From positions 4,641-68,640 of the forward strand of contig JAYURR010000174.1 in the NCBI GenBank assembly GCA_043756605.1: a DNA stretch of 64,000 bases, in the 5' to 3' direction. Shown here one piece after another: positions 1-64,000 of this stretch. Under the pieces are notes generated by a model. The model saw only the letters and a list, made by a program, of their open reading frames with translations. It ran no database searches and had not been told where the DNA came from. The position numbers and the translations under genes are program-made. The stretch comes from Chitinophagaceae bacterium. GTDB taxonomy: Bacteria > Bacteroidota > Bacteroidia > Chitinophagales > Chitinophagaceae. Within the stretch, counting starts at the first letter, position 1. Every line of letters begins with the position of its first letter.

Positions 1-322
1 TAGTAAGCATTTTAGCTGCACCTGCAATGGCATGTGTGTGAGCCGGGATGTTGGCCGCCGTTATAGTATTGTTTTCGGTACCCGACATTTGTCCAAGCTG
101 GTAATTGCTGAGGCCCGGGCCGTTACCGGTGCCAACGGCTACCCTGCTCTGCATATTGGGCAGGGCAAAATTGGTGGTGCCGTTACCACCATAGGTTGTA
201 CCTAAAATTGAAAAGAGGGCCTGGTTTTGTGCTATAGCTAATAACTGCCCGTTGCAGTAGGCCCAAAACCGTGGGTTGAATGTTGCAGCGAACATGCGTA
301 TTTCGCCAATTGTTCCTTCCAT
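1..322 (-). CDS. Phage tail-collar domain protein (microcystin-dependent protein-like), truncated by the window edge
   Basis: Manual translation from ATG at 322: MEGTIGEIRMFAATFNPRFWAYCNGQLLAIAQNQALFSILGTTYGGNGTTNFALPNMQSRVAVGTG...PAHTH, the tail-collar signature. Not in the ORF track because it runs off the edge. Confidence 0.92.
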   Translation of the reverse strand, partial: MEGTIGEIRMFAATFNPRFWAYCNGQLLAIAQNQALFSILGTTYGGNGTTNFALPNMQSRVAVGTGNGPGLSNYQLGQMSGTENNTITAANIPAHTHAIAGAAKMLT

Positions 323-453
323 AATAAGTGAGGTTTAAAGTTAGAGTTAATTAAGGTTAAAAAAGTATTGTACTGTAAAAAAGAATAAATGTAAAAAAAA
401 TATTTTGATATGTCAAGCCCTAAAAAAAAACGGGTGAAAATACCTGCTTCATG

Positions 454-993
454 TTAATCCAAAACCCACTTTATCATAAAAGGGTAAGGTGGTACGTTAA
501 GTAACAATGCATTTTTGTCGTCGGCTGTCATACCTTTCCATTGCAGCATGGGTAATCCGAAATAATTTTTATTGGCAAAATTATCAGCAATATAGCTGCC
601 GCCGCCCCGGTAGCCTTCATCATGAAAAACAACATATGGATCTAAACCCAGGTGACTACACGCTGCATAAGACCAGGCAATGGCCATCATTTCCTCTGCC
701 TCCCGCTGCTCCCTTTTTTCGATAGAAGATGCTGTAAGGGTGGGCCTTACGGCAGCAGGCACCACGGCAATATGCCCTGCCTCGTGTAAAATATCACCGG
801 GATATTTTAGTACTTCCCTGTCAATAATAATAACCCCGTTGCGAATGGAAAGCCCTGGCAAAAAACAGGGCTCTTCTATTTTTTCAAACCTTGTTTCTAT
901 ACCTATTCTGTTTAAAAACAAAATACACTTTTCAAGATATTCATCCAGCGGCACCTCACGGAGTGGGATAGCTTCAGTTTTGTTTTGGTGCAT
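454..993 (-). CDS. HExxH-motif hypothetical protein (putative metalloprotein)
   Basis: 179-aa ORF with GDILHEAGHIA and a downstream EEMMAIAWSYAA; same strand and directly upstream of the tail-collar gene. Confidence 0.75.
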   Translation of the reverse strand: MHQNKTEAIPLREVPLDEYLEKCILFLNRIGIETRFEKIEEPCFLPGLSIRNGVIIIDREVLKYPGDILHEAGHIAVVPAAVRPTLTASSIEKREQREAEEMMAIAWSYAACSHLGLDPYVVFHDEGYRGGGSYIADNFANKNYFGLPMLQWKGMTADDKNALLLNVPPYPFMIKWVLD

Positions 994-1318
994 TTTTATT
1001 TGTTATAATTTTATGTGTGAAGATAAATTACAGCCATCTTAAAAATAAATAATTCTCAACAGCCCTTTATTTTTCGGCGTTTTTATGCCAGATGCCGCAT
1101 ACCTGAAAATAAAATGAAAAACATAGCTGTAAAAACCCTGCAAACAATACCAGCCTATAAAATGCAATAATTTAAAAATCACTAACGATGGCGATAGATT
1201 GCCGTTGCGATATATATAATCAAAAAAACTTTGTTGTTATGGAGGATTTTATTTGCATTGTAATAAGTTAAATACTATTTTGTAGCATTAATATTAAACC
1301 AGAACCAACCTCAGCAAC

Positions 1319-2032
1319 ATGAATACAAGGAGAAAATTCTTATTAAGCGGCAGCATGGCTACCGCTGCTTTGCTTACAGCCAAACCCTTTACGAGCATTG
1401 CCAACAGCCTTAGCCCGGTAACCGGTTTCAGAATCAATAACAATAGCCTGGTGCTGGCACATACAGGTAATGCAATACTTTTTGGCACAGGCCCGGCATT
1501 ACAGCAAATTACAAACCTTAAAAAAATTGGTGCTAACCTCATCATGTTACATGCGGGCAATTCAGCCCCAGCCCTGCAACCTCCATATGATGCCTCTATG
1601 CACGCAGGCGAATCTTTTTCTGTTAATGCTGATGATTACAAAATTATTTACAAAGGCGATATAAAAACAGGCGTTATAACTGCCAACAATAAATCTGCTT
1701 GTGCCGAGAGTATTAATACGCTTGCAGTATATCTTAAAAAAGAAAAAAATTGCCAACTGGTGGTATGCCTTTCTCAACTTGGGTTTAAATCAGAAACCGG
1801 CCTGGATGACCTGACACTTGCAGCTACCTCTACACAGCTTGATATAATTATTGGCGGCCATGCTACCAATTTCTGCAAAAGCCCGATGACTACTCTTAAT
1901 AAAAATAAAGAAGAAGTTATCATTAACCATGCCGGCACTAATGGGTTCGCTTTACGCAAAATTGAAATCGGTTTTGATAAGCAAGGCAGAAAATATCAGC
2001 TTGCATTTACAAGAACCAGTTTGCCGGCCTGA
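1319..2032 (+). CDS. Twin-arginine-leader protein, degenerate 5'-nucleotidase/metallophosphoesterase homolog
   Basis: RRKFLL leader; remnants LAHTGN, LHAGN, YKIIYKGDIKTG, LVVCLSQLG, DIIIGGH follow the order of the 5'-nucleotidase N-terminal domain, but most metal ligands are changed. Confidence 0.7.
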   Translation: MNTRRKFLLSGSMATAALLTAKPFTSIANSLSPVTGFRINNNSLVLAHTGNAILFGTGPALQQITNLKKIGANLIMLHAGNSAPALQPPYDASMHAGESFSVNADDYKIIYKGDIKTGVITANNKSACAESINTLAVYLKKEKNCQLVVCLSQLGFKSETGLDDLTLAATSTQLDIIIGGHATNFCKSPMTTLNKNKEEVIINHAGTNGFALRKIEIGFDKQGRKYQLAFTRTSLPA

Positions 2033-2062
2033 TAATATCTGTGTATTTCAGCAAATTAATTA

Positions 2063-2779
2063 ATGCAGATCATCAAATACCTTCAATTGCCTTTTTATTT
2101 TGATGCAGGTTTATTGCAGCAGGAGGTTGATGCTATATCCCTGATGCAATGGCAACCGCACTACCAGATAAAACACTATGATGGTGAATGGAGTGCCATT
2201 CCATTACGCAGCATTGGCGGCAAGGCCGATGATATCATTATCTCTCCCTCCAACAACCGGGATTACCGGGATACTGTTTTTTTAGAAGGCAGTCCTTATC
2301 TGCAAAAAATATTACAAACCTTTCAATGCACACTGCAGGCAGTGCGGTTGCTGAAACTGAATACAGGCAGCAGTATTAAAGAACACCGTGATGCTGAACT
2401 GAATTTTGAAAACGGTGAAATACGTTTGCATATTCCGGTAATCACGCATGCTGATGTGGAGTTTTTTCTGGACAAAGAAAGATTGTTTTTAAAAGAAGGC
2501 GAATGCTGGTATATGAATTTTAACCTGTTGCATGCCATCAATAATAACAGCCCCGTAAACAGGGTACACCTGGTTATTGATGCGGTGGTAAATGATTGGA
2601 TTAAAGCATTATTCAACAGTGCAGATATTATTGTAAAAAAAGAAACGGAAGACCTTTCACGGGTTTATGATGAAGCAACAAAGAAAGAAATGATACTACA
2701 GTTCAGGGAAATGAATACTGCTGTAAGCAATAAAATGGCCGATGAACTTGAAGCAGAGATGCTATGTACCTCAGCATGA
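2063..2779 (+). CDS. Aspartyl/asparaginyl beta-hydroxylase domain protein (2OG-Fe(II) oxygenase)
   Basis: WSAIPLRS, VRLLKL...IKEHRD (HxD), RLHIPVITH, LHAINN, RVHLVID motifs. Confidence 0.88.
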   Translation: MQIIKYLQLPFYFDAGLLQQEVDAISLMQWQPHYQIKHYDGEWSAIPLRSIGGKADDIIISPSNNRDYRDTVFLEGSPYLQKILQTFQCTLQAVRLLKLNTGSSIKEHRDAELNFENGEIRLHIPVITHADVEFFLDKERLFLKEGECWYMNFNLLHAINNNSPVNRVHLVIDAVVNDWIKALFNSADIIVKKETEDLSRVYDEATKKEMILQFREMNTAVSNKMADELEAEMLCTSA

Positions 2780-2815
2780 CAGAACAAACTTTACAACCCT
2801 TTAGCAACTTAGCGC

Positions 2816-3514
2816 ATGTTTAATAAATTAAAATTGATTAAAGCCATTGTTTACCGGTTTTACAGTTCCATCATCACTTTCATCATTGCATACCTGTTCA
2901 CCAAAAACCTGCTGGCATCTATATCCATCGGCATTATTGATTCTCTGATAAAAATATTTTCTTATTATGCTTTTGATGAAGTATGGGCAAAACTTACCGG
3001 GTTTAAAAACAACCCGGCTGTAATTTTTTTAACTGGTTTAAGCGGTTCGGGTAAAACCACCATTGCCAAAGCGCTGGTTGAAAAATATAAAAAGAAAGGT
3101 GTGATACCGGTACTGCTGGATGGCGATGAAATAAGAAAAGTGATTCACCAGACCGGTTTTGATGAAGAATCGAGAAAGAAGCATAATTTAAATGTGGGTT
3201 ACATGGCATCCTTGCTGGAAAGCCAGGGTAATGTGGTAATTGTATCGTTGATATCACCCTATATAGACATACGGAACGAAATAAGAACCATGTGCAAAAA
3301 ATTTGTTGAAGTACATGTTTGTACCGATATAAAAGTTTGCATACAACGTGACCCCAAAGGTTTGTATGCAAGAGCCATTGCCGGAGAGATAAAAGATTTT
3401 ACGGGGATATCGGCCCCCTATTACGCACCTGAAAACCCAGAAGTTTTACTTGATGCCGGAGTGCTGAGCATTGCAACCTGTACCGATAAAATATTTAAAG
3501 CAGCTAACAAATGA
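2816..3514 (+). CDS. cysC: Adenylyl-sulfate (APS) kinase with N-terminal DUF2061-like membrane domain
   Basis: P-loop FLTGLSGSGKTT, LLDGDEIR, SLISPY, RDPKGLY, FTGISAPY; the first ~58 aa form a hydrophobic hairpin ending YYAFDEVW. Confidence 0.9.
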   Translation: MFNKLKLIKAIVYRFYSSIITFIIAYLFTKNLLASISIGIIDSLIKIFSYYAFDEVWAKLTGFKNNPAVIFLTGLSGSGKTTIAKALVEKYKKKGVIPVLLDGDEIRKVIHQTGFDEESRKKHNLNVGYMASLLESQGNVVIVSLISPYIDIRNEIRTMCKKFVEVHVCTDIKVCIQRDPKGLYARAIAGEIKDFTGISAPYYAPENPEVLLDAGVLSIATCTDKIFKAANK

Positions 3515-3912
3515 GATACAATTTATTTATAGGAAGGTATCAAAGTCCGCACAAGGGGCACATGCATATTTTTGATACTTTTTTAACAGCAGGAAAGCCT
3601 GTATTGATCGCCATCAGAGACATTGAACCAGATGCCGCCAATCCACTAACTGCCGCCGAAGTAAAAACGCTTTGGGAAAAAGTGTATGAAGGTAACCTGT
3701 TGGTGAAAGTGATCATCATACCCGATATTGCATCGGTGAACTATGGAAGAGGTGTTGGTTATGCCATTAATGAGATTGATGTTCCGGAAACCGTTGCAGC
3801 CATATCGGCCACAGAAATAAGGCGGCAGGTAATTGCCGGTGAAGATGGATGGAAGGAATTTGTGGATGGCAATATTCATGAAATGCTGACGGCTTATCTG
3901 CAATCAAAATAA
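3511..3912 (+). CDS. Small HIGH-family (cytidylyltransferase-like) nucleotidyltransferase
   Basis: FIGRYQSPHKGH (HxGH) and ISATEIR motifs; ATGA overlap with cysC. Confidence 0.82.
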   Translation: MRYNLFIGRYQSPHKGHMHIFDTFLTAGKPVLIAIRDIEPDAANPLTAAEVKTLWEKVYEGNLLVKVIIIPDIASVNYGRGVGYAINEIDVPETVAAISATEIRRQVIAGEDGWKEFVDGNIHEMLTAYLQSK

Positions 3913-3987
3913 TTATTTTAGTGAGCTTGCTTTTTTATAATTCAGGAATCATGCTATATTTCAAACAGTTATTCTGTTCTTTGTCTT

Positions 3988-4139
3988 TTACTTTTTTGCT
4001 TCTCCAAAAAAGTAACAAAAAAAGAGCCCCGAAATCGATTACATCCCGATTTCGGGAAGGAGCCCTGATTGAGCTTTTGTACTACTGTAAACTCAAATTC
4101 GGTTCCCTGATTTTTAAGAGTTCAAAAACTGAACCTCTT
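3988..4139. repeat. Intergenic element of three consecutive hairpins
   Basis: ttacttttttg/caaaaaagtaa (3988-4015), cccgaaatcg/cgatttcggg (4028-4056), aagagttca/tgaacctctt (4116-4139). Confidence 0.6.
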
Positions 4140-4176
4140 TTCATAAAAAAACGGATTAGTATTTTATATTTTCAAG

Positions 4177-5145
4177 ATGAGCAATAATTATACAAGTCCT
4201 GTTAAAGGCTGGATTCCAATAAAATTATACGCGGAAGATGAGAGCCTGCTTTGCCGCTGGCTTTATGTTGGCAATAAAGAATTTAAAGAACCTTTTTTTG
4301 ATGAGACCATTTCGGCATGCCGAGCTTTACCAGAAAACGGGCATCTAAAAAGAAGCATGAGCAGCACGGATATGTTGATTGATTTATCAAAAGAGATTGA
4401 CTTTGTTGAACCAACTGCTTTTATATTTCATATCTCCCGCTGCGGCTCTACTTTAATCTCTCAAATGCTGGGCATGCAGCCATCAAATATTATTTTAGCC
4501 GAAGTACCATTTTTTGATGAGTTGTTGCGATATGGGAAGAAGCATAACTGCATGCCAGAGATGTTGCCACAACTTAAGGCTGCCTTTTATTTGTACGGTG
4601 CCGGGCGAAACGAAAATTATAAAAATCTTTTAATTAAAACCGATAGCTGGCATATACATTTTTATGAGGAGTTAAGAGCGTTACACCCTAACGTTCCGTT
4701 TTTTTTATTGTACCGTAAGCCTGATGAAGTATTGCGCTCACAACAAAAAAAAAGAGGCATGCAGGCCATACCCAATTTACTGGAGGCTGAAATTTTTGGA
4801 TTTGATAAAGATAAAATCTCTACCATGCCGTTTGATGAATACATGGGCCTGGTGATAGAAAGTTATATGCTGGCTTTTGAAAATATTTTACAAAAAGATA
4901 AACTTGCTTATGCAATAAACTATCATGATGGTGCCATGCAGATTGTTGATACCATTGCAACTGTTACCGGCTTGCAGATTACAGAAGCAGAAAAACTGCT
5001 GATGCAAAAAAGAGCGGGCTTTCATGCAAAATTTCCCACGCAGGTTTTTAATGAAGTACAGCCACATGAAGCAATGCCTGCTTATTTAAAAAGATCGTTT
5101 GAGCTGTATGATAAAATTGAAGCCAACAGGCAAAACAAAAAATAA
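4177..5145 (+). CDS. Sulfotransferase-like protein
   Basis: FIFHISRCGSTL (5'-PSB-like PAPS-binding loop) and LYRKPDEVLRS (3'-PB-like); lies downstream of the APS kinase. Confidence 0.75.
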   Translation: MSNNYTSPVKGWIPIKLYAEDESLLCRWLYVGNKEFKEPFFDETISACRALPENGHLKRSMSSTDMLIDLSKEIDFVEPTAFIFHISRCGSTLISQMLGMQPSNIILAEVPFFDELLRYGKKHNCMPEMLPQLKAAFYLYGAGRNENYKNLLIKTDSWHIHFYEELRALHPNVPFFLLYRKPDEVLRSQQKKRGMQAIPNLLEAEIFGFDKDKISTMPFDEYMGLVIESYMLAFENILQKDKLAYAINYHDGAMQIVDTIATVTGLQITEAEKLLMQKRAGFHAKFPTQVFNEVQPHEAMPAYLKRSFELYDKIEANRQNKK

Positions 5146-5156
5146 CGGTTAATCAT

Positions 5157-5834
5157 TTACATATCAGCCCACATCCTGAACAAGTTACTATGTGTTTGTA
5201 ACAACAAATTTGTTGCCGGTGCATTGGGCGCCTGCTTAAACAATGCACTGTGTACCTGATTGAGTTGAAATAATATTTGCCGCTGCCCAGGATCTTTTAC
5301 ATTGCTTTGTACCCAGGTAACCGCTGCCACCCTTTCGCCGCTTTTAATTTCATTTACACAATGCAGGTACTGGCATGGATACAGCACTGCATCTCCTTTG
5401 GCAGGTTTAAAATTTGCGGTGCCGGTATCTGACTGGATCATCAGTTCTCCACCTTCGTAGGTTGCAGGGTTGCTTAAAAAAATGGTCATCGCCAGGTCGG
5501 TACGAATTGGAGGGTTGCCCATCATGGGACTATCTACATGCCAGCCGTAATATTTTCCGGTGCTGTATTTACTAACCAAAAAAGGTTGAATATTTTTAGG
5601 CAGTGCGGCAATATTAAACAATGGGCTTTGCGCCAAAGCACCTGTAATTATTTTTTGAATCGCCGCCAGGTTTTCATTATTTGCTTCTATCTGCAAATTA
5701 TTTTTTACCTCTTTTGCAGCCATGCTGGCCGTTAATTTTCCATCCACAAAATTGGCATTTGCTATAAGTGCATCTATTGTTATTAATTCTGCAGCAGTGA
5801 GCAGTTCGGGTATATGCACCAGTTGTTGACTCAT
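5157..5834 (-). CDS. Fe2+/2OG-dependent dioxygenase, PKHD-type (PiuC/YbiX family)
   Basis: FVDGKLTA, YGWHVD (HxD), RTDLAMTIFLS, YEGGEL, LHCV, RVAAVTWVQS. Confidence 0.9.
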   Translation of the reverse strand: MSQQLVHIPELLTAAELITIDALIANANFVDGKLTASMAAKEVKNNLQIEANNENLAAIQKIITGALAQSPLFNIAALPKNIQPFLVSKYSTGKYYGWHVDSPMMGNPPIRTDLAMTIFLSNPATYEGGELMIQSDTGTANFKPAKGDAVLYPCQYLHCVNEIKSGERVAAVTWVQSNVKDPGQRQILFQLNQVHSALFKQAPNAPATNLLLQTHSNLFRMWADM

Positions 5835-5946
5835 AAAATTTATTTTTTTAAAGATAAAAATAACGCAAATAATTACCTTAAATAATTGTAAGCAATCTAT
5901 TTAATAATTATTTCATACAAGACAAATACCAGACACTTCATACTCT

Positions 5947-6034
5947 CTCCATACTCTAACTATGCTTCATCCATACGGCAGCCATGCTTTAGCTATGCTT
6001 TAGCCATGCTTTAGCTATACACTATCTATGCTCC
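5947..6034. repeat. Degenerate 11-bp tandem array (about 8 units)
   Basis: agccatgcttt-agctatgcttt-agccatgcttt-agctatacact-atctatgctcc (5980-6034), preceded in phase by ctccatactct-aactatgcttc-atccatacggc. Confidence 0.7.
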
Positions 6035-6116
6035 TTACTAGTCAACTACCTAGTCCTAAAATATACATGTTATTGTTATTTTACCAATTACACAAACTCT
6101 TTATTATTTTTAACGC

Positions 6117-6590
6117 ATGAAATTTCAATTCTGGAGTGTTGGTAAAAATCATGAGCCTTATGTAAAAGAGGGCATTGAGTTATTTACAAAACGCATCTCC
6201 AATTATTATGCTGTTGAATGGAACATTATTCCCATGCCTAAAAATGCAGCCAGCCTGAGTGAAACAGACCTGAAAAAAAAAGAAGGAGAAATCATAACCG
6301 GGCTTTTGCAAGAAGATGATTACCTGGTGTTGCTTGAAGAAACGGGTAAAATATTAGGCAGCGAAGACCTGGCAAATTTCATTCAGCACCGGGCTAATGA
6401 AAGCACAAAAAATATGGTGTTTTTAATTGGTGGAGCATACGGAGTAAGTGCTGATGTAAAACAACGGGCCAATTACACCTGGAGCTTATCCAAACTTGTT
6501 TTTCCGCATCAACTGGTGCGGTTGATTTTAGCCGAACAGGTTTACAGGGCCTGCAGCATTAACCGAAATGAAAAATATCACCACAGTTAA
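6117..6590 (+). CDS. rlmH: 23S rRNA (pseudouridine-1915-N3) methyltransferase
   Basis: SPOUT motifs FLIGGAYG, WSLSKLVFPHQLVRLILAEQVYRA, KYHH. Confidence 0.96.
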   Translation: MKFQFWSVGKNHEPYVKEGIELFTKRISNYYAVEWNIIPMPKNAASLSETDLKKKEGEIITGLLQEDDYLVLLEETGKILGSEDLANFIQHRANESTKNMVFLIGGAYGVSADVKQRANYTWSLSKLVFPHQLVRLILAEQVYRACSINRNEKYHHS

Positions 6591-6592
6591 AA

Positions 6593-6700
6593 AATTGGCC
6601 CGCAGATTTCGCTGATTACGCAGATTCTAAAAAACTCTTTCTGCGACATCTGCGAAATCTGCGGGCCAATTCATCCGTGAAAATCTGTGCAATCCGTGGC
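6593..6700. repeat. Nonamer-arm extragenic palindrome plus an extra half-arm
   Basis: aattggcccgcagatttcgc (6593-6612) is the inverse of gcgaaatctgcgggccaatt (6652-6671); arms are made of cgcagattt-like 9-mers; followed by atccgtgaaaatctgtgcaatccgtggc. Confidence 0.8.
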
Positions 6701-6740
6701 AAAAACAAAAAAGCCCCGTCCCGTAGATACGGGACAGGGA
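6701..6740 (-). terminator. Intrinsic terminator of the giant T9SS gene
   Basis: gtcccgt-agat-acgggac stem followed by a U-tract on the minus strand. Confidence 0.65.
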
Positions 6741-6764
6741 CTAGCTTATAGTGTACGGATGGAA

Positions 6765-9700
6765 TTATTGTTTTATCAGCTTCTCCACAATGGTTGCATC
6801 ATCTGTTTTAATGTGCAGCATGTAAGGTGCCGATGGAAGTTTATCGAGATCGTTAATGGTAAACCAGTTAAATCCTTTTAAGCCTTTAACCGATTTGCTA
6901 AATACCATACGGCCGTTGATATCAATAAACCTGAAATCAACGGGTGTATTGTGTGTAAGTGTTAAGTACACATCAATTTTACCGGTAAAAGGATTGGGTG
7001 CCACTTTAGTTACCAGTTGCATACCTGCATCAATTCTGATAATCACTATCTGGCTATATTCGAACTTGCCATCAAAATCTACAATCTTTAAGCGGTAATA
7101 ATTTACACCTTTTAGTGGTGCCGGATCTACAAGATCATAACTGGTTGCAGTATTGCTGTTGCCCTTGGCAATTACTGTTGCAAGTTTGGTAAAATTCTGT
7201 CCATCTGCACCACGCTCTACTTCAAAATGTTTGGTATTTAATTCATTGGCTGTTACCCAGTTCAAATCAACCTTTGTACCGTTTAACCGGCCGCTGAAGC
7301 TGATCAGTTTTACGGGCAGTATCTGGCTCCAGGTTACAGTTACCGTTGCAGGCGATGGATCGTATAATCCGGCTGCATCCCTTGCTGCATATTTAAATAC
7401 GGCCTGGTGTGCATCATCATCGGGATCTACCTGTAACAATGCCGGGTTAAAGTTTGTAATTACCTGGTTTAAGGTAGCCGCAATGCCATTATAGTATAAT
7501 ACAGACCTTGTTGGCAATTGGGTAATCATATATGTTTTACCACTGCCCAGTACCCCGTCTTCTGGATCGGTACCTGTTAACCCGCCTGTGATATCATATT
7601 GCACATTGGGGTCATTTCTTGCGTATGTTAAGGTTTTATCATCCGAATCGGGTAAACGTTCTATTCCAAAATTAACTGCGGTAACATTAACTGCGGCTGT
7701 AGTAACCGTAATAATACAGGTTGCTGCACCAGATTTTATACCCGTACCTGCTGCATTATTTACACCGTAGGCATCTCCGGTTGGTGCCCAGTTACCTGCA
7801 ACATAAGATGTACCTGCATCCGCCGGTGGCGAATCGCCGATGTTTACACTGATTGTACTTAAGCGCAGTGTATAATTGGTAAACATATCTGCATTGGCAA
7901 ATGAATAAGCCCCGGTACCACTAATTAAAGTTGTTCTTTGCACAACCTTACCGGTTGAATCAACCAGATATGCAAAAACCGCAGTACCGGTAATATTGCC
8001 AATTGCAGAACCGTTAACCAGGCCATCGGTTAACCCATTGGCATCATGAAACAAGGTGCCGCTGATACTGATTTTATTTTTTGCAATACCAAAATCAAAT
8101 GGTGCCAGGCAGGTTTGTGCACTGGTTGCGGTTATGGCATGTTGCAAAACCGTTGTGGTGTGGTGATAAGGTGGAACAGTTGTTGGATCAAGGCGTGTAA
8201 TATAACATATGGGGTACCTGATGAACTGAATTTTTACATTATCAATATACACCGTATCGGCATCATCTACATTATTATTGGTTAAGAAACGGATATAAGT
8301 TGTTGCTGCAGCATATTGTGTAATATCCTGGTTATAAATATTTACATAAGCGGCATCGGTTGTGCCATCGCCTGCAATTGTAAATACGGTTGCAAAAGCT
8401 GTTCCGTTTGTAGAGGCCTGCACAATCACGTCTTCACCGGCTGTTAAGGTTGCACTTTTTCTGCGGTAAGAGAAACTCATGAATGCATACGAAGCCCCTG
8501 ACAGATTTACCCTTCGGGTTGCTGATACATCATTATCTTTTAACCTGATGGCATTGGTAAAAGCTCCATCTTTATAAATTTCGGCATCTGTGTTTGCTTC
8601 GCTTTGAGCAGGGGTAACGCAAAATGCTGCATTGCCCGGGCCGGTTGAAGGGTCGCCGGCATCTACCCAATCTGTGAGCCATGCTCCAGATCCATCAGAA
8701 CCATTGTTACAGGTTCTGGCACCACCCACACCATCAAAATCATCTTCTACTGTTTTTTCGGGATAAGTTATAAACTGATAAGTACCAGACCCATCAACGG
8801 TAACCGAGTCTTTCAACTCATCCGTATCAATTACGGTATTACAGTTACCATCTACATATAAATACACTTTGCCTCCCGCAACACCGGTACCGCCGTCGTT
8901 ATTAACGCCATCGTCATTTTTATCTAAAAACACGGTACCAGCAATTACGTTTTGTGTAAATGGTGCCGGGCAAATGCTGATATCAACATAAACCGTTGCC
9001 ACATCGCACACAGTGGGCGTAGGTGTGGAGCATACATTGTACTCAAAAGTATCTTTACCGGTATAACCCGTATTAGGTGTATAAATAACCGTACCATTGG
9101 CATTTACAGATACGGTGCCATGTTTGGGCTGCAATAAAGCGGTTGTGCTTACCGAGCCGGGATCTACCACTGCAAGGAAGCCAAAATCGTTTATCAAAAT
9201 AGGTATAGTAACCGGCTGGTTAACCATTGTACGGGCATAATCGTCATTAGCAAAAATGAGTTTTTGTTTACAGAAAGGCTGAATGGTAGAACCCACATCC
9301 CAACTCGGACTACCTACAACTGCTGTAGAAGCATCTTCGCCATAAACCGCTGCCAGTTTAGCGCCGTTGCAGGTAAACACAGCTAAACCGCTCTGATCAT
9401 TATCACTGGCATCGAGTAAGCGCCTGTAATTAAGTGCATTGAGCGTATAAGATACATCATAACGCATACCGCATGGACTAAGCAAACCGGTACTGCCACT
9501 GATATTGCCATTATATTTTACATAAATGGTTGTATTAACTGTTGGTGTAACCCAAACCGGATTATCATTCCTGGTGCCATCTATAGAACCCGGGGCCCAG
9601 GCAATGGTAGCAAAGTCTGTAAGCCTGCTTTCGGCAATCAGGTTAAAAGACCAATCGTATGATGTTCCGGTGTTTCCGCCACCTCCAGGTGTGTAAGAGT

Positions 9701-12700
9701 CTAATATTTCAATAGCAGTAAAAGATTCGCCGGTTGGATTTACAAATTTGTAAGCAGCCGTTGCCGACAAAACAAGTGGAAAACGTATTACAGTTTTAGC
9801 AGGAATAGTTAAAGTGCCGTTAGATGGAATACCTGAAGACCAGTTTATATCTAAAGGCCTGTTTAAACTGTTATATAACATTACCACAGCCGTATCTTTA
9901 ATAGCGGTACTGCTTCCGGTTGTAGGTACCGGCGAGTAATAGGTATTTGAATACCAGGTGGCCGGAAATATAGGTACATCACGTGAGGAGTAATTATCAT
10001 TGCCGCCAAAATGCAGCTCTACACCAATTAATGCCGAAGCTGTAACTGTAGCACCGGATAATACACTGCCATTAACAAATAAAACCTCTCCTTCATTAAT
10101 AGTGGCCGTAGTTTCCAGTGTTCCGTTATTATCCTTATCAATTTCAACAACTGTATTATTCTGTGCTGCTCTTATAAAGAGTGATGTGTACCTGAAATCC
10201 TGGCTGGTAAAGTTCTGGCCTACCGGTATTGTAAATGATGTGCCATAATCTTTAACAGCAGATACATTGGTTTTCATACACTGTACCGCCATAATGGAGG
10301 GTTCTCCACAAACCTGTGTTACTGTTATCTGTCCGCTGGAAGTGATTTTATCTCTTCCATCGTAGAATATATTTGAAACAACCCTGGGATTGGTAGGCAT
10401 TGTATTGTCTAATACAATATTGCCACCGGCAGGGATAATATCAGAAGCATATCCCGGAACAATACCGTTGTAAGGGTTACCATCGCCCCAAACTTTGGTG
10501 GTAGCCTGTAATGGATCCAATGCATTTAGTTCATAACCATCCTCCCACTCATCCCATACTATCGTCATGCCGGGATATGGCATTTTCATACTGATAACCG
10601 TTCTTATATTATTACTTGGCGTAGCCGGACTTCCGGAACTATCCAATGCCATACGGGCTTCATTTTCTGAAAAAGGCAGATAAAACACGTGTGTCTTTGT
10701 TGCTTCCGAGCAGGGATCTATCAGCAAAGGATTTACTGTTAAGTAAATATAAGCTGTTGCACAGGCATTTGTACTATCACAAATCTGGTAAACCAGTGTA
10801 TCCTTACCTGCATAAGATCCATTGGGCAGATAAACCACTTTACCGTTTGATATAAAGCCGGTTCCGTTTCTGGGCTGTGTATTTATGGCAAGTGTAGAAA
10901 CTTTCATATTATTATTGGGATCATAATCATTACCCAAAACATCTACTATTATTGGTGCACCACCTGCCCCGGTGGCAGAATCGTTCAATGCTACCGGCGG
11001 ACAAACCGAGCATATATCAAAAGCCAGCAGATCAGAGTTTTTAATTAAATTTTCATATCCTTCCCTGGCTGTCGCCATCAGGTAATATAAATTGGTTGAG
11101 CCGGGGGTTGTCCATACATATTCATAAGTACGGGTGCAGGTAGTTGAATCTACACAGTTTACCGCATAAGTAGTACCCGGAGGATTAACTCTTAAATCCA
11201 TACCGGTAATATCGCTATAACCAAACGGTGTGGTAACTTTAGCCCTTACATAATAAGTGCTGTTTACCAATCCACTGGTTCTGATGGAGCCGGCCGGATA
11301 TGGTGCATTGTACACATTAAAACTAACAAAATCGATAAAGGTAGAAACCGGCAGCAGGCTTATCCTGGAGGGTTTGCTTGCGCTGTGGTATTCTATCTGG
11401 AACTGTACACCCGGTTGGGCAGAAGTAATATTTAATGCTACAGCCTGGCCCGATGGTACAGTTACGTCGGCACCAAGTGTACCAGTCCAGCTTAATATTT
11501 TTGTACTACTATTATATACGGGGTTGCTTAAACTTATAAAAGTTGTACTGCCGTATTTTAAACTGGCTGTTATAGCCGGATTTACCGGCATGGTACCACT
11601 GGTTACGTTAACATAAACCAGCATTTGTATGGTTTGTGCTTTAATTACCAGGTCGTTGCATAATGCCGGGCTTTGGGTAAATGTGATTGTATTTTGAGAT
11701 GCTGCTGGCTTTATGGGCACTGCTCCTAAAGCCCAGTCTGTTGATGCAGAAGTCCAGTTCATAATTGTAGTTGCTGCACCTGGCTCTGTACTTCCTGCAC
11801 CGGTAATTTCATTACCCGAACTCATATTCCATCTTTGTGTTTGCCCGGCAGTAACTGTAACTGGTTGATTTCTTATTGAAACAACATCATAAACCAGTTC
11901 CCCGCCTGCAGATGTTACATTTACGGACGGGTTTGTTGAACCTGCCTGTTGCGATGCAAATGTTCCTAGCGGAGTAGTTTGGTCTATACCGGTATAGGTT
12001 GTTACATTTACAACTGCACCCCTATCGGGAGCCGAGCTGAAATTAACAACCACATTAGCTGTGCCCGAAGGTGGATTAATCAATCGATAAAGCGCAATAC
12101 GGGCATTGCTATTTAAATTGTTTTCACCAACCAGTGTTAGTGCTGTTGCTCCATAAGTAACACTGGTAACGGTTCTGTTCTTTTGCGAAATACCCACCAG
12201 CATCAGCCTGTTGGCACCTGTACCGGTTGTATGTGCTACGGTTATTGGCATAGTGTTTCCGGTAACCGTATTTGACGCATCTATGGCAATGGGCGCCGTT
12301 GTTGATGAAATGGCATAAGAGGTAGCTGTAGTAGTAATATTAGTTGCTACCGGGTCTATCCTGTCGAGCAACATACCCGGATCGGATAAATACAGCGGCG
12401 TTTGCACCACCGATGGGTTGGCATTAACTATATGTGATGAAGTTGCAGGACCGTTACAACCAGTAGCCGAAGCCGTGATTGCCGAAGATCCAAACCAACT
12501 TGCCACCCAGGTAACCTGTCCGGTAGTTGTATTAATGGTATTACCGCCGGCTAAACTGGCAGCATCTAAACTATAAGTAATGCCTGTATTATTGGTAGCC
12601 GTAGCCGAATAAGTTATGGTTGCAGCACCCTGTGTACGCACCGATTGTATGCCCAACCCAAATACCGGAGTACCTACGGTTGGTGTAATAGTTACGGTAT

Positions 12701-15700
12701 GATTGGCTGTTCTGGGGCCATTGCAACCAGTTGCTGATGCAGTTATGATGGTACTGCCGGTCCAGTTTGCAACATAAGTCACTTCTCCGGTTGAACTGTT
12801 GATTGTATTTCCGGCAGTTATAGCAGCAGCATTCAAACTATAAGTTATACCTGTGGTATTTGTTGCACTTGCAGTATAGGTTACTGTAGCTGCTCCCTGA
12901 CAACGGGTAGATGTGGCACCCAAGGTAAATACCGGAGTACCTACAGTTGGGGTTATAGTTACCACATGTGCTGCAGAAGCAGGCCCATTACAACCTGCTG
13001 CAGAAGCTGTAATGATTGTTGTACCACTCCAGCCTGCAACATACACAACCACACCGGTTGTTGAATTGATGGTGTTACCACCTGTTATGCTGGCTGCATC
13101 AAGAGAATATGTAATAGATGTTGAATTGGAAGCTGTTGCTGTATAACCTACAAAAGCCCCTCCCTGGCAACGGGTGCTGGCAGCCCCCAATGTAAATACC
13201 GGTGTACCTACTGTTGGGGTTATGGTTACGGTATGGTTAGCTGTTGATGGGCCATTACAACCCGCTGCAGTTACTGTAATAATTGAAGTACCCGACCAGG
13301 CTGCATCATAAGTTACAGCACCGGTTGTTGCATTTATTGTATTACCGCCTGTAATACTGGCAGCATCCAGGCTATATGTTCTTGATGTACTGTTGCTTGC
13401 TGTGGCTGTATAGGTAACTGTACCTGCACCCTGGCAACGGGTGGTTGTAGCCCCCAATGTAAATACCGGAGTACCTACGGTTGGTGTTATGGTTACTGTA
13501 TGTATTGCGGTTCTTGGGCCGCTACAACCGGCGGCACTGGCAGTTATGATTGATGTACCACTCCAGCTTGCAACATAGGTTACCACACCCGTTGTTGCAT
13601 TTATACTATTACCGCCCGATATACTGGCGGCATTTAAAGTATAGGTAATTCCGGTTGTAGTTGTTGCTGTAGCATCATATTGTACTGTGCCGGCTCCCTG
13701 GCATCGGGTTGATGTTGCACCCAATGTAAATACCGGTGTACCAACCGTTGGAGTTATAGTTACTGTATGTGTTGCAGTTGATGGCCCGTTACAACCTGTG
13801 GCAGTAACTGTAACTATTGTGGTACCAACCCAGCCTGCAGCATACGTTACTGCACCGGTGGTTGTATTGATGGCATTACCACCAGTAATACTGGCAGCAT
13901 CCAGGCTGTAAGTAATACCTGTATTATTGGTGGCATTTGCAGTATAAGTAACTGTATTAGCATTCTGGCAACGGGTTGATGTAGCCCCCAAAGTAAATAC
14001 AGGTGTACCCACGGTTGGGGTAATGGTTACAGTATGTGTTGCTGTTTTGGGGCCATTACAACCTGTAGCAGTTACTGTAATGGTACTTGTTCCTGTCCAT
14101 GCAGCAACATAACTTACTTCTCCTGTTGATGAATTAATACTGTTTCCACCAGTAATACTGGAAGCATCGAGGCTATATGTTATGCCGGTGTTTGTTGTAG
14201 CTGTTGCTGTATAGGTAACATTTCCGGCTCCCTGGCAACGTGTAGATGTGGCACCAAGTGCAAATACCGGTGTACCAACTGATGCAGTTATGGTTACCAC
14301 ATGCGTTGCAGATGTTGGCCCGCTGCAACCTGCTGCTGTTGCTGTAATGGTAGTAGTACCACTCCAGCCTGCGGCATAAGTAACCGCACCGGTTGTTGTA
14401 TTGATTGAATTACCCGGGAATGCATCTGTTGTTGCATCCAGGGCATAGGTGATACCTTGATTGTTAGCTGCGGTTGCAGTATAAGTTACGGTAGCAGCTC
14501 CCTGGCAACGGGTAGATGTGGCACCCAGCGTAAATGAAGTTGCTCCCAGAATATCGTAGGTTGTAACCGTATGATTGGCCGATCTTGGCCCATTACAACC
14601 GGTTGCAGTTGCTGTAATTACTGAGGTTCCGGTCCATGCGGCAACAAAAGTAACATCACCGTTAATATTATTAATGGTATTACCACCAGCAAGGCTTGCG
14701 GCATCCAGGCTATAAACAATACCTGTGTTATTGGAAGCTGTAGCAGCATATGAAACAGTACCGGCACCAATACATCTTGATGAGGTTGACCCCAAACTAA
14801 ATACAGGGGTGCCAACACCTCCTGTAATAGTAACAATATGCGTTGCTGTTTTAGGGCCTCCACAACCGGTAGCAGTTGCAGTTATGGTAGAAGTACCAGT
14901 CCATAAAACCCAATAGGTTACTGCACCGGTAGCGGCGTTTATAGTATTGCCCCAGGTTAAACTGGTTGCATCCAGGCTGTAGGTTATTCCTGTACTATTG
15001 GAAGCTGTTGCTGTATAGGTTATAGTTCCTGCTCCAAAGCAACGGCTTGAAGTTGCTCCTAATGCAAATACGGGAGTGCCTATGGTTGCTGTAGTTGTAG
15101 CTGTATGATTAGCAGTTGTTGGCCCATTACAGCCCGAAGCTATTGCTGTAATGGTTGAACTGCCAACCCAGGCTACCGTATAATTTACCAATCCGTTTGC
15201 TGAATTGATTGTATTACCCGCAGCTAAACTGGCCGCATCTAAACTGAAAACAATGCCTGTATTATTTGATGCTGTAGCACTGTAATTAACATTTCCACCA
15301 ACCTGGCAACGTGTTGATGTGGCACCCAAGGCAAATACCGGAGTGCCTACTGCAGCTGTAATGGTTACTGTATGGTTTGATGTTCGGGGCCCGTTACAAC
15401 CTGCTGCACTGGCCGTAATGATGGTTGACCCTGTCCAGCCAGCTATATAGGTAACATCGCCGGTTGTAGCATTGATGGTATTACCACCGGTTAATGCTGC
15501 GGCATTCAATGTATAAGTTATGCTTGCTGCATAGGTTGCATTGGCAGTATAAGTAACCGTTGTAGCCCCCTGGCATCGGGTTGATGTTGCACCCAGCGTA
15601 AATACCGGATTTTGCACATCATCATTTGTTGTGGCGGTATGTGTGGCTGTTGATGGGCCGTTACAACCAGATGCTGTAGCTGTTATAATACTAACTCCAA

Positions 15701-17558
15701 CACGTCCTCCATTATAAAATACAGCACCGGTAGATGCATTTATTGTAAGCCCGGCCGCAATACTGGCTGCATCAAGGCTATAAACAATAGCTGTTGAGTT
15801 GGCCGCTGTGGCTGCATAAGTTACTGTAGCACTTGCCTTACAACGGGTAGATGTTGCGCCCAGCGTAAATACAGGTGTAGATACTGTAGGGGTAATAGTA
15901 ACGGTATGCGATGCCGTTTTAGGGCCATTACAACCTGCCGCCGAAACTGTAATTAAAGAGGTTCCGCTCCAGGTGGCTACATAAGTTACATCGCCGGTGG
16001 TTGCATTTATTGTATTGCCTGCGCCCAAACTGGTTGCATCAAGGGCATAAGAAAAACCTGTTGCATTGCTTGCAGTAGCATTATAATTTACGGTACCTGC
16101 TGCCTGGCAGCGGGAAGATATAGCTCCCAGATCAAAAGCAGGGGTGCCCACAGTAGGGGTAATGGTTACGTCATGTTCGGCAGTTAAAGGGATGCCACAA
16201 CTGGCTGCGCTGGCCGTAATGGTTGATGTACCGTTCCAGCCAGCCACATAAGTTACGGCACCGGTTGTTGCATTAATGGTGTTACCAAATGAAATACTCA
16301 ATGCATCCAAACTATAGGTAATACCTGTTGTATTGGAAGCAGTGGCTGTATAGGTTACTGTACCGGCACCCTGGCACCGGGTTGATGCAGGGCCATCATT
16401 AAATACTGGTGTAGTTGCAGGCACACTTGTTGTAGCCAGGTGATCGGCCGTTGTTGGGCCGTTACAACCTGCTGCCGCAACAGTAATTGTAGATATGGCT
16501 TCCCAATTTGCTGTATAGGTAACTGCACCTGTAGCTGCATTAATTGAATTTCCTGCCGCCTCACTTACCGCATCTAATGTATAGGTTAAACCGGTATTAT
16601 TAGAAGCAGAGGCTGTATAGGTTACTATGCCTGCGCCCTTACAACGCAAAGATGTGCCGCCCAGGCCAAATACCGGGGTACCCACATTTGGTGTAATAGT
16701 AACAGCTATGCTGCCTGCGCCTGCACTCCATGCAAAAGTTGTATTATCCCGTGAGCGTACGTAATAAGTACCTGATGTATTAACTGTATAAGATGAAGTT
16801 GAATTAGCTGTACTTGTACCCGCAGCAGTTGTTTGCCAATACCAGGTTTCGCCAACGGGTGGCGTACCTGTAAAATTCATGGTTACACCTGGCGAAGCAC
16901 ATTGTGGCGAATTGGAAGTTGGGTTGGCCGGATTAGCAGGCACAGGTACAGCGGTATTTACAGTACCATTTAAAGTAACTTCATCATTTCTCCAGTTAAC
17001 TAACAGCGCAGTATTTACATTTAATAAATAAAACCTGAACGTAACCGCACCAATATTTGTAAAACTGCCTGCTGGCAGGTTGATTACATCGGTTTGCATA
17101 ATTAATGTAACCGTATCCACAGCAATATTTGAGGTAAAATTATCAAGACTTGAACGTAAAACCCATTTGGTAACACCGCTTGCCGGGTCTCTATCATAAC
17201 GCTGGTTGAGAGACAGTTGAGTAAGTGTTAGATTATATCCTGAGGACGGCGTAACGGTAAATCCAAAGTACTCACTGGTGTTTACTGTATTGGTACCATT
17301 TGCCCAGTCCTGCGTTTCAAACTCGTTCGTCCGGGCTTTACAACTTATTCCTCCGGCAAAAACATAGTTACTAAATGTTGCATTAGCAGGCTGGGTGGTA
17401 ACAGCGGGATTTTGATGAGGGCAGGTTCCGAATCCTGTAAAGGAATAGTAACCCAACTGAGCTGTGGTTGTTAAGCTCAATGTAAACACCAAAAACCCTG
17501 TTATAAGGGCCTTTAATTGCTTTTGGAATATATTCCGGTTAGTAAAAATTGGTTTCAT
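6765..17558 (-). CDS. Giant (~3597 aa) T9SS type-A-sorted surface protein/adhesin
   Basis: Start moved to ATG 17558 ([11 protein letters not shown]...[12 protein letters not shown] signal peptide). Contains 16 Thr-rich Ig/PKD-like repeats, cadherin-like Ig domains (VALNDSA...DVLGND; ANDDYA...ILIND), an IgGFc-binding-like region, an SdrD-B-like domain and a C-terminal LPVKL...APNPFTG...KLIKQ sorting domain. Confidence 0.9.
   Translation of the reverse strand: [3597 protein letters not shown]
12420..16694 (-). repeat. 16 tandem 89-aa (267-bp) intragenic repeats
   Basis: Consensus [30 protein letters not shown]...[39 protein letters not shown].HTVTI; tgtaaataccgg recurs at 13191, 13458 and 13725 (267-bp spacing). 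Confidence 0.95.
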
Positions 17559-18017
17559 GTTGCTTTTATTTAGGATAACAGTGGATAAACTTTTATAAAC
17601 TATGTTTATAAAATCAATTTTTAAATACTTAAAAAAAATTGGTAAATAAAGCCATGCTTTTGCAGTTAGGGGCTGCACATAACCTGTAAACTTGTGTAAG
17701 TCTGGCTTCATTTTGTTTGGATATTGGTTAAATTCAAATTGTTAATAACTAACTAACTAACTGATAATCATAGCATTTAATAGATATTCTACAAAAAACA
17801 GTGTAGAATAACAACTACATAAACGTAATTATTGTGCAATTAGTATTAATACTTGGTAGTTTTTTCACTAACCCTGCATCAACATTTTAATTTTATGCCG
17901 TGGCAGATACGGTATTTTATTTTGCAGGGATTTTGCTCCTTAAAAAAACGATATCTTTTAAACAAACGGAATGGTTTAGATTTGGCTCCCGATAATTAAC
18001 GGGCTAAAAACAAACAC

Positions 18018-18671
18018 ATGAATATTCAGGATTTCCCTATAACTATCGGTTTAATAATTGCCAACGTAATTTTTTCTTTAATTGGTTTTAGCAATGCCGC
18101 TTTTATTGATAAAACCATTATGTGGCCATACCGGGTTGCCCGGGAGAACCAGTACCACCGTTTTATAAGTTCGGGTTTTTTACATGCCGATTGGATGCAC
18201 CTTATCTTTAACATGTTTACCTTTTTCTTTTTTGGTATTGGTTTAGAGAGTTATTTAAAAGCATACGGCCTTGGTGGTAATATATCTTACCTGTTGTTAT
18301 ATTTTTTGGCATTAATTGTTTCTGATATTCCCAGTTACCTAAAGCATAAAGATGATAATAATTACCGGTCGCTGGGTGCTTCGGGTGCGGTAAGTGCCGT
18401 GGTTTTTGCAGCAATTGTGTTTAATCCGTGGAGCAGTATCCGGCTATACGGTTTTATAAAAATGTCGGCAGCATTATTTGCCGTATTGTACATTGTGTAT
18501 TGTGTTTACATGGGCAAAAAAAACAGCGATCATGTAAACCATGATGCTCATCTGTGGGGATCTTTATTTGGCCTGGCATTTATACTGGTTTTAATAGGCG
18601 TAGTAAGACCCGAATTGTTTACCCCCATTTTTGAACAGCTTAAGCACCCCAGTTTATTTGGCAGAGAATAA
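18018..18671 (+). CDS. Rhomboid family intramembrane serine protease
   Basis: FLHADWMHLIFNM, SLGASGAVS (catalytic Ser), NHDAHLWG (catalytic His). Confidence 0.93.
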   Translation: MNIQDFPITIGLIIANVIFSLIGFSNAAFIDKTIMWPYRVARENQYHRFISSGFLHADWMHLIFNMFTFFFFGIGLESYLKAYGLGGNISYLLLYFLALIVSDIPSYLKHKDDNNYRSLGASGAVSAVVFAAIVFNPWSSIRLYGFIKMSAALFAVLYIVYCVYMGKKNSDHVNHDAHLWGSLFGLAFILVLIGVVRPELFTPIFEQLKHPSLFGRE

Positions 18672-20081
18672 TGATAGCTGCAATATATTTTTAGCGCTGT
18701 CCGTTATTTTAAACCTATCATCAATACGCAGGCCAACCACCCAGATGATTTTTTTATCCATTTCAATAACCCATGTTTTTTCTTTTTGGGTGAGGGATAA
18801 TTTCTGATCAATTAAAAACCGACTTAGTTTTTTCTTCTTTTGCATGCCCAGCGGATAAAAATAATCGCCGGGTTTGCATTTGCGGAGGAGTAAGGGGAAT
18901 TTTATTTCAGATGCATTTACTTGGGCGATTTGGTTTGAGGTTTGTAGTTGGTGGTTGGTGGTTGGGAGCAGTTCAATATTAATTGAACCCTGCTGAAAAT
19001 CAACTTTTATATCATTTTTTTCTATAAAAATATTTTGCGCCTCTATAGTTTTATTTGGCGCAATAATAAGCCAGTTGCGGTTTTTAATGATGCGGTGTGT
19101 GGCTGATGAAATATATTTTCCGGTTTCGCTTTTTAATAAATCAACAACTTCATTTGTTTGATGTGCTGTAAAACCGTAGTCTTTTACAATCTCGTAAAGT
19201 ATTGTGTGCAATGCTTCGGTTTTCTGTAATTTTAAAACAGGGATATGTATTTCGTTGCCTTTTTGCTCCAGTAATTTTTTTTTGGCAAGATGTACAGATT
19301 GCTGGTACAGCGTTTCAATTTCCCGGAAACGTTCAATATTGTTCAGCAAATTATCCTGCACCTGCGGAAACACTTTTTGCAGATCGGGAATGAGTTGGTT
19401 GCGAAAATAATTGCGGGTGTATTTATCGGATGCGTTGGAAGAATCTTCCACAAAATTTAAATTATTTGCTTTTGCAAATGCAGCAATGTCTTCTTTTTTG
19501 GCAAAGAGTAAAGGCCGGATAATATTGCCTTGTTTTGGTAAGATACCATGCAGCCCATTAATGCCGGTGCCTTTAAAGAAATTCATTAAGAGGGTTTCGA
19601 TGTTATCGTTGGCGTGGTGTGCAGTGATAAGAAAATTGGCAATGGGCAATTGGCAATCCGGCTCTGAAGTTTCAATCTCTTTTGCATTTTGCATATTGCC
19701 TATTGCCAATTGCCCATCGCCCTTTGCATATTGCATATTGCCTGTTAACTCTGCAAACCAGTTGTAACGCAATTCCCTGGCGGCAACCTGTATGCTGAGT
19801 TTATTTTCGGTTGCAAATGTTTGTGTGTCGAATTTTTTAACCTGTACTTCAACATCATATTTTTTACCAAGTTCTTTTACAAACGCTTCATCACGTTCGC
19901 TTTCATCTCCACGCAATTGAAAGTTGCAGTGAGCAATGGTAAAATCGTAACCAGCCTGTTTGCAGAGTTCGCAAAGCACTACACTATCTACTCCCCCGCT
20001 TACGGCAAGCAACAGCTTATCTTTTGGTTGAAAAAGATTTTTGTGTTTGATGTATTGCTGAAATTTTTCTAAAAGATTCAT
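18654..20081 (-). CDS. tilS: tRNA(Ile)-lysidine synthetase carrying a repeat-derived insertion
   Basis: AVSGGVDS PP-loop, AARELRY, TAHHANDNIET, YTRNYFR, C-terminal KKKLSRFLID. Confidence 0.96.
   Translation of the reverse strand: MNLLEKFQQYIKHKNLFQPKDKLLLAVSGGVDSVVLCELCKQAGYDFTIAHCNFQLRGDESERDEAFVKELGKKYDVEVQVKKFDTQTFATENKLSIQVAARELRYNWFAELTGNMQYAKGDGQLAIGNMQNAKEIETSEPDCQLPIANFLITAHHANDNIETLLMNFFKGTGINGLHGILPKQGNIIRPLLFAKKEDIAAFAKANNLNFVEDSSNASDKYTRNYFRNQLIPDLQKVFPQVQDNLLNNIERFREIETLYQQSVHLAKKKLLEQKGNEIHIPVLKLQKTEALHTILYEIVKDYGFTAHQTNEVVDLLKSETGKYISSATHRIIKNRNWLIIAPNKTIEAQNIFIEKNDIKVDFQQGSINIELLPTTNHQLQTSNQIAQVNASEIKFPLLLRKCKPGDYFYPLGMQKKKKLSRFLIDQKLSLTQKEKTWVIEMDKKIIWVVGLRIDDRFKITDSAKNILQLSLFSAK
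18929..18965. repeat. Heptamer tract inside the 3' part of tilS
   Basis: Coding strand caaccac-caaccac-caactac-aaacctc-aaaccaa, encoding PTTNHQLQTSNQ. Confidence 0.6.
19634..19742. repeat. Heptamer-arm palindromic element in frame inside tilS
   Basis: ggcaatg/ggcaatt repeats (19634-19657) are inverted relative to attgcct-attgcca-attgccc (19695-19717); two ttgcat(a/t) tandem tracts are also present. Confidence 0.85.
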
Positions 20082-20106
20082 ACCCCTGTCCCCTAAAGGG
20101 GAACTT
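20082..20106. repeat. Solo C/G hairpin arm abutting the tilS start codon
   Basis: acccctgtcccctaaaggggaact; on the tilS strand it reads agttcccctttaggggacagggt-ATG, resembling the DUF559 element right arm. Confidence 0.65.
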
Positions 20107-20228
20107 AGTTAATTAGTGTAAAATAATCTGCCTGCAGTATTCCATTCATTCGCTTCAAAAAAAGTTCAATAGAGTTATACTGTACAAGAGTGCGACGCCA
20201 ATGAAGCTGATTAAAGATTAAAAGCCGG

Positions 20229-20262
20229 GAACCAAAAACTAAAAACCACAAACCTCAAACTA
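20229..20262. repeat. Heptamer arm starting at the TPR gene stop codon
   Basis: Minus strand TAG-tttgagg-tttgtgg-tttttag-tttttgg-tt. Confidence 0.6.
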
Positions 20263-20571
20263 TTCCTCCACATCCTCCAACGCTCCCTGCAGCTCCATCT
20301 TTGTATGATGATCATCTGCTTTTTGTGCCTCCTCTATACCCCGTTTGTATATCCTTATCGCTTTATCGTAATCGCCAACCCGCTCTAATAATTTGCCCAG
20401 GTGATAGTAAGAGCCAATATAAGTTGGCTCCCGCAGCAAAATTTCGTTAAACAGTTTGCGGGCCTGCTCATCATCGCCAATCTTAATGTACTCCAGTGCC
20501 AGCGCATGTTGCAGAAAACTATCCTTGCCCGATGTTTTCATGTACTCCAGTAATTTTTCTATCCTGCTCAT
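20260..20571 (-). CDS. Tetratricopeptide repeat protein
   Basis: DSFLQHALALEY, YIGSYYHLGKLLE TPR pattern, 103 aa. Confidence 0.88.
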   Translation of the reverse strand: MSRIEKLLEYMKTSGKDSFLQHALALEYIKIGDDEQARKLFNEILLREPTYIGSYYHLGKLLERVGDYDKAIRIYKRGIEEAQKADDHHTKMELQGALEDVEE

Positions 20572-20619
20572 TAAACAATATTTTTTTCTGATTTTTTATC
20601 AATTTATCTTTTCAACACT

Positions 20620-20627
20620 TATCTTTG
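20620..20627 (+). promoter_or_regulatory. Bacteroidota housekeeping promoter -7 element upstream of etfB
   Basis: tatctttg matches TAnnTTTG, 48 bp before the ATG at 20676. Confidence 0.55.
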
Positions 20628-20675
20628 CATTAGTTGCATAAACAACTTATTTCCCGATTTTTAAAATTTTACTAC

Positions 20676-21419
20676 ATGAAGATCTTAGTTTGTATCAGTA
20701 AAACCCCCGATACTACCGCAAAAATAGCCTTCGCCGATAACAATACGAAATTCGCTGCAGATGGCGTACAATGGATCATCAACCCGTACGATGAATGGTA
20801 TGCCCTGGTAAGAGCCATTGAGTTGAAGGAAGCCGATGCTGCAACAATAATACATTTGGTTACCGTTGGAGGTGCCGACAGCGACCCAATCATCCGTAAA
20901 GCATTGGCCCTTGGTGGCGATGAATCTTTCCGGGTAAATGCTGATAGTCATGATAGTTTTTACATTGCATCGCAAATTGCAGAAATTGCAAAAAAAGGCA
21001 GCTACGATTTAGTGTTTACCGGTAAAGAAACCATTGATTATAATGGATCTTCTATTGGCGGCATGGTGGCTGAACTGCTTGACCTGCCCTATGTTTCACT
21101 GGCAACTAAATTTACACTGGAAGGAACGGATGCCATTATTAACCGTGAAATTGAAGGTGGAGAAGAAACCAATAAAGTAGCATTACCGCTGGTGGTTAGC
21201 TGCCAAAAGGGAATGGCTGAACAACGAATACCTAATATGAAAGGCATTATGGGTGCCAGAAGCAAACCATTAACTGCTGTTGAGCCGGTTGCGGTTAATG
21301 CGCTGACAAGCGTTGCATCTTTTGAATTGCCACCTGCAAAGGCTGGAGTAAAATTAGTTTCAGCAGATAATCCTGAAGAGTTGGTAAGATTATTACATGA
21401 AGAAGCAAAAGCAATTTAA
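20676..21419 (+). CDS. etfB: Electron transfer flavoprotein beta subunit
   Basis: MKILVCISKTPDT, INPYDE, GKETIDY, RIPNMKGIMGA; start moved to ATG 20676. Confidence 0.95.
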   Translation: MKILVCISKTPDTTAKIAFADNNTKFAADGVQWIINPYDEWYALVRAIELKEADAATIIHLVTVGGADSDPIIRKALALGGDESFRVNADSHDSFYIASQIAEIAKKGSYDLVFTGKETIDYNGSSIGGMVAELLDLPYVSLATKFTLEGTDAIINREIEGGEETNKVALPLVVSCQKGMAEQRIPNMKGIMGARSKPLTAVEPVAVNALTSVASFELPPAKAGVKLVSADNPEELVRLLHEEAKAI

Positions 21420-21881
21420 TGGATAGTTGATAATGGTATAATGGATAATGTTTTAAATTTATAACATCACTCATTACCAAAACTATACATTATGAAAGAG
21501 AATATTTTAAAAGACAAGAGTTTCAATTTTGCGATAAGAATTGTAAATCTTTATAAATTTCTTAAGTAAGAACATGGTGAATATATTTTATCGCAGCAAT
21601 TAATAAGAAGCGGAACATCAATCGGGGCAATAGTTAGAGAAGCTGAACATGCAGAAAGCATTAAAGACTTTGTACATAAATTGAGTATTGGTTTAAAGGA
21701 AGCAAATGAATCGAAGTATTGGCTTGATCTGCTTTTTGCGACAGAGTTCATTACAAAAAAAATGTACGAATCGTTAAACAAGGATTGTGAGGAGCTTTTA
21801 AAATTGCTTATTGCAAGCGTAAAAACGAGTAAGCTTAAAATTAAATAAATTATCAATTATCCATTATTAAATTATCCATTG
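21417..21881. mobile_element. Heptamer-inverted-repeat cassette carrying a four-helix-bundle gene
   Basis: Left arm taatggatagttgataatggtataatggataatg (21417-21450) includes the etfB stop; right arm aattatcaattatccattattaaattatccattg (21848-21881) ends 2 bp before the etfA ATG. Mobility is inferred. Confidence 0.65.
21492..21848 (+). pseudogene. Four-helix-bundle protein (TIGR02436/23S rRNA IVP family) with an in-frame stop
   Basis: Manual translation MKENILKDKSFNFAIRIVNLYKFLK*EHGEYILSQQLIRSGTSIGAIVREAEHAESIKDFVHKLSIGLKEANESKYWLDLL...; TAA at 21567-21569. Confidence 0.88.
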
Positions 21882-21883
21882 TC

Positions 21884-22843
21884 ATGGTTTTAATATTTTT
21901 AGATCTATCAGAAGGCCACATTAAAAAATCATCTTTTGAAGCAGCAAGTTACGGTGCAAAAGTTGCCGAACTTTTAGGTACCACTGCCGATGCCATTGTA
22001 TTGGGCAATGTTGCAGATGATTTAACAACTTTGGGCAACTACGGCATTAAAAAAGTGCATACCGTAAAAAATGATGCACTTGATCATGTAGATGCACAGG
22101 TGTTTACAAAAATAATTGCCGATGCTGCTAAAGCCATTGATGCTAAAGTAATCATCTTCTCCAATAACTTTAATGGCAAAGCCATTGCGCCACGTTTAAG
22201 TGTAAGGCTTAAGGCTGGCCTGGTTTCTGGTGCTGTTGCCCTACCGGATTTGAGCAACGGATTTACGGTTAAGAAAAACGTTTTCAGCGGTAAGGCTTTC
22301 GCCAATATCACGGTGGCAACTGATATTAAGATCATTGCATTAAATCCAAATTCATATACCGTTGTACCAACAACAGCCACTGCAGAAGTTGCCGAATTTA
22401 CAGCAACAGTTGATGCTGCAAAAGTACAGGTAACTGCAACCGATAAAGTAGTTGGCGAAGTTCCATTGAGCGAAGCGGAAATTGTAGTAAGCGGCGGACG
22501 TGGTTTAAAAGGCCCGGAAAACTGGGCATTGGTTACCGACCTTGCAAAATTATTGGGTGCAGCTACGGCCTGCAGCCGCCCGGTTGCTGATAGCGACTGG
22601 AGGCCGCATCACGAACATGTAGGACAAACAGGCCTTGCCATTGCACCAAACTTATACATTGCCATTGGTATTTCTGGCGCCATACAACATCTTGCCGGTG
22701 TAAACCGCAGTAAAGTAATTGTGGTAATTAATAAAGACCCCGAAGCTCCGTTTTTTAAAGCGGCAGATTATGGTATTGTAGGCGATGCTTTTGAAGTGAT
22801 GCCGAAGATTATTGAAGCGGTTAAAAAATTGAAGCAGGCGTAA
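21884..22843 (+). CDS. etfA: Electron transfer flavoprotein alpha subunit
   Basis: VVSGGRG, ACSRPVAD, HVGQTG, YIAIGISGAIQHLAG, AINKD-like VINKD. Confidence 0.96.
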   Translation: MVLIFLDLSEGHIKKSSFEAASYGAKVAELLGTTADAIVLGNVADDLTTLGNYGIKKVHTVKNDALDHVDAQVFTKIIADAAKAIDAKVIIFSNNFNGKAIAPRLSVRLKAGLVSGAVALPDLSNGFTVKKNVFSGKAFANITVATDIKIIALNPNSYTVVPTTATAEVAEFTATVDAAKVQVTATDKVVGEVPLSEAEIVVSGGRGLKGPENWALVTDLAKLLGAATACSRPVADSDWRPHHEHVGQTGLAIAPNLYIAIGISGAIQHLAGVNRSKVIVVINKDPEAPFFKAADYGIVGDAFEVMPKIIEAVKKLKQA

Positions 22844-22862
22844 ACTGATAAAATCTATTCAT

Positions 22863-22893
22863 AAAAAAACCTCCATTCTCTGGAGGTTTTTTT
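22863..22893. terminator. Bidirectional intrinsic terminator
   Basis: aaaaaaacctcca-ttctc-tggaggttttttt between convergent genes. Confidence 0.8.
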
Positions 22894-22916
22894 ATGCCGG
22901 ATATTTTTAATACTTT

Positions 22917-24422
22917 TTAAATTGTATTGGGTGTAAATATTTTTACAACCCCATCATTTTCGCTGCTTACAATCAATAAACTTTTTTTAGTAGGACTGTC
23001 TTTTGCTGGTATAAACAAAACGCCCTCCGGTGCATCGCCACATTTTATCATTTGCAAAAATACCGGTGCCGCAGGGTTACTTATATCATACATGGCCACT
23101 GCATCTACCCTTTCCATACCCACAAATGCAACCATTTTATTGCCCACTTTTCCAATGCAAACACCTTCCGGCTCTACCGATTTATCGTCGCTACGGGTAT
23201 CATCATACACACTCAAAGCAAGGGCTTTTTTATCAAGTTCATTTTTACTATCAAAAACCTGTACGCCTGTATTGCCGTTCCATACACTAAAAGAGCGGGC
23301 ACCAAATGAATACAGGGCATCAAAATCGCCATCGCCATCAGTATCGCCCATGGTATTGGTAACATTCAGGCGGCCCATTTGTGCATCTAATTTTAAAGTG
23401 GCCGCATTGGGAAATAGAGTTAAATCAAGCGATAAAGATTTAACCCTTTTTGCTTCTGCTAAAGCCGTGTACTCTCTTGCATCGCCTTCGTTGGCAGTAA
23501 ACAGATAAGGTATGCCATTGAACTCGTACAACGAAATTGCATCAGGCATGTACATGCCTTTAACCGGCCATTTTGCAGGCGTGCCCACGGCTCCATCCAG
23601 ATCACTTACATCAATAGCATTTTCAGCAGTGTTATAATCTTTAAATCCTAAAGGAAAAATATTGCTTATAGCTTTAGAGGTAAGATCAATTTTTGCAATG
23701 CCGTTGTTTTCCTGCAGGGTAACCCAGGCAGTTTTTGAGTCGGATGAAATGGTTATATACTCAGGCTCAATATCTTTTACAAAATTATTGCCAATACCAA
23801 AAACCCTTAATCCGCCTGCTTTTAAAGCAGCCTGCTGTGATGTAAAAGCAGCAAAATCAATGGTAGTTACCGTATAATTATTATTTACCTCAATAATAGA
23901 AACTGTACCTGCCGGATCGTTGGTATAATCATTACTTGGTTCACCTTCGTTTGCAGTTAATAAATAATTGCCATCATTGCTAAACCTGATCATATCGGGC
24001 AAAGCACCAACCGTAACAACTTTTACTTCGCTGTAAGTATCGGTTTTAAAAACAACTACTTTGCCATTATCCTGCTTATTTAAACCCTCAATAGCTGCAG
24101 CCAGTTTGCCATTGCTTACATCCAAACTGTTAACTGCACCTGCATAGGCAGATAAAGCAATACTATAAACCATTGCCGGAGCAGCCGGATTTTTTATATC
24201 CAACACATCAATTTTATTAGTTGCACTGTTGTTTACCACAAACAAGCGTTGTGTTAAGGGATCGTAAGCAGATATTTCTGCAGCGCCAACACCACCAATG
24301 CCAATACTTCCAATTTCTTTAAAAGTTGAAGGATCTTCGTTAACAAAAAATTCGGGTGTGTCATTTTTTTTACACGACGCCATAATTACAGTGCATACCA
24401 TTAACAGGTTCAATAATTTCAT
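22917..24422 (-). CDS. Choice-of-anchor I family beta-propeller lipoprotein (alkaline-phosphatase-associated)
   Basis: Lipobox MKLLNLLMVCTVIMASC; AAEISAYD, GALPDM, TANEGEP, EPEYI, QENNG, FGARSFS, RSDDKSVEPEG. Confidence 0.82.
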   Translation of the reverse strand: MKLLNLLMVCTVIMASCKKNDTPEFFVNEDPSTFKEIGSIGIGGVGAAEISAYDPLTQRLFVVNNSATNKIDVLDIKNPAAPAMVYSIALSAYAGAVNSLDVSNGKLAAAIEGLNKQDNGKVVVFKTDTYSEVKVVTVGALPDMIRFSNDGNYLLTANEGEPSNDYTNDPAGTVSIIEVNNNYTVTTIDFAAFTSQQAALKAGGLRVFGIGNNFVKDIEPEYITISSDSKTAWVTLQENNGIAKIDLTSKAISNIFPLGFKDYNTAENAIDVSDLDGAVGTPAKWPVKGMYMPDAISLYEFNGIPYLFTANEGDAREYTALAEAKRVKSLSLDLTLFPNAATLKLDAQMGRLNVTNTMGDTDGDGDFDALYSFGARSFSVWNGNTGVQVFDSKNELDKKALALSVYDDTRSDDKSVEPEGVCIGKVGNKMVAFVGMERVDAVAMYDISNPAAPVFLQMIKCGDAPEGVLFIPAKDSPTKKSLLIVSSENDGVVKIFTPNTI

Positions 24423-24626
24423 ATTCAGTAGTTTTATGGCTGTAATTTTCAAAGATTGATGTTATCAATTTGTAACCGGAAGGTTAAGAAAATATTATTT
24501 GCATTCAATTGGTCTTCAGTTGCCGATTTTATGATGATTTTTCGATTGAAAAAAGTAAGCGGTAGAGAAATCATTATTTTTTATATTTGCTGTTTGCTAA
24601 ACGCATGATGACAACCCGGAAAGGAT

Positions 24627-25208
24627 ATGAAAAAAATAGAATTGGAAATAGTGGCTTTATCGCACAGCATTACCCAAACCCATTCGTATGCAGTTGTGCT
24701 GGGCGAGTTAAACGGATTACGCAGGCTGCCGATAGTTATTGGCGGCTTTGAGGCGCAGGCTATTGCTGTAGCTTTGGAACGTATGAGCCCAAGCAGGCCG
24801 CTTACCCACGACCTGATGAAGAATTTTATGATGGCCTTTAATGTAGAACTGCACGAAGTGGTTATAAATGATCTGCAGGAAGGAATTTTTTACAGCAAAC
24901 TGGTTTGCAGCTCAGCAAACGATACGGTTGAAATTGATTCCCGTACATCGGATGCTTTGGCTTTGGCTGTACGTTTTGGCTGCCCTATTTATACTTATGA
25001 TAATATTTTAGAACAGGCCGGAATACTGATGGAAGATGATGGCAAACCAAAATCACCCACCACAGTTACAACCGAAACAGTTGGAGGCGATAATTTAAAA
25101 TCATTATCGCTGGAAGAACTGGAAGGTTTGTTGACCGAAGTGCTGGATCATGAAGATTATATAAGGGCCATTGCTATACGGGATGAGATAAAAAGCAGGA
25201 AGAAGTAA
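24627..25208 (+). CDS. Bifunctional nuclease family protein (DUF151) with C-terminal UVR domain
   Basis: RRLPIVIGGFEAQAIA, RPLTHDL, DSRTSDALALA, EDYIRAIAIRDEI. Confidence 0.9.
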   Translation: MKKIELEIVALSHSITQTHSYAVVLGELNGLRRLPIVIGGFEAQAIAVALERMSPSRPLTHDLMKNFMMAFNVELHEVVINDLQEGIFYSKLVCSSANDTVEIDSRTSDALALAVRFGCPIYTYDNILEQAGILMEDDGKPKSPTTVTTETVGGDNLKSLSLEELEGLLTEVLDHEDYIRAIAIRDEIKSRKK

Positions 25209-25341
25209 TGGATAATTGTTTAATGGATAATGGATAATTTTTCAAATTCGTTGCAGTTTTTCAATAGCAAACTTTAAGATACTTAGCATACATTTCCATT
25301 CTAAAACATTATCCATTATAAATTATCTCATTATCCATTAA
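25206..25341. repeat. Empty TAATGGA-heptamer inverted-repeat element filling the stop-to-start gap
   Basis: taatggataattgtttaatggataatggataatt (25206-25239) ... cattatccattataaattatctcattatccattaa (25307-25341); ispE ATG at 25343. Confidence 0.82.
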
Positions 25342-25342
25342 C

Positions 25343-26164
25343 ATGCTCCGGTTTCCCAATTGCAAAATAAATCTCGGCTTACATATTCTTGATAAAAGAG
25401 AAGATGGGTTTCACAACCTGGAGACTGTTTTTTATCCGGTTGCATTTAAAGATGCACTGGAATTACTTCCAAATACAACTAATACAACTGAAATTGAATT
25501 TACAGGCACAGGCCTGGCTGTTGATGGCAACACAGATGATAATCTTTGCGTAAAAGCATATCATTTAATAAAGAAAGATTTTACACAACTACCTGCAATA
25601 AAAATTCATTTGCATAAAGCCATACCCATGGGAGCCGGACTGGGCGGCGGTTCTGCCGATGCTTCTTTTATGCTGCAAATGTTGAATGATAAATTCAAAT
25701 TAAACCTCTCAACTTCTAAACTCCTAAACTATTCTTTACTGCTCGGCAGCGATTGCCCTTTTTTCATCATCAACAAACCCTGCTTTGCAACAGGCCGTGG
25801 AGAATTGCTGGAAGAAATAAAAGTTGATTTATCTGCTTACAAAATTGTTTTAGTTAATCCCGGCATTCATGTAAATACCCGTTGGGCATTTTCAAATATT
25901 AGTCCTTCCCTGCCCAAAAAATCAGTTAAAGAAATTGTGCTGCAAACTATTGAAACCTGGAAGGCTGAATTAAAAAATGATTTTGAAACGGCAGTTTTTG
26001 CTGCTCATCCGCAGGTAAAAGAAATTAAAGAAACGCTGTATCAACAGGGAGCAATTTATGCTGCTATGAGTGGAAGCGGCAGTACGGTGTTTGGAATTTT
26101 TGAATCAAACGCAGGCGCAGTCTCATTAAAACACAGCAACTATTTTATTAAAACAATAAATTAG
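25343..26164 (+). CDS. ispE: 4-diphosphocytidyl-2-C-methyl-D-erythritol kinase
   Basis: FPNCKINLGL, KAIPMGAGLGGGSADA, GSDCPFF, MSGSGSTVFG. Confidence 0.96.
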   Translation: MLRFPNCKINLGLHILDKREDGFHNLETVFYPVAFKDALELLPNTTNTTEIEFTGTGLAVDGNTDDNLCVKAYHLIKKDFTQLPAIKIHLHKAIPMGAGLGGGSADASFMLQMLNDKFKLNLSTSKLLNYSLLLGSDCPFFIINKPCFATGRGELLEEIKVDLSAYKIVLVNPGIHVNTRWAFSNISPSLPKKSVKEIVLQTIETWKAELKNDFETAVFAAHPQVKEIKETLYQQGAIYAAMSGSGSTVFGIFESNAGAVSLKHSNYFIKTIN

Positions 26165-26360
26165 TATATCTTGCACAAAAATTAATCATCATTAACACGC
26201 TGTTAAACATATCTTCTTTCCTCCGCAGCAATCTCGATTTACTCAATCATCGAGCTTAAAAACCCTTCCTAACCGCTCCGCCAACTGGCGGAAGGAACAG
26301 TACTCTGTGTATTCAACTTTTTAAACCTTTTCAACTTTTTAAAATTCCCAACTTTAAGTT

Positions 26361-27593
26361 ATGAATTCAACTATAGCTTTATCAGCAAACGCACAACAAT
26401 ATCTAGAACTGGAAGAAAAATATGGTGCACATAATTATCATCCATTACCCGTTGTGTTAAACCGCGGCGAAGGCGTTTTTTTATACGATGTTGATGGCAA
26501 ACGTTACTACGATTTTTTAAGCGGCTACTCTGCCGTTAACCAGGGACACTGCCACCCAAAAATTATTGCAGCATTGGTTGAGCAGGCACAAAAACTTACA
26601 TTAACATCACGTGCTTTTCACAGTAATTTATTGGGCGAATATGAAAAATACATTACTGAATATTTCGGCTACGATAAAGTTTTACCCATGAACACCGGTG
26701 TGGAAGCCGTAGAAACAGCCATAAAACTCTGCCGCAAATGGGCTTATGAGGTAAAAGGCATTGCGCCAGATCACGCAAAAATTATTGTGTGCGATGGAAA
26801 TTTTCATGGCAGAACGGTAAATGTTATTTCTTTCAGCAGCGATCCTTCTGCAAAAAATAATTTTGGTCCGTTTATTTCCGGCTACAAATCTATCCCACAC
26901 AATGATTTAGCTGCGCTTGAAAAAGCCTTTCAGGATAAAAATGTTGCTGCTTTTTTATTTGAACCCATACAGGGCGAAGCTGGGGTGGTTGTGCCTGATG
27001 CTGGTTACTACAGCAGTGTACGTAATCTTTGCAATGAGTATAATGTTTTAATGGTGGCCGATGAAATACAAACCGGCCTTGCACGTACAGGTAAAATGCT
27101 GGCATGCGATCATGAAAATGTGCGGCCCGATGTGTTAATCCTGGGCAAAGCCTTAAGCGGCGGTGTGTTGCCGGTTAGTGCGGTGCTTTGCGATGATGAA
27201 ATTATGATGACGATAAAGCCTGGTGAACATGGCAGCACTTATGGCGGCAATCCGCTTGCATGTGCCGTTGCCATAACTGCCTTGCAGGTTTTAAAAGATG
27301 AAAACTTATCTGCCAACGCAGAAGCAATGGGTAATTTATTGCGCAGCGAAATAGAGAAACTGAATTCGCCTTTTATATCCATTGTACGTGGTAAAGGATT
27401 GTTAAATGCCATTGTTATTAAACATACAAACCCCGATGCTGCATGGGATCTTTGTTTGTTACTAAAAGAAAACGGCCTGCTGGCAAAACCAACGCATGGC
27501 GATAAGATACGTTTTGCACCACCGCTTGTAATCAATAAAGAACAGGTGATGGAGTGTGTGGGGATAATTGAGAGGAGTTTGAAGCAACTCTAA
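26361..27593 (+). CDS. rocD: Ornithine--oxo-acid transaminase
   Basis: [55 protein letters not shown]. Confidence 0.95.
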
Positions 27594-27594
27594 A

Positions 27595-27629
27595 TAAGGA
27601 AGTCAAACTTTTAAAGCTTGACTTCCTTA
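27595..27629. terminator. Hairpin between convergent rocD and transporter genes
   Basis: taaggaagtcaa / ttgacttcctta 12-bp stem; no long U-tract. Confidence 0.5.
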
Positions 27630-27635
27630 AAAGAA

Positions 27636-28427
27636 TCAATTACCTTTTGTTGTTTTTAACCTAAAAGATGCTCCAATTGAATAAAAATTATCAGGTGCTT
27701 TTTTATTTAAACCAAAACCAGCAGAAGCATCAATTTTAAAATTATTACTTAGATAATAAGCAAAACCAAAATCAATACTATTTTCTGGACTATCATTTTT
27801 CCATATAAATCCAAAAATTTCAATAAAGGCAAACCAATTTTCAGTTATGTTTAACCTTGGCGAAAAGCTGAATAAATAAGTAGGATTACGTGTATCAAAT
27901 GTTTTCCATTCTATACCTACATTATAAGACAAAAAAATATTTTCAGAAAAGGTATGCTGAAAAGCAACCCTAAAATTTGCACCATCAATTGTGTCTCTGC
28001 TTTTGTACATAGTACGGAACCTTCGAAAATCATAATGTGCAATTAAAGAAACTCTTGGACTAAATCCTTTTCCCTTTAAAAAATTTAATTTCCCTCCTAA
28101 TTGAATACTATTTAAACCAGTACGACTTGTATTGCCATTTACATTTTTTTCTTTAATTGTTGCAAATTCTGATATTAATCTTATTTCAATTCGCTTTCCA
28201 AGTCCGTATTTTGTTAATAAAAATGGATGCTGTACATAAAGATCTTTTTTGGGAACATTAACTTTTTCAGTTTGTATTGTAAAGCCGCTCTCAAACTGCA
28301 TCCATTTTTTGAGAACCGTAACAGGGCTAATGGTTTTTCCTGGACGATCTGTTTCTATTTTTTCATTTTGTGCGGATACGATAAGAGAAATCAAAGCAAA
28401 CCAGGTGCTACATATTATCTGTTTCAT
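27636..28427 (-). CDS. Outer-membrane beta-barrel 'transporter' (MetA-pathway-like family)
   Basis: Signal peptide, IETDRPG motif, KYGLGKRIEIR, C-terminal alternating aromatic strand (IGASFRL). Confidence 0.75.
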   Translation of the reverse strand: MKQIICSTWFALISLIVSAQNEKIETDRPGKTISPVTVLKKWMQFESGFTIQTEKVNVPKKDLYVQHPFLLTKYGLGKRIEIRLISEFATIKEKNVNGNTSRTGLNSIQLGGKLNFLKGKGFSPRVSLIAHYDFRRFRTMYKSRDTIDGANFRVAFQHTFSENIFLSYNVGIEWKTFDTRNPTYLFSFSPRLNITENWFAFIEIFGFIWKNDSPENSIDFGFAYYLSNNFKIDASAGFGLNKKAPDNFYSIGASFRLKTTKGN

Positions 28428-28517
28428 TTTTTTGGTTATTTACTTGCAAATATTTCTGAGAGCGTAGAAATATTTGCAAGTAAAATTATAAAATGTTTCT
28501 TTTTAAAAGAAACTTAT

Positions 28518-30356
28518 TTATCTAATAAATTGAACATTACCATAAGGATTATTACATCCCCCACAACCACCATTAATAATATTATAAGGGCAGCCAGGTA
28601 TAGCCACACGCCATGTATAAGTACCCGGGTCGGCTGGTTGCCCGCCATATCTTCCATTCCAAGAGTAACTGGCAGCGGTTGGGCCTGTAGAGTAAAAAAC
28701 CAGGTTCCCCCAACGGTTCCAAATCCAAAATTCTCCTCCTGAATAATCTTCTAAGTTTATTGGTCTGAATACATTATTAGGAGGATTAGAAGAAGGTATA
28801 AATGCATTTGGGATGGCAACTTTTCTTGGGTTATGGTGCAAAACAGTTTGATTGTTAGAACCTATACAACCTGCATAATTTGTATTTGCTACAGTTAAAG
28901 TGTATGGATAAGATATAGGGGTTTGCGCTGGTGCATTTACAGCAGGTGGAGTTTGAGGTGGTAATAATATTGTTGGCTTTTCATCACTTGTACTACTAAG
29001 GTAAGTTGCTGGTGACCATGTGAATGTATAGTTTAGATTTGTTATGCTAGGATCACGATATTGTAGATTATAAGTTGGTATTAATTGAACGGCAGATGGA
29101 TTACAGTTATAAACACGATAAGTCTTTGCATCAACCACCATTTTTTGTACATAATAGGTTATAACATTTGATAATACAAATTGTGTTGGGTTTGAAATAT
29201 TATAAGCGTACATTCTGTATTCGTATAGACCGGCCACGCTCTCTGTTCTTACATAATTCATAGTAGTTGCACTTGGAATATCAATCCAATTTCCCCCATT
29301 GGTACTTTTTTGCCATTTGAAGCCTGGGTTTGCATATGGAATTGTTGGCGTTGGCCAACGGGAGTATATGTTAACTGTACCACTATTGCATGTATATGAT
29401 TTAACGTCGATAGTAGTGGGAGAAAATGAGGCAAGTATTGGCGGATAACAGGGTGCAAATGAAATGTCATCAACACAAAAATCATTCCCCTGCCCATCAT
29501 TATTTTTGTTTATAAGGATAATTTGTACAGCGGTAATACCACTGGGAAGATTGAACAAAAAAGATATTTTTTTCCATGGATCAGATGGGTCATACTCTAT
29601 TCGATAAGAGCCACTTTGTTGAATTAAATTATTTGACAAGTCATATATTTCAAATTGAAGTCGAGGTCGTTCAAAAGATGGATAGTTTGCTAAATTTGCT
29701 ACGTAAACTGAAAATTCATAACCAAAGGCTTGAGTTAAGCCTGTTGCGGTGGTTCTATATACCTCTCCTCGATTTTCATCACCATCAACCATCAACATAT
29801 AACCATTTACATCACCGGGAGTGTGATCTTGAATTAACCCTAACCAATTGCCATTGCACCCCACAGTATTGTTTGATATAGTGTAATATCCTGGCTGGAG
29901 GTTGCAAATTGGAATATAAGGATAAGTTATCGTCCCTGGAGGTAAAGCTGGTCCGGGATTAAAACCAGTTCCAAAATCTTCATAAATTGCCGCTGGTCCT
30001 AAAACACCGCTACATGTTTCTAAAATGCCTTCAACAAAATTTACAATATCAACATTTGCAAATCCGGTTTGGCTACCTAAATCTTCATAAACTTCAATAG
30101 AACCCGTTGCGTTTTCCCAGGCTGGAATATTATCCCATTGAATAGTTACCGTATGTTTATCAGAAGATAAAACAGTCCCCAGATACACTGTCCAAGTAAC
30201 ATTTGCATAATTTTCATAAATACTGCCCCAGCTTGGCCAATTAGCTGTGTAAGTTTCTACTGCTCCGGGCGTTACAGATTTGTTGCCCACTATAAAATCA
30301 TCTGCCTTAACAAAAAAGCAAAGTATGCTTAGCATACAGGTAAATAAAAGTTTCAT
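28518..30356 (-). CDS. T9SS type-B (gliding-motility-associated CTD) surface protein
   Basis: Signal peptide; DHTPGDVNGYMLMVDG domain; C-terminal IPNAFIP...FWIWNRWGNLVF...WNG...GTY...VQFIR. Confidence 0.88.
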   Translation of the reverse strand: MKLLFTCMLSILCFFVKADDFIVGNKSVTPGAVETYTANWPSWGSIYENYANVTWTVYLGTVLSSDKHTVTIQWDNIPAWENATGSIEVYEDLGSQTGFANVDIVNFVEGILETCSGVLGPAAIYEDFGTGFNPGPALPPGTITYPYIPICNLQPGYYTISNNTVGCNGNWLGLIQDHTPGDVNGYMLMVDGDENRGEVYRTTATGLTQAFGYEFSVYVANLANYPSFERPRLQFEIYDLSNNLIQQSGSYRIEYDPSDPWKKISFLFNLPSGITAVQIILINKNNDGQGNDFCVDDISFAPCYPPILASFSPTTIDVKSYTCNSGTVNIYSRWPTPTIPYANPGFKWQKSTNGGNWIDIPSATTMNYVRTESVAGLYEYRMYAYNISNPTQFVLSNVITYYVQKMVVDAKTYRVYNCNPSAVQLIPTYNLQYRDPSITNLNYTFTWSPATYLSSTSDEKPTILLPPQTPPAVNAPAQTPISYPYTLTVANTNYAGCIGSNNQTVLHHNPRKVAIPNAFIPSSNPPNNVFRPINLEDYSGGEFWIWNRWGNLVFYSTGPTAASYSWNGRYGGQPADPGTYTWRVAIPGCPYNIINGGCGGCNNPYGNVQFIR

Positions 30357-30427
30357 AAGTGAAATTTTTGGTTTAAAAAATTGTTAGTATTTGATTTTTC
30401 AAAAACACTGGATAACAACTATTAACA

Positions 30428-31432
30428 TTAAAATTTTATAAACTTGTCTTCTAAAAACCGTTCTCTTGTATTCGCTCCTTTATAAATTAAAGAGATTTCA
30501 ATTGCTCCTTTTTGATTGGTATTTTTTGTAGTGATGTTAATATCATACGAAGTATTTAAAGTAAACCCACCAAAATTTAAACCAGCAGTTGGTATTATTG
30601 AAGTTCCTCTGATAACAGTATTTCTTAACCATGCCCCTAAAAGAAATTGATTATTTCTGTTTAACTTAAGCTGAAAGTTTAAACCGCCAAATAAGTCATT
30701 AACTGATTTATTTGAATAACTCATCAGAAATGCTGCATACAGTTTTTTCTCATCAGAGATTGTTTTTTCCCAGCCTACATGAGTCCAAATCTGCCGGGGC
30801 AGGTTAAATTCTCCTCCCTGAAAAACACGGTTTGGTTTTGTAATATGATACATAGAAACTCCGGCAGTAAAAAAATTGTTTGAATTAAACCTACCCTGAT
30901 AAATTAAACCTGCGTTAAGATCGGTATATGTAAAATCTACATCATTGAGCTGAAAAATATTAATTGCATAGCCAGAGTTAATCCAGGATAAAAGCTGATC
31001 TTCAAACACCAGGGTTGGTTTTTTTAGTTGCCTTCGTGCAAAAGTTGTTTGAAAGCCAATGCCAAGTTGTTGCTTACCCTCATCATCAAGTGCTTTTTGG
31101 TAGGCAAGTGAAATTGCTAAATAAGTGTTTTTAATTCCCTCTGTTTGGCTAATTTCGGAAAGCCCTAAAATACCAATTGCAAAACAGTCGTTCTCAGGTG
31201 CTATCTTATTTAAAATTTTCGAATCGAAAAATGTAGTGCTTTGGGTATAAATTTTTTCCTGCGCATTTACTTCTCGTCTAAAAGCACCACCAATTCGATA
31301 GCTTTTATTATACCGCCCTGTATTGGCAGGATTAATTAATAAAGGAGATGAATAAAATTGAGAAAATCTTATCTGGCATTCAGCAGTTTCAGTAATTAAA
31401 AAAAAGGTAATTAAAAAGAAATAATGTTTCAT
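30428..31432 (-). CDS. PorP/SprF family T9SS membrane protein
   Basis: QIRFSQFYSSPLLINPANTG, N-terminal signal (start moved to ATG 31432), SYDIN...GAIEISLIY. Confidence 0.88.
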   Translation of the reverse strand: MKHYFFLITFFLITETAECQIRFSQFYSSPLLINPANTGRYNKSYRIGGAFRREVNAQEKIYTQSTTFFDSKILNKIAPENDCFAIGILGLSEISQTEGIKNTYLAISLAYQKALDDEGKQQLGIGFQTTFARRQLKKPTLVFEDQLLSWINSGYAINIFQLNDVDFTYTDLNAGLIYQGRFNSNNFFTAGVSMYHITKPNRVFQGGEFNLPRQIWTHVGWEKTISDEKKLYAAFLMSYSNKSVNDLFGGLNFQLKLNRNNQFLLGAWLRNTVIRGTSIIPTAGLNFGGFTLNTSYDINITTKNTNQKGAIEISLIYKGANTRERFLEDKFIKF

Positions 31433-31564
31433 TTTTATGAATTTTGACTGACCTACCAAATTTGAAGTATTACAAAACAAAGAAAATTACAAATAAATAA
31501 AAATCCTAACCCATTAATAGATACTTTATCCAAATTTTGTTTACTTTACATAAAATATCAATTT

Positions 31565-31921
31565 ATGATACACCAGAACCTAAAAAAACTAAGAGAATTC
31601 AGAAATTATAGTCAGGAGTTTATGGCAAGCGAGTTAGGTAAATCACAAAATGCTTATAGCCAAATGGAAACGGGGAAAACAAAAATTAAAGAAGAAGAAA
31701 TAATTAAACTATCAGCAATATTGGAAGTAACTCCCACAGAATTAATGTCTGATGAACCAATTGTAATAAAAATAAACAATACCAAAGTTGAAAATGGTGG
31801 TATTTTTAATGGCAACCTACAGAATTTATATTATGAACAAAAAGAAGAAATATCATTTTTGAGGGACCAATTAGCAAAAAAAGATGAGCAAATTGATAAA
31901 ATTTTATCTGCCTTAAAATAA
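31565..31921 (+). CDS. XRE-family helix-turn-helix regulator
   Basis: LKKLREFRNYSQEFMASELGKSQNAYSQMETGKT, with a C-terminal coiled coil. Confidence 0.9.
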   Translation: MIHQNLKKLREFRNYSQEFMASELGKSQNAYSQMETGKTKIKEEEIIKLSAILEVTPTELMSDEPIVIKINNTKVENGGIFNGNLQNLYYEQKEEISFLRDQLAKKDEQIDKILSALK

Positions 31922-31949
31922 ACAATCTTCCCAACCAATATTCACTAAA

Positions 31950-32660
31950 TTGGATACCCATCTACATCACGACCACATAGAATCTCATTTAAAAAGCAGC
32001 GACCTATTAAGAGATGTGGTTATTGGTATGAGTGATGGCCTTACGGTACCTTTTGCACTGGCGGCGGGTTTAAGCGGTGCTGTTGATACAAGCAGCATTA
32101 TTGTAATTGCTGGTATTGCCGAAATTGCGGCAGGCAGTATTGCCATGGGTTTGGGTGGTTATCTTGCCGGAAAAACAGAACAGGATCACTACCGCAGCGA
32201 AGTAAAACGGGAATACAATGAAGTGGAAAACCTGCGCCACAAAGAGATTGAGGAAACCAAAGAATTTTTTGCCAACATTGGATTAAGTCCGGCTTTGCAA
32301 CAACAGGCAACCGATGAAATTGCACAGGATAAAGATCGCTGGGTTGATTTTATGATGAAGTATGAGTTGGGTTTGGATAAACCTGATCCGAAACGTGCAA
32401 CCAAAAGTGCTTTGAACATTGGATTGTCTTATATCGTAGGTGGTATCATTCCGCTTAGCCCGTATTTTTTTATTGATGATTCTATTGAAGCACTTAAAAT
32501 ATCGCTTATTGCTACTTTAATCTGTCTTTTTGTTTTTGGTTTTTTTAAAAGCAAAATAACTGGTGTTAATCCACTTTGGGGTGCACTAAAAGTAACACTT
32601 ATTGGCGCATTGGCTGCTGCTGCTGCATTTGGTGTTGCAAAACTATTTGAAATGCATTAA
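31950..32660 (+). CDS. VIT1/CCC1 family iron/manganese transporter
   Basis: LRDVVIGMSDGLTVPFALAAGLSG, SIAMGLGGYLA; TTG start uncertain. Confidence 0.9.
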   Translation: MDTHLHHDHIESHLKSSDLLRDVVIGMSDGLTVPFALAAGLSGAVDTSSIIVIAGIAEIAAGSIAMGLGGYLAGKTEQDHYRSEVKREYNEVENLRHKEIEETKEFFANIGLSPALQQQATDEIAQDKDRWVDFMMKYELGLDKPDPKRATKSALNIGLSYIVGGIIPLSPYFFIDDSIEALKISLIATLICLFVFGFFKSKITGVNPLWGALKVTLIGALAAAAAFGVAKLFEMH

Positions 32661-32769
32661 GAATATCGAATGTGCGAATAGCGAATTGAGAATGTAAAGT
32701 GACTGCTAAAGTATTAAAACCTAAAAAGTAGAAATACATTCGATATTCAACATTTACAAATTCAATATT
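32661..32769. repeat. Empty heptamer inverted-repeat element (gaatatc/gaatgt family)
   Basis: gaatatcgaatgtgcgaatagcgaattgagaatgt directly after the VIT stop; inverse arm acattcgatattcaacatttacaaattcaatatt (32736-32769) just beyond the CDF stop. Confidence 0.65.
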
Positions 32770-32774
32770 GTATT

Positions 32775-33758
32775 TTATGCATGGTGCTTATGATTGCTGC
32801 TGATATTCTCCATCGTCCATTCAACCTTCTTTTCAAAAGCATGTTTACGAACAGGGCAATCTGTTTTTGTGCAGATTTTACAGGAGAAATCGAGGCAGCC
32901 ATCTGAATGTACAAACAGTTCAACCGATTCGCCATATTCGTTTTTAACTAAGTTAGATAGCTCATCAATTTCTTTGTGTGCTTCATGCACATTTAAATAC
33001 CAGGGCACAGTAAGATGGCAATCAAGGTGAATGGTGCTGCCATATTTTATAATACGCAGGTTGTGCAGGTCTATCCAGTTTTCCCGCCGGTTTGCATTCA
33101 GCATTTCCACCATTTTTTTTAGCAGGGTTGTATCAGCCTCATCCATAATACCAGCTAGTGAACTCCTCAAAATTTTATAGCCTGTAAAAATAATAAAGAG
33201 TGAAAAGGCAATAGCAACAGCACTATCAATCCAAAGCAGATCGGTAATTAAAATCAAAATCAAGCCTACCACAATTCCCAAAGTACTCCAGGTATCTGTT
33301 TGCAGGTGTTTACCGGTTGATACCAATGCCATCGAATTATTTTTTTTACCGGTTTTAATACAGAAAGAACCTGCAAAATAATTGAGAAGCCCGGTTATAG
33401 CAACCAACACAATTCCGTAGTCTAATTTTTTTATGGTATGCGGATGAACAAGATTGTTGAAAGCCTCGTAAATGATAATAAAACCCGCAATAGTAATTAA
33501 AGTGCCTTCAACAGCAGCAGAAATAAACTCTGCCTTACCATGCCCGTATGGATGATCCTGATCACGTGGCTTTGCAGATACATACAAACTGTAAACACCT
33601 ATCAACCCGGCAACCACATTTACTATACTTTCAAATGCATCGGTTAAAATAGCAACCGATCCGGTTAAATACCAGGCAACCGTTTTACCAATTAATAATA
33701 AAATAGAAAGAACCGCAATGCGTTTCTGAATTTTTAAATTGTATAATGCTTTTTGCAA
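32775..33758 (-). CDS. Cation diffusion facilitator family transporter
   Basis: AILTDAFESIVN, PRDQDHPYGHGKAEF, HLQTD, WIDLHNLR. Confidence 0.92.
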   Translation of the reverse strand: MQKALYNLKIQKRIAVLSILLLIGKTVAWYLTGSVAILTDAFESIVNVVAGLIGVYSLYVSAKPRDQDHPYGHGKAEFISAAVEGTLITIAGFIIIYEAFNNLVHPHTIKKLDYGIVLVAITGLLNYFAGSFCIKTGKKNNSMALVSTGKHLQTDTWSTLGIVVGLILILITDLLWIDSAVAIAFSLFIIFTGYKILRSSLAGIMDEADTTLLKKMVEMLNANRRENWIDLHNLRIIKYGSTIHLDCHLTVPWYLNVHEAHKEIDELSNLVKNEYGESVELFVHSDGCLDFSCKICTKTDCPVRKHAFEKKVEWTMENISSNHKHHA

Positions 33759-33838
33759 GAGACGTAATTATTGGTTGTAAAGATACAAAAGCGATATGGA
33801 TGAAGCGGCTTAACCGAGTAACTTACCAAAAGAAGATA

Positions 33839-34127
33839 TCCCACAAAGGCGCAAAGGCACAAAGTGAAGTTGCTGCGCAACTTTGGGCTTGGCACAGAAG
33901 CTCAGAAACACAGAAAAGAAAATCAATTGTATTTATTTGTGCAATCTGTGGCAAAAAAAATTCCGGAGAGAATTAATACTTTGCAGAAGGTAAAAAGATA
34001 CCACAGCTTAATAGGATTTTTTCTGCTACACAGAAATTTTTAGACACAAACACTAATCACACAAAGATATTTTGAAGATAAATTAATAGTTCTTTGTGTG
34101 CTTTGTGACTTAGTACCTTACTGGGAA
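33839..34127. repeat. Cluster of nested nonamer-arm palindromes
   Basis: tcccacaaaggcgcaaaggcacaaag (33839-33864); cacacaaag/ctttgtgtg pair (34058-34100); atttgtgcaatctgtggc half-arm (33935-33952). Confidence 0.6.
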
Positions 34128-34140
34128 ATACAAAAAATTA

Positions 34141-35487
34141 TTACAACAACTGTATTCTTTTATGCGGATTTGCCTCGGCAAATGAGTATATATTACTGCG
34201 GATATAATCGTTATCAGCATAAGGATTAAGCACAGCCTTCAAATCGCCCGAACTGCTGATGGCAAAGGATTTTGGCAGGTAACCCATGCCCCAGAAACTT
34301 CCACGCTCTATCAGTAAACATAATTTTTCATCTTCCTTAATACCTTCATCAACCAATGCAAATGTTGGCAGGTTTACAGACAAAGCATCCAGTGCATTTT
34401 TAATTTTAAGGTTGTAAACTCCCGGTAGTTCCAATGCCTCAACTTCTGGTTTGGAGTAAGGCGTTTTATCAATAAAACATAACCGGGCATCCAGGTTAAA
34501 TTCTTCTACCATTTTTTTTATCAATACCAAACCTTCGTTCAGCAAATTAAAATTGTATAAATGCGGCAGGTTTTTTTTCTTTTTATCAATGGCCAATCTT
34601 ATGTATCCCCGGTTATCTTCAAAAGAATACAAAGCATATTTTACCGCCGGTTGTTTCTGACTTTTATTGTAGCGTGGCCACAATCTTTTTATTTCGGTGC
34701 TTTCAAATACAATCGCCTCCAACTCTGTTGCACATTGTTTGTAAGAGACTTTATAAATATTGCGGATAAAATTTTGCCGTTTTAAATCAGGATTATTATG
34801 CGTAAAATGGCTGGTCACTCTTTTTTTAAGGTTGATGGCTTTGCCAACATAAATTACTTTGTCTTTGCTGTTGTGAAAATAGTAAACGCCTGGCCTTGCA
34901 GGCAGTTTATCAATAACCTGTTTATCCAGGTTCATCGGCAGCCAATGCTCTGCAGATGTACGTTTTAGCATTAAATCAATGTGAGTTTGAGAACCATTTG
35001 CCAGCATATGTTCAAACAGTTTAACTGTTGCTTTTGCATCGCCACCGGCCCGGTGTCTGTTTTCAATTGGTATTTTTAAAGATCGGCAAAGGTTTCCCAG
35101 ACTGTAAGAAGGCAAACCAGGAAAAACTTTTCTTCCAAGCCTTACGGTGCATAATTTTTTTGCAGTTAAATCGTAGCCAGATTGTTTTAGCTGATGTTTT
35201 ACAAAAGAGTAATCAAAATTTACATTATGGGCAACAAAAATGTTTTCATTTAAAATTTCAAAAAGCACATCGGCAATTTCATCAAAAGCAGGCGCATCTG
35301 CAACCATCGCATTATCAATACCGGTTAGCGATGTAATAAATTTTGGAATAAGTTGCCGTGGATTGATAAGCGTTTCAAAATGTTTTATCAACCTTTGGCC
35401 ATCATGCACAAATACAGATATCTCAGTAATGCCATTTGCCGAAGCATGGCCACCAGTTGTTTCAATATCTACAATTGCATAATTCAT
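34141..35487 (-). CDS. DnaQ-like 3'-5' exonuclease fused to a GIY-YIG (UvrC-like) nuclease domain
   Basis: IVDIETTG, VAHNVNFD, HRAGGDA (ExoI-III); GVYYF...IYVGKAINLKKRV. Confidence 0.9.
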   Translation of the reverse strand: MNYAIVDIETTGGHASANGITEISVFVHDGQRLIKHFETLINPRQLIPKFITSLTGIDNAMVADAPAFDEIADVLFEILNENIFVAHNVNFDYSFVKHQLKQSGYDLTAKKLCTVRLGRKVFPGLPSYSLGNLCRSLKIPIENRHRAGGDAKATVKLFEHMLANGSQTHIDLMLKRTSAEHWLPMNLDKQVIDKLPARPGVYYFHNSKDKVIYVGKAINLKKRVTSHFTHNNPDLKRQNFIRNIYKVSYKQCATELEAIVFESTEIKRLWPRYNKSQKQPAVKYALYSFEDNRGYIRLAIDKKKKNLPHLYNFNLLNEGLVLIKKMVEEFNLDARLCFIDKTPYSKPEVEALELPGVYNLKIKNALDALSVNLPTFALVDEGIKEDEKLCLLIERGSFWGMGYLPKSFAISSSGDLKAVLNPYADNDYIRSNIYSFAEANPHKRIQLL

Positions 35488-35575
35488 CGGGCAACGAAAA
35501 TACTAATTATCTTAGTCATTAAATATTTTTTCTCTGAAAGTAATATTGCAAATTTGATTTGATAATAAATATAAC

Positions 35576-35905
35576 ATGGAAATAAAATCATTCCCTTTTC
35601 AAACACTCGACTGGGCTGTTATTGAAACCGAAGAACACGCAGGAACAACCGGCATGGCTTACTGGAAAATTTTTAACATGGGCGATATCAGAATGCGCAT
35701 GGTTGAATATTCAGCCGGTTTTTTCGCCGATCATTGGTGCAATAAGGGACATATCATTTACTGCATCAGCGGACAAATGATAACAGAACTGGAAGACGGA
35801 AGAACATTTATTTTATCGGCTGGCATGAGCTATCATGTTGGCGACAACAGCAATGCACACCGCAGCAGATCAGAAAATGGATGCACATTATTTGTTGTTG
35901 ATTAA
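35576..35905 (+). CDS. DHCW-motif cupin-fold protein
   Basis: MVEYSAGFFADHWCNKGHI. Confidence 0.88.
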   Translation: MEIKSFPFQTLDWAVIETEEHAGTTGMAYWKIFNMGDIRMRMVEYSAGFFADHWCNKGHIIYCISGQMITELEDGRTFILSAGMSYHVGDNSNAHRSRSENGCTLFVVD

Positions 35906-36579
35906 ACCGGATTTTCTTCCTCGGGGTGTGTAAATTTATGTATGGCATCTTTATGCCGTATCATTTTAATAGCCTGTATTAAAGCCGTTAAAGCAAAAAT
36001 GCCACCTATCACCCAATTAAGATATTGCTGGCTGTTGCCAATTCTTTGCACCAGCCACTTCCCCCCAAAAATAAAAACACAATTACCGGCCAGTGTGCCC
36101 AAACCAATGCCAACAATGTAAATATTGTATTGTGTTTTTACGGGCTCCAAAAATTTTTTAGTAAACAACACCGTACTCCAGCCAAACCAAAATGGTATTT
36201 GCACCGGGTTGATGGCACACATAAACATACCCAGTAAAAAACGGTGCATATTATTTTGCAGCAACACGTTTTTTCCGTCGCCGCCCTCTTTGGCTGCCGC
36301 TATAAAACTGCCCACAGCCAAAGCAATAATAATGATGAGTGTAAACCATTCCATCGCCTTCATCAGCTTTTCCTGTTTGCGAATCCAATCAACACCTACA
36401 AGCGATAAGCGTACATAAATCATTTCAACCAATAAAGATCCAAAGGAAAAATAAATTGCATTGGTAATACTTTCCTGAATACCGATTTGCATGGCCGCCA
36501 CATTTAATGTGCCCAACGGCAACGACCCCAGGAAACTGATGAGTAGCCCCCATAAAAAAACACGGAGTAATTTTGGCAT
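35902..36579 (-). CDS. LysE family transporter
   Basis: FLGSLPLGTLN, INPVQIPFW, multiple TM segments. Confidence 0.82.
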   Translation of the reverse strand: MPKLLRVFLWGLLISFLGSLPLGTLNVAAMQIGIQESITNAIYFSFGSLLVEMIYVRLSLVGVDWIRKQEKLMKAMEWFTLIIIIALAVGSFIAAAKEGGDGKNVLLQNNMHRFLLGMFMCAINPVQIPFWFGWSTVLFTKKFLEPVKTQYNIYIVGIGLGTLAGNCVFIFGGKWLVQRIGNSQQYLNWVIGGIFALTALIQAIKMIRHKDAIHKFTHPEEENPV

Positions 36580-36641
36580 GGCACAAAGATAACGGCCAGA
36601 GCCAATACCAATAATAAAAAAATTCTTAAAACGGCTATAGA

Positions 36642-37184
36642 TTACTTTGCATAAACCGATAAAGAAACCGTTAAATTATCCGACAAGGAGACACTGCTGC
36701 CGCCCACGCCAAAATCTCTTCTGTTAATTTTAAATTCGCCATCAAATACATAACCGCCATTTTTTTGTTTTGCTGCAAACCCAAACTCCACAGGCTTTGT
36801 AACGCCCTTAATGGTTAAATTACCAAACATATAAAACCTGCCTGCAACTTTAGACAGTGCAATTTTTGTACTCTTAAACTGAATGGTTTTATTTGTTGCG
36901 GCATCAAAATATTCTGGTTTACGCAAATGCTCGTCACGGCTGTCGTTATCGGTATCAATGGTGCCGGCATCAATGGTTACATCAAATGAAGATGCTGGCA
37001 AATTTGCCGGATAAAATTTAACATTGCCTTTCAAGCCTTTAAAATTGCCATTTGTTTTTATGCCGAAATTTTTAATTACAAATTTCACATTACTCTCTGC
37101 ATCAACCGGAGTTAAAGATGACTGTGCATTTATACAATTTGAATAAATGAAGAAAAAGAAGAGTAAAAAAAATATTTTTTTCAT
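36642..37184 (-). CDS. YceI family protein
   Basis: Signal peptide; IDTDNDSRDEHL, GNLTIKGVTKPV, INRRDFGVG. Confidence 0.9.
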   Translation of the reverse strand: MKKIFFLLFFFFIYSNCINAQSSLTPVDAESNVKFVIKNFGIKTNGNFKGLKGNVKFYPANLPASSFDVTIDAGTIDTDNDSRDEHLRKPEYFDAATNKTIQFKSTKIALSKVAGRFYMFGNLTIKGVTKPVEFGFAAKQKNGGYVFDGEFKINRRDFGVGGSSVSLSDNLTVSLSVYAK

Positions 37185-37203
37185 GATGGCTTGTTTATAA
37201 TTA

Positions 37204-37956
37204 TCACTTTCGTTTTTTAAAGCTAGCTAAATTATAGGTTACTCCAATCGCTCCTCCCCACATCTTTTTGCGAAACCTGTCATTTTTATCGCCGCCAGGG
37301 GTAGTTTGTACATCGTTATCTGTTGTATATTCCGCAAACAAAAACTGAAATCCAGCTTTTACAGCCCAGGTATCGTTCCATTTGTACTTTACAAAAAATT
37401 CGCTGTTTAACGATCCTTTATCGTTATCGCTTACCAGAAAAATATTAAATCCGGTTGGCTTAGCCGTTACCGGAACACCCGTTGCAAAATTATTACCATA
37501 ATAAATGCCACTTTGTTTTTTTCCAAAACTAAAACCAATTAAATCAATATTCAGGCCAACAGATATTTTTTTTGTGAAGTTATAGCCAAAATTAAGCGAT
37601 AGGTTCAGCGCATTTACCTGCGCTTTTGGAAACAACACAGAATCAATATTTGGCAAAATATCATCTGCAAAAAAAACACCTGGGCCGGTTTTGCCACTTG
37701 TTAATTTAGCAGGAGCGGTTTTAAAATACTGGCTTTTTGCAAAGTAACTGGTAAAACTAAAACCGGGTCCGATCTCCAGCCTCTTACGTTTTCCAAATTT
37801 CCAGTTGTAAACATAAGCCAATGAACCGCTACCCTGCGATGAACCGATAGCACCGGTAAGTTCTGCAAAATTATCAACAGGCCTTTTCCTTTTTTGTGCT
37901 GCTGCTGTATTAAAAAGAAATACAGTAAAGATAGATGTGATGAAAATCTGTTTCAT
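37204..37956 (-). CDS. Secreted/outer-membrane hypothetical protein (beta-barrel-like)
   Basis: Signal peptide, amphipathic beta-strands; co-oriented with YceI and DM13 genes. Confidence 0.6.
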   Translation of the reverse strand: MKQIFITSIFTVFLFNTAAAQKRKRPVDNFAELTGAIGSSQGSGSLAYVYNWKFGKRKRLEIGPGFSFTSYFAKSQYFKTAPAKLTSGKTGPGVFFADDILPNIDSVLFPKAQVNALNLSLNFGYNFTKKISVGLNIDLIGFSFGKKQSGIYYGNNFATGVPVTAKPTGFNIFLVSDNDKGSLNSEFFVKYKWNDTWAVKAGFQFLFAEYTTDNDVQTTPGGDKNDRFRKKMWGGAIGVTYNLASFKKRK

Positions 37957-37966
37957 GTGTTTACAT

Positions 37967-38413
37967 TTATTTTAATTGGGTATAACCAAACTGAATACGG
38001 TATTGGGCGCACCAGATAATTACATATTTATAGGTGTCAACATCCGGTTTGGTTGCTAACTCATAATTAAATGATCCGTTTAGGTATTTTAAAAATCCCA
38101 AATCTTTGTAATCAACAGGTGGCATTGCATTATTACCAATTGTTTTTGAAAAATAAACATGCAAATCAGGGCCGTTGTACGATGAGAAATTTTTAAATAC
38201 CAGGTAGTATTTTGAACCCGCTTTTTCAATACTCACATTTCCCCTGGCTTTGTCGCCAAATTCGCCTCCAATTAAAGTACCGGTATATAAAACAACTGTT
38301 TGTGTATCTGCCGGTGGCGTAATAATCTCATTGCCATATGCAGGGATAATTTCCTTTTTGCAACCTGCCACAAATAAACCTGCTACAAATAATAAAATGT
38401 AAAATGCTTTCAT
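37967..38413 (-). CDS. DM13 domain lipoprotein
   Basis: Lipobox LFVAGC; GPDLHVYFS, VIIWCAQYRIQFG. Confidence 0.85.
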   Translation of the reverse strand: MKAFYILLFVAGLFVAGCKKEIIPAYGNEIITPPADTQTVVLYTGTLIGGEFGDKARGNVSIEKAGSKYYLVFKNFSSYNGPDLHVYFSKTIGNNAMPPVDYKDLGFLKYLNGSFNYELATKPDVDTYKYVIIWCAQYRIQFGYTQLK

Positions 38414-38629
38414 AAAAAATATTTTAGAATATAAAAGTAAAACGCTGCTCCAGCTGATTTTGTCGCGTACATGACAAAGTACTTTTTTTACAGTTTTTTA
38501 ACTTAACTGAAAGTTTGCCACAAAATGAACCAGGTGTTTTTTTGTTTACCACATGCAGTAAAACCCCATCCTTAAAGTATCACTATCTTTGATGCCATTA
38601 TTATAAAATCATTTACAAATAACCCGGCA

Positions 38630-39769
38630 TTGCAAAAACATTCAGCAGATATAATTATTATTGGCGGCGGCCTGGCCGGACTGGTAAGCGCTATACATTT
38701 ATCTAAAGCGGGATTACAGGTAACATTGATAGAAAAAAACGAGTATCCAAAACACAAAGTTTGCGGCGAATATATCTCCAACGAAGTGTTGCCTTACCTG
38801 CAATATCTTGATGCAGATCCAATGCTGACAGGTGCAAAAAAAATTTCACGTTTTCAATTAAGCACCACCCGTGGAAAAATAATTGAAACAACACTGCCGC
38901 TCGGCGGCTTTGGTGTAAGCCGTTTTACACTCGATAATTTTCTATTTCAAAAAGCAGTGCAAAATAATTGCAGCATCATTCAGGATACAGTTTTGGATGT
39001 GCATTTTAAAAATGATATTTTCAGGGTAACAACCAAACAAGGAACAACATTATCTGCAAAAATAATAATTGGTGCATTTGGCAAGAGAAGCAATCTGGAC
39101 ATTACGCTTAACAGAGATTTTATAAAAAACAAATCCCCTTTTGTGGGCGTAAAAATGCACATGCAGGGCAATTTTCCCGATGATCTGGTAGCCTTGCACA
39201 ACTTTAAAGGTGGCTACTGTGGCGTATCGCAGGTTGAAAATGGGAATATCAATGTTTGCTATCTTGCCAATTACAATAGTTTTCAGCAGTACAAAAATAT
39301 TGATGCCTTTAATAAAGAAGTGCTTTACAAAAATCTGCATTTAAAAAATATTTTTGAAAACTGCACCCCCGTTTTTGAGCAACCATTAACCATTAGCCAG
39401 ATTTCTTTTTCAGATAAAACAACCATGCAGAATCACATACTTATGTGTGGCGATGCGGCCGGCATGATACACCCTTTATGTGGCAACGGTATGGCCATGG
39501 CTATACACAGTGCAAAAATAGCTACCGAACTGGTGATTGATTATTTTGAGAAAAAAATAAAAACGAGAGAAGATCTGGAAGCAGCCTACAACCTGCAATG
39601 GAACAAGGCATTTAAAAAAAGAATAACCACCGGCAGAATGCTGCAATCCCTTTTTGGTAAAGACAATCTTACAAGAGCAATCATGTATGGCCTTACACAT
39701 GTACCGGGGTTACTGCCCGCAATTATAAAAAAAACCCACGGCAAGCCTTTAAACGTATCTACTTTATGA
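38630..39769 (+). CDS. FAD-dependent oxidoreductase (geranylgeranyl-reductase/halogenase-like fold)
   Basis: IIGGGLAG, HKVCGEYIS, CGDAAGMIHPLCGNGMAMA. Confidence 0.85.
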   Translation: MQKHSADIIIIGGGLAGLVSAIHLSKAGLQVTLIEKNEYPKHKVCGEYISNEVLPYLQYLDADPMLTGAKKISRFQLSTTRGKIIETTLPLGGFGVSRFTLDNFLFQKAVQNNCSIIQDTVLDVHFKNDIFRVTTKQGTTLSAKIIIGAFGKRSNLDITLNRDFIKNKSPFVGVKMHMQGNFPDDLVALHNFKGGYCGVSQVENGNINVCYLANYNSFQQYKNIDAFNKEVLYKNLHLKNIFENCTPVFEQPLTISQISFSDKTTMQNHILMCGDAAGMIHPLCGNGMAMAIHSAKIATELVIDYFEKKIKTREDLEAAYNLQWNKAFKKRITTGRMLQSLFGKDNLTRAIMYGLTHVPGLLPAIIKKTHGKPLNVSTL

Positions 39770-39820
39770 AAAATTGGTTAGAATATTGCTGACTATTTTC
39801 CCCATCAGAAAAAATTAAAC

Positions 39821-40531
39821 GTGTTTGTAAATACAAAATACCGCAGTACAGAAGAAGAAATAATGGATAATTTATCTATGGAAGGAGAAATGCTGCGTAA
39901 AGCGCTGGATAATATTGCGGCTATAAACAAACGGCTGGGCGGCAATCAGGCAACTATCAGTGGATTGAAAACTTTATTGAAAACTGAGTCAAAAGATGCT
40001 GTTATTACCCTTGTTGATATGGGATGTGGTAGTGGAGATATGTTGAGGGCTGTGGCTGATTATGGAAGAAGAAATAATTTTATTTTTAAGTTGATTGGCA
40101 TTGATGCAAATGAATTTACAGTAAATTATGCCCGCAAGCTTTCAGAAAACTATCCTGAAATAAGCTACATTAAAATGGATATATTGGGTGATGAATTTTC
40201 GGGCATAACCTTTGATATAGCTATTACAACCCTGTTTCTTCACCATTTTACCAATCAGCAAATTGAAGACCTGTTGATTTCAATTGTAAAAAATGTAAGG
40301 ATAGGTATTGTGGTTAACGATCTGCACAGGAGCAGTGTGGCTTATTATCTTTTTAAAGGCTTAAGCTTTTTCATAAATAATTCAATGGTAAAAAAAGATG
40401 GAGCCATTTCTGTTTTACGCGGATTTAAAAAAAATGAATTAAATGCTATCAGTAAAAAATTAAAAGATTCGGTGAGTACCATCCATTGGAAATGGGCTTT
40501 CAGGTATCAATGGATAATAAAAAAAGTATGA
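39821..40531 (+). CDS. Class I SAM-dependent methyltransferase
   Basis: VDMGCGSGD motif I, LFLHHF, NDLHRS. Confidence 0.85.
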   Translation: MFVNTKYRSTEEEIMDNLSMEGEMLRKALDNIAAINKRLGGNQATISGLKTLLKTESKDAVITLVDMGCGSGDMLRAVADYGRRNNFIFKLIGIDANEFTVNYARKLSENYPEISYIKMDILGDEFSGITFDIAITTLFLHHFTNQQIEDLLISIVKNVRIGIVVNDLHRSSVAYYLFKGLSFFINNSMVKKDGAISVLRGFKKNELNAISKKLKDSVSTIHWKWAFRYQWIIKKV

Positions 40532-41580
40532 GCGTAAAAATAAAATCAGTAGCAAAGCAATTACCACCTTACTCACGTGAAACCGCAGATATTGTGCCAT
40601 TGGTAGAAACCTGGCTTGCAGGGCAGGATGAAAGATTTATAAGAAAAGTGATAAAGATTTTTGGCAATGCAGGTGTAGATAAAAGGTACTCTATTATGAG
40701 TCCTGAAGAAGTTTTTACAAGTACTTCGTTTGAGCAGAAAAATGATATCTACGTTCGTGAATGCACAAAACTGGCGGAGCAATCTTTACAAAAAGCATTG
40801 GATAAAGCCGGCTGGAAAGCTGATGAAATTGATTACCTGATAACCGTAAGTTGTACCGGCATTATGATACCCTCAATTGATGCATACCTGGTGAACAAAT
40901 TAAAAATGAAACAGGATATTGTGCGCCTGCCGGTTACCGAAATGGGCTGTGCGGCTGGCGTTTCGGGCATCATTTATGCAAAAAATTTTTTAAAAGCCAA
41001 CCCTGGTAAAAAAGCGGCGGTGGTTGCAGTTGAATCGCCCACTGCTACTTTTCAGTTGAATGATTTTACAATGGCCAATGCAGTAAGTGCTGCTATTTTT
41101 GGGGATGGTGCTGCTGCTATTTTGTTATCATCATGCCCCGAAGATGAAGGTCCGGAAATTATTGCAGAAGAAATGTATCACTTTTATGATGCAGAATACA
41201 TGATGGGTTTTAAACTCACCAACAATGGCCTGCAGATGATATTGGATGAAACTGTGCCTGAAACTATTTCGGCACATTTTCCAAAAATTGTGCATCCTTT
41301 TCTTGAAAAAAATAATACAAATATTGAAGCAGTAGATCATCTTATTTTTCATCCCGGCGGCAGAAAAATTGTACACACTGTGGAAGAGTTGTTTGGCTCG
41401 TTGGGAAAAAATATTAACGACACCAGAGAAGTTTTAAAACAATATGGAAATATGAGCAGCGTAACCGTACTTTATGTTTTAGAAAGGTTTCTGGAAAAAG
41501 ATATTGCAAAAGGAGATAAGGGTCTAATGCTTAGTTTTGGCCCCGGCTTTTCGGCACAAAGTATTTTATTACAATGGTAA
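40528..41580 (+). CDS. Type III polyketide synthase (chalcone-synthase-like)
   Basis: Catalytic triad EMGCAAG (Cys), IFHPGG (His), YGNMSS (Asn); FGDGAAA, FGPGF; start moved to ATG 40528. Confidence 0.95.
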   Translation: MSVKIKSVAKQLPPYSRETADIVPLVETWLAGQDERFIRKVIKIFGNAGVDKRYSIMSPEEVFTSTSFEQKNDIYVRECTKLAEQSLQKALDKAGWKADEIDYLITVSCTGIMIPSIDAYLVNKLKMKQDIVRLPVTEMGCAAGVSGIIYAKNFLKANPGKKAAVVAVESPTATFQLNDFTMANAVSAAIFGDGAAAILLSSCPEDEGPEIIAEEMYHFYDAEYMMGFKLTNNGLQMILDETVPETISAHFPKIVHPFLEKNNTNIEAVDHLIFHPGGRKIVHTVEELFGSLGKNINDTREVLKQYGNMSSVTVLYVLERFLEKDIAKGDKGLMLSFGPGFSAQSILLQW

Positions 41581-42371
41581 AAGAATTTGAAAATAAAAAT
41601 TACTGGGCACTCATTTTGGGTGGTTCGGCAGGCTTGGGTCTGGCATCTGCCAAAAAACTGGCAGCACATGGTTGTAATATTATCATTGTGTATCGCAGTA
41701 CCAGGGCCGATGTTGTAAGTATTGAGCAGGAATTTGATGCTATAAAAGCAACGGGTGTTGACCTTATTTCTTTTAATAAAGATGCCATGTCGGCTGAAAA
41801 AAGAGAAAGCATTATAAGTGATATACAGGAAAAACTGGGCCAGGCAGGAAAAATAAGATTGCTGCTCCACAGCATTGCCAAGGGAAATTTAAAACCGATG
41901 ATTGCAGATGAAAATGCGGCTTTGCAAAATGATGATTTTCATTTAACGCTTGAGTCAATGGCCATAAGTTTATACGATTGGACCAAGCTGCTTTTTGAAA
42001 AAAAATTATTTGCAGCCGATGCTAGGGTTATCAGTTTTACCAGCGAAGGAAACCGGAAAGCTTTTAAAACCTATGCTGCCGTATCTGCCGCCAAAGCTGC
42101 GCTGGAAGCAATTACCAGGAACATTGCATTGGAATTTGCTCCATATGGCATAAGGGCAAATTGCATACAGGCAGGTGTTACAAACACTTTTTCATTCAGG
42201 ATGATTCCCGGACATGAACAACTGGAAGAAGCGGCAATGAAACGAAACCCTTTTAAAAAATTAACAACTCCCGAGGATGTGGCAAATGTGCTGTATCTTT
42301 TGTGCAAAGATGAAGCCGCCTGGATAAACGGAACCATCATTATTGCCGACGGAGGAGAACATATCAATTAA
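41574..42371 (+). CDS. SDR enoyl-ACP reductase-like (FabI/FabL-like)
   Basis: LILGGSAGLG, YAAVSAAK (YxxxxxxK), NCIQAG, PEDVA. Confidence 0.85.
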   Translation: MVKEFENKNYWALILGGSAGLGLASAKKLAAHGCNIIIVYRSTRADVVSIEQEFDAIKATGVDLISFNKDAMSAEKRESIISDIQEKLGQAGKIRLLLHSIAKGNLKPMIADENAALQNDDFHLTLESMAISLYDWTKLLFEKKLFAADARVISFTSEGNRKAFKTYAAVSAAKAALEAITRNIALEFAPYGIRANCIQAGVTNTFSFRMIPGHEQLEEAAMKRNPFKKLTTPEDVANVLYLLCKDEAAWINGTIIIADGGEHIN

Positions 42372-42374
42372 ACA

Positions 42375-42827
42375 ATGACAACAAAAGAAATACTAAACTT
42401 ACTACCCTATTCACCACCCTTTTTATTTGTTGATGAATTGGATGAAGTATCTGAAGATGGAGCTACAGGCAGTTATACGTTTAAAACAGACGAATATTTT
42501 TACCAGGGACATTTTAAAAATTGCCCCATAACGCCTGGTGTAATTCTTACGGAAACCATGGCGCAAATAGCTGTTATTACACTGGGCATTTATCTGGGGC
42601 AGGAGAAAATTGCAGCCGCTGCTTCTATGCCTGATATAGCGCTTACCTCGGTGGAAGTTAATTTTCATGCACCGGTTTTCCCTGGCGAAAAAGTTACCGT
42701 CTCTTCTCAAAAAAAATATTTTAGATTTGGTAAACTCAGTTGCGATGTGGAGATGAAAAACAGTGCAGGTAAAGTTGTTTGCAGTGGTAATATTTCCGGC
42801 ATATTAAAATCAAAAAAGTGTGTATAG
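42375..42827 (+). CDS. 3-hydroxyacyl-ACP dehydratase (FabZ-like)
   Basis: LPYSPPFLFVD, YQGHF, PGVILTETMAQ. Confidence 0.88.
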   Translation: MTTKEILNLLPYSPPFLFVDELDEVSEDGATGSYTFKTDEYFYQGHFKNCPITPGVILTETMAQIAVITLGIYLGQEKIAAAASMPDIALTSVEVNFHAPVFPGEKVTVSSQKKYFRFGKLSCDVEMKNSAGKVVCSGNISGILKSKKCV

Positions 42828-44097
42828 CAGGGTTGTAATAACGGGTATGGGCGTGGCTTCGCCGAATGGCGTTGGCATTTCTGCCTTTACCAAAGCCATA
42901 AAAGAAGGTATCTCCGGCATACGTTTTATTCAGCAACTTAAACAGCTTAATTTTTCGTGTTGCATCGGTGGTATTCCGCAAGTGTCTGAAGAAATAAAAC
43001 AACAATATCTTTCCCCTCTTCAATTAAAAAATTTTAACAGCAACGGTATTTTGTATGGCTGCATTGCAGGTATGGATGCATGGAAAGATGCAGGCCTGCC
43101 CATCAATGAAAACAGTGATGCAGATTGGGACAGCGGCACCGTTTTTGGCACCGGAAGTTCCAGCGTTGAAAAACTGCGGGAATCATTTTACAAGATAGAT
43201 GCAGGCCATGTAAAAATGTTGGGTAGCACGGCAGTATCGCAAACCATGGTTAGTGGCGTATCGGCTTATATAGGTGGCATACTTGGCTTGGGAAATTTGG
43301 TAACCAGCAATTCATCGGCTTGTTGCACTGGCACCGAAGCAATAATAATGGGTTTTGAAAGAATACAGATGGGCAAAGCAAAACGCATGCTGGTTGGGGG
43401 ATGCAGCGATGATGGCCCGTATATTTGGGGTGGCTTTGATGCTATGAAAGTAATGAGTTATAAACACAATGATGCTCCGGAAAAAGCATCACGCCCGATG
43501 AGTGCAACTGCCAGCGGCTTTGTGCCGGGCAGTGGCGCCGGTGCAATGTTATTGGAAAGTTTAGAGAGTGCTTTGGAAAGAGGTGCAAAAATTTATGGAG
43601 AAATTTCTGGCGCAGCAATTAATGCAGGTGGCCAGCGTGGCACAGGCAGCATGACGGCACCAAATAATGTAGCCGTGCAACGTTGCATTAACGCTGCGGT
43701 TGAAAATGCCAATATTCATCCAAATGAAATTGATTTAATAAACGGACACTTAACAGCTACCATTAAAGATGCTGCAGAAATTAATAACTGGGCTGAGGCT
43801 TTAAATCGAAAAGCAGACAACTTCCCTTATATACATTCGCTGAAAGCCATGACGGGCCATTGTTTGGGAGCTGCAGGTGCTATTGAAAGTATTGCTGCTA
43901 TTTTATGTTTAGAGCATGATTTTATTTTCCCTTCTATAAATTGCGAAGATGTGCACCCGGATATTGCAGCCATCATCAACCCAAAAAAAATACCCCTAAC
44001 TCTTTTAGAAAATAATAATTTGCAGGTGATTGCCAAAGCCAGTTTTGGTTTTGGAGATGTAAATGCCTGTATCATTTTTAAAAAATATAAAGCATGA
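42820..44097 (+). CDS. Beta-ketoacyl-ACP synthase (FabB/FabF-like)
   Basis: RVVITGMG, SSACCTG (Cys), INGHLT (His), KAMTGHCLGAAG (His), SFGFG. Confidence 0.93.
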   Translation: MYSRVVITGMGVASPNGVGISAFTKAIKEGISGIRFIQQLKQLNFSCCIGGIPQVSEEIKQQYLSPLQLKNFNSNGILYGCIAGMDAWKDAGLPINENSDADWDSGTVFGTGSSSVEKLRESFYKIDAGHVKMLGSTAVSQTMVSGVSAYIGGILGLGNLVTSNSSACCTGTEAIIMGFERIQMGKAKRMLVGGCSDDGPYIWGGFDAMKVMSYKHNDAPEKASRPMSATASGFVPGSGAGAMLLESLESALERGAKIYGEISGAAINAGGQRGTGSMTAPNNVAVQRCINAAVENANIHPNEIDLINGHLTATIKDAAEINNWAEALNRKADNFPYIHSLKAMTGHCLGAAGAIESIAAILCLEHDFIFPSINCEDVHPDIAAIINPKKIPLTLLENNNLQVIAKASFGFGDVNACIIFKKYKA

Positions 44098-44348
44098 CCA
44101 AAGAAGAACTGATAGAAAAATTAAAAGTTATTGTGAAGCCCTATGTAAAGAATGAAGAAGGATTTAGGAACATGGATGAAAACACCGATTTTTTGAACGA
44201 CCTTAAAATAAACTCCGCTAATCTTGTTGATGTGATATTAGATGTTGAAAATGAATTCGACATTATTATTGATAATGAATCCATGGAAAAAATGCTGAAC
44301 GTAAAATCTGCTATTGAAATAATTACCACCAAACTCAGCCAAAAATGA
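44094..44348 (+). CDS. Acyl carrier protein (divergent motif)
   Basis: 84 aa, acidic; DLKINSANLVDVILDVENEFDI. Confidence 0.85.
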   Translation: MTKEELIEKLKVIVKPYVKNEEGFRNMDENTDFLNDLKINSANLVDVILDVENEFDIIIDNESMEKMLNVKSAIEIITTKLSQK

Positions 44349-44923
44349 CCGGCAATGATATTGTAGATATTAAACTGGCCGCTGCCGAAAGTAACTGGAA
44401 AAGAAAAGGATTTATTGAAAAAATATTTACGCCGCAGGAACAGCAATATATTACAGATGCAATAGTACCTGATGAAATGATTTGGAAATTATGGAGCATG
44501 AAAGAAAGTGCATACAAAATTTACACCCGGCAATATAGCGGGCGTTTTTTTGCGCCACTGAAATTCAGTTGTACCCTATTAACCGCTACCGCAGGGCTTG
44601 TAACGTTTAACAATATCAGTTATCAAACAAAAACCATTACTGCAAAAAAATTTATTTACACAATTGCCAGACCAATTGAACTTAAAAATACTGCACTTAT
44701 AAACCAATGTTTTTATTTACCACAAATGATGCATAGCAACCAACAACAATACATTTATAAAAAAATAATTGCACGCTACAACTCCATTACCTGCCAGGGT
44801 CATAAAAATATTCTTCTGGCAAAAGCAAAAAATGGCATCCCTTTTTTATGTTGTGATAATTATCTGCAAGTGCCGGTTTCTATAACGCACCATGGCCGTT
44901 TTGCAGCATTCACCATTCATTAA
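44345..44923 (+). CDS. 4'-phosphopantetheinyl transferase
   Basis: GNDIVD, WSMKESAYK, VSITHHG. Confidence 0.88.
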   Translation: MTGNDIVDIKLAAAESNWKRKGFIEKIFTPQEQQYITDAIVPDEMIWKLWSMKESAYKIYTRQYSGRFFAPLKFSCTLLTATAGLVTFNNISYQTKTITAKKFIYTIARPIELKNTALINQCFYLPQMMHSNQQQYIYKKIIARYNSITCQGHKNILLAKAKNGIPFLCCDNYLQVPVSITHHGRFAAFTIH

Positions 44924-44930
44924 AAAAAAC

Positions 44931-44981
44931 TTCCCTAAACCGGTGAGTCACCCTCTCGGGGTGACGCACCGGTTTAGGGAA
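44931..44981. repeat. REP-like 23-bp-arm palindrome overlapping a stop codon
   Basis: ttccctaaaccggtgagtcaccc / gggtgacgcaccggtttagggaa (one mismatch). Confidence 0.8.
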
Positions 44982-46026
44982 CCATCTGTTCATCCGCTTC
45001 CCTGATAAGTTTGAAATGCGATTTTATCTGCGCTAAAAATTTTCTACCTTTTTGAAAAGGCCATGGCTTTATGCCTTGCTGGCAGTTGTATTTACTGATG
45101 TTGTACAATGCCTTCCAATGCTTTAAAATTTCTTTGTAAGCACCAATCAAAGTGTAACCGGTATCATAAAAATGATTAGGCTCCGCACCACAACCATTAT
45201 ACTCCAGTATGGTAAAGTTTTTTCCGTTTTTTAAGTCTTCTACATTGGTACACATAATATCGTAACGCCCATAAAAAAAATCATTGATACCTAAACTTAT
45301 TTCATCAAAAATAGCCACCAGTTTATCATCAATATGTTCTTTCAAATCTATAAAATACGCTCCCCTGTTGTGATTGGCGGCATAGCTGAGCATATATTTT
45401 TCGCCGGCAGGCAAAATTATTTGCAAATTTTCTTTGTGCTTGCTAAACATTTCGCCCAATCTCTTTTGTGCTTTGGGATGTTGCAAAATCAATTGTTCAA
45501 GCGTATCAATTCCATTACCAGTAACCTGCAAAGGTATCTTGTGCAAAAAGCCGGTAACCGTTCCTTTTTTTTGCTGCGGATGACGGATATAAAACACACT
45601 TACTTCCGTGGGATAACTCACCAGCGCCTGCACAATATACTCAACCGGAATTTTTGCATGATAGTTTTGCAATTCAGTTTCCGTATCAATTTTACGAAAC
45701 AATATTCCCTGGCAACCAACTTCTGGCTTTACAATTAAAGGATAAGTTATGCCGCTGTTTGCAAGATTTTTTTTTAGCGTATTAAAATCCTGTGCAGGCA
45801 AAACATTGAATGTGGCCGGATATAAATGTTGGGGCAACAAATCGTACATCTCCTTCTTGGGCTCACCATCCATGCCACCAAAAGTTATTTTAGGGTTACT
45901 GGGTGTAAAAAACCAAACCGACCAGGATTTTAACATATACCAGCCCCACACCGGTGTAATGGGTGCGTACAAAAGTTTAAAAGGCCAGGCCTCCCAGTTT
46001 GTAATTCGGTTAATCAGTTTTCTCAC
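44974..46026 (-). CDS. ATP-grasp fold protein (D-Ala-D-Ala-ligase-like annotation family)
   Basis: YPLIVKPEVGCQG, YIVQALV, GRYDI, ILEYNGCGAEP. Confidence 0.75.
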   Translation of the reverse strand: MRKLINRITNWEAWPFKLLYAPITPVWGWYMLKSWSVWFFTPSNPKITFGGMDGEPKKEMYDLLPQHLYPATFNVLPAQDFNTLKKNLANSGITYPLIVKPEVGCQGILFRKIDTETELQNYHAKIPVEYIVQALVSYPTEVSVFYIRHPQQKKGTVTGFLHKIPLQVTGNGIDTLEQLILQHPKAQKRLGEMFSKHKENLQIILPAGEKYMLSYAANHNRGAYFIDLKEHIDDKLVAIFDEISLGINDFFYGRYDIMCTNVEDLKNGKNFTILEYNGCGAEPNHFYDTGYTLIGAYKEILKHWKALYNISKYNCQQGIKPWPFQKGRKFLAQIKSHFKLIREADEQMVP

Positions 46027-46058
46027 TATTTATTGATTGCAGCGAAGATAATTTAGTT

Positions 46059-46107
46059 TCCCACAAAGATGCAACGGCACCTAAGTATTTCTTTGTGTTC
46101 TCGGCCC
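46059..46107. repeat. cacaaag-family extragenic palindrome
   Basis: tcccacaaag ... ctttgtggga; shares its end with the element at 33839. Confidence 0.6.
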
Positions 46108-46220
46108 CTTTGTGGGATAATAATTGAAGACAGCTTTACTTTTTTTTAAGGCTGAATGACTTATTTTTGCTGACAGTATTATTTGTTTTAAACTAACTTT
46201 CAAGGATAAAATTTATTTGT

Positions 46221-47003
46221 ATGCATGTTCCAACAATGGCAGAAATGATGGCGAAGGGTGAAAGCCCCGAAATTTTATTTTGGGTAGGCTGCGCCGGAAG
46301 TTTTGACCAGCGGGCACAAAAAATAACCAAAGCATTTGTAACCATTTTGGATAAGGTTGGTATCAACTACGCCATCTTGGGTAAAGAAGAAATGTGTACC
46401 GGCGATCCGGCCCGCCGTGCCGGCAACGAATTTATGTTTCAGATGATGGCTTACCAGAATATTCAGATTTTGAATGGTTATGGTATTAAGAAAATTGTAA
46501 CGGCCTGTCCGCATTGTTTTAATACATTGGGTAATGAATATCCTGAATTGGGCGGCACTTACGAAGTAATTCATCATGCAACTTTTTTACAGCAATTAAT
46601 TGACGAAGGCAAAATAAAAATGACCGAAGGCGGTACTTTTAAAGGCAAAAAAATTACTTACCACGATAGTTGTTATTTGGGCCGTGCCAATAATATTTAC
46701 GAAGCACCACGCAAAGTGCTGGAAGCCTTGGATGTTTCTTTAGTTGAGATGAAACGCTGCCGCAGCAACGGTTTGTGCTGTGGTGCCGGCGGTGCACAAA
46801 TGTTTAAAGAGGAAGAAAAAGGTGAAATCCGCATTAATATAGATCGCAGTAACGAAGCCATTGCAACCGGTGCCAGCGTTATTGCAGCGGCATGCCCGTT
46901 TTGTAATACTATGATGACAGATGGTGTAAAAAACAGTAATAAGGAAGATGAGGTGCAGGTGTTGGATATTGCGGAGTTGGTTGCTGCATCAATGGCAAAC
47001 TAA
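46221..47003 (+). CDS. (Fe-S)-binding CCG-domain protein (GlpC/HdrB-like)
   Basis: WVGCAG, CTGDP, ACPHC, YHDSCYLGR, LCCGAGG, ACPFC. Confidence 0.9.
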   Translation: MHVPTMAEMMAKGESPEILFWVGCAGSFDQRAQKITKAFVTILDKVGINYAILGKEEMCTGDPARRAGNEFMFQMMAYQNIQILNGYGIKKIVTACPHCFNTLGNEYPELGGTYEVIHHATFLQQLIDEGKIKMTEGGTFKGKKITYHDSCYLGRANNIYEAPRKVLEALDVSLVEMKRCRSNGLCCGAGGAQMFKEEEKGEIRINIDRSNEAIATGASVIAAACPFCNTMMTDGVKNSNKEDEVQVLDIAELVAASMAN

Positions 47004-47034
47004 TGGATAATTTAGTAATGGATAATTGATAATG
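47001..47034. repeat. Solo TAATGGA-heptamer arm beginning with the upstream stop codon
   Basis: taatggataatttagtaatggataattgataatg is 31/34 identical to the reverse complement of 21848-21881. Confidence 0.85.
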
Positions 47035-47091
47035 TTTTATGTTTCAGACACTTCATGTTTGATTGCAGATACGTCATCTCAAATACAAAAA

Positions 47092-47610
47092 ATGAATTTA
47101 GATTTCACCGAACATATCCCAGTTGATTTTGCAGATAACTCCCGTGTGTGGATTTACCAAAGCAGCCGCTTATTTTTTATGAGCGAAGCTTTGGAGATGG
47201 AAGAGATGCTGAACAATTTTGCAACCAATTGGAAAAGCCATGGCGCACCTGTAAAAGGTTATGCCAATTTATTTTTCGGGCAGTTTATTGTGCTGATGGC
47301 CGATGAAAGTGCCACCGGTGTAAGCGGCTGCAGCACCGACAGTTCTGTTCATCTTATAAAATCAATTGAAGAAAAATATAAGGTGCAGATGTTCGACAGG
47401 CAAAACCTTGCTTTTGTGGTAAAAGATAAAATTCAATTGTTGCCACTAAGCCAACTGGAATATGCAGTGGTGAATAATTTCATCAATGCCGATACTTTGT
47501 ATTTTAACAACACAGTGCTATCCAAAAAAGAAATGATTGAAAAATGGATTGTACCGGTTAAAGATAGCTGGCTGGCAAAGCGGGTAAATTTTACTGAAAA
47601 TGCAGGTTAA
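47092..47610 (+). CDS. Conserved Bacteroidota hypothetical protein
   Basis: SRVWIYQS, WKSHG, SGCSTDSSV, FDRQNLAF, TLYFNN; start moved to ATG 47092 because the ORF-track start lies in the repeat arm. Confidence 0.75.
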   Translation: MNLDFTEHIPVDFADNSRVWIYQSSRLFFMSEALEMEEMLNNFATNWKSHGAPVKGYANLFFGQFIVLMADESATGVSGCSTDSSVHLIKSIEEKYKVQMFDRQNLAFVVKDKIQLLPLSQLEYAVVNNFINADTLYFNNTVLSKKEMIEKWIVPVKDSWLAKRVNFTENAG

Positions 47611-47723
47611 ATTATTTCTTTAAAACAAATAAGCTGTCAGCCTGAGGCACTCATAAATATATTTTAAGCTCTTTGGAAATTACAATGATTTTTTATTTCT
47701 CAGCTTCGCTGTGAAATAAGTTA

Positions 47724-47786
47724 GCCACGAATTACACGAATTTTCACGAATTGAATACAGTTGCTTTAATTTGTGTAATTCGTGGC
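47724..47786. repeat. Nonamer-arm extragenic palindrome
   Basis: gccacgaattacacgaatt / aatttgtgtaattcgtggc (one mismatch). Confidence 0.8.
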
Positions 47787-47978
47787 AAAAAATAATTATT
47801 TCGAAGAAATAACGTTTGTGCCTGATTGGCTAATAGCTTTTCAGCGCAGCTGAAAAAAAAGATATTTTTTCTTGTTATTTCCAAAAAGCTTAAGTTTTTC
47901 TTTTATCCGCAGTATGCAGAGCATGAGTGGCTCACCCTTACAGACTTTTTAAATAGAACGATAATGACTTACAACTAT

Positions 47979-50420
47979 TTATTTCTTCTGCAACTTCTTC
48001 AACAAAGCTTCTCTCCCCGATTTTTGTGTATTCTTTTTAAACACATAACTCAACACCAAACGATAATTGCGGGTGTTGGTGGTGCTGTAACTTTCCAGAT
48101 TAAAATTACTGCCATTAGTAACATTCAAATTTTGCTGCTGGCGAAAGGGATCAATAAAATTGAGCGTAACAATAAAACGCTTTTGAAAAAATTTGCGCTG
48201 CACACCCAGGTTCATACTCAAAGTGCTTCTTACACTACCCTGCGGGTTAGCAAAACGGTTGTAAGTAAAGCTGGCGTTGGCATTCATCACATCGGAGAAT
48301 TGATAACTACCATTTAAGGTTGAATAAAATGAACCGCCGTTTCTAAAATAGCGCACCGTGCGATCAAAATTGCTGTACACATTGTACGTGTAACCAACAC
48401 TTACATTTGCTTTTGCTTTTTTGGTTAAATTATAACCGCCCCACAAACTGGCTTCATACTCTTTGCGGCCACTTATATTTTGCCAGGTGGTAAATGTGCT
48501 GCCATCGGGTTGTAGCGTTCTTATAGAACTGTAAATATCCTGCAAGGCGTTGTAACCAACCGAGGCGTTTATGTTGTAAAGTTTGTTCCACTTGCCCAAA
48601 CTAAAATCAAAATTATCGGCATAGTATGGTTGCAGGTATGGATTGCCAGAGCGGGTGTTGTACGGGTCGGCATAATCCAGGCTGGGGTTCAGTTCATTCA
48701 GCCGGGGCCTTTGTATGGTTCTTTTGTAAGCAAGATTAATGTTCACATCGTTCTTCCATTTTTTTACCAGCGTGGCAAATGGTAAAAACGACCAGTAATT
48801 ATTTACGTAGTGGTTGCTGTTGTTTTTAATGTCGAAATTGGTTTCGGTGTATTCAGGCTGCAGACCTGCGTTTATAAAAAAGCCAGGCACAATATCATAT
48901 CGCACGGCAGCCCTAAAGCCATACATGGTTTGATGAAAAAGAAAATCGTTACTTAGCAGACTATTTTGTACAAAAATATTTTCAGGCTTTTTCATAAAAG
49001 CTGTGTTTAAAATATTGTGGTTGTTAGAGCGATTGTAAGTAGCACCAAAATTAAGCGACCATTTATTTCCCTTCAACCCTTTATCATAATTTACCCGCAA
49101 ACTAATCACATTGTTTTTACTGTTTGTATTTTGTTGCTGGGTTGAGTCGGAACCTGTTGGCGTGTTATCCGGATTAAGATATTGCTGATAAAAATCACGA
49201 TCATTATTGTACACATTAAAATTAAACCCGCTGATGACACGTAATACCGTTTTAGGATTTTTCCCTTTTAACGTATAGGTAAGGTTAAAGCCCGGACTGT
49301 AGTTTTTATTTTCGGTTCCGGTACTGCGGTTGCTCAATTTATATATCTGGTAAAACCGGTTTAAATTACTGTATTCAGTGCTGTTATCGCTAACAGAATT
49401 GTTGCTGTTGTATTGCGTGGTAAAGCTTAAACTCTGCCGCTTATCAAGATCGTAATCTACGCTGAGCCTTATGTTGGGGCGGCGGCTGTTATTATGGCTT
49501 TCGCCAACGGTGTTAAAATAATTGGTTGAATCAGTGTAATAATTTTGCCGGTTACTGTAACTGTTGCCATTAAAAATGCTGTAGCCATAACCTGCCGAAA
49601 TATTAATGGCCATTTTATTTTTACGATAGCTAAAATTACCACTTATGGCAGCTTCGCCACGGGTACCATAATTTACATTCAATTTGCCATTAAACCCAAC
49701 TTTACCTTTTTTGGTTACAATGTTAATCACTCCTCCCCGCTCATTGGCATACTGCGGTGGCGGCGTTGTCATTACTTCAATTTTTTCAATCAGGCTACCC
49801 GGCATGCTTTCCATCAGGTCCTGCAATTGCTTACTGTCAAGTTCCACCGGTTTATCATCAATCAAAATTTTAACCTCCTTTCCCTTCAATAAAATTTTAC
49901 CATCATTATCAACATTAACCAAAGGTGTTTGCTTTAATAATTCGGTAGCTGTGGCACCAGAACTTAAAGCCGATTCGCCTGTATTAAAAATTATCTTTCC
50001 ATCTTTATTTTCTATCAATGGTTTTTCTGCATATACTATCACTTCATTCAGTATTGCCGAATTTTTATTCAGTTTAATATCGTTCAGGTCAAAATCAAAC
50101 CTCTCGGCCCTTAAGTAAATACTATCAATTGTTAATGGCCGGTAACCAACGGCGGTAATGTGCAGGCGGTAATATCCATAAGCCAGTTTATCAAAAATAA
50201 ATTCGCCATTGGGCATGCTGATGGCATTTCTTTTATAAAATGTATCGGTAAGATTGCAAACATTTATGTTTGCAGTAGCTACCGCTTTGCTGTTATCAGC
50301 ATCCAGCAAAGTGCCAATTATAAGGCCTGGTAAAGAATCACGTGTTTGTGCAACAACAATGTTTGAAGCAAACAGAACTAAGGAATAAAATATAATATAT
50401 TTGAACAAGATTTTCTTCAA
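47979..50420 (-). CDS. TonB-dependent-receptor-like outer membrane beta-barrel protein
   Basis: Signal peptide, carboxypeptidase-regulatory-like domain, plug (IEKIEVMTTPPPQYANERGGVINIVTKK), GNPYLQP, C-terminal LSYVF strand; TTG start. Confidence 0.85.
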   Translation of the reverse strand: MKKILFKYIIFYSLVLFASNIVVAQTRDSLPGLIIGTLLDADNSKAVATANINVCNLTDTFYKRNAISMPNGEFIFDKLAYGYYRLHITAVGYRPLTIDSIYLRAERFDFDLNDIKLNKNSAILNEVIVYAEKPLIENKDGKIIFNTGESALSSGATATELLKQTPLVNVDNDGKILLKGKEVKILIDDKPVELDSKQLQDLMESMPGSLIEKIEVMTTPPPQYANERGGVINIVTKKGKVGFNGKLNVNYGTRGEAAISGNFSYRKNKMAINISAGYGYSIFNGNSYSNRQNYYTDSTNYFNTVGESHNNSRRPNIRLSVDYDLDKRQSLSFTTQYNSNNSVSDNSTEYSNLNRFYQIYKLSNRSTGTENKNYSPGFNLTYTLKGKNPKTVLRVISGFNFNVYNNDRDFYQQYLNPDNTPTGSDSTQQQNTNSKNNVISLRVNYDKGLKGNKWSLNFGATYNRSNNHNILNTAFMKKPENIFVQNSLLSNDFLFHQTMYGFRAAVRYDIVPGFFINAGLQPEYTETNFDIKNNSNHYVNNYWSFLPFATLVKKWKNDVNINLAYKRTIQRPRLNELNPSLDYADPYNTRSGNPYLQPYYADNFDFSLGKWNKLYNINASVGYNALQDIYSSIRTLQPDGSTFTTWQNISGRKEYEASLWGGYNLTKKAKANVSVGYTYNVYSNFDRTVRYFRNGGSFYSTLNGSYQFSDVMNANASFTYNRFANPQGSVRSTLSMNLGVQRKFFQKRFIVTLNFIDPFRQQQNLNVTNGSNFNLESYSTTNTRNYRLVLSYVFKKNTQKSGREALLKKLQKK

Positions 50421-50527
50421 TTATAGTATCAAAATTACCACTTACGTTCTTTAAAAATAAAAATTTATATAAATGGCATGATTTTTTAAGTTGCGTTCTA
50501 TCTATGCCAGATTCTTACATAAAAAAA

Positions 50528-53086
50528 ATGAAATACCATTTTGCATTACTTGCTGTATTAACAGTTTCTGCAACATGCAATATTGTGATTGCGCAAAAAG
50601 TAAATATCAGCCCTACATTTACTACGGTTGCCGGTCAGCAATACTACAGAAGTAACCTGCACCATGCACTATGGGGCAAGCATTACCGCAAAGAGTGGAA
50701 AACACCGGCGCTTTTTAAAGTTGCCATGCTCGATACTTTGGCTGGCGGCGTTACGCCTTACCAGGCCGGCGGTGGGCGGCAAAGCAAATCATTGCGCTTA
50801 AAAGATGCCAATGGCCGTGAGTATGTTTTACGCAGTATTGACAAAACTTTTGAAGGCGCATTGCCCGAAATTGTTAAAGGTACTTTTATTGCAAGCATTG
50901 CTAACGATCAGGTTTCTATAGCCCATCCATACTCAGCATTAACCATTGCGCCCATGGCCGAAACTGTTTCTATTCTGCATGCCAACCCTGTAATTATTTA
51001 TCTGCCAAAGCAAGACAGGCTTGGAGAATTTAACACCGCCTATGGCAATGCCCTTTATCTTTTTGAGCAAAGGCCAGATGAGGACTGGGCTACTGCGGCA
51101 AATTTTGGTAATTCAGCAAAAATTATTGGTACCGATGATTTACTTGAAAAATTAGAAAAAGATAATGATGTAAAAGTTGACCAAACGTTGTACATACGCA
51201 CCCGCATTTTTGATATGTTTATTGGCGATTGGGGCCGCCATGAAGACCAGTGGAGATGGGCCGCCAATAAACAAGGCGGACAAACAATTTATAAACCAAT
51301 ACCCCGTGACCGTGATCAGGCTTACACAAAATTTGACGGGTTGTTGGTGGGAGCATTTAAAGGATTGGCTTCAGGAAAGTTTCAAAGTTTTGGCCCGGTT
51401 ATAAAAAACGTAAAAACATTTAATTTTCCGGCAAGATACCTCGACCGCCGCATGGCCAATGAAATGCCCCTGGAGCAGTGGATTAAACAGGCAACTCAAA
51501 TGCAGGCATTACTTACAGATAATGTGATAGAATCGGCTGTAAAACAGTTACCAGCAGAAATTTTCCCCATTTCGGGTAATGAAATCATCAGTAGTTTAAA
51601 ACAACGCCGTAGCAAACTGGTAGATTATGCACGGGATTATTATCTTTTTTTAGCAAAAGAAGTTGATGTGCCTGGCACAAAAGATAATGAAAAATTTGAA
51701 ATAAAAAGAAATGAAGACGGTACTACACAGATAAATATTTACAAAATTACCAATCAGGGAAAAACAAAAGAAAATCCATTTTATAGCAGAATATTTTATG
51801 CCAGCGAAACGAAAGAAATACGTTTGTATGGCATTGATGCTGCTGATGTGTACGAGGTAAGCGGCAATGCAGATAAAGCAATTAAAGTAAGGCTGGTAGG
51901 CGGACCAGCAAAAGATGAGTATAAAGATATTTCTAAAATAAGCGGTGCATCGCACAGCCTAAAAATATACGACAACCCGGGCAACACAATTGCAAAAGGT
52001 GCTGAAACCTGTATAAATCTTTCAGAAAAAGCGGCCATCAATCAATATAGATACGACGAATTTCGGTATAACAAAAGTGGTATAAAGCCGCTGCTATTTT
52101 ACAGCAACGACGATCGTTTTTTTACCGGGCTGGAGTTTGGCGGCACAAAATATAAATGGAGAAAAGAGCCATTTGCATTCACCCAAAAAGTAAATGTAAA
52201 ATATTCCATCACCGAAAAAGCATTTAGTGCCACCTACCAGGCAATTTTTACTGATGTGATAAAAAAATGGGATTTAAACCTTTACACCAACTACGATTTT
52301 GTAAGATGGACAAACTATTATGGTTTAGGAAACGAAACCATTAATTTAAGTACAGCAAATATTTTTAACAGGCTGCGTACCAAAGAATATATTGCTAAAG
52401 CAGGTTTAAGTAACAGGATAGGCCGGTACCAAAAAATAAGCGTGGCGGGTTTTTATCAGACAGTTGATATAATTAACGATACCACATTTAATAAAGCCCT
52501 TGTAAGCATAGTGCCCGATCTTTATAAAAACAAGCAATTTGCCGGGGCCGAAATTGATTATAGTTTTTTAAAGGTTAACGACTCACTGATGCCCACCAGG
52601 GGTTTTGGTTTTACTGCAGGCATTAACTACACTGATAATTTACAAAACAGTAATAATTTTATCAGTTACAAAGGATCAGCACAGGTTTATATTCCCATAT
52701 CAAAAACAATTACTTTATATATGCAGGCTGGGGGGGCAACTTTATCTGGCAGCCCGGAATTTTATCAATATAATTTTATTGGTGGAGGTAAAACCCTGCG
52801 TGGGTACCGCCGCAGCAGGTTTTTTGGTAAAACAACCGTTTACAGCCAAAATGAAATACGTTGGGTAAAAAATGTAAAATCATATTTATACAATGGCAAA
52901 TTTGGTTTGCTGGCTTTGTATGATGTTGGGCGTGTGTGGATGCCCGGAGAAAAATCAAACACCTGGCATTCGGGTGTTGGTGGTGGCATTATACTTACAC
53001 CTTATAACCGCATTTCTGTGGCAGCCGGTTATGCATACTCAAAAGATAAGGGAAATATCTTTTTCCGCATGATAAAGATCCTCTGA
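50528..53086 (+). CDS. Omp85/BamA-TamA-like barrel protein with an N-terminal atypical kinase-like domain
   Basis: Signal peptide; GGGRQS, YVLRSIDK, GDWGRHEDQW, PIPRDRDQAY; C-terminal TLRGYRRSRF and LYDVGRVW barrel motifs. Confidence 0.7.
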   Translation: MKYHFALLAVLTVSATCNIVIAQKVNISPTFTTVAGQQYYRSNLHHALWGKHYRKEWKTPALFKVAMLDTLAGGVTPYQAGGGRQSKSLRLKDANGREYVLRSIDKTFEGALPEIVKGTFIASIANDQVSIAHPYSALTIAPMAETVSILHANPVIIYLPKQDRLGEFNTAYGNALYLFEQRPDEDWATAANFGNSAKIIGTDDLLEKLEKDNDVKVDQTLYIRTRIFDMFIGDWGRHEDQWRWAANKQGGQTIYKPIPRDRDQAYTKFDGLLVGAFKGLASGKFQSFGPVIKNVKTFNFPARYLDRRMANEMPLEQWIKQATQMQALLTDNVIESAVKQLPAEIFPISGNEIISSLKQRRSKLVDYARDYYLFLAKEVDVPGTKDNEKFEIKRNEDGTTQINIYKITNQGKTKENPFYSRIFYASETKEIRLYGIDAADVYEVSGNADKAIKVRLVGGPAKDEYKDISKISGASHSLKIYDNPGNTIAKGAETCINLSEKAAINQYRYDEFRYNKSGIKPLLFYSNDDRFFTGLEFGGTKYKWRKEPFAFTQKVNVKYSITEKAFSATYQAIFTDVIKKWDLNLYTNYDFVRWTNYYGLGNETINLSTANIFNRLRTKEYIAKAGLSNRIGRYQKISVAGFYQTVDIINDTTFNKALVSIVPDLYKNKQFAGAEIDYSFLKVNDSLMPTRGFGFTAGINYTDNLQNSNNFISYKGSAQVYIPISKTITLYMQAGGATLSGSPEFYQYNFIGGGKTLRGYRRSRFFGKTTVYSQNEIRWVKNVKSYLYNGKFGLLALYDVGRVWMPGEKSNTWHSGVGGGIILTPYNRISVAAGYAYSKDKGNIFFRMIKIL

Positions 53087-53190
53087 TTTCAGTCATTTTT
53101 TTCTGTTAACCATATATTTACGCCGCTTACATAATAAGGGTATTGCTAATTGAGGCAACTTTTATATTTTTATCGGATAAATATTAATGT

Positions 53191-55422
53191 ATGAAAAAAA
53201 ATGTATCGGTTTTGGTTTTAATGTTGATGATTGCTTTAAATCCGCAGTTTATATTTGCACAAACAGGGGTAGATCCTGATCCGGTGCAAAGTGCTAAAAA
53301 CAGAAAAGCAAATGAAGAGCGGCAAAAAGCACAGGCTGCACAGGCTGCTAAAAATACACCGATTATTGTTAATACCAAAGCTGGCCCGGTTACGGTTTCT
53401 GGCCCGGCCACTGTGGTAACAACACCAGTCAACACCACTTCCAGCCAAAAATTTATTGATTCTGCAAACATGGATCTTACCATAAAACCAGGAGATAATT
53501 TTTACCTGTATGCCAATGGTGCCTGGATAAAAAGAACTCCCATACCTGCATCAAAAACCCGTTGGGGAAGTTTTGATGCTTTGGCCGAAGAAAGTTCTCA
53601 GGCTCTTAAAGGTTTGCTGGAAGAAGCTTCAAAAGGCACCGCCGAGCCCGATAAAAAAGGCAGAGGTACAAACGATTTAATGAAACGTGTTGGCGATTAT
53701 TATGCCAGTGCCATGGATAGTGCTGCCATTGAAAAACTGGGATATAAACCCATCAAACCTTACCTGGATGCCATTACTGCATTAAGCTCCAAAGCACAGG
53801 TTTTAAAATACACAAATACTTTACGTGCACAATCAATTACGGCTCCCTTATACCGCATTGGTGTTGGGCAAGATGCTAAAGATGTAACTAAATATATAAT
53901 TGGTATTGGCCAGGGCGGCACCACTTTACCCGACCGTGATTTTTATTTAAAGAACGATGCCCGCAGCCAGAAAATAAGAACAGATTACATTACATACATC
54001 ACCAAACTGTTTAGCCTAACCGGCGAAACCAGTGTGAACGCTATGGCAAATGCTGTAACCGTGATGCAGTTGGAAACCTCCATGGCACAGGCTCAGATGA
54101 GCCGTGTGGAAATGCGTGACCCCAATAAATTGTACAACAAATTTTCGATAGAAGGTTTAACTGCTAAAACACCCAACTTAAACTGGGCTACCATTTTACC
54201 GGAACTTGGTTACAAAGTAAAGCAGGATAGTGTGAATGTAAGTAACCCTAAATACATGGTTTTTATAGATTCTTTATTAAACAAAGTTTCTTTGGATGAT
54301 TGGAAAACTTACCTGAAATGGGGTGTGTTAAAAGATGCGGCGCCTTTCTTAAGCAGTGCATTTGTTAATGCAAATTTTGCTTACAACCAGGCACTCAGCG
54401 GACAAAAAGAACAAACCCCACGCTGGCAGCGCATGAGTGGTTTAATTGACCGCCAGTTGGGCGATTTATTAGGCCAACTTTATGTAGATAGATATTTTAA
54501 CCAGGCTGCCAAAACACGCATGCTGGAACTTGTAGGCAATTTATCAACCAGTTTCGACAGCCGCATTAAAAAATTAGACTGGATGAGTGAAGTTACCAAG
54601 CAACAGGCATTGGCTAAACTGCATTCATTTGTTAAAAAAATCGGTTTCCCCGATAAATGGAAAAACTATGATGGCGTTGTAATTAAAAGAGATGATTTTT
54701 ATGGCAACCTGCAACGCTGCAGCCAATGGCAATACAATGATAATGTTAGCCGCCTGGGCAAACCCGTTGATAAAACAGAATGGGGCATGACGCCGCCAAC
54801 GGTGAATGCCTATTACAGTCCGCAAAAAAATGAAATTGTTTTTCCCGCAGGTATTCTGCGTTTCCCTTTCTTTGATGCGGCAGCAGATGATGCCATTAAT
54901 TATGGAGGCATTGGCGCCGTAATTGGCCACGAAATGACGCATGGTTTTGATGACCAGGGCCGCCAGTTTGATGCCGAAGGAAATTTACATGACTGGTGGA
55001 CAAAAAGCGATGCCGATATATTTAAAAAACGTGCCGATGAAGTAGTGCAGCAATATAATGGCTACAGCATTTTAGATACACTGCATGTAAATGGTAAATT
55101 AACCCTTGGCGAAAACCTGGCCGACCTGGGTGGTTTAAGTATTGCCTACGAAGCTTTTAAAAATACCCCGCAGGGCAAAAGCGCCGATAAAATTGATGGC
55201 TTTACAGCCGACCAGCGTTTCTTTTTAAACTGGGCGCAGGTATGGCGCAATAATATTTTGCCCGAAGCAGCAGCACAACGTATTGTTACCGATAACCACT
55301 CCCCTGGCATGTATCGTGCCAACGGACCACTTACCAATATGGAAGCTTTTTATCGGGCTTTTGATGTAAAATTTGGTGATAAAATGTACAAGGCGCCTGA
55401 GTTGCGTACTAAAATTTGGTAA
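53191..55422 (+). CDS. M13 family (neprilysin-like) metallopeptidase
   Basis: VNAYY, IGHEMTHGFD, GENLAD, HSPG..RANG. Confidence 0.95.
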   Translation: MKKNVSVLVLMLMIALNPQFIFAQTGVDPDPVQSAKNRKANEERQKAQAAQAAKNTPIIVNTKAGPVTVSGPATVVTTPVNTTSSQKFIDSANMDLTIKPGDNFYLYANGAWIKRTPIPASKTRWGSFDALAEESSQALKGLLEEASKGTAEPDKKGRGTNDLMKRVGDYYASAMDSAAIEKLGYKPIKPYLDAITALSSKAQVLKYTNTLRAQSITAPLYRIGVGQDAKDVTKYIIGIGQGGTTLPDRDFYLKNDARSQKIRTDYITYITKLFSLTGETSVNAMANAVTVMQLETSMAQAQMSRVEMRDPNKLYNKFSIEGLTAKTPNLNWATILPELGYKVKQDSVNVSNPKYMVFIDSLLNKVSLDDWKTYLKWGVLKDAAPFLSSAFVNANFAYNQALSGQKEQTPRWQRMSGLIDRQLGDLLGQLYVDRYFNQAAKTRMLELVGNLSTSFDSRIKKLDWMSEVTKQQALAKLHSFVKKIGFPDKWKNYDGVVIKRDDFYGNLQRCSQWQYNDNVSRLGKPVDKTEWGMTPPTVNAYYSPQKNEIVFPAGILRFPFFDAAADDAINYGGIGAVIGHEMTHGFDDQGRQFDAEGNLHDWWTKSDADIFKKRADEVVQQYNGYSILDTLHVNGKLTLGENLADLGGLSIAYEAFKNTPQGKSADKIDGFTADQRFFLNWAQVWRNNILPEAAAQRIVTDNHSPGMYRANGPLTNMEAFYRAFDVKFGDKMYKAPELRTKIW

Positions 55423-55445
55423 GATGATTTTTTAGAAATTTTGTT

Positions 55446-55476
55446 AACCGTCTCACTTGGGTGAGGCGGTTTTTTT
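55446..55476 (+). terminator. Intrinsic terminator after the M13 peptidase
   Basis: accgtctcac-ttgg-gtgaggcggt followed by T7. Confidence 0.8.
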
Positions 55477-55520
55477 GTGGAGGGATGAGCTCTTTCACAA
55501 AAAAAATATTTCACAAAAAA

Positions 55521-55570
55521 TTTGCGCAACCAGATAATTGCATTTATATTTGCAACCAGATAGTTGCAAA
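55521..55570 (+). promoter_or_regulatory. Bacteroidota promoter overlapped by two palindromic ArsR-type operators
   Basis: -33 tttg (55521-24) and -7 tatatttg (55545-52), 20-bp spacing; gcaaccagataattgc (55526-41) and tttgcaaccagatagttgcaaa (55549-70). Confidence 0.75.
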
Positions 55571-55578
55571 ATTATATT

Positions 55579-55905
55579 ATGGAAATAAGAAGAGATATTT
55601 TTCAGGCGATTGCCGACCCTACCCGCCGGGCAATTATTGTGCTGATTGCCATGCAGGCTATGACGCCGAATGCACTTGCCGAACATTTTCATACAAGCCG
55701 GCAGGCAGTATCTAAACATATAAAAATACTTGCGGAATGTGCGTTGGTAAAACAAGAGGTTTCGGGCAGAGAAATTTATTATACGCTTCAAATAGAAAAA
55801 ATAAAAGAAATAGATAAATGGATTGAGCAGTTCCGCAAAATTTGGGAAACACGTTTCAATCAACTCGACCAAGTATTAGCAACAATTAAAAAACAAAAAA
55901 AATGA
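55579..55905 (+). CDS. ArsR/SmtB family transcriptional regulator
   Basis: [34 protein letters not shown]. Confidence 0.92.
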
Positions 55906-56393
55906 AAAACGATTTGCTATTTGATTTTACAGTTGACAAATCAAAAAAAACAGTCTTTATTAACAGGGAGTTTGATGCGGAGCTTTCGCTGGTATGGGAT
56001 GCTTTTACCAAACCCGAAATACTTGACCAATGGTGGGCACCTAAACCCTGGGCATCAAAAACGAAAATTATGAATTTTGAAGTTGGCGGACGAAGATTTT
56101 ATGCTATGGTAAGCCCGGAAGGAATGGAACGCTGGTCTGTTCAGAAATATACTTCTATCAGCCCCAAAACCAATTTTAAATATTTAAATGCCTTTGCTGA
56201 TGCAGATGAAAACCCTGAATTGCCGGGTTCTGAATGGGATCTGAATTTCAGCGAAAATAACGGAACAACAAAAGTGAGCGTTACTATTTATAATGAATCG
56301 CTTGAACGCTTGGAAAAGATGATTGAAATGGGTTTTAAGGAAGGATTTACTATGACACTGAAAAGCCTGGAAGAATTATTGGCAACCAGATAG
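55902..56393 (+). CDS. SRPBCC (Aha1/START-like) domain protein
   Basis: [32 protein letters not shown]; ATGA overlap. Confidence 0.9.
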
Positions 56394-56480
56394 CTATTGG
56401 GATTATCGCAAAGTTGCTGGTCCATCCCATTACTTATCGTCATAAAAAGGCAAATAATCAAACTGTAATTTAATACTTTT

Positions 56481-56909
56481 ATGACAGTACAAAATCAAAT
56501 CAAACAGTATATCAGTAGCCAACCTGAACCAAAATGTAGTGACATGCAAGCCTTACATCAGCACATACTTAAATTGTTGCCATCATGTAAATTATGGTTT
56601 CTGAATGGTAAAGACAGTGAAAATAAAACTGTTTCTAACCCCAATATAGGATATGGATTTTACACAATGAAATATGCTGATGGAAAAACCAGGGAATTTT
56701 ATCAAATTGGTTTGAGTGCAAACACAACCGGAATCTCTTTGTATATCATGGGTATTAAGGATAAGAAATACTTAGCCCAAACCTATGAAAAAAAAATAGG
56801 CAAAGCAAGTGTTACGGGGTATTGCATTAAATTTAAAACGCTAAAAGATATAAACATGGATATACTTGAAGCGGCAATACGGTGTGGGGTTGAGGCTACG
56901 TCCGGATAG
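56481..56909 (+). CDS. DUF1801 (YdhG-like) protein
   Basis: IGYG..KYADG, GISLY, GKASVTGYCIKFKTLKDI. Confidence 0.8.
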   Translation: MTVQNQIKQYISSQPEPKCSDMQALHQHILKLLPSCKLWFLNGKDSENKTVSNPNIGYGFYTMKYADGKTREFYQIGLSANTTGISLYIMGIKDKKYLAQTYEKKIGKASVTGYCIKFKTLKDINMDILEAAIRCGVEATSG

Positions 56910-56954
56910 TTACCGGGAGAAAAGATGAGGTTACCGGGATTCAAAAGCATGATC

Positions 56955-57353
56955 ATGAAAAAACAATTCCTTAATAAGCTGCTTGCCATTTCAATAACAA
57001 CAGTTTCTTTATTGGTTTTATTTATACCATATAGCCTGGTTTATTATGCAGATAATAAAGTTGAAGGCTGGAGGTCAGCTTATATTTTTGAAGACCTTAT
57101 TTTAACACTCGTTTACACGCCCTTTTTTGCTTGCTGGTTTGCCTATATGTCCTTCAAAAACAAACTGCTCAAAACTATCTCCCTCGTTATTTTGGTAGCA
57201 ATTTCAACGTTATATTTCGTTATTTCCTTTCTAAGCTTGTTGATGACTGTGCAGGATTTTTTGCCATATTTTGGGATATATTTATCTTTTCTGTTACTCC
57301 CTCTATTGCTAATTTATTTGATTAATGAGCGTAGTTTACAAAGAAGCAAATAG
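56955..57353 (+). CDS. Hypothetical membrane protein
   Basis: Four hydrophobic segments; start uncertain (56925 or 56955). Confidence 0.55.
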   Translation: MKKQFLNKLLAISITTVSLLVLFIPYSLVYYADNKVEGWRSAYIFEDLILTLVYTPFFACWFAYMSFKNKLLKTISLVILVAISTLYFVISFLSLLMTVQDFLPYFGIYLSFLLLPLLLIYLINERSLQRSK

Positions 57354-57411
57354 ATATACTTCTTTGGCCAGGGTGTAAAAAGTGGCAAATGGATTTTAAA
57401 CATACAGCTAT

Positions 57412-57876
57412 CTACTTCTCCTCAGTATTCACCTTCTTAACAAAACTGTAATTGTTATTGCTGAAATTAAAATGAAAAATGCGGTTGTAATCTTTATTAA
57501 AATGTTCTTCACTATCATCAACATCCAGAATATTGCTAATAACATTAAAGGCTTCGGTGCGATAGCAAAGCAACACATTCTGGCGGCCGGTTTCATCCTT
57601 ATTTATATCGGTAAACATTTTACTAAGTTGCGTTTTATCAAACTCGCTCTTAACACCTTTTGTACCACGTATGGTACTGCGGCAGCGGTTATAGGGATCA
57701 GATGTTTTTACATCTATCGATTGAAAAAGAATATGATCAAAATAAACATCTTTAAAATATTTATCCAGGTATAGCCCAAAATCAAGCCCTTCTTTTGATA
57801 AGTGCAGGTAATCCGGTTTGTTCCGGTCTTCAATAAGCATTTTTCCGTGGCGTACTATGTAAAGGTTATTGGTCAT
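57412..57876 (-). CDS. Small histidine-phosphatase-superfamily protein (SixA-like)
   Basis: LYIVRHG, LSKEG, RCRST motifs. Confidence 0.6.
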   Translation of the reverse strand: MTNNLYIVRHGKMLIEDRNKPDYLHLSKEGLDFGLYLDKYFKDVYFDHILFQSIDVKTSDPYNRCRSTIRGTKGVKSEFDKTQLSKMFTDINKDETGRQNVLLCYRTEAFNVISNILDVDDSEEHFNKDYNRIFHFNFSNNNYSFVKKVNTEEK

Positions 57877-58079
57877 GATAAGAATACTGGGTTAGTTCTT
57901 CAGGTTTCGTAAACACGATTATTGAAAAGTGAAGATGTCAGGCGGCAAATTTACGCTTTTAAAGACAGAATGTACCGATTACATTATAATTGACTTAATG
58001 AGGATAGATAAGTTGCTGCCATACTGTCACGGTTTGCCTGCATTTAACTATCTTTGCCACCTAAAAAAAATGCAGGTTA

Positions 58080-59588
58080 ATGTTGAATGTAGCTACCAAT
58101 AAAAAACATGATGAAGCAAGGCAGGGAGAAGCATTTGCCCTGTTTGCCAACGATACAAACCCATACAAAAAATACTTTTACATTGAAAGTTATGGCTGCG
58201 CCATGAATTTTGCCGATAGCGAAGTGGTGGCTTCTATATTAATGGATAATGGTTTTGGTGCCACCAATAATTTTAAAGAAGCCGATCTTATTTTTATAAA
58301 CACCTGTTCTATCCGTGAAAAGGCAGAAACCACTGTACGCAAACGTTTAACAGAATTTCGCCAGATAAAAAAACAAAAACCAGGCATGCTGGTGGGTGTG
58401 CTGGGCTGTATGGCCGAGCGATTGAAAGCACAGTTTTTAGAAGAAGAAAAATTAGTTGATTTAGTAATTGGCCCCGATGCATACCGCAGTTTACCTGCAC
58501 TAATTGAAGAAGCAGAAACCGGCCAGAAAGCAGTAAATGTTTTATTAAGCCGTGATGAAACCTATGCAGATATTGCACCCATTCGCCTTAACAGCAATGG
58601 TGTAAATGCGTTTGTAAGCATCATGCGTGGCTGCAATAATATGTGTTCGTTTTGTGTGGTGCCATTTACCCGTGGCCGGGAACGAAGCCGTGATGCCGCA
58701 TCTATCATCAACGAATGTAAAACCTTATTTGAGCAGGGATACAGAGAAGTAACTTTGCTGGGGCAGAATGTGGATAGTTACCATTACACAGCCCCCCCGG
58801 CCATCCAAGGGGGGAGTTTGGAACACCCTGCAAATTCAAATAGCACTGTAAATTCGCAGGGTGCTTTTTCTCCCCCCTTGGGGGGCGGGGGGGCTGCTGT
58901 TACTTTTGCCATACTTTTAGAGCAGGTCGCACTAATCTCTCCCCTCCTCCGTGTACGCTTCTCCACTTCGCATCCAAAAGATATTACCGATGATGTGTTG
59001 CACACAATTGTGAAATACGAAAACATCTGCAATTATATTCACCTGCCGGTACAAAGTGGCAGCACACGTGTGTTGCAAATGATGAACCGCACCTACAGCC
59101 GTGAGTGGTACATTGCCAAAGTAAACCGCATACGGGAGTTGATACCGCATTGTGGCATTTCAACTGATATGATAACCGGTTTTTGTACCGAAACAGAGGA
59201 AGATCACCAGCAATCTTTAAGCCTGATGGAATACTGCAAGTACGATCTGGCTTATATGTACTTTTACAGCGAACGGCCGGGAACCCTTGCTGCCCGTAGG
59301 TTTAAAGATGATGTACCGCTTGATGTTAAAAAACGCAGACTACAGGAAATGGTTGACCTCTATCGTGGCCACTCATTACTTGCCATGCAAAAGGAAGTGG
59401 GCAAAACCCGTAAAGTATTAATTGAAGGTCCATCTAAAAAAAGTGAAAACGATTTGTATGGCAGAACCGATCAGAATAAAGTAGTGGTATTTGAAAAAGG
59501 AAATTTAAAGGTGGGGGAATATGTAGAAGTACAAATTACATCTTGCACAGCAGGAACATTGATAGGCAAAACCCCCTCCGCCCCCTGA
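58080..59588 (+). CDS. miaB: tRNA-2-methylthio-N6-dimethylallyladenosine synthase carrying an internal insertion
   Basis: [29 protein letters not shown] radical-SAM motif, C-terminal TRAM domain. Confidence 0.97.
58789..58896. repeat. 108-bp palindromic element in frame inside miaB
   Basis: cagcccccccggccatccaaggggggag ... ctccccccttggggggcgggggggctg, with an inner caccctgc/gcagggtg pair. Confidence 0.88.
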
Positions 59589-60058
59589 AGGGGGAACTTT
59601 GTACTCTGCTGATGCAAAGATTTTTTATTTTGTTTCGAAAGTCGGAATGAATATGAAAGAAAATATGTTTTACGGAGCCGGGCATTTGATTTTTGAAAAG
59701 GCGAAGAAGTTGAGAAACAATGTTACGCCAACTGAAATGATTTTATGGGGAAGATTGAAAGAATATTTTCCCAATGTAAAATTCAGAAGGCAACATCCAA
59801 TTTCATTTTATATTGTTGACATATATTGTCATTCTAAAAAACTGGTTATTGAAATTGATGGAAGCATACATGATTTGGAAGAAATAAAAATAAAAGATGT
59901 ATTAAGACAAAAAGAACTGGAGGCACTGGGATTAAAAATCATCAGGTTTACCACAAAAGAAATTACAAACGAATTGGAAGCAGTTTTACAAACAATTGAA
60001 AAACACTTAAAATAATCATACTCCAAAGTTCCCCCTTCAGGGGGCGGAGGGGGTTTTG
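59567..60058. mobile_element. 492-bp element with perfect 35-bp terminal inverted repeats enclosing a DUF559 nuclease gene
   Basis: caaaaccccctccgccccctgaagggggaactttg (59567-59601) is the exact reverse complement of 60024-60058. Mobility is inferred. Confidence 0.78.
59653..60015 (+). CDS. DUF559 / Vsr-like endonuclease domain protein
   Basis: AKKLRNNVTPTEMILW, KFRRQHPI, VDIYC, LVIEIDGSIH, IRF. Confidence 0.92.
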   Translation: MKENMFYGAGHLIFEKAKKLRNNVTPTEMILWGRLKEYFPNVKFRRQHPISFYIVDIYCHSKKLVIEIDGSIHDLEEIKIKDVLRQKELEALGLKIIRFTTKEITNELEAVLQTIEKHLK

Positions 60059-60060
60059 TT

Positions 60061-61284
60061 ATGGAACTACAAACAATAAAAAACCGTTTCGGCATTATCG
60101 GCAATTCATCGGGCCTTAACCATGCATTAAATATTGCCGTGCAGGTTGCAAATACCGATCTCAGCGTACTTATCAATGGCGAGAGTGGCGTGGGTAAAGA
60201 AGTTTTCTCACAAATCATTCATGCATTAAGTGCACGTAAACACAATCCATTTATTGCGGTAAACTGCGGTGCCATTCCCGAAGGCACTATTGATTCGGAA
60301 TTATTTGGCCACGAGAAAGGATCTTTTACCGGTGCAGTTGACAGTCGTAAAGGTTATTTTGAAACCGTTAACGGCGGTACTATTTTTTTAGATGAAATTG
60401 GAGAATTACCACTGGGTACACAGGCACGTTTGTTACGGGTGCTGGAAGCCGGCGAATACATACGTGTGGGCAGCAGCAAAGTGCAAAAAACAGATGTACG
60501 TGTTATTGCCGCTACCAACAAAGAGCTGATTGAATATACCCAGACAAATCGTTTTAGAGAAGACTTATATTACCGCTTAAACACAGTGCCCATAAGGGTT
60601 CCGGCATTGCGAGACAGAAAAGAAGATATTTATTTATTGTTCCGCAAGTTTGTAACCGATTTTTCTGATCGTTACAAAGGCAACCCGGTACAATTAGATG
60701 ATGGCGCAAAAGCTGTGTTAATTAACTATCCGTGGCCCGGTAATGTAAGGGAATTGAAGAATATTGCAGAGCAGATATCGGTACTTAGCCAGGATAAAAT
60801 GATCAACACAAATACCATGCAGCGTTTTTTACCCGATCATAATTATTCACGCTTGCCGGTACTGGCTGGCGGCGCAGGCTCGGTAAGCCAGAGCGAATTT
60901 GCAAACGAAAGGGACATTTTGTACAAGCTTTTTTTCGACATGAAAAAAGATGTAAACGAACTTAAGAAAATGTTTTTTGATCTTTTACAAAACCCCAACA
61001 TTGCACAGCATGCTCCTGTTTATAACAATCAGGCATTTGCAGAGCTAAATAACAATGCCCCGGCAAATAATTCATCGGCACCCGTTTTTTTACCGCATAA
61101 TAATGATACGATTGATCACCACGAAGATGTGGAAGAATCTTTAAGCATAGTTGATAAAGAAAAAGAACTCATCATCAAAGCATTAAAAAAACACAAAGGC
61201 AAACGTAAAGATGCATCGCTTGATTTAGGGATTAGTGAGCGTACTTTGTACCGTAAATTAAAAGAGTATGATATTGAAGAGTAA
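60061..61284 (+). CDS. Sigma-54-interaction AAA+ / Fis-family regulator lacking a receiver domain
   Basis: GESGVGKE, SELFGHEKGSFTGA, FLDEIGE, WPGNVREL, C-terminal LGISERTLYRKL. Confidence 0.92.
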   Translation: MELQTIKNRFGIIGNSSGLNHALNIAVQVANTDLSVLINGESGVGKEVFSQIIHALSARKHNPFIAVNCGAIPEGTIDSELFGHEKGSFTGAVDSRKGYFETVNGGTIFLDEIGELPLGTQARLLRVLEAGEYIRVGSSKVQKTDVRVIAATNKELIEYTQTNRFREDLYYRLNTVPIRVPALRDRKEDIYLLFRKFVTDFSDRYKGNPVQLDDGAKAVLINYPWPGNVRELKNIAEQISVLSQDKMINTNTMQRFLPDHNYSRLPVLAGGAGSVSQSEFANERDILYKLFFDMKKDVNELKKMFFDLLQNPNIAQHAPVYNNQAFAELNNNAPANNSSAPVFLPHNNDTIDHHEDVEESLSIVDKEKELIIKALKKHKGKRKDASLDLGISERTLYRKLKEYDIEE

Positions 61285-61287
61285 AGT

Positions 61288-61378
61288 AATTGGCAATGGG
61301 CAATGGGCAATGGGTAATGGGCAACAGCCAATGGGCAAAAATATACTGCTCATTGCTTGTTGCATATTGCTTATTGCC
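61288..61378. repeat. GGCAATG-heptamer inverted-repeat element overlapping the lptE-like 5' end
   Basis: aattggcaatgggcaatgggcaatgggtaatgggcaa (61288-61324) ... cattgcttgttgcatattgcttattgcc (61351-61378). Confidence 0.82.
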
Positions 61379-61846
61379 TTATTCAATTTCGCTACCTGCA
61401 AATATGGCTTTAAAGATATTGGTGGTTTACCAACCGAGGTAAAAACCTTTCGTGTAAATTATTTTGAAAATAAAGCCGAATATAAAAATCCGCAATTAAG
61501 CCCGCAGGTTACCGAAAGACTAAAACAAAAAATAATCGGCACTACCAGGCTGCGGCAAACAAACGATGAGGATGCACATTACGATATCAGCGGTTATGTT
61601 TCGGGCTACTACACCAGCACAACAGGCATCAGCGGCAACACTACCAGTCTTAACCGGTTAACGGCCACTTTTCATCTTGTATTTAAAAATACACTGGATG
61701 AAAAAAAGAATTTTGAAGCAGATGTAACTTACAGTCTTGATTTTGATGCCAACCTGAGCTTGAGCCAGGTTGAGCAGGCCCGGGGCGATGAAATATCAAA
61801 AAATTTAACCGATGCTATTTTTAATAAAATTTTTTCTAACTGGTAA
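61331..61846 (+). CDS. lptE: LptE-like LPS assembly lipoprotein
   Basis: Lipoprotein signal ending FAT-C; YFENKA, ISGYV, RLT...DAIFNKIFSNW; position between the sigma-54 regulator and secG. Confidence 0.72.
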   Translation: MGKNILLIACCILLIALFNFATCKYGFKDIGGLPTEVKTFRVNYFENKAEYKNPQLSPQVTERLKQKIIGTTRLRQTNDEDAHYDISGYVSGYYTSTTGISGNTTSLNRLTATFHLVFKNTLDEKKNFEADVTYSLDFDANLSLSQVEQARGDEISKNLTDAIFNKIFSNW

Positions 61847-61860
61847 TTATAGATTTGCAC

Positions 61861-62709
61861 ATGCAGCATAACCAACAGATTTTTGAATCAATCTTTTCCA
61901 GAGATTTTTCTGATACCGGAAACACCGCTTTTCTGAAAACACTTGCAGAGCAGCATCCGTATTTTTCGCCGGCCCAGTTTTTTTTGCTGGAAAAATTGCA
62001 GGGTGATAATGCTGCTTTTGAAAAGCAGGCGGTAAAAACGAATCTCTTTTTTAATAATCCGCACTGGCTAAATTTTCAGATTAATGAAACCGGCGTAATG
62101 GAAGTTGTTAGTGAAGAAGTTTTTGTTGAGACTGCAGCTCCCATTGCCAATGTTGAAAGCAATGATGAAACAACCACCGAAGTTACTGATGTAAAAAATA
62201 TTGAAGTTGAAACGGTTGAAGTAGATGATGCACCGGACAATACCGATATGCCCAACCCCAATACGCACCAGCAGCAAAAAGAGATTGAACCCATGCACAT
62301 TGAATTAAAAATGCCCCTCCAAAATGCGGCATTGCAAAATGCCATGCTTTTTGAGCCCATGCACCTGGTTGATTACTTTGCATCGCAGGGAATAAAATTA
62401 TCAGAAGATGTACAAACGGCCGACAAACTGGGCAAACAACTTAAAAGTTTTACGGAGTGGCTCAAGACCATGAAGAAGGTACATGTGGAAAATGAGGCTG
62501 ATATTTCAACAAAAAATGATACAAATGTGCAGCAACTGGCCGAAAACAGCAATGCCGAAGCCGAGGTTTTAACAGAATCGATGGCCGAGGTATTTGCCAG
62601 GCAGGGTAAAATTGCCAAAGCAGGCGAAGTGTATCAAAAATTAAGTTTGCTCAATCCTGCCAAAAGCACTTACTTTGCAGCCAAATTACAAAACTTAAAA
62701 GGATTATAA
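61861..62709 (+). CDS. Conserved Bacteroidota hypothetical protein with acidic linker and TPR-like C-terminus
   Basis: HPYFSPAQ; LTESMAEVFARQGKIAKAGEVYQKLSLLNPAKSTYFA. Confidence 0.75.
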   Translation: MQHNQQIFESIFSRDFSDTGNTAFLKTLAEQHPYFSPAQFFLLEKLQGDNAAFEKQAVKTNLFFNNPHWLNFQINETGVMEVVSEEVFVETAAPIANVESNDETTTEVTDVKNIEVETVEVDDAPDNTDMPNPNTHQQQKEIEPMHIELKMPLQNAALQNAMLFEPMHLVDYFASQGIKLSEDVQTADKLGKQLKSFTEWLKTMKKVHVENEADISTKNDTNVQQLAENSNAEAEVLTESMAEVFARQGKIAKAGEVYQKLSLLNPAKSTYFAAKLQNLKGL

Positions 62710-62710
62710 C

Positions 62711-63061
62711 ATGTTGATTTTATTTGGAATTTTAGTGATTATTGCCTCTATAATACTCGGATTAATCGTATTGATTCAGAACCCAAAGGGCGGTGGTTTA
62801 TCAAGCAGTTTTGGTGGTTTTGGCAACCAGATAATGGGTGTCAAACAAACAACCGATGTACTTGAAAAAGGTACCTGGCTTTTTGCAGCAATCGTAGCCA
62901 TTCTTTGCATAATTTCTCCGGCATTTATTCCTAAAAAAGGGGCTGCTGTTGAGAAAAACAAAGAAATGATGAAGGATGTAAATTCAAAAATGCCTGCAAA
63001 CACTACGCCTCCAAACACTGCAACTCCCGCAGGTATAGATACCGGCGCAGCTAAAAAATAA
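62711..63061 (+). CDS. secG: Preprotein translocase subunit SecG
   Basis: VLIQNPKGGGLSSSFGG, LEKGTW. Confidence 0.94.
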   Translation: MLILFGILVIIASIILGLIVLIQNPKGGGLSSSFGGFGNQIMGVKQTTDVLEKGTWLFAAIVAILCIISPAFIPKKGAAVEKNKEMMKDVNSKMPANTTPPNTATPAGIDTGAAKK

Positions 63062-63080
63062 TAGCTTATGAAATAATATT

Positions 63081-63110
63081 AAACCCCGTCGTTTATCGTC
63101 GGGGTTTTTT
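63081..63110 (+). terminator. Intrinsic terminator after secG
   Basis: aaaccccg...cggggtttttt. Confidence 0.75.
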
Positions 63111-63262
63111 AATGCAGGATAAAATTGCACATTACTTCAATAACTATTTTAGGCAGCTAACAAGGATTTGTTCAATGATTTTGCAGTAGCAATTTGTACT
63201 TGTCGATTGCATACATTTGTGAAAATATAAACCCATACTCCGGTAGATTTAATTTGCCCAAC

Positions 63263-64000
63263 ATGAAAAAGAAAATTATATACGGAATAGTGTTGATTGC
63301 TTTGCTGATAGGCGGATATGCTGCCTGGCAAATTTTCGGGCCCACAGTTTCTGCCCCCGAAAAAAAATATTTTTACATTAAAACAGGTACTACTTACTCT
63401 GATGTAAGGCAATCGCTTATTGATGAAAAAATCATCCGCAACACTACTTTCTTCGATCTTGTTTCAAAACAATTAAAATACCCCAGGCTGGTAAAAGCCG
63501 GGCGGTACCAGGTAAAAAACGGCAGCAGTATATATAGTTTACTGCGTATGCTGCGTTCGGGCAATCAAACACCAGTAAACCTGGTCATTAATAAATTAAG
63601 ATTACCCGAAGATCTGGCGCAAAAAATTGCTGGCAATTTTGAATGTGATTCTGCAAGCGTAATGGAAGTTTTAAACGATGCGGAAACCTTAAAGAAATAC
63701 AATGTAAACAGCAATACGCTGATGACGATTGTGGTGCCAAACACGTATAGCCTGATGTGGAACACCGCACCAAAAAAAATCATTGATAAACTCTATACCG
63801 AAAAAGAAAAATTCTGGAATACAGAAAGGCTGGCAAAGGCAAAAGCCATTAACCTTACACCCACGCAGGTTTACAGCTTGGCCAGCATTGTAGAAGAAGA
63901 AACAAATAAAGAAGCAGATAAAGGTTTTATTGCCAGCACCTATCTTAATCGTATAAAAACAGGCATGAGGTTGCAGGCCGACCCAACCGTAAAATTTGCG
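63263..64000 (+). CDS. mltG: Endolytic transglycosylase MltG, truncated by the window edge
   Basis: Manual translation from ATG 63263: N-terminal TM, AGRY, LASIVEEET, YLNRIKTGMRLQADPTVKFA. Confidence 0.93.
   Translation, partial: MKKKIIYGIVLIALLIGGYAAWQIFGPTVSAPEKKYFYIKTGTTYSDVRQSLIDEKIIRNTTFFDLVSKQLKYPRLVKAGRYQVKNGSSIYSLLRMLRSGNQTPVNLVINKLRLPEDLAQKIAGNFECDSASVMEVLNDAETLKKYNVNSNTLMTIVVPNTYSLMWNTAPKKIIDKLYTEKEKFWNTERLAKAKAINLTPTQVYSLASIVEEETNKEADKGFIASTYLNRIKTGMRLQADPTVKFA

Follow-up and report, generated by a model that had tools for sequence, protein, structure and literature searches.

A conserved Bacteroidota cluster of tail-collar, hydroxylase and sulfotransferase genes as a possible protein-tailoring cassette

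At the left end of a 64,000-nucleotide stretch of a Chitinophagaceae genome (contig JAYURR010000174.1; called the window here), a gene for a phage-type tail-collar protein lies beside genes for hydroxylases, an APS kinase and a sulfotransferase, which raises the question whether these genes act together and, if so, on which substrate. The original prediction had read them as one functional unit that hydroxylates and then sulfates a protein or surface substrate, possibly the collar proteins. All eight genes on which it was based are present with the positions and strands claimed (Table 1), and no second copies of the cluster genes were found in the other 58 kb of the window. The hypothesis is partly supported but not new, since the neighbourhood and the hydroxylate-then-sulfate idea have been in print since 2010 (Iyer, Abhiman, de Souza & Aravind, NAR 2010, PMC2938197). 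The parts of this in silico study considered here describe neighbourhoods of beta-hydroxylase, PhyH, sulfotransferase and PAPS synthetase genes with tail-collar or collagen-like proteins, and propose that the co-encoded protein is hydroxylated, then sulfated. No experimental test or follow-up of this proposal was found in the literature, and it still appears true that the gene combination has no characterised product.

Table 1. Features of the cluster with their positions in the window
Feature	Positions	Strand	Basis
Tail-collar protein gene, 5' part	2..322	-	PF07484 E=6e-26; 107 codons, window start cuts gene
HExxH protein, 179 aa	454..993	-	motif HEAGH
Divergent intergenic region, 325 bp	994..1318	.	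gene layout
Twin-arginine (Tat) leader protein, 237 aa	1319..2032	+	N-terminus MNTRRKFLL
Fe(II)/2-oxoglutarate hydroxylase, AspH/proline-hydroxylase family	2063..2779	+	PF05118 54 bits, cut-off 22.6
DUF2061 + APS kinase (CysC type)	2816..3514	+	TIGR00455 181 bits, cut-off 138.7
Nucleotidyltransferase, 133 aa	3511..3912	+	HxGH + ISATEIR motifs
Spacer, 264 bp, strong hairpin 4027-4057	3913..4176	.	
PAPS-dependent sulfotransferase, 322 aa	4177..5145	+	PF13469 26.3 bits (cut-off 27) + PAPS-binding motifs
PiuC/YbiX-type Fe(II)/2OG hydroxylase	5157..5834	-	NF003974 245 bits, cut-off 143

Conservation of the gene neighbourhood

Related loci were surveyed among the best 80 of 581 matching loci, with open reading frames called simply from ATG starts, and 44 of these had at least 8 kb of sequence on either side of the sulfotransferase gene. 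Collar and AspH-type genes occur together within 8 kb of the sulfotransferase gene in 35 of the 44 full-flank loci; four have an AspH-type gene without a collar gene within this distance and none has a collar gene without an AspH-type gene. The association has survived rearrangement in Chitinophagia, Sphingobacteriia, Cytophagia and Saprospiria, with at least six gene orders or orientations across these four classes, and among the non-enzymatic components it is the collar proteins that constantly accompany the cluster enzymes. The combination is far beyond chance and the genes are functionally linked. Hence, the neighbourhood survey that had been suggested as a check found the genes together elsewhere, and the claim of one functional unit is supported by this conserved co-occurrence across related loci. 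The first reading has to be corrected in that the conserved Bacteroidota module extends past the left edge of the window; in related loci, a catalytically intact formyltransferase gene and a gene for a cytoplasmic Leu/Ile/Val-binding-protein-like protein are found beyond that edge, upstream of the collar genes. One sulfotransferase clade has the APS kinase as sole partner, with neither collars nor hydroxylase, and a check of 11 collarless loci revealed no collagen-like, glycine-rich peptide. Enzymes that would form a backbone, such as NRPS or ATP-grasp enzymes, are not conserved in the surveyed loci.

The divergent intergenic region presumably contains the promoters of the collar/HExxH operon and of the enzyme operon. 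Sigma-70-like matches at positions 1-6800 were not above expectation (24 found, 21.2 expected from shuffling), the TAnnTTTG motif is absent from the intergenic region, and an Rfam search of it returned no family. The spacer in front of the sulfotransferase gene is single-copy in the window and 68% identical to its counterpart in one related locus (L011), while close relatives mostly have ~25 bp at the same place.

Hydroxylation and sulfation enzymes

In the AspH-type hydroxylase, H108-x-D110, H156 and R166 are invariant among 65 orthologues. The Asp/Asn beta-hydroxyl specificity assigned to it earlier is not supported, the label being only a Pfam family name: human AspH was not matched by phmmer, and the best PDB matches, which are the closest solved sequences and align with it at the iron-binding HxD...H residues as well as at the 2OG arginine, are L-proline cis-4-hydroxylase (4p7w, 3e-8) and proline 3-hydroxylase (1e5r, 9e-7). 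These two enzymes act on free proline and, unlike the cluster hydroxylase, have no sulfotransferase or structural protein clustered with them. Among NCBIfam models, 'putative nonproteinogenic amino acid hydroxylase' ranked first, though far under its cut-off, and a weak LpxO match reached 22 bits against a cut-off of 500. It might be possible that the product is a small molecule, i.e. a short metabolite or a free amino acid that receives a hydroxyl and an O-sulfate group, and in relatives also an N-formyl or methyl group, while unmodified collars bind, display or respond to it. The free-proline relatives and the NCBIfam match are in line with such a product, as are the binding-protein-like gene and the formyltransferase adjoining the collars in related loci and the sulfotransferase clade that does without collars. 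However, the loci have no conserved enzyme for building, activating or exporting a metabolite (NRPS, ATP-grasp, ligase, transporter), a polymer substrate would better fit the presence of a putative peptidase alongside hydroxylases of three families, and the collar linkage (35/44) would be left without obvious reason; we regard a small-molecule product as unlikely, though not negligible. The second hydroxylase is of the PKHD, prolyl-4-hydroxylase-like type (PF13640 and PF18331 matched). Its gene is convergent with the sulfotransferase gene in the window and is also found, at different positions, in the clusters of Parapedobacter (L054), Arcicella (L066) and one further locus (L058).

The sulfotransferase belongs to a family of 539 clusters (50% identity) at E<=1e-30; its 5'-PSB loop SRCGSTL and its 3'-PB motif RKPxEVxxS are conserved, and D156, S157, W158, H159 and H161 are invariant. 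Foldseek matches of its model were sulfotransferases (probability 0.99) including human TPST2, but the model is only of moderate confidence (pLDDT 65), hence the TPST resemblance is not diagnostic. The coupling of hydroxylation and sulfation is supported by fusion proteins, namely AspH-ST (L061 and 7 of the 150 best sulfotransferase-family representatives), ST-PhyH (L066) and MTase-AspH-ST (P0411). The claim that the cluster has its own sulfate activation is borne out for the APS kinase, which exceeds the TIGR00455 cut-off (PF01583, 2.6e-48) and carries an N-terminal DUF2061 domain (PF09834, 2.6e-12), a predicted membrane-protein family. It is not supported for ATP sulfurylase: a profile of the nucleotidyltransferase matched archaeal NMN adenylyltransferases (NMNATs, E=4e-7) and no ATP sulfurylase, and the gene is missing from most related loci. 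Where present, its start overlaps the kinase stop by 4 nt (ATGA) in 21/21 loci, it is found together with the long DUF2061-kinase form in 20/24, and FIGRYQSPH-GH and ISA..IR are invariant in 22 homologues. The protein is a candidate sulfate adenylyltransferase, translationally coupled to the APS kinase.

Collar proteins and their neighbours

The collar fragment in the window has its counterpart in the first collar gene, present at full length, of related loci (L002-L012), with 80-92% identity, and in close relatives this counterpart is the promoter-proximal one of two to three tandem paralogues; related loci in general have one to three tandem copies of ~180 aa. In the window's clade, three paralogues form three orthologous groups with conserved order. 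An alignment of 113 collar proteins revealed that the HxH forming the T4 gp12 zinc site is invariant, that GIFPSRN is kept at the C-terminus and that a G/S/T/N-rich segment is hypervariable. The ~180-aa protein aligns over its full length with minor tail proteins of Microbacterium and Arthrobacter phages (~34% identity), which, like T4 gp12, share with it the collar domain as well as the metal-binding HxH. In contrast to these phage proteins, the cluster collars are chromosomal, without phage context and always situated beside modification enzymes. The phage domain and the phage minor tail proteins as full-length homologues could point to a prophage or tailocin remnant, to which metabolic genes adjoin by chance. 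However, no further phage gene was found in the window or in the best 80 of 581 loci, the association survives rearrangements and gene fusions across classes, and 50,697 phage records contained 0 sulfotransferase homologues. This highly improbable reading is effectively refuted by the linkage, conserved across classes, and by the absence of other phage genes from the window and these 80 loci.

The HExxH gene occurs in 22 of the 44 full-flank loci at varying positions. Searches of Pfam, NCBIfam and PDB sequences with its protein gave no match, while 24 homologues without exception keep H70, E71, H74 and E100/E101. A Foldseek search of the PDB with its AlphaFold2 model (pLDDT 82) gave nothing significant (best E=0.19), and 7 of the 10 top-ranked weak matches were zincin metalloproteases or IrrE/PprI-type proteins (PprI, selecase, MATCAP, BlaR1). 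The HExxH protein is probably a small gluzincin-type metallopeptidase. The Tat protein has an RR motif invariant in 28/28 orthologues and few other conserved residues. Pfam and PDB searches with it gave no match, and weak NCBIfam matches of residues 130-223 to 5'-nucleotidase and SoxB (~20 bits) suggest a degenerate, poorly conserved 5'-nucleotidase/SoxB-like body. In two cluster variants, the collars are adjoined by two unrelated proteins with the twin-arginine signal as their sole common feature.

In both main cluster variants, T9SS cargo genes directly precede the collar operon, and LPS is a ligand of T4 gp12, the prototype of the collar proteins. These observations, the LpxO match and the DUF2061 domain on the APS kinase would be compatible with another surface macromolecule that is modified and then bound by the collar trimer, such as the upstream T9SS-secreted protein, a glycan or an LpxO/OlsC-type lipid. 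However, single-linkage grouping probably joined the T9SS proteins via shared sorting/repeat domains, hence they may not be orthologous, and many loci are without them. Moreover, Sec carries T9SS cargo across the inner membrane in the unfolded state, whereas the reactions with PAPS and 2OG take place in the cytoplasm, and the LpxO score is far under its cut-off, so this substrate appears improbable.

Known systems and proposed function

In Xanthomonas oryzae, the PAPS-dependent sulfotransferase RaxST acts on the ribosomal peptide RaxX and has dedicated PAPS supply genes (RaxPQ). RaxST sulfates tyrosine directly, with no hydroxylase involved, and its substrate, a short peptide with a leader, is exported by a peptidase-containing ABC transporter; such a peptide and transporter have no counterpart in the cluster. 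In NodH/NodPQ of Sinorhizobium meliloti and the BT0416 cluster of Bacteroides thetaiotaomicron, the sulfotransferase also lies beside its own sulfate-activation genes, including a canonical CysD/CysN-type ATP sulfurylase, and the substrates are lipo-chitooligosaccharide or steroids, whereas here the APS kinase is the only canonical activation gene, with proteins and protein hydroxylases as partners. In eukaryotes, AspH on EGF domains, collagen prolyl 4-hydroxylase and TPST tailor secreted structural or adhesive proteins with PF05118, P4H-like and Sulfotransfer_3-type folds, i.e. the superfamilies of the cluster enzymes; to our knowledge, sulfation of an enzymatically installed Asp, Asn or Pro hydroxyl is not established there as a protein modification. 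The systems of PMC2938197 have the beta-hydroxylase family, the sulfotransferase, a PAPS-synthesis gene and the T4 gp12-type collar in common with the cluster, and PhyH and methyltransferase with its relatives. In the parts of that paper considered, no Bacteroidota example is named, and the HExxH protein, Tat-signal proteins, PiuC hydroxylase, kinase-coupled nucleotidyltransferase and formyltransferase/binding-protein pair are not mentioned.

Collectively, the cluster very probably hydroxylates, then sulfates, a protein. Judged from sequence, the chances are about even that it is a protein-tailoring cassette with the domesticated phage tail-tip ('collar') proteins as substrate. For these proteins we count the three peptide-type hydroxylase families and the putative metallopeptidase in loci with no backbone-forming enzyme, the HxH site, the hypervariable segment, the phage tail homology, the ordered paralogue groups, the Tat-signal neighbours and the same prediction made independently by Iyer et al. 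2010 (PMC2938197), as set out in the parts considered. Against them count the free-proline enzymes nearest to the hydroxylase, the Leu/Ile/Val-binding-protein-like and formyltransferase neighbours, which would also suit small-molecule chemistry, the collarless sulfotransferase clade and the 4 loci in which no collar gene accompanies hydroxylase and sulfotransferase within 8 kb; instead of serving as substrate, the collar proteins could use or bind the product. With collars as substrate, cytoplasmic hydroxylases would put hydroxyls on their side chains, most likely in the variable Gly/Ser/Thr/Asn-rich tip region or at an invariant proline or asparagine. The sulfotransferase would esterify these hydroxyls with PAPS made locally by the APS kinase, for which APS might come from the housekeeping ATP sulfurylase or the coupled nucleotidyltransferase. 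The gluzincin-like HExxH protein may trim or mature the collar proteins, and formyltransferase, PhyH dioxygenases and methyltransferase may add further modifications in relatives. The zinc-bound trimer would be exported after folding and modification, perhaps with the adjacent Tat-signal protein as escort, and the end product would be a surface lectin or adhesin tip with negative charge.

Gene content and surroundings of the cluster

Every gene that the original prediction had named at this end of the window was confirmed by ORF listing, translation and family scans. The genes, together with the pair that lies beyond the left window edge in a close relative, are compiled in the following table.

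Features of the cluster in the window and of its partners beyond the left window edge in the related locus L003
Feature	Position	Strand	Remarks
Tail-collar gene, first 107 codons	322..2	-	PF07484, E=6e-26; truncated at window edge
HExxH protein, 179 aa	454-993	-	HEAGH; without known family
Divergent intergenic region, 325 bp	994-1318
Twin-arginine-leader protein	1319-2032	+	N-terminus MNTRRKFLL
"Asp/Asn beta-hydroxylase" family protein (AspH-type)	2063-2779	+	PF05118
APS kinase with N-terminal DUF2061	2816-3514	+	DUF2061: predicted membrane-protein family
Nucleotidyltransferase, 133 aa	3511-3912	+	start overlaps kinase stop by 4 nt
Sulfotransferase, 322 aa	4177-5145	+	both PAPS-binding motifs: SRCGSTL, RKPDEVLRS
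PiuC/YbiX-type Fe(II)/2OG hydroxylase	5157-5834	-	convergent
Formyltransferase (PF00551 + PF02911) and Peripla_BP_6 gene	e.g. L003:2537-4632	-	beyond the window's left edge

Further copies of the cluster genes do not occur in the rest of the window. With regard to regulatory elements, the Rfam search over 1-7000 gave no credible RNA element, the matches of a sigma-70 promoter scan were not above shuffled expectation, and the Bacteroidota-type TAnnTTTG motif is absent from the divergent intergenic region. The nucleotidyltransferase and sulfotransferase genes are separated by a 264-bp spacer (3913-4176), which measures about 25 bp in most close relatives and includes a hairpin with a 12-bp stem (4027-4057) that reads as a minus-strand terminator. 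A repeat or mobile element was ruled out as explanation for this spacer, since the window has a single copy of it and only one related locus, L011, has a counterpart (68% identical).

To the right, the cluster is followed by rlmH, a gene for a 3648-aa protein and then housekeeping genes. The 3648-aa protein (6765-17711, minus strand) contains dozens of approximately 90-aa Thr/Ala/Gly-rich repeats and is probably a substrate of type IX secretion, because it was placed with type IX secretion cargo in the ORF clustering; in several close relatives, large proteins of the same ORF cluster are likewise encoded after rlmH. The palindromic hairpin between rlmH and this giant gene (6594-6670) matched the microRNA family mir-981 on both strands (E~1e-6, below the gathering score) and most likely represents a terminator for both directions rather than an RNA gene. 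Farther to the right, a choice-of-anchor I domain protein (22917-24452, minus strand) and a CHU_C type IX secretion protein (28518-30356, minus strand) are encoded amid housekeeping genes (tilS, etfAB, rhomboid), and no link to the cluster was seen. The DNA originates from sediment and freshwater-sediment metagenomes.

Linkage of hydroxylases and sulfotransferase

Relatives of the sulfotransferase occur at at least 581 loci in a scan that covered one genome per species. The best 80 of these were analysed by mapping the window proteins with tblastn and by clustering all ORFs, which were called from ATG starts only; the single-linkage clustering fused some families, for example the hydroxylase with the sulfotransferase via fusion proteins. 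The 80 loci belong to Chitinophagaceae, Sphingobacteriaceae (Mucilaginibacter, Pedobacter, Parapedobacter), Cytophagales (Spirosoma, Rudanella, Arcicella) and Saprospiraceae. Linkage was counted in those 44 loci where the sulfotransferase is flanked by at least 8 kb on either side; the AspH-type gene is present in 39 of them, collar genes in 35, the APS kinase in 30, the HExxH protein in 22 and PiuC in 15. The hydroxylase accompanies the collars in all 35 collar loci, and collars alone are found in none. According to a rough chance estimate, a given gene would have a collar gene within 8 kb in only about 3% of cases even if a 5-Mb genome contained ten of them. The lineages show at least six arrangements with different gene order and strand, therefore plain synteny cannot account for the linkage. 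The original prediction was to stand or fall with the co-occurrence of these genes in other genomes, and they do co-occur; functional linkage and coupled chemistry of the cluster are strongly supported. A prophage or tailocin, or a mere chance neighbourhood, is excluded as explanation; neither the window nor the 80 loci harbour phage structural or lysis genes. The gene repertoire varies to some extent: a PhyH dioxygenase occurs in 14 related loci and a methyltransferase in 5, neither of which is found in the window, and in a second variant of the cluster (9 loci) the neighbours of the sulfotransferase are a type IX cargo of 300 aa, a Tat-signal protein of another family, a single collar and an LRR protein.

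The AspH-type hydroxylase scores 54 bits with PF05118 (cut-off 22.6), and all 65 orthologues share its Fe/2OG ligands H108-x-D110, H156 and R166, hence the enzyme looks active. Its closest solved relatives are free L-proline cis-4-hydroxylase (3e-8) and 3-hydroxylase (9e-7), and human AspH was not matched, so that "Asp/Asn" can be taken as a family label only. The name given to this protein in the sequence-only reading is justified for the PF05118 membership and the Fe/2OG ligands; for the type of the hydroxylated residue it is putative. A lipid A hydroxylase of the LpxO type (LpxO/OlsC) was rejected, because the LpxO equivalog reached 22 bits against a cut-off of 500. The convergent second hydroxylase is of the PiuC/YbiX PKHD type (NF003974, 244.8 bits, cut-off 143; PF13640 and PF18331).

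The PAPS motifs SRCGSTL and RKPxEVxxS are conserved in the sulfotransferase, which scores 26.3 with the Pfam model, slightly below the cut-off of 27. An AlphaFold2 model of moderate quality (pLDDT 65) retrieved PAPS sulfotransferases with Foldseek (probability 0.99), which confirms the predicted PAPS-dependent sulfotransferase fold; the acceptor is not read from the fold. TPST2 is among the matches with the lowest rmsd (about 6.3 A) to this model and is not the top match. When the sulfotransferase alignment was used as a profile against PDB sequences, no sulfotransferase came up at E<0.1; the only match, a marginal one at E=0.19, was to the sulfotransferase-like domain in a polyketide synthase. 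Exhaustive profile searching among 1.8 billion representatives yielded 539 clusters of the family at E<=1e-30, and no homologue was found in phage genomes.

The beta-hydroxylase gene is not only a linked, in the window same-strand, neighbour of the sulfotransferase gene, it is fused to it in several lineages. Hydroxylase and sulfotransferase form a single 560-aa protein at locus L061, and at locus L066 a PhyH dioxygenase is fused to the sulfotransferase. Among the best 150 family representatives seven are long, and all seven are PF05118-sulfotransferase fusions. One of these seven, P0411 (909 aa), combines an N-terminal methyltransferase-like domain with the PF05118 hydroxylase and the sulfotransferase; by inspection, its N-terminal part is homologous to a separate 331-aa gene product at another locus (L020:11243-12238). 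We regard the fusions as strong evidence for the predicted hydroxylation and subsequent sulfation of one common substrate. A distinct sulfotransferase clade (loci L026, L033, L034, L036, L046, L048 and L056) has only a convergent short APS kinase alongside; collar and hydroxylase are absent, and its other neighbours are unrelated and conserved. This clade is probably a paralogous subfamily with a different acceptor.

Sulfate activation

The APS kinase (CysC) is well assigned, with 181.2 bits for TIGR00455 (curated equivalog cut-off 138.7) and the P-loop GLSGSGKTT. The nucleotidyltransferase, in which the motifs (H/T)xGH and ISxTxxR are invariant, is translationally coupled to it: its start lies 4 nt before the kinase stop, as an ATGA overlap, in 21 of 21 loci (3511-3514 in the window). 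It accompanies the DUF2061-fused form of the kinase in 20 of 24 cases, and it is absent where the kinase is short and from most loci outside Chitinophagaceae. Its profile matched NMNAT families only, with archaeal NMN adenylyltransferases at 4e-7; ATP sulfurylases of the Sat or CysD/CysN type were not among the matches, nor was a sulfurylase present among the ORFs scanned at 18-30 kb. Hence, only the kinase step of sulfate activation is established, and to speak of a cassette with its own sulfate activation was overstated with respect to the ATP sulfurylase step. The 133-aa protein is a chemically reasonable candidate for a sulfate adenylyltransferase, which would be of a minimal type not recognised before, and with the DUF2061-APS kinase it could make up a compact PAPS synthase that serves protein sulfation alone.

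Collar proteins, their partners and the proposed tailoring route

The part of the locus to the left of the window edge was deduced from the close relatives L002-L012, where two or three paralogues of approximately 180 aa are encoded in tandem, beginning with the collar gene found at the edge. An alignment of 113 collar proteins (L003:4785-6497 and 112 others) displays the collar motifs of gp12 together with an invariant HxH that corresponds to the zinc site of gp12. It also contains a hypervariable Gly/Ser/Thr/Asn-rich segment (residues ~100-155), the invariant prolines P161 and P176, and a C-terminus of the form G(I/V)(F/Y)P(S/A)RN (GIFPSRN), with the final Asn in 111 of the 113. The collars are devoid of a signal peptide and over their full length are homologous (~34% identity) to minor tail proteins from Microbacterium and Arthrobacter phages. 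In the clade of the window the three paralogues represent three old orthologous groups in fixed order; the tandem copies in Parapedobacter and Filimonas are recent duplicates.

Downstream of the collars, the same strand in close relatives encodes a signal-less Peripla_BP_6 (Leu/Ile/Val-binding-like) protein, a formyltransferase and usually a type IX cargo. In related loci, the strand of the collar operon also has type IX cargo genes at its far (3') end. The formyltransferase keeps N-x-H...D residues, read as its putative catalytic triad. Formyltransferase and Peripla_BP_6 protein are present in 25 of the 44 full loci each, with collars across classes and also in other gene orders. These two neighbours, like the resemblance of the AspH-type enzyme to free-proline hydroxylases, are in favour of the main rival explanation, namely that the cluster encodes a small-molecule pathway. 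Such a pathway, however, would have neither a backbone-forming nor an export enzyme, and it leaves the constant presence of the collars unexplained. The cluster is best supported as a protein-tailoring cassette. It is also possible that the substrate is another surface macromolecule and that the collars serve as its binder.

The HExxH protein has invariant H70, E71, H74 and E100/E101. Its AlphaFold2 model (pLDDT 82) found no significant match with Foldseek (best E=0.19); seven of the top ten weak matches are zincin metalloproteases or IrrE/PprI-type proteins (PprI/IrrE, selecase, MATCAP, BlaR1), and the protein is probably a small gluzincin peptidase. Neither the HExxH protein nor the Tat-leader protein gave anything above noise in searches of PDB sequences. 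The product of 1319-2032 is predicted to carry a twin-arginine (Tat) export signal, with T-R-R-K-F-L preceding a hydrophobic stretch and the RR invariant in 28 of 28 orthologues. The rest of this protein is poorly conserved and faintly resembles 5'-nucleotidase/SoxB, by inspection without the usual metal-binding motifs. When its family was compared by hhalign with the Tat-signal family of the second cluster variant (L040:8268-8861), 26 signal-peptide residues aligned and nothing else. Two Tat-signal families beside signal-less collars suggest Tat co-export.

For the protein-tailoring cassette, the data establish the gene families, the intactness of the active sites, the linkage and the gene fusions; which substrate is modified, at which residue, in what sequence of maturation steps and with which route of export, we infer. 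The AspH-type and PiuC hydroxylases, in relatives together with PhyH, would introduce hydroxyls into the collar proteins in the cytoplasm, and the sulfotransferase would esterify these hydroxyls with PAPS from the local APS kinase. The HExxH peptidase may mature the collar protein, and the folded collar trimer would then be exported, possibly with the Tat-signal neighbour as escort. Signal-less, cytoplasm-modified collar trimers could be exported by Tat "hitch-hiking" on adjacent escort proteins. The complete scenario, which would go beyond the proposal of Iyer et al. (2010) and in which an NMNAT-like minimal sulfate adenylyltransferase and Tat-exported collars together yield a surface protein with O-sulfated hydroxy-amino acids, is in our view rather unlikely to hold in all its parts. 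We know of no organism in which O-sulfated hydroxy-amino acids have been described in a surface protein. RaxST/RaxX-RaxPQ, NodH-NodPQ and the Bacteroides BT0416 cluster are analogous in function, without being architectural relatives.

A literature search yielded no experimental work on the cluster or on its collar proteins. The in silico work of Iyer et al. (2010, PMC2938197) described, in the portion of the text available, hydroxylase/sulfotransferase neighbourhoods, several of which also contain PAPS synthetases and tail-collar or glycine-rich collagen-like peptides. The cluster in the window, from a Chitinophagaceae-like sediment bacterium, is a new neighbourhood of this kind, comprising a PF05118-type hydroxylase with a sulfotransferase, a T4 gp12-type collar and a PAPS-synthesis gene; glycine-rich collagen-like ORFs were absent from the checked loci without collars. 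The hydroxylate-then-sulfate pathway of the original prediction is thus, as far as the available portion of that paper goes, a rediscovery of the 2010 proposal. Different from our data, the same portion makes no mention of the HExxH protein, the two Tat-signal proteins, PiuC, the kinase-coupled nucleotidyltransferase, the formyltransferase/binding-protein pair or the breadth of occurrence in Bacteroidota (PMC2938197). The cluster is a further case of a computationally predicted system and will not surprise a specialist who knows the 2010 paper; its chemistry would be new if confirmed.

If the collars are truly hydroxylated and then O-sulfated, they would represent the first experimentally accessible case of hydroxylation-dependent protein sulfation in bacteria, with the sulfation acting on a domesticated phage receptor-binding module. 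Moreover, the cluster supplies several proteins whose family is unknown and a candidate for a non-canonical ATP sulfurylase. The system occurs widely among Bacteroidota of soil and freshwater. Since cultured strains carry it, a 16-year-old computational prediction becomes directly testable; this prediction is also relevant to the proposal that the enzymes for extracellular-matrix tailoring in eukaryotes came from bacteria.

Follow-up and report, generated by a model that had tools for sequence, protein, structure and literature searches.

Which enzyme supplies APS to a sulfate-activation cassette that encodes an APS kinase and no recognizable ATP sulfurylase? All sulfate assimilation and all biological sulfation begin with the activation of sulfate, for which, to our knowledge, Sat and CysDN are the only recognized enzyme types. 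The question is raised by a 64-kb stretch of DNA from a Chitinophagaceae bacterium, the whole of which we refer to as the window, in which the gene of a 133-aa nucleotidyltransferase (NT) overlaps that of an APS kinase. We consider it probable that NT forms APS and is an undescribed third type of ATP sulfurylase; there is no enzymology, and the substrate is inferred.

A small nucleotidyltransferase gene overlapping an APS kinase gene

The ORF at 3511..3912 (+) encodes an HxGH/ISxTxxR nucleotidyltransferase of 133 aa (MRYNLFIGRYQSPHKGH...ISATEIRRQV...), the candidate sulfate adenylyltransferase. Direct reading of the sequence places its ATG (3511-3513) over the TGA (3512-3514) of the preceding ORF, 2816..3514, in an ATGA start/stop overlap (3511..3514, +), and the identical 4-nt overlap occurs in seven of the surveyed loci. 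To judge from the sequence, this arrangement suggests translational coupling of NT to the APS kinase. The length of the protein, its GRYQSPHKGH and ISATEIR motifs and the overlap with cysC had all been reported in a preliminary description of this DNA, and they were confirmed by our reading of the ORF and sequence. The ORF represents a genuine and conserved gene, with 907 homologues in one search and 838 representative clusters in another; its AlphaFold model has a pLDDT of 94.2. When transcript evidence was sought, the sequence was matched only in DNA sediment metagenome runs.

Conservation was assessed in 342 unique family sequences. The GRYQSPHKGH motif (aa 8-17; 3532..3561, +), assigned to ATP binding and catalysis, comprises Gly8-Arg9 and His14-x-Gly-His17; R9 is retained in 333, H14 in 331 and H17 in 334 of the 342 sequences, eight of which are gapped at these alignment columns. 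The ISATEIR motif (aa 98-104; 3802..3822, +) represents the ISxTxxR of the superfamily and aligns opposite YSGTEIRRR of NMN adenylyltransferase (NMNAT), with S99 (340/342), T101 (328/342) and R104 (339/342) similarly preserved. A family-specific loop, YGRGVGY (aa 78-84; 3742..3762, +), has near-invariant Gly79, Arg80 (339/342) and Gly83; based on its conservation and on the alignment to PDB 1f9a we propose it as the sulfate site, a role that is inferred. The general architecture of the superfamily, with HxGH after strand 1, ISxTxxR near the C terminus and a Rossmann-like alpha/beta fold, is present in full. Against Pfam CTP_transf_like (PF01467) the window protein scores 20.9 bits, with a gathering score of 21, and its homologues score 23-39 bits. 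Foldseek matched the predicted fold to archaeal NMNAT and PPAT (probability 1.00, TM ~0.7).

Relation of NT to NMNAT and to known ATP sulfurylases

The closest known proteins are the archaeal NMNATs (NadM; M. jannaschii MJ0541, PDB 1f9a; M. thermautotrophicus, PDB 1ej2/4yp7), with a profile match of 2.3e-16 and a TM of ~0.70, and with GRxQPxHxGH and (I/Y)S(A/G)TE(I/V)R motifs and an NPFT segment in common. The earlier remark that the motifs of NT are nearer to NMNAT than to Sat is thus upheld by both sequence profile and predicted fold. NT nevertheless scores only 33.1 bits against the archaeal NMNAT model TIGR01527 (cut-off 181.2) and 39.8 bits against NF002243 (cut-off 127), and its 133 aa compare with 168-181 aa in archaeal NMNAT. 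In the profile alignment to 1f9a, NT 7-74 corresponds to NMNAT 5-76 and NT 82-129 to NMNAT 109-154, which places a segment of ~32 NMNAT residues (~77-108), situated between strand 3 and the ISxT region and presumably part of the NMN pocket, opposite only seven residues of NT. The genetic surroundings differ as well, being those of sulfate activation for NT and of NAD metabolism for archaeal NMNAT: genes of NAD biosynthesis or salvage (Nudix, NadV, PnuC) are not among the neighbors of NT, where APS kinase, CysQ, sulfotransferases and CysH/Sir are found instead. Based on scores, missing segment and gene context, we rejected the IMG annotation of NT as an NMN adenylyltransferase.

Sat-type ATP sulfurylase (PF01747; yeast MET3, PDB 1G8H) belongs to the same HxxH nucleotidyltransferase superfamily and catalyzes the reaction proposed here for NT. 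For both, APS kinase is a frequent fusion partner or neighbor, and both occur in CysH/Sir assimilation operons, but NT is about one third the size and lacks the PUA-like N-domain. The HXXH motif of Sat has its counterpart in HKGH (aa 14-17), whereas the Sat motifs QXRN, VGRDHAG (the GRD loop) and PFR, as given in PMC6607087, are absent from the NT sequence, and YGRGVGY has only the G-R dipeptide in common with the GRD loop. The window protein has no PF01747 match, and a few homologues have weak, C-terminal ones only. With no ATP sulfurylase among the top 50 Foldseek matches or among the 60 PDB profile matches listed out of 76, sequence and structure gave no direct link to Sat, and membership of NT in the Sat family was rejected. 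CysD/CysN, the GTP-coupled ATP sulfurylase, has the same proposed reaction and the same operon partner, cysC, but its fold (PP-loop, SxGKDS, ATP pyrophosphatase and GTPase) is unrelated, and NT has no GTPase partner.

Other genes of the cassette

Pfam and NCBIfam describe the product of 2816..3514 (+) as a DUF2061 membrane segment (aa 7-58; 2.6e-12) fused to an APS kinase domain (aa 64-229; 2.6e-48). Its score against NCBIfam TIGR00455 (181 bits, cut-off 138.7) identifies it as a true APS kinase. The N-terminal membrane segment had gone unmentioned in the preliminary description.

Downstream of NT, 4177..5145 (+) encodes a sulfotransferase-like protein, the presumed consumer of PAPS. Its product has a 5'-PSB-like SRCGSTL and a 3'-PB-like YRKPDEVLRS motif and falls just under the gathering score of Pfam Sulfotransfer_3 (26.3 bits against 27; 1e-5), and the best match in a PDB profile search, 4gox (E 0.0025), spans both motif regions. 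The gene adjoins NT in Chitinophagaceae and in an Acidobacteriota locus. The gap between the two genes is 265 bp in the window versus 0-20 bp in relatives; this 265-bp stretch recurs neither within the window nor at any of the loci.

Upstream, a 2OG-Fe(II) oxygenase of the Asp/Arg beta-hydroxylase family (2063..2779, +; Pfam Asp_Arg_Hydrox 2e-14) is a conserved member of the cassette, co-located in nine loci including the Acidobacteriota one, and may, by inference, create the hydroxyl group that is later sulfated. The gene at 1319..2032 (+) is likewise kept upstream across Chitinophagaceae loci; it encodes a conserved 237-aa protein with a Tat-like N terminus and weak NCBIfam similarity (6.6e-5, 1.5e-4) to 5'-nucleotidase and SoxB C-terminal domains. 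A 179-aa protein encoded at 454..993 (-), without any Pfam or NCBIfam match, has phmmer homologues beside the cassette in six loci, among them again that from Acidobacteriota. Convergent with the cassette lies the gene of a PKHD/YbiX-type Fe(II) dioxygenase (5157..5834, -; NCBIfam NF003974, 245 bits), which is present in seven loci and is a conserved neighbor in Chitinophagaceae only.

The absence of sat and cysDN from the cassette, pointed out in the preliminary description, extends to the whole window: Pfam searches (ORFs of 150 aa or longer, as far as 55 kb), six-frame motif scans and six-frame phmmer detected none of Sat, CysD, CysN, CysH, Sir and CysQ in the 64 kb, with Sat screened by motif and Pfam only.

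Association of NT with APS kinase and the PAPS cycle

Whether NT homologues are consistently adjacent to cysC had been put forward as a check, and they are: fusions occur in both orders, and adjacency spans more than 15 phyla plus viral contigs. Among the 150 best representative clusters, 54 contain fusions of NT and APS kinase (40 APSK-NT, 14 NT-APSK), the kinase halves of which match Pfam APS_kinase at 6e-50 to 9.5e-69 and score above the cut-off of TIGR00455. NT is joined to APS kinase, by fusion or as its neighbor, in 53/80 genome loci, in 71/80 metagenome loci (with five more cut by contig ends) and in 74/80 loci on IMG/VR viral contigs. The genome loci range over Bacteroidota, Acidobacteriota, Planctomycetota, Omnitrophota, Marinimicrobia, SAR11, CPR, DPANN and Methanosarcinales, and ten megaplasmids of cultured haloarchaea have the gene order sulfotransferase - APSK/NT fusion. 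Halostagnicola larsenii XH-48 encodes one such APSK-NT fusion (WP_049954638.1).

The commonest neighbor families of NT are CysQ/Inositol_P (CysQ-type PAP phosphatases), with CysQ present in 26 metagenome-derived loci, and sulfotransferases. On viral contigs, sulfotransferases and sugar-nucleotide enzymes flank the NT/APSK module; in a Foldseek search of viral structures, the matches to NT had no more than generic "cytidyltransferase-like" names. A DHH/DHHA1 phosphoesterase is the fusion partner of one NT, and DHH enzymes include known PAP phosphatases (PMC10322725). NT thereby displays the features of a PAPS-synthase-type two-enzyme module, understood as a functional class and not a sequence family, namely coupling or fusion, a PAP phosphatase and a sulfotransferase. 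The bifunctional PAPS synthases (Sat-CysC / APSK-ATPS) of animals, fungi and Aquifex similarly join an adenylyltransferase to a 3'-kinase, in both orders, and have PAP phosphatase and sulfotransferase neighbors; in NT fusions the adenylyltransferase half is far smaller and belongs to another family.

The association is not without exceptions. The fusions of phages and Alphaproteobacteria (phrog_10255) have a short, divergent kinase half and may thus differ in function. Approximately 16 stand-alone NTs of Thermodesulfobacteriota and Dadabacteria are surrounded by housekeeping genes and lack sulfur genes within 8 kb.

NT in APS reductase operons without APS kinase

Five loci (L019 and L093-L096) contain an operon Rrf2 - sulfite reductase - CysH - NT, in which NT is the last gene and within 7 kb of which no APS kinase was found. 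The CysH of these operons, the ORF of which was identified in L019 by motif scan, can be assigned to the APS-reductase type by its TIGR02055 score (273 bits, cut-off 235) and its CC...CxxC motif, and the NT is 74-78% identical to NTs that adjoin APSK and CysQ. APS is the only metabolite common to the APS kinase and APS reductase contexts. Because the operon has no APS kinase, it points to APS as the product of NT, beyond a mere partnership with the kinase; the activity itself remains an inference.

Canonical ATP sulfurylases near NT and alternative roles

By phmmer, CysD/CysN was not found in 251 of the 252 NT loci, within flanks of 7-10 kb that do not cover whole genomes. A motif scan around the NT loci likewise detected no Sat motifs, and ATP-sulfurylase families are absent from the top neighbor families in the top-25 Pfam summaries, these two being the only screens for Sat at NT loci. 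At the sole exception, L037, cysN-cysD lie beside an NT-APSK fusion, and the fusion and cysDN can thus coexist. The NT of this locus reads GHDVGY and is one of only three among the 342 sequences without Arg80. Redundancy of NT with a canonical Sat or CysDN elsewhere in the genome is not excluded, since their absence from whole genomes was not checked.

The preliminary description had inferred that a miniature sulfate adenylyltransferase supplies the missing step. Gene context, in the form of fusions, adjacency and Sir-CysH-NT operons, favors this inference; biochemical evidence is lacking, and cysDN in L037 and the roughly 16 loci without sulfur genes speak against it. One different explanation, which we regard as unlikely, is that NT is a non-catalytic or regulatory, nucleotide-binding partner of APS kinase that senses APS, PAPS or ATP, with APS provided by Sat or CysDN elsewhere, as L037 and the lack of evidence from any whole genome would permit. 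Fungal ATP sulfurylase carries an APSK-like allosteric domain. A precedent with, as in the NT fusions, an additional nucleotidyltransferase-type domain on APS kinase is the Entamoeba histolytica enzyme (EhAPSK), the Sat-derived sulfurylase-like domain of which no longer binds substrate and instead regulates the kinase (PMC13213808). Unlike such a degenerate domain, NT has near-invariant HxGH and ISxTxxR residues and four near-invariant arginines in 342 sequences. NT also occurs in Sir-CysH-NT operons without any APS kinase to regulate, compact viral modules have NT and APSK and no sulfurylase, and the loss of Arg80 at the only cysDN locus would be expected if catalysis is normally required.

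NT could instead transfer a nucleotidyl group to some other acceptor (NMN/NaMN, a different small anion, or a phosphorylated sugar or alcohol), with the product 3'-phosphorylated by the linked P-loop kinase. PPAT (CoaD), the second-best fold match to NT, offers a parallel, being a small (~160 aa) HxGH adenylyltransferase that acts on 4'-phosphopantetheine and the product of which is 3'-phosphorylated by a P-loop kinase (dephospho-CoA kinase / CoA synthase). NMNAT and PPAT are the best sequence and fold matches, the IMG name is in keeping with this explanation, the phage and alphaproteobacterial kinase halves are too divergent to be called APS kinases, and some stand-alone NTs have no sulfur context. 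Our analysis makes this reading improbable, given scores far under the NMNAT cut-offs, the missing segment 77-108 and the lack of NAD-salvage genes nearby. Moreover, the kinase linked to NT is APS kinase, passing the equivalog cut-off, and not CoaE as for PPAT, and the neighbors are CysQ, sulfotransferases, APS reductase and sulfite reductase. Very improbable, in our judgment, is a role of NT in consuming or controlling APS or PAPS, whether by APS + PPi -> ATP, as an APS:phosphate adenylyltransferase (ADP-sulfurylase-like), or in proofreading or salvage. The ATP sulfurylase reaction can run in both directions, with ATP formation favored thermodynamically, and APSK and CysH contexts would be expected for any APS-handling enzyme; yet APS has to be supplied to sulfation cassettes and Sir-CysH operons, no other source of it lies close by in 251/252 loci, and fusion of an APS-destroying enzyme to APS kinase would be futile.

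Proposed mechanism and implications

According to our preferred reading, in which NT is a sulfate adenylyltransferase, it would be an active HxGH/ISxTxxR enzyme (Rossmann-like alpha/beta phosphodiesterase superfamily) with its origin in the archaeal-NMNAT branch, and would catalyze ATP + sulfate -> APS + PPi as a third, non-orthologous type of ATP sulfurylase. Modeled on NMNAT, PPAT and Sat, residues Arg9, His14, His17, Ser99, Thr101 and Arg104 are predicted to hold MgATP and to stabilize both the transition state at the alpha-phosphate and PPi as it leaves. The short glycine-rich YGRGVGY loop stands in place of the NMNAT segment, and its Arg80, possibly together with Arg36, would bind sulfate. 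The membrane-anchored APS kinase would convert APS, presumably channeled to it, to PAPS and so pull the unfavorable equilibrium of NT forward, and the neighboring sulfotransferase would use the PAPS to sulfate an unidentified substrate, which the 2OG oxygenase of the cassette has probably hydroxylated beforehand. In other lineages, NT would serve sulfur assimilation by handing its APS straight to an Fe-S APS reductase, followed by sulfite reductase.

For the family as a whole we incline, if only slightly, toward a third class of ATP sulfurylases of ~110-135 aa, derived from NMNAT and widespread in bacteria, in archaea (cultured haloarchaea among them), in CPR/DPANN lineages and on hundreds of viral contigs, again with activity inferred. 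We found no published description of the family in the literature searched, the coverage of which excluded most subscription journals and which hence is no proof of novelty. If the assignment is correct, the reading of sulfur metabolism from genomes and metagenomes changes: organisms with Sir and CysH, or with CysC and a sulfotransferase, that are scored as incomplete for want of a sulfurylase could be complete. NT and APS kinase, often with a DUF2061 anchor, would constitute a portable two- or three-gene PAPS synthase, and many viruses would carry a self-contained module for PAPS synthesis beside sulfotransferases and sugar-nucleotide enzymes, used to sulfate glycans. NT would also exemplify an NMNAT scaffold trimmed to accept a small inorganic anion, and a sulfate-activating enzyme of very small size for biotechnological PAPS regeneration. 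At present, NT genes are annotated as "hypothetical" or "NMN adenylyltransferase", or are hidden inside "cysC".

Gene cassette of the window

The nucleotidyltransferase NT is encoded at 3511..3912 on the forward strand (133 aa). As in the preliminary description, it carries GRYQSPHKGH (aa 8-17) and ISATEIR (aa 98-104), and its start overlaps the stop of the upstream APS kinase gene (APSK, cysC) in an ATGA at 3511-3514. Judged by its profile matches (Pfam, 2.6e-48; TIGR00455, 181 bits vs a cut-off of 138.7), the product of this upstream ORF (2816..3514) is a genuine APS kinase; a DUF2061 membrane segment lies N-terminal to its kinase domain. Further upstream lie genes for an Asp/Arg-hydroxylase-type 2OG oxygenase (2063..2779) and for two conserved proteins with no assigned function (1319..2032 and, encoding 179 aa, 454..993). 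Downstream of NT is a remote sulfotransferase (4177..5145), which matches Sulfotransfer_3 slightly below the gathering score (1e-5). The alignment with its top PDB match, 4gox, covers the regions SRCGSTL and YRKPDEVLRS, which we read as putative PAPS-binding motifs. The canonical ATP sulfurylases had been noted as missing from the cassette; indeed, no Sat, CysD or CysN, and no CysH, sulfite reductase or CysQ (PAP phosphatase), was found across the whole 64-kb window.

The cassette (179-aa protein, hydroxylase, APSK, NT, sulfotransferase) was found again in other Chitinophagaceae and in an Acidobacteriota MAG (L024), there with APSK and NT fused. A 265-bp non-coding gap (3913-4176) separates the NT and sulfotransferase genes, compared with only 0-20 bp in relatives. 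It holds a perfect 10-bp hairpin, CCCGAAATCG...CGATTTCGGG, at ~4030-4057, with no repeat copy in the window or any fetched locus.

Sequence and predicted fold of NT

The motifs of NT had been described as closer to NMN adenylyltransferases (NMNATs) than to Sat, and database comparisons agree. NT is borderline for Pfam CTP_transf_like (20.9 bits; gathering score, 21), and its top NCBIfam models are archaeal NMNATs, well under their cut-offs (39.8 vs 127 bits and 33.1 vs 181 bits). A profile of the NT family matched Methanocaldococcus jannaschii NMNAT best among PDB entries (1f9a, 2.3e-16), followed by CoaD-type adenylyltransferases (PPATs), with no ATP sulfurylase among the 60 matches listed of 76. 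An AlphaFold model (pLDDT 94.2, pTM 0.87; alignment of 63 sequences) superposes on NMNAT and PPAT with a TM of ~0.7, and Sat is absent from its best 50 structural matches. Membership of the Sat family was rejected, as the motifs of that family, QXRN, VGRDHAG and PFR (PMC6607087), are not present.

In the profile alignment with 1f9a, NT 7-74 pairs with NMNAT 5-76 and NT 82-129 with NMNAT 109-154, so that ~32 NMNAT residues are replaced by a 7-residue loop inside the family motif SVNYGRGVGY. G8, R9, H14, H17, R36, G79, R80, G83, S99, T101 and R104 are each present in at least 328 of 342 unique family sequences (~96% or more). Given this fold, the loss of ~32 residues and the near-invariant positions, NT is apparently a trimmed yet catalytic NMNAT-like adenylyltransferase, although there are no activity data. 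Public databases name it "hypothetical" or "NMN adenylyltransferase", or hide it in "adenylyl-sulfate kinase".

Association with APS kinase and PAPS metabolism

The NT family comprises 907 close homologues, 838 representative clusters and 2873 profile matches. Among the best 150 representatives are 40 APSK-NT, 14 NT-APSK and 2 NT-DUF2061 fusions (in domain order), and the kinase halves of the former two are strong APS_kinase matches. With one genome per species, APSK is fused or adjacent to NT in 53 of 80 genome loci, from Chitinophagaceae, Flavobacteriales, Acidobacteriota, Planctomycetota, Omnitrophota, Marinimicrobia, SAR11, several CPR and DPANN lineages, Methanosarcinales and Alphaproteobacteria. 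The same holds for 71 of 80 metagenome loci (5 others end at the contig edge) and for 74 of the best 80 viral contigs, at least 570 IMG/VR contigs having an NT homologue. The adjacency to cysC seen in the window is thus consistent across homologues. On 10 megaplasmids of cultured haloarchaea the order is sulfotransferase, "cysC" (in fact an APSK-NT fusion) and YqcI/YcgG protein. Carriers include Halostagnicola larsenii XH-48, Haloprofundus, Haladaptatus and Natrinema, and the fusion is annotated merely as cysC (for example, L253:7014-10124 and L254:6039-9138).

DUF2061 is a recurring third partner (23 metagenome and 39 viral loci). It occurs as a kinase fusion, as at 2816-3000 of the window, or as a separate small ORF (L091, L143-L172, L173-L251), and possibly tethers PAPS synthesis to the membrane. 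Across 27 diverse cellular loci, the families seen most often no more than two genes from the APSK/NT pair are Inositol_P/CysQ (5) and Sulfotransfer_3 (5), followed by Sulfotransfer_1, sulfatase, TauE, UDP-glucose dehydrogenase and glycosyltransferases. CysQ homologues occur in 26 metagenome-derived loci. Viral neighbors are sugar-nucleotide epimerases, dehydratases and dehydrogenases, Sulfotransfer_1, _2 and _3, and glycosyltransferases. One NT representative carries a fused DHH/DHHA1 phosphoesterase; PAP phosphatase activity is established for DHH enzymes (PMC10322725).

Two archaeal loci (L038:7267-9481, Methanosarcinales; L055:7199-9478, unclassified) have CysQ, an NT-APSK fusion and a second, stand-alone APSK; a regulatory role is possible for one of these kinases. 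In a SAR11 single-cell genome (L069:7435-9326) and a Flavobacteriaceae MAG (L075:834-2723), the APSK-NT pair is followed by a pyruvate-kinase-barrel-only protein with no assigned role (Pfam PK, ~1e-60).

An APS reductase operon and canonical sulfurylases

A second, independent gene context occurs in a Nitrospiraceae-labelled MAG (L019:4641-8414) and, at 80-100% identity, in four metagenome contigs (L093-L096): here NT closes an operon of Rrf2 regulator, sulfite reductase, CysH and NT. The sulfite reductase has two NIR_SIR modules and a TusA domain. Its CysH is an APS reductase of the Fe-S kind (TIGR02055, 273 bits vs a cut-off of 235; CC...CxxC and ECGLH motifs). This NT has no APS kinase gene within 7 kb and is 74-78% identical to Bacteroidota NTs adjoining APSK and CysQ. 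The operon looks like one for sulfate assimilation, with NT standing at the expected sulfurylase position; beyond NT follow a TrpD-like (Glycos_transf_3) protein and a DUF420 protein.

By phmmer, CysD/CysN was found in 1 of 252 NT loci, and scans of the loci gave no Sat motifs. The Sat screen used motifs and top-25 Pfam summaries only, and absence is established for gene neighborhoods, not for whole genomes. In the exception, an Acidobacteriota MAG (DATGWN010000087.1, L037:5117-8259), cysN-cysD is divergent from an NT-APSK fusion whose NT reads GHDVGY instead of GRGVGY and so lacks Arg80, making it one of only 3 such sequences among 342. This NT domain may be degenerating; in this single case, the loss is what would be expected if NT catalysis were dispensable where CysDN is present.

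Proposed reaction and alternatives

We propose that MgATP would be held by R9, H14, H17, S99, T101 and R104, and that sulfate would bind at an inferred site, a small pocket of the GRGVGY loop (Arg80), possibly with Arg36. In-line attack of sulfate on the alpha-phosphate would release PPi, and the unfavorable equilibrium would be drawn on by the coupled or fused APSK, with inferred channelling, or by APS reductase, together with cellular pyrophosphatase. In the window, the adjacent sulfotransferase would spend PAPS on a substrate that the cassette oxygenase has probably hydroxylated; the product is not identified. The reaction is already known; the family, neither Sat nor CysDN, appears to be undescribed, and we found no paper on it in the literature searched.

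We consider it reasonably probable, though far from settled, that NT forms APS: gene structure, conservation, fold and genomic context are demonstrated, but the substrate is inferred and there are no activity data. The earlier reading of NT as a non-canonical sulfate adenylyltransferase is thereby supported by comparative genomics, not by assay. A regulatory, non-catalytic partner has a precedent (PMC13213808), but APS is the sole metabolite that APS kinase and APS reductase both use, and its being alone common to both contexts is the strongest argument that NT makes APS and is no mere kinase helper. We regard that rival as unlikely, and to the same degree the use of another acceptor by NT; consumption of APS or a salvage role seems more improbable still.

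Some observations fit APS formation poorly. A stand-alone NT of 152 aa lies amid housekeeping genes (aat-like, GATase, UbiX/UbiD) in about 16 Thermodesulfobacteriota/Dadabacteria loci, none of which has a sulfur gene within 8 kb. The fusions of phages and Alphaproteobacteria (phrog_10255 "kinase"; among the phages, Sano, Salvo and Bacata of Xylella and DLP6 of Stenotrophomonas) have a kinase half that is short, divergent and not callable as APS kinase, and no annotated sulfotransferase is near; these may differ in function from the window type. Such P-loop kinase/NT fusions of ~245-290 aa, in cultured phages (Sano gp35, L006:5584-6321; DLP6, L007:4590-5321) and many Alphaproteobacteria, are labelled "kinase" or "adenylylsulfate kinase". 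Some phage-like homologues (P0122, P0125, P0126, P0189, P0241, P0225) have an N-terminal zinc-ribbon/HNH endonuclease, apparently a homing endonuclease that either is fused to the NT gene or was merged with it in gene calling.

Other features of the window

A lipid/polyketide cluster at 38630-44923 (FAD-dependent oxidoreductase, methyltransferase, type III PKS, enoyl reductase/SDR, FabA-like dehydratase, ketosynthase, PPTase) looks like an alkylresorcinol or flexirubin type. Sulfated alkylresorcinols are known (PMC12135136), but the cluster sits 35 kb from the sulfation cassette. On the reverse strand, 6765-17711 encodes a repetitive cell-surface protein of 3648 aa that contains many Ig-like repeats of ~95 aa in tandem; its same-position counterparts in related loci (L001 and L004) have a C-terminal Por_Secre_tail (type IX secretion) domain.

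Follow-up and report, generated by a model that had tools for sequence, protein, structure and literature searches.

STRR proper are built of the heptameric units CCCCAGT, TTGGTCA and CAACAGT and belong to the heterocystous cyanobacteria. In those organisms STRR heptamers reportedly lie in the RNase P RNA gene, where, in an account attributed to Vioque in 1997, a tolerant hairpin or loop is lengthened and function is kept. The Rickettsia palindromic elements (RPE), in turn, are said to have been presented by Ogata et al. in 2000 as protein-coding palindromes. These palindromic repeats are found in frame in unrelated housekeeping genes (PMC10969869). On a broader scale, heptanucleotide repeats are given as the most abundant class of 5-11-nt repeats in prokaryotes, and slippage has been put forward for them (Mrazek, 2007, as summarised in PMC4679880 and PMC4692102). 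TAACTGA heptamer arrays occur in Beggiatoaceae, cyanobacteria and Bacteroidetes (PMC4679880), and GGGNATC arrays in Xanthomonas and Nostoc (PMC4692102).

In this work, we analyzed a stretch of 64,000 nucleotides (64 kb) from Chitinophagaceae bacterium, hereafter the window. Tandem 7-nt arrays of the LSSR/STRR-like kind litter the gene boundaries of this genome, and one array is located within tilS, the gene for tRNA(Ile)-lysidine synthase. An earlier note on this DNA had compared the tilS segment with RPE and with cyanobacterial heptamer repeats, an analogy that proved apt. As in LSSR/STRR, the tandem units are dispersed and mostly intergenic, a few bases from stop or start codons; stop-containing units end ORFs (TAACTGA there, TAATGGA here); sets are tandemly inverted, copy number varies between relatives at one locus, and stop-free orientations occasionally fall within ORFs. 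Unlike in known LSSR, the units are GGCAATN, CAAACCN and TAATGGA, none matching STRR proper, and the host family is Chitinophagaceae; further differences are an array in the middle of an essential enzyme, two loops that are family-wide hot spots, and a constraint acting at the nucleic-acid level. Within the literature searched, we found no paper on heptamer arrays at such hot-spot loops of an essential enzyme. Similar to RPE, the tilS element is in frame and, according to its predicted translation, would be read as an extra peptide where the fold tolerates it. RPE, however, are discrete elements of ~100-150 bp with a family consensus and conserved peptides, whereas the tilS element lacks a consensus over its whole length and consists of 7-nt units that change in number and sequence and are vertically shared. 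The RNase P RNA case concerns an RNA gene without frame constraint, whereas in tilS a length change survives only as a net multiple of 21 nt. We consider that the tilS segment is probably a translated heptanucleotide tandem-array hairpin of the STRR-like/LSSR class, lodged in a permissive TilS loop. The gene and the parts of the element are as follows.

18654-20081, minus strand: tilS, the host gene of the element, coding for a tRNA(Ile)-lysidine synthase of 475 aa (ORF with Pfam and PDB matches)
19680-19742, minus strand: left (5') arm, nine heptamers GGCAATN/TGCAAWN, predicted translation GNMQYAKGDGQLAIGNMQNAK (sequence, register display and TRF)
19659-19679, minus strand: spacer of 21 nt (3 x 7 nt, in register), GAGATTG AAACTTC AGAGCCG, hairpin loop, in KEIETSEPD
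19638-19658, minus strand: right (3') arm, three inverted units GATTGCC AATTGCC CATTGCC (NATTGCC), coding for (D)CQLPIA (inverted-pair search; TRF 19634-19657)

The block comprises 105 bases (19742-19638, minus or coding strand) in one continuous 7-nt register, and the ggcaat and inverted attgcc arms described earlier resolve into nine units, the spacer and three inverted units. On the coding strand, the left arm reads GGCAATA, TGCAATA, TGCAAAG, GGCGATG, GGCAATT, GGCAATA, GGCAATA, TGCAAAA, TGCAAAA (19742-19680), with TRF period-7 rows at 19680-19699 and 19689-19743. The inverted stretches 19638-19657 and 19702-19721, of 20 nt each, are 95% complementary, and the predicted RNA fold reaches -45.5 kcal/mol (z = -4.72), a value that none of 200 shuffles equalled. 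The flanks (TTAACA ... AATTTT) hold no direct repeat representing a target-site duplication (TSD), and no fixed termini are visible. No Rfam family was obtained at gathering score within the window; a MIR399 match on the insert (E = 0.025) was taken as chance hairpin similarity.

The encoded protein displays the domains of a TilS, namely the N-terminal PP-loop domain (PF01171, 4.6e-47), with the ATP-binding motif SGGxDS present as SGGVDS at residues 28-33, and the C-terminal substrate-binding domain TilS_C (PF11734, residues 400-466, 2.2e-09); its PDB matches are 1wy5 (2.4e-39) and 3a2k (3.3e-27). The interval between WFAEL and FLITAHH had been given as 37 residues, longer than in other TilS proteins, and the exact count is indeed 37 (TGNMQY...CQLPIAN, 113-149). 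Query residues 113 to 151 correspond to chain residues 121 to 129 in 1wy5, residues 114 to 148 to chain residues 116 to 120 in 3a2k, and the interval is short in the 1ni5 structure too; thus, the window TilS carries approximately 30 extra residues, and both the Pfam profile and the PDB alignments jump over them. When mapped onto structure, as the earlier note had proposed, the segment falls in a region of pLDDT below 50 (residues 116-145, AF2 model) between the conserved helix 97-113 and the strand 151-153. It is modelled as coil in a permissive, disordered connection leading from the helix end at ~113 to the strand FLITAHH. The tryptic peptides predicted within a segment-bearing TilS are GDGQLAIGNMQNAK and EIETSEPDCQLPIANFLITAHHANDNIETLLMNFFK.

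The DNA source is a metagenome, and read depth in metagenome runs spikes at 19688-19721, two observations compatible with an assembly or binning artefact in which a repeat was collapsed or chimerically joined into tilS, a concern already raised in the earlier note. We find this exceedingly improbable. Logan contigs from four sediment-metagenome runs cover 19300-20100 without gaps, across the insert and both flanks; in two runs they are identical to the window over that interval, and in the other two they represent a strain that departs from it by 5 SNPs within 494 nt, all outside the insert. From a separate study, one contig with 16 differences over 333 nt likewise spans the insert free of indels. 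Moreover, orthologous inserts in frame are known from over 20 related species and proteins of metagenomes, and the depth spikes indicate that the unit is common to many other loci. One contig joint of run X3 skipping 339 nt (19454 to 19794) was ascribed to a different member of the community and set aside as a stray match, given its depth of 3.4 and a short side of 25 nt.

The same loop was compared among Chitinophagaceae MAGs (L081, L082 and L007 also being labelled P0003, P0002 and P0042, respectively). Across 80 species its length ranges from 4 to ~55 residues, and its content is mostly heptamer arrays with units differing by species; an equally long, non-repetitive loop in all relatives, which would have argued against an insertion, was not what the alignment contained. 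The best autocorrelation lag was 7 or 14 in 52 of 66 species, with a mean of 0.49 at lag 7 vs ~0.25 at other lags. A 13-residue connection is present in 79 of 125 representatives at 39-58% identity, being the modal length in more distant TilS, and it is retained by L007 as 'EELVVAKSMQFILTAHH', which supplies the empty site that an alignment of close relatives had been expected to define. This ancestral-looking allele belongs to a protein 88% identical to occupied neighbours, and its alignment is not that of a simple insertion site. From these alignments, the ancestral loop is a 13-residue connection without repeats, and the tilS loop constitutes a repeat hot spot across the whole family.

Five relatives (L081, L082, L008, L013 and L012) carry the window copy as an orthologue, with homologous spacer and flanks, and orthologues with the same spacer and register extend down to ~70% TilS identity. 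Compared with L081, L082 and L008, there is one clean gap of 21 nt, i.e., three units, within colinear flanks and around a homologous spacer. Protein lengths within the clade change in steps of 7 aa, and the number of left-arm units varies widely, from ~2 to 12, while being constant on short time scales, the strains differing at 5/494 and 16/333 nt having equal unit numbers; this speaks against slippage, which is not seen over such short times. In 25 clear arrays the distance between units is at most 1.4 within an array vs 4.1 between species (random, 4.7), and units have changed throughout whole arrays at the same position (ATTGCC to ATTCCC or ACTGCC). These data demonstrate an array-based repeat that evolves in situ at a hot spot. 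On the other hand, allele class tracks the rest of TilS weakly, the class agreeing with that of the nearest neighbour in 41 of 120 cases; outside the site, P0003 and P0014 share 91% identity and yet have unrelated alleles, whereas P0014 and P0027, 82% identical, have a nested insert in common. Such incongruence is more in line with replacement or recombination than with gradual change in situ, and chimeric metagenome contigs could contribute to it. NJ trees of TilS were left out of event counts because the radiation is poorly resolved; for instance, P0003 was placed outside the P0001/P0002 group despite their common element.

The tilS ORF is intact in all 80 species. Within the segment (5,532 nt from 66 species) the reading frame has no stops, compared with 96 and 145 in the two alternative frames, so that the segment is kept open for translation in all species covered. 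Agreement with the unit consensus is 0.78, 0.76 and 0.82 at codon positions 1, 2 and 3 (chi-square p = 0.14), whereas in the rest of tilS, for the same taxa, identity to the window is 0.48-0.74 at position 3 vs 0.87-0.95 at position 2. Since the heptamer consensus is equally kept at all three positions, the constraint holding the units alike acts on the nucleic acid and not on the peptide. The GGCAAT/ATTGCC unit is retained in lineages with near-saturated synonymous sites, which requires selection or continuing conversion, each of them a candidate only.

The remaining arrays of the window, including one in a second tilS loop, are listed below.

18931-18965, minus strand: second tilS array, CCAACCA CCAACCA CCAACTA CAAACCT CAAACCA, within LPTTNHQLQTSNQ, loop between two beta strands (TRF and homologues)
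20230-20260, minus strand: array TTTGAGG TTTGTGG TTTTTAG TTTTTGG, starting at the TAG stop of a TPR gene, upstream of tilS (TRF)
21417-21450, plus strand: TAATGGA-type stop-containing array, its first unit being the TAA stop of etfB, inverted partner of 21847-21883 (TRF)
21847-21883, plus strand: inverted array (type ATTATCC/CATTATC) that runs up to the start codon of etfA (21884) (TRF)
25206-25340, plus strand: intergenic spacer made almost entirely of inverted TAATGGA / TCCATTA arrays (TRF)
47001-47034, plus strand: single TAATGGA-type array beginning at the stop codon of a CCG-domain gene (TRF)
61288-61383, plus strand: member of the tilS-unit family, with the left GGCAATG / right ATTGC order of tilS (TRF and fold)

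The second tilS array corresponds to the loop at residues 374-384 of the AF2 model and behaves like the first, being occupied across the family; 45 of 79 species have 7 as their best lag, and mini-hairpins are nested at one identical point of this array in four distant species. The units at 20230-20260 belong to the complement family of those at 18931-18965. As the earlier note had pointed out, the heptamer family of the main tilS element recurs at 61288, where the predicted RNA fold reaches -46.3 kcal/mol (z = -6.0, 61288-61383). Its left arm (61288-61338, ~7 x GGCAATG) lies in the 46-nt spacer behind a sigma-54 activator gene, with the start codon of lptE (61331) inside the arm, and its right arm (CATTGCT TGTTGCA TATTGCT TATTGCC, 61347-61383) encodes the LptE signal-peptide core LIACCILLIA; the Pfam domains in this neighbourhood are Sigma54_activat and LptE. 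The two copies have the unit alone in common, with unrelated spacers and arms of 9+3 vs 7+4-5 units.

TRF gave 16 period-7 rows in the window vs 1.7 per dinucleotide shuffle, and the arrays at 20230, 21417, 21847, 25206, 25290, 47001 and 61288 adjoin stop or start codons within the 64 kb. This census relies on TRF rows, as strict period-7 scans, faced with units degenerate at one or two positions, recovered no more than the 2-4 strongest arrays. The spacer 25206-25340 extends from the stop of a bifunctional-nuclease-domain gene to 3 nt before a GHMP-kinase start. Between species, array 21417-21450 is 85-94% identical where the etfB DNA is 74-82% identical, and array 21847-21883 is 86-97% identical; around the four-helix-bundle ORF, conservation is higher in the non-coding arrays (85-97%) than in the flanking etf genes (67-83%). 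In other taxa, sharp-ended (GGCAATC)4 blocks occur in frame in MutL, ProA, RibD, cytochrome c peroxidase and a xanthine dehydrogenase-like protein named from sequence only. The presence of the GGCAAT unit at separate loci of the window and in unrelated genes elsewhere calls for a site-seeding route beyond slippage. Unit sharing within genomes was set aside as too weak and confounded by orthology (exact, 5.9% vs 2.6% between genomes; with at most one mismatch, 16.5% vs 10.8%).

A plausible course of events would begin with the entry of an array into the loop long ago, in a Ferruginibacter-like lineage, other units filling the same loop across Chitinophagaceae. Slipped-strand events would then add or remove units, net changes surviving in a gene only as multiples of three, and concerted evolution would homogenise the units within one array. 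Intrastrand template switching within the hairpin, or else conversion from copies elsewhere in the genome, may keep the arms complementary, and a whole allele may occasionally be replaced through inter-lineage recombination or a new insertion. The 30 encoded residues would represent a tolerated passenger loop with no part in lysidine synthesis.

The earlier note had viewed the segment as a mobile palindrome that an essential enzyme tolerates in a surface loop. The extra in-frame palindromic repeat stands; the discrete mobile element landing in the genome is not supported. For the latter, an RPE- or MITE-like palindrome would have entered tilS by transposition, either recently or on repeated occasions and independently per lineage, with the arrays as its arms, which we judge rather unlikely. 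The recurrence of unit family and arm order at 61288-61383 speaks for such an element, yet both window copies differ in spacer and length and, lacking a full-length consensus, are alike in the unit only. The empty site of L007 and the incongruence between allele classes and protein similarity would also agree with mobility, as would the sharp-ended (GGCAATC)4 blocks of other taxa and the mini-hairpins of the second loop; the window copy, however, is orthologous in five relatives down to ~70% TilS identity, with homologous spacer and flanks and a 21-nt indel relative to the nearest. Like MITE and REP/REPIN, the arrays are short, hairpin-forming, non-autonomous-looking repeats at gene boundaries, but they show neither a TSD or fixed termini nor terminal inverted repeats other than the arrays, and no transposase, Y1 transposase, RAYT, integrase or reverse transcriptase is encoded within the 64-kb window (~1-2% of a genome). 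Furthermore, the number of units per arm ranges from 0 to more than 12, the same loop holds arrays of many other units family-wide, and a significant hairpin was found in only 8 of 57 species. Given the orthologous copy, the missing TSD, the likeness limited to the unit, the varied units and the few hairpins, mobility of the window copy can at best be inferred.

The scarcity of hairpins bears equally on the possibility that selection maintains the segment for its own function, either as an mRNA hairpin controlling tilS (by pausing ribosomes or by offering RNase III a site in the 20-bp stem) or as a flexible peptide loop. Such a role would agree with the strong stem (z = -4.7), with units conserved at the nucleotide level whatever the codon position, with the conserved arrays around the four-helix-bundle ORF and with the continued occupation of both tilS loops across the family; nevertheless, units, lengths and arm combinations vary freely between species, the insert is absent from some close relatives and most distant TilS, the peptide is predicted to be disordered, and a search of RNA runs for the sequence gave no match, which makes it very unlikely in our estimation. 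Quite unlikely, too, is a reading in which the arrays, instead of being passive microsatellites, would be made and renewed by a dedicated, unit-length-specific process that seeds and overwrites them at preferred sites, the tilS loops serving as cassette-exchanging 'array nurseries' and a host factor recognising the heptamer duplex or RNA stem. Such recognition would account for the nucleotide-level conservation of arrays in tilS and around the four-helix-bundle ORF; candidate routes of array renewal are templated or hairpin-primed copying and targeted conversion from master copies, and candidate factors are RNase III or the four-helix-bundle protein.

With the array-built, vertically shared hairpin as the preferred reading, the tilS locus constitutes a natural experiment: its flanks can be aligned in 80 species or more, the ancestral empty state is known and the reading frame filters survivors, so that unit gain and loss, concerted change, coupling between arms and allele replacement become directly readable. 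Among free-living Bacteroidota of soil and sediment, the locus represents an array-built equivalent of the protein-coding palindromes of Rickettsia type, and the similar in-frame blocks in housekeeping genes of other phyla bear on the growth of protein loops and linkers. For annotation, such arrays account for odd low-complexity inserts of 7-residue periodicity in conserved enzymes. A horizontal transfer of the four-helix-bundle module, prompted by a protein 97% identical where TilS is 68% identical, was also considered and rejected; identity of its DNA is 0.88 vs 0.82-0.83 in the flanks, which indicates a vertically inherited and conserved module with no recent move.

The tilS gene encodes a TilS protein that carries a PP-loop domain and a TilS C-terminal domain, as found by domain search, and that matches the solved TilS structures 1wy5 (2.4e-39), 3a2k (3.3e-27) and 1ni5. 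The earlier note had counted 37 residues between WFAEL and FLITAHH, and the count holds: site 1, between RYNWFAEL and FLITAHH, comprises 37 residues, where the PDB alignments give 7 for Aquifex TilS and 3 for Geobacillus TilS, so that about 30 residues are extra. A second array (site 2) lies in the same gene, and further heptamer arrays occur elsewhere in the window.

Heptamer arrays of tilS and of the rest of the window
18654-20081, minus strand: ORF of tilS, encoding a 475-aa TilS
19742-19680, coding (minus) strand: site-1 left arm, nine heptamers, in order GGCAATA TGCAATA TGCAAAG GGCGATG GGCAATT GGCAATA GGCAATA TGCAAAA TGCAAAA
19679-19659, coding (minus) strand: site-1 spacer, 21 nt, 7-nt register maintained
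19658-19638, coding (minus) strand: site-1 right arm, three inverted heptamers GATTGCC AATTGCC CATTGCC
18931-18965, minus strand: site-2 array, CCAACCA/CAAACCN five times, in frame, peptide LPTTNHQLQTSNQ
20230-20260, minus strand: array TTTGAGG TTTGTGG TTTTTAG TTTTTGG, starting at the TAG stop codon of a TPR gene that lies upstream of tilS
21417: TAATGGA-type array starting at the TAA stop of etfB
25206: TAATGGA-type array starting at the TAA stop of the bifunctional-nuclease-domain gene
47001: TAATGGA-type array starting at the TAA stop of the CCG-domain gene
61288-61383: hairpin, left arm of about seven GGCAATG units, then a short loop, then 4-5 ATTGC-type units

The two site-1 arms show 95% complementarity across 20 nt (19638-19657 against 19702-19721), and the mRNA segment has a predicted fold of -45.5 kcal/mol (z = -4.7). 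The insert is neither a chance pattern nor an artefact. The window yields 16 period-7 TRF rows versus 1.7 per dinucleotide-preserving shuffle, and with stringent cut-offs tilS holds two of the three period-7 arrays that rank strongest in the 64 kb. Independently assembled contigs from four sediment-metagenome runs cover 19300-20100, and with it the insert, without a gap; two are identical, and the other two represent a strain that differs by five SNPs over 494 nt, all outside the insert. A contig from another study, with 16 differences in 333 nt, also crosses the insert without an indel.

The insert appears to be translated. An intact tilS was found in 80/80 species, and the site-1 segments of 66 species (5,532 nt) hold no in-frame stop codon versus 96 and 145 in the other frames. 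The segment is thus required to remain open, and nothing in these sequences suggests its excision. RNA runs were searched as well, and the sequence occurred in none of them. Mapping onto structure was carried out with an AlphaFold2 model of the window TilS (36 homologues, mean pLDDT 75), which gives pLDDT <50 for residues 116-145, between helix 97-113 and strand 151-153, and places site 2 in an inter-strand loop (residues 374-384). Helix-to-strand connections of alpha/beta nucleotide-binding folds usually lie away from the active site; by analogy, the site-1 loop may lie on that side.

The comparison set consisted of the 120 closest proteins, which are 68-84% identical and in several cases carry the label Ferruginibacter, and of 80 genome loci at species level from Chitinophagaceae (Ferruginibacter, Hanamia, Ginsengibacter, Segetibacter and Puia). 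Rather than sharing an equally long, non-repetitive loop, these relatives are hypervariable at site 1 (4 to ~55 residues), and most versions, being heptamer arrays read as protein, have a period of 7 residues: the best autocorrelation lag is 7 or 14 in 52/66 species, with a mean of 0.49 at lag 7 versus ~0.25 at other lags. The units differ (GGCAATN/ATTGCCN, AATTCCT, CAACTGC, CAACGAG, CGACGAC, GGTATCA, CCATTCA, TTGAACC and others), and the arrays of all species abut the conserved strand alike. A significant hairpin was detected at site 1 in just 8/57 species, so that periodicity, not the palindrome, is the general feature. An empty-site counterpart was also recovered, since the loop of one relative (locus L007, protein P0042; EELVVAKSMQFILTAHH) retains a repeat-free pattern resembling that of outgroup protein P0159 (EELRVAENFQLIATAHH). 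As a 13-residue connection, the pattern that L007 keeps, is present in 79/125 more distant TilS representatives (39-58% identity), the repeat-free loop is ancestral, and the heptamer arrays are a derived feature of Chitinophagaceae.

The orthologous site-2 loop is heptamer-periodic in 45/79 species, again with differing units (TTNHKPQTTN, TQNSKLKTQN, VANCQLPIAN, FNIQYSILN), and small palindromes are nested in the array of some. A mini-hairpin of ~20 nt, CCTGCC-N-ACCGG-N-CAGGCAGG, interrupts it at one point in four species from different clades (L013, L074, L028, L036; peptides PPAGQAG, LLTGQAG, LPTGEAG, LDTGQG), and other palindromes occur in further species (L009, L014, L019, L024). They have the look of tiny dispersed repeats landing in heptamer arrays, always in frame. 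A palindrome, TCCCCTAAAGGGGA, also lies at 20089-20102, 8 nt before the start codon of tilS, and its motif CCCCTTTAGGGG is found in frame within the tilS loop of relatives (SPFRG / APLRG; e.g., L004, L014, L020, L024). The 20230-20260 array belongs to the complement family of the site-2 units, which follow on that strand 1.3 kb further downstream.

What most deserves attention at these loops is the conservation at the nucleic-acid level, together with a cassette-like distribution of alleles. Within the GGCAAT clade, agreement with the unit consensus does not differ among codon positions 1, 2 and 3 (0.78, 0.76 and 0.82; p = 0.14), unlike the rest of tilS in the same taxa, where identity to the window is 0.48-0.74 at position 3 versus 0.87-0.95 at position 2; hence, the units are not kept by selection on the peptide. 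Units within an array differ by a distance of ≤1.4, versus 4.1 between species at the same position (random pairs, 4.7), and entire arrays differ by one substitution repeated in every unit (ATTGCC, ATTCCC, ACTGCC), a pattern indicative of concerted evolution.

The window copy is shared with its nearest relatives. L081 (protein P0003) and L082 (P0002), with 84% protein identity to the window TilS, carry an orthologous site-1 element with the same flanks and right arm, a homologous spacer (KEIETSEPD in the window, KGIETTESD in the relatives) and one clean 21-nt gap, i.e., three units. GGCAAT/ATTGCC alleles with the recognisable spacer end E-x-x-D/N-C-P/Q-L-P-I-A extend down to ~70% protein identity (L012, L013, L018, L028, L030). 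Across the 120 proteins, allele class tracks the rest of TilS weakly, the nearest neighbour being of the same class in 41/120 (permutation mean 13.5, maximum 28). P0003 and P0014 are 91% identical elsewhere and bear unrelated alleles, P0014 and P0027 (82% identical) have a common allele including the same nested insert, and P0042, whose loop is the ancestral one, shares 88% identity with neighbours that have an occupied site. Like the small share of species with a hairpin, this distribution sits poorly with a simple history of change in place. It suggests cassette-like exchange or recurrent replacement; either inter-lineage recombination or fresh insertion has replaced alleles, or the metagenome contigs are partly chimeric. 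The resolution of neighbour-joining TilS trees was too poor for event counts.

The earlier note had read the insert as a mobile palindrome in an essential enzyme, and this reading finds partial support. A tolerated, translated, palindromic repeat remains the appropriate description of the sequence; a discrete palindromic transposon, newly landed, does not. The segment is a long-established heptamer repeat, built from arrays and sited at a hot spot common to the family, and any mobility of it is putative. The 64-kb window encodes no transposase, RAYT, integrase or reverse transcriptase, and an Rfam search of it found no family. The segment works like the heptanucleotide arrays known from Beggiatoaceae, Xanthomonas and cyanobacteria, and its consequence for the protein resembles that of Rickettsia palindromic elements (RPE; PMC10969869), but it fell outside RPE, STRR proper and MITE when membership was assessed.

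Arrays of one unit do reach unrelated sites, whatever the mechanism. Scanning metagenome contigs for four GGCAATN units gave 80 loci (GC 0.32 to 0.72), among them L108, L112, L114, L121, L159 and L106 (contig GC 0.51-0.61), where in-frame (GGCAATC)4 blocks with sharp edges encode SAIGNRQSAI or, on the other strand, QLPIADCRLPIA. Their hosts in other taxa, named by reading the translated sequences and not by domain database, are MutL, ProA, RibD, a xanthine dehydrogenase-like protein, cytochrome c peroxidase and a membrane protein. In L108 and L121 a further palindrome (AGCCGACGTGAGGAGGCTC ... GAGCCTCCTCACGTCGGCT) carries the block in its loop.

The recurrence of the heptamer family at 61288 was likewise borne out. 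This hairpin (predicted fold -46.3 kcal/mol, z = -6.0) is a second case of a coding heptamer arm in the window: the lptE start codon (61331) falls inside the last left-arm units, and the right arm encodes the hydrophobic core LIACCILLIA of the LptE lipoprotein signal peptide. The predicted stem could occlude lptE translation initiation.

The remaining period-7 arrays of the window sit at gene boundaries, as do the TAACTGA (PMC4679880) and GGGNATC (PMC4692102) arrays of other phyla; inverted partners of TAATGGA-type arrays run up to the start codon of etfA (21884) and to that of the GHMP kinase gene (25343). The 465-nt etfB-etfA spacer (21417-21884) holds a four-helix-bundle ORF (21493-21846; TIGR02436, 8.6e-29), codon 26 of which is an in-frame TAA. 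Inverted TAATGGA / TCCATTA arrays on either side of the ORF adjoin the stop of etfB and the start of etfA, a layout that recalls the ORF-bearing intervening sequences of 23S rRNA. The module is also present in L014, L024, L055, L058, L059, L012 and, cut by the contig end, the nearest relative L081. Its arrays are 85-97% identical between species and the etf genes 67-83%, so that similar nucleic-acid-level conservation is seen outside genes.

A DUF559 endonuclease-like small ORF (5e-29; 59599-60015), between a MiaB-like radical-SAM gene and a sigma-54 activator, resembles the four-helix-bundle ORF in being a small gene that stands by itself between the members of a housekeeping cluster. A giant 3,648-aa ORF (6765-17711, minus strand) with seven tandem 267-nt repeats at 12660-14535 (70% matches) probably encodes a surface or adhesin-type protein, given the PorP/SprF and CHU_C type IX secretion genes at 28518-31480.

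Follow-up and report, generated by a model that had tools for sequence, protein, structure and literature searches.

Two kinds of small hairpin-armed cassettes and their probable remnants at gene junctions and within reading frames of a Chitinophagaceae genome

We analyzed a 64,000-nucleotide stretch of DNA (the window) from a Ferruginibacter-like Chitinophagaceae bacterium of soil or sediment, whose genome was obtained by assembly of a sediment metagenome. On balance, we lean toward the view that its repeats represent two kinds of small, hairpin-armed selfish cassettes together with their decay products. The arms of kind 1 are inverted arrays of tandem heptamers, and when the element is complete its loop holds a PF05635/TIGR02436 four-helix-bundle (4HB) gene. 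Kind 2 has C/G double hairpins (C5-N4-C5-T[GA]AA-G5) as arms, and its full form includes a DUF559 gene (Vsr-like nuclease fold). Both kinds exist in loaded, ORF-less and solo-arm states, and both are co-oriented within operons, a few bases from the upstream stop and the downstream start, with an arm sometimes supplying the codon. Units with the same arm and cargo recur at several unrelated junctions, in some cases inside one genome, and we infer that the elements are actively mobile. A gene-plus-arm design known from the intervening sequences (IVS) of 23S rRNA is found here in protein operons, recurring across many bacterial phyla.

The elements listed in an earlier note on this DNA were each recovered at their positions (Table 1). 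Its observation that the window encodes no transposase or integrase agrees with a Pfam scan of about 50 ORFs, which found no RAYT-type gene in the window either. Its proposal of one shared system does not stand: at least two unrelated arm and cargo families are present, as well as some possibly ordinary terminators at convergent gene ends. Three of seven listed stems (22860, 28439 and 44931) resemble ordinary hairpins. Gapless stems with a score of at least 14 and a loop of at most 150 nt number 8 in the window versus 0.27 expected from 30 dinucleotide shuffles (about 30-fold), and 3 stems score at least 18 versus none in shuffles. Fold z-scores of the elements span -2.1 to -12.7. The window and most of the comparison genomes are metagenome-assembled, and repeats tangle assembly graphs, which favors an explanation by chance, low-complexity AT-rich spacers or assembly artefact. 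We judge that explanation refuted, with a negligible residual probability, given the stem excess, the uninterrupted host frames across in-frame copies, and the occurrence of such architecture in isolate or long-read complete records (Nostoc punctiforme PCC 73102, Anabaena cylindrica PCC 7122, the Lacibacter sp. MH-610 chromosome and Emticicia isolates).

Table 1. Repeat elements and associated genes in the window
Feature	Position	Strand	Family	Remarks
Palindrome of ~9-nt units, GCAGATTNN, 32-nt arms	6593..6671	.		Outside the range of the earlier note; starts 2 nt after stop 6588-6590
ATCYGTGNA units	6672-6706; 33924-33958; 47758-47792
Direct heptamer array, ACCAACC-type on coding strand	18929..18968	-	GGTTGGT/GGTTTGA	tilS 3' half; encodes ..PTTNHQLQTSNQ..
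Palindrome	19634..19746	-	GGCAAT[TG]	In frame, TilS PP-loop domain; encodes GNMQYAKGDGQLAIGNMQ...CQLPIAN
Solo right-type arm, GTTCCCCTTTAGGGGACAGGGGT on minus strand	20082..20110	-	C/G hairpin	Directly adjoins tilS ATG
Short heptamer array	20234..20262	-	GGTTGGT/GGTTTGA	Starts on stop codon of TPR gene (20260-20571, minus strand)
Left arm of 4HB cassette	21417..21460	+	TAATGGA	First three bases are the etfB TAA stop
4HB pseudogene (PF05635/TIGR02436)	21492..21848	+		Pfam match E 1.5e-26; in-frame TAA at codon 26
Right arm of 4HB cassette, ATTATCCATT units	21838..21891	+	TAATGGA	Finishes at etfA ATG (21884)
ORF-less palindrome	25206..25340	+	TAATGGA	From BFN-domain gene TAA stop to 2 nt before ispE-like kinase ATG
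Composite with inverted partner CTTTGTG and GTGCAATCTGTGGC unit	33843..34108	.	CACAAAG/CACAGAA (D9)	Between two minus-strand genes; read by eye
Solo left arm	47001..47035	+	TAATGGA (D5, D6)	Starts on CCG-domain gene TAA stop
Palindrome of ~9-nt units, CACGAATTN	47721..47789	.		Between convergent genes; fold z = -8.2
Double-hairpin palindrome	58789..58896	+	C/G hairpin	In frame, MiaB radical-SAM domain
Left arm of DUF559 cassette	59567..59640	+	C/G hairpin	Encodes MiaB tail TPSAP
DUF559 gene (Vsr-like PD-(D/E)XK), intact	59653..60015	+		Pfam match E 3e-29
Right arm of DUF559 cassette	59985..60058	+	C/G hairpin	Finishes 2 nt before sigma-54 activator ATG (60061)
Palindrome	61288..61379	+	GGCAAT[TG]	Starts 3 nt after sigma-54 activator gene stop

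The loaded cassette of kind 1 lies between etfB and etfA and folds as a whole with its arms as the closing stem (z = -2.1). The codon that reads as an in-frame TAA in its 4HB gene is intact at locus L161. In related genomes this junction measures 26-29 nt when empty and up to 568 nt when filled. The 4HB DNA identity follows that of the flanks (r = 0.68), indicating mainly vertical descent rather than a recent jump, and the copy is conserved in the manner of a functional gene. The ORF-less TAATGGA palindrome (z = -3.3) occupies the BFN|ispE junction, which spans 9-241 nt in most of about 57 orthologous loci and 1101 nt in one, with the TAATGGA family present in about 15. Direct reading shows that bases 1-3 of TAATGGA form the TAA stops at 21417, 25206 and 47001. 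Arms finish 0-3 nt 5' of the ATGs at 21884, 25343, 60061 and 20081 (minus strand), and the ATG at 47032 within the solo arm is probably the start of the next ORF.

Arms so placed could be host-serving RNA modules that arise and grow in situ through slippage of heptamers and fold-back template switching, with no transposition. Insulation between cistrons, termination, mRNA stabilisation or binding of a heptamer-reading regulator are possible functions, the small genes being ordinary residents with their own regulatory hairpin. Inheritance of the etfB|etfA copy along with its flanks is consistent with this, as are the terminator-like palindromes at convergent gene ends and the finding of neither target duplication nor transposase. 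Heptamer number also differs between relatives, as slippage predicts, and does so among Coxiella strains too (PMC4990558), and direct TAACTGA repeats adjoining start codons have been interpreted as translational regulators (PMC4679880). We nonetheless consider this account unlikely. The TAATGGA copies remain alike past the heptamers, into unique sequence (family D5), and the series from loaded to ORF-less to solo resembles degeneration rather than maintenance. Arm copies are extremely numerous and have many different flanks, and a regulatory role is hard to see for one family lying in frame in unrelated proteins.

The DUF559 cassette of kind 2, at the miaB|sig54 junction, has a closing stem of 37 bp (z = -8.1), and the miaB TGA stop (59586-59588) is in the loop of a CCCCC-TGAA-GGGGG hairpin. 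Depth spikes 20-60 fold over both of its arms, with many divergent flanks, and ORF-less arms far outnumber loaded copies. The solo arm upstream of tilS matches in form the right arms adjoining an ATG in loci L259 and L267. Among related genomes the miaB|sig54 junction is polymorphic: solo right arms are found in L002 and L004, and L001, with 95% MiaB identity, carries other cargo in place of the DUF559 gene of the window. Elsewhere the junction holds arm-less cassettes such as MNT/HEPN pairs, and junction hot spots therefore exist independently of arms. DUF559 with arms is also found at several non-miaB junctions with differing flanks, with the same arm sequence of 26-36 nt, and individual genomes, among them CALRVV01, JANNYY01 and OY970254.1, have it at more than one junction. 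This recurrence of arm and homologous cargo at unrelated junctions, in several copies per genome, argues against modules grown in place.

It also bears on whether spread is only homing-like, through homologous recombination via the conserved flanking genes and never to new sites. In that case the DUF559 nuclease might trigger transfer, as do the free-standing homing endonuclease genes of T4, and ORF-less and solo forms would be deletion products. Vsr-like nuclease folds are known among homing endonucleases. The sporadic occupation of miaB|sig54 and etfB|etfA across many species, the different cargo of the window and L001 at one junction, and the replacement, not interruption, of the ancestral spacer at filled sites all agree with homing. 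We find it improbable, since besides the occupation of several non-miaB junctions, ORF-less arms are far commoner than loaded copies, the 4HB protein has no nuclease fold, and junction homing cannot yield in-frame copies in protein loops.

Such in-frame copies lie within essential genes, being found in tilS (two sites), miaB and the LptE N-terminus, and the host reading frames are open throughout. The suggestion of the earlier note that the elements create new loops, termini and signal peptides is borne out: arms encode protein loops, the MiaB C-terminus TPSAP plus stop, and, in the right arm at 61288-61379, the hydrophobic core of the LptE signal peptide. The tilS palindrome (z = -4.7) splits the Pfam match of the PP-loop domain, and the corresponding loop varies from 9 to 63 aa across 81 orthologs, several of them with the GGCAAT[TG] family. 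The direct array in the 3' half of tilS has no inverted partner and gave no hairpin on folding; the homologous loop is variable in orthologs, with larger inserts in L089 and L094/95. The loop containing the miaB palindrome (z = -8.2) is at most 12 aa in 42 of 80 orthologs and at least 20 aa in 17, and a variant contig from the source metagenomes (X5) has 29 nt in place of 58786-58901. At sig54|lptE the palindrome (z = -6.3) probably has its left arm as 5' leader, with ATG 61331 the likely start. Another variant contig from the source metagenomes (X3) lacks 61286-61387, and the site is polymorphic among relatives, with the same family also in L002, L003, L006, L007, L010 and L025. The two GGCAAT[TG] copies of the window have 24 nt in common at 96% identity. 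Period-7 arrays are stop-free on both strands in 26% of cases in CDS versus 5% of intergenic ones, and the in-frame copies in TilS and MiaB belong to stop-codon-free families in tolerant loops.

Across genomes, the start of an arm is no more than about 20 nt from the upstream stop, in most cases 0-5 nt past it, and its end is usually 0-10 nt short of the following start. All 19 left C/G arms begin between -20 and +10 nt relative to the upstream stop, and 12 of 16 right arms end 0-10 nt 5' of a start codon. CDS makes up 85% of the sequence but contains only 28% of the C/G arm matches, and independent 4HB cassettes are co-oriented with their neighbors and tightly wedged between them. Arms thus hug stop and start codons far more tightly than intergenic background allows, as the earlier note had proposed. 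The association of arm with cargo that it called for was likewise found, arm type following cargo: at 58 of 77 4HB loci the flanking inverted arrays outscore every shuffle, and about 45 of 62 DUF559 loci, including some in Emticicia, have C/G arms. Complementarity of 4HB arms is 18.2 within a locus, 13.2 across loci and 8.6 when shuffled. The 4HB/heptamer design occurs in Cyanobacteria, Chlorobi, Spirochaetes, Chloroflexi, Campylobacterota, Clostridiales and Acidobacteria, with lineage-specific heptamers in Chlorobi, Bacteroidales, Campylobacterota, Clostridiales and Acidobacteria. Finished records with this design include Nostoc punctiforme, N. flagelliforme, Anabaena cylindrica, Planktothrix and Treponema (five cultured) and the enrichment-derived Chlorohelix.

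Presence/absence polymorphism, whose lack between strains the earlier note had named as refuting, is abundant at orthologous sites in 60-80 related genomes, where junctions and protein loops are empty, filled, replaced or decayed. Variant contigs at element sites were also seen among assembled contigs of the source metagenomes and of rumen metatranscriptomes. None of the filled/empty pairs showed a readable target-site duplication. Filled sites do not keep the ancestral spacer or loop intact. The changes resemble a replacement, or an insertion accompanied by deletion, more than a clean insertion. For the selfish cassettes that we favor, junction insertion or replacement would be rare and followed mostly by vertical descent. 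Slippage would alter heptamer number, selection for pairing would keep the two arms complementary, and the ORF would be lost first, after which the arms would decay. In the operon transcript the arms would pair into a stem of 30-37 bp, looping out the cargo, and RNase III, by analogy with the 23S rRNA IVS, might cut this stem and leave the flanking cistrons intact. The DUF559 nuclease is a candidate DNA-level mobility enzyme for kind 2; in kind 1 the 4HB protein might serve as an accessory that binds the arms.

The closest known relatives of kind 1, missed in the earlier note, are the ORF-bearing IVS of 23S rRNA (Leptospira, Coxiella, Xanthomonas, Brucella), whose cargo, S23p, is the PF05635 four-helix bundle. 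As in kind 1, the ORF sits in the loop of a long stem formed by terminal inverted repeats, 5'-end tandem heptamers vary in number between strains, and the element is sense to the host transcript, with an often decaying ORF; a mobility enzyme is not known (PMC4990558). In the Coxiella IVS the terminal inverted repeats make a stem of 28 bp, the S23p ORF lies in the loop, the 5' end carries 2-3 tandem GACAGAT heptamers, and RNase III cuts in the stem (PMC4990558). Unlike the IVS, the elements described here lie in protein operons (etfB|etfA, BFN|ispE) and coding sequences, and their arms contain or adjoin stop and start codons. Kind 1 also resembles tandem heptamer repeats such as cyanobacterial STRR and TAACTGA, likewise 7-nt units at junctions. 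The TAACTGA repeats of Beggiatoaceae, Cyanobacteria and Bacteroidetes show patchy cross-phylum spread and often end 1 nt before a start codon or overlap the upstream stop (PMC4679880). The arms of one Chitinophagaceae 4HB cassette (L186) are TAACTGA. That paper treats the repeats as direct ones, proposes that they act in translation, and reports no inverted partner and no four-helix-bundle link (PMC4679880).

Free-standing homing endonuclease genes and integron cassettes are similar in that small promoter-less ORFs are slotted between conserved genes, which stay unbroken. Integron attC sites are imperfect palindromes that form hairpins, as the window arms also do, and the same junction may hold toxin-antitoxin pairs in other genomes. 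They differ from the present elements, in which hairpin arms flank the ORF on both sides without integrase or arrays and ORF-less copies are numerous, also within coding sequence. Rickettsia palindromic elements, reportedly described by Ogata et al. in 2000, are said to be short, transposase-less and in frame in conserved proteins, adding peptide segments, and to be intergenic as well. They share palindromy, lack of a transposase and the two locations with the window elements, but form fixed families of about 100-150 bp that are not known outside Rickettsia, nor known to have heptamer arrays, a cargo form or stop/start placement. REP/REPIN elements, like the C/G arms, are extragenic, highly multi-copy sequences at gene ends, and their RAYT is a Y1 transposase. 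Each C/G arm is likewise a small hairpin, two inverted arms forming a larger one, but no RAYT is present in the window, the cargo is DUF559, copies lie in frame in CDS, and no GTAG/CGTC tags were seen.

The palindromes of ~9-nt units, which a strict period scan for repeats missed, include the one in the stretch 6593..6706 (z = -12.7), in which the GCAGATTNN palindrome is followed by an ATCYGTGNA array. Those at 47721-47789 and 6593-6671 lie between convergent genes and may be ordinary terminators.

The palindromic micro-element families reported in the earlier note are present in the window at the positions where they had been seen. A search for gapless stems (score ≥14, loop ≤150 nt) recovered 8, compared with 0.27 in 30 dinucleotide-preserving shuffles, and the palindrome folds have z values from -3.3 to -12.7. 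Four heptamer families were confirmed (TAATGGA; GGCAAT[TG]; GGTTGGT/GGTTTGA; CACAAAG/CACAGAA), as were three families with units of ~9 nt and the C/G double-hairpin arms. A strict period scan returned no period-9 arrays, because the ~9-nt units, which are real, are too degenerate for its threshold. No Rfam family was matched in the whole window at gathering thresholds, or in 19900-20700 at E ≤ 1. The window has a G+C content of ~39%, and a Pfam scan of ~50 ORFs identified ordinary housekeeping genes. The absence of a transposase or integrase, as first read from the sequence, holds among these ~50 ORFs. Ferruginibacter-like Chitinophagaceae MAGs are the nearest relatives for MiaB (95% amino-acid identity) and TilS (81%), and sediment metagenomes contain nearly all of the window sequence.

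Three further hairpins (44931-44981, 28439-28484 and 22860-22896) are plain, near-perfect, intergenic stems of 16-23 bp that lack repeat-unit substructure. They look like ordinary terminators and fall outside the element families. A 3648-aa ORF (6765-17711, minus strand) contains 16 tandem 267-nt (89-aa) units, with repeats at 12424-16703 showing 63-80% identity; it probably encodes a very large protein of surface or adhesin-like type.

Two elements in the window are loaded, that is, they carry a gene between their arms. In the heptamer-armed cassette the arms form a closing stem of ~36 bp, AU-rich (z = -2.1), and in the C/G-armed cassette a closing stem of 37 bp (z = -8.1). The first cargo matches the four-helix-bundle (4HB) domain, as had been proposed (PF05635, E 1.5e-26; TIGR02436, E 1.2e-28; PDB 2RLD, E 1e-42), but a premature TAA at codon 26 marks this copy as a pseudogene. 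The second matches PF04480 over the full profile length (E 3.3e-29) and PDB 3HRL, an "endonuclease-like protein" (E 2.4e-11), and is a DUF559 protein, a predicted Vsr-like endonuclease. PADLOC returned only weak, partial matches for the cargo genes, so neither is classed as a defence gene.

The arms of these and related elements are closely fitted to the codons around them. The first three bases of the TAATGGA unit are the TAA stop at 21417, 25206 and 47001. The miaB stop TGA (59586-59588) lies in the loop of a CCCCC-TGAA-GGGGG hairpin, and the MiaB tail TPSAP is therefore encoded by the arm. Right arms finish 0-3 nt ahead of the ATGs at 21884, 25343 and 60061 and of the tilS start at 20081. 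Palindromes also lie in frame in conserved protein genes, namely those for TilS, MiaB and LptE. Both sites that had been noted within tilS are there, but the fold test shows the second to be a direct array that forms no hairpin. For LptE the start is likely ATG 61331, giving MGKNILLIACCILLIALFNFATC; with this start only the right arm of the lptE-like element is coding, and the left arm is probably leader.

Across genomes, each kind of cargo goes with its own kind of arm. A scan for relatives of the 4HB gene gave 80 loci, 77 of them scorable for arms, and ~50 represent the orthologous copy between etfB and etfA. Inverted arrays with complementarity above every shuffle surround the ORF in 58 of the 77 scorable loci, and in 14 of 77 the best partner of the left arm is the right arm of the same locus, where chance would give ~1/77. 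The ~24 loci at other sites with scorable arms repeat this design, each lineage with heptamers of its own, and span Chlorobi, Bacteroidales, Campylobacterota, Clostridiales, Acidobacteria and others. Six finished plasmid records also have it (Nostoc punctiforme PCC 73102, N. flagelliforme, Anabaena cylindrica, Planktothrix, Treponema and Chlorohelix); the N. punctiforme PCC 73102 plasmid arms are four perfectly matched CAATTCG units. For the DUF559 relatives, C/G double-hairpin arms were found in ~45 of 62 loci, at several different junctions, in multiple copies per genome and also in Emticicia. The association of arm family with cargo family thus stands in both groups. The single shared mobility or RNA-level system of the earlier note is not borne out: its families are real, polymorphic, placed at junctions and matched to cargo, but since each cargo family has its own arm type we treat them as two systems.

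On plasmids of Anabaena cylindrica, Planktothrix agardhii and Ca. Chlorohelix (comparison loci L307, L309 and L310), 4HB cassettes lie within defence operons, at the cas2-cas1 and DISARM drmD-BREX pglX junctions and between genes for a helicase and an N6-methylase.

Synteny of both regions of the window is kept in 60-80 Chitinophagaceae genomes, so the sites could be compared one by one, and the presence/absence polymorphism looked for is found at the orthologous sites (see table).

Location of the 4HB cassette arms in the window, and variation at orthologous sites
Feature	Window position	Extent among orthologs	Observation
4HB cassette arms, between etfB and etfA	21407-21460 and 21838-21891		Closing stem in MFE and centroid
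MiaB loop (QNVDSY...TFA)		≤12 aa in 42/80 orthologs; ≥20 aa in 17/80	
TilS PP-loop domain loop		9-63 aa	Several heptamer families among orthologs
etfB/etfA junction		26-29 nt in 11 genomes	Conserved AAACGAATT motif in these genomes
BFN/ispE junction		9-241 nt	Single outlier of 1101 nt (L129)
sig54/lptE junction		60-1340 nt	
miaB/sig54 junction		~20-1500 nt	

The long MiaB loops are mainly C/G palindromes, translated as PP..QGG...PPLGGGG, and some are derived from heptamers, including the GGCAAT family in genome L032. At the etfB/etfA junction, the remaining genomes variously have 4HB cassettes, palindromes of C/G type or of other heptamers, nested elements, or a right TAATGGA arm standing solo. 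The miaB/sig54 junction holds DUF559 with the arms seen in the window in four genomes of the first set and in >15 further loci found later, and close relatives have decayed or solo arms there. Variants are also seen among contigs of the source metagenomes: one skips 61286-61387, one replaces 58786-58901 with 29 nt coding an "empty" MiaB loop, and one joins miaB straight to the next ATG. The arms are present at 20-60 times the depth of their surroundings, and numerous contigs diverge at arm edges.

Several of these sites have additional content. Genomes L001, L003, L020, L026-L028, L031, L033, L042, L046, L058 and L061 have arm-less inserts between miaB and sig54, encoding MNT/HEPN (DUF86-like) pairs, a nucleotidyltransferase of larger size, or a small protein of lipoprotein or membrane type, and these genes fit snugly from stop to start. 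This suggests that the junction is a general cassette hot spot. Nested elements include a GC-rich hairpin within the right TAATGGA arm between BFN and ispE in L104, and several C/G elements, one inside another, between etfB and etfA in L090. Only in the window, L083, L087 and L146 does a 511-aa "choice-of-anchor I" gene (22917-24452, minus strand) separate etfA from the BFN-domain gene; elsewhere these two are direct neighbours.

Placement at stop and start codons was examined by searching 2.0 Mb of related sequence for the C/G arm pattern. Orthologous junctions are counted, so there are fewer independent placement events than the counts indicate. Of the C/G arm matches, only 28% are in coding sequence, which makes up 85% of the DNA. 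The 19 left arms preceded by a co-directional gene all begin between -20 and +10 nt from that gene's stop (at 0-5 nt in 14 cases), and 12 of 16 right arms finish 0-10 nt ahead of a start. The independent 4HB cassettes are mostly co-oriented with both neighbours and lie from a few to ~30 nt from the upstream stop and downstream start. The tight placement is therefore as described, but for TAATGGA it is partly built in. A tandem 7-nt unit traverses all three frames and this one carries TAA, so that it ends any ORF entering the array. This gives a reason for some families being found solely between genes, and accounts in part for the pattern of elements starting on a stop codon. The GGCAAT[TG] and C/G arms have no stops on either strand, and period-7 arrays that are stop-free on both strands make up 26% in coding sequence versus 5% intergenic. 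Two things are not accounted for by this built-in property: the stop always being the first unit, and C/G arms starting 0-5 nt past a stop within a 26-nt spacer.

Among known systems, the closest likeness to the heptamer cassette is the intervening sequence (IVS) of 23S rRNA. The Coxiella IVS has a 28-bp terminal inverted-repeat stem with an S23p (PF05635) ORF in the loop, its 5' end bears 2 or 3 GACAGAT heptamers in tandem, and RNase III cuts within the stem (PMC4990558). Likewise, the window cassette encodes a PF05635/TIGR02436 4HB protein (with the premature TAA) and has terminal inverted repeats with tandem heptamers that make a long stem around the ORF. It differs in location, since the window has no rRNA (Rfam) and the element lies between etfB and etfA. 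The sites of 23S rRNA IVSs are helix 9, 25 or 45. The loaded heptamer cassette is an IVS object of the S23p type at a different host site.

Like Rickettsia palindromic elements (RPEs), the window palindromes lie in frame in TilS, MiaB and LptE, but they belong to a Chitinophagaceae host, have arms of heptamer arrays or C/G hairpins in place of the RPE consensus, and match no Rfam family. The C/G arms have the geometry of extragenic REPINs, in which two inverted hairpins form a larger one, but they also sit in coding sequence and carry DUF559; the RAYT (Y1 transposase) of REPIN/RAYT systems is absent among ~50 window ORFs scanned. In integron gene cassettes the ORF has one attC site on its 3' side, the integrase is IntI and cassettes form arrays, whereas here each ORF has an arm on either flank, the cassettes are single and no integrase was found in the window. 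The TAACTGA repeats of Beggiatoaceae are direct heptamers at start and stop codons (PMC4679880), but their description has no link to a 4HB-type gene. A literature search for PF05635/TIGR02436 genes with heptamer repeats found no described link beyond the Coxiella IVS paper (PMC4990558), and one for DUF559 with palindromes or C/G hairpins found none. We place the elements overall with IVS-like and REPIN/RPE-like palindromic elements.

To the observed architecture, states, polymorphism, arm-cargo rule, placement and multi-copy nature of the elements we would add a candidate mechanism. Movement would occur at the DNA level through a putative enzyme, heptamers would slip, the arms would be kept matched by selection or conversion, and elements would decay from loaded to ORF-less (arms only) to solo. 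RNase III would process the arm stem; by analogy, stems of >30 bp are compatible with excision by this enzyme. The mobility and the RNA-level processing of the earlier note both stay putative. Recent horizontal homing of the 4HB cassette between etfB and etfA was rejected, as its identity tracks that of the flanks (r = 0.68). The 98% protein identity to L094/95, which first seemed anomalous, reflects a slow-evolving neighbourhood and a fast-evolving TilS. Classical MITEs combine terminal inverted repeats with a target-site duplication; here inverted termini are present, but no duplication could be read at the filled/empty junction pairs compared, and at filled sites the ancestral spacer is replaced, not split. 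The flank tracking, the lack of visible target duplication, the replacement-like filled sites and the arm-less cassettes also taken up between miaB and sig54 count against vigorous mobility.

A related cassette is transcribed in rumen metatranscriptomes (assembled contigs of RNA runs). At locus L232 (1467/1907), the rumen metatranscriptome sets X21-X23 have the left heptamer arm joined straight to the downstream ATG. Spliced RNA was considered for this joined form and rejected; it is a DNA variant, a solo-left-arm allele of that junction in a rumen Prevotellaceae population.

A broader reading, which we hold to be rather improbable, is that 4HB (S23p/Avd-like) genes with inverted heptamer arrays form one ancient, cross-phylum class and DUF559 with C/G double hairpins a second, nuclease-driven class, and that together they keep supplying new protein loops, termini and signal peptides. 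The 23S rRNA IVS, the cyanobacterial STRR heptamers and the Beggiatoaceae TAACTGA repeats would then be local forms of the first class. The heptamer arrays would be recognised by a 4HB oligomer, which would aid self-copying or arm matching, perhaps partnering a reverse transcriptase in the manner of Avd in diversity-generating retroelements.

The cassettes described here may tie together four so far unexplained observations, namely the origin of the IVS, the STRR, the TAACTGA repeats and the Rickettsia-type in-frame palindromes, offering these four a common testable anatomy of a small gene with matched hairpin arms. They place two widespread families whose function is not known, the TIGR02436 4HB proteins and the DUF559 proteins, in a concrete setting. 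They show how selfish DNA can reside in essential operons and enzymes without disrupting them, while giving rise to protein loops, to a new C-terminus and to the core of a signal peptide. In practice, arms lead to mis-called start and stop codons, false N-terminal extensions and breaks in metagenome contigs, and they flag junctions that tolerate inserted cassettes.

Finally, a segment of ~60 nt between tilS and a TPR gene (20160-20217) has a depth of 650-1160x versus ~25x in four sediment metagenomes, with numerous contigs diverging at its edges. Its minus strand reads ..GGCGTCGCACTCTTGTACAGTATAAC.. and has no Rfam match. A "hairpin + CACTCTTGTAC" motif resembling this segment occurs in spacers of L107, L110, L126, L137 and L152.
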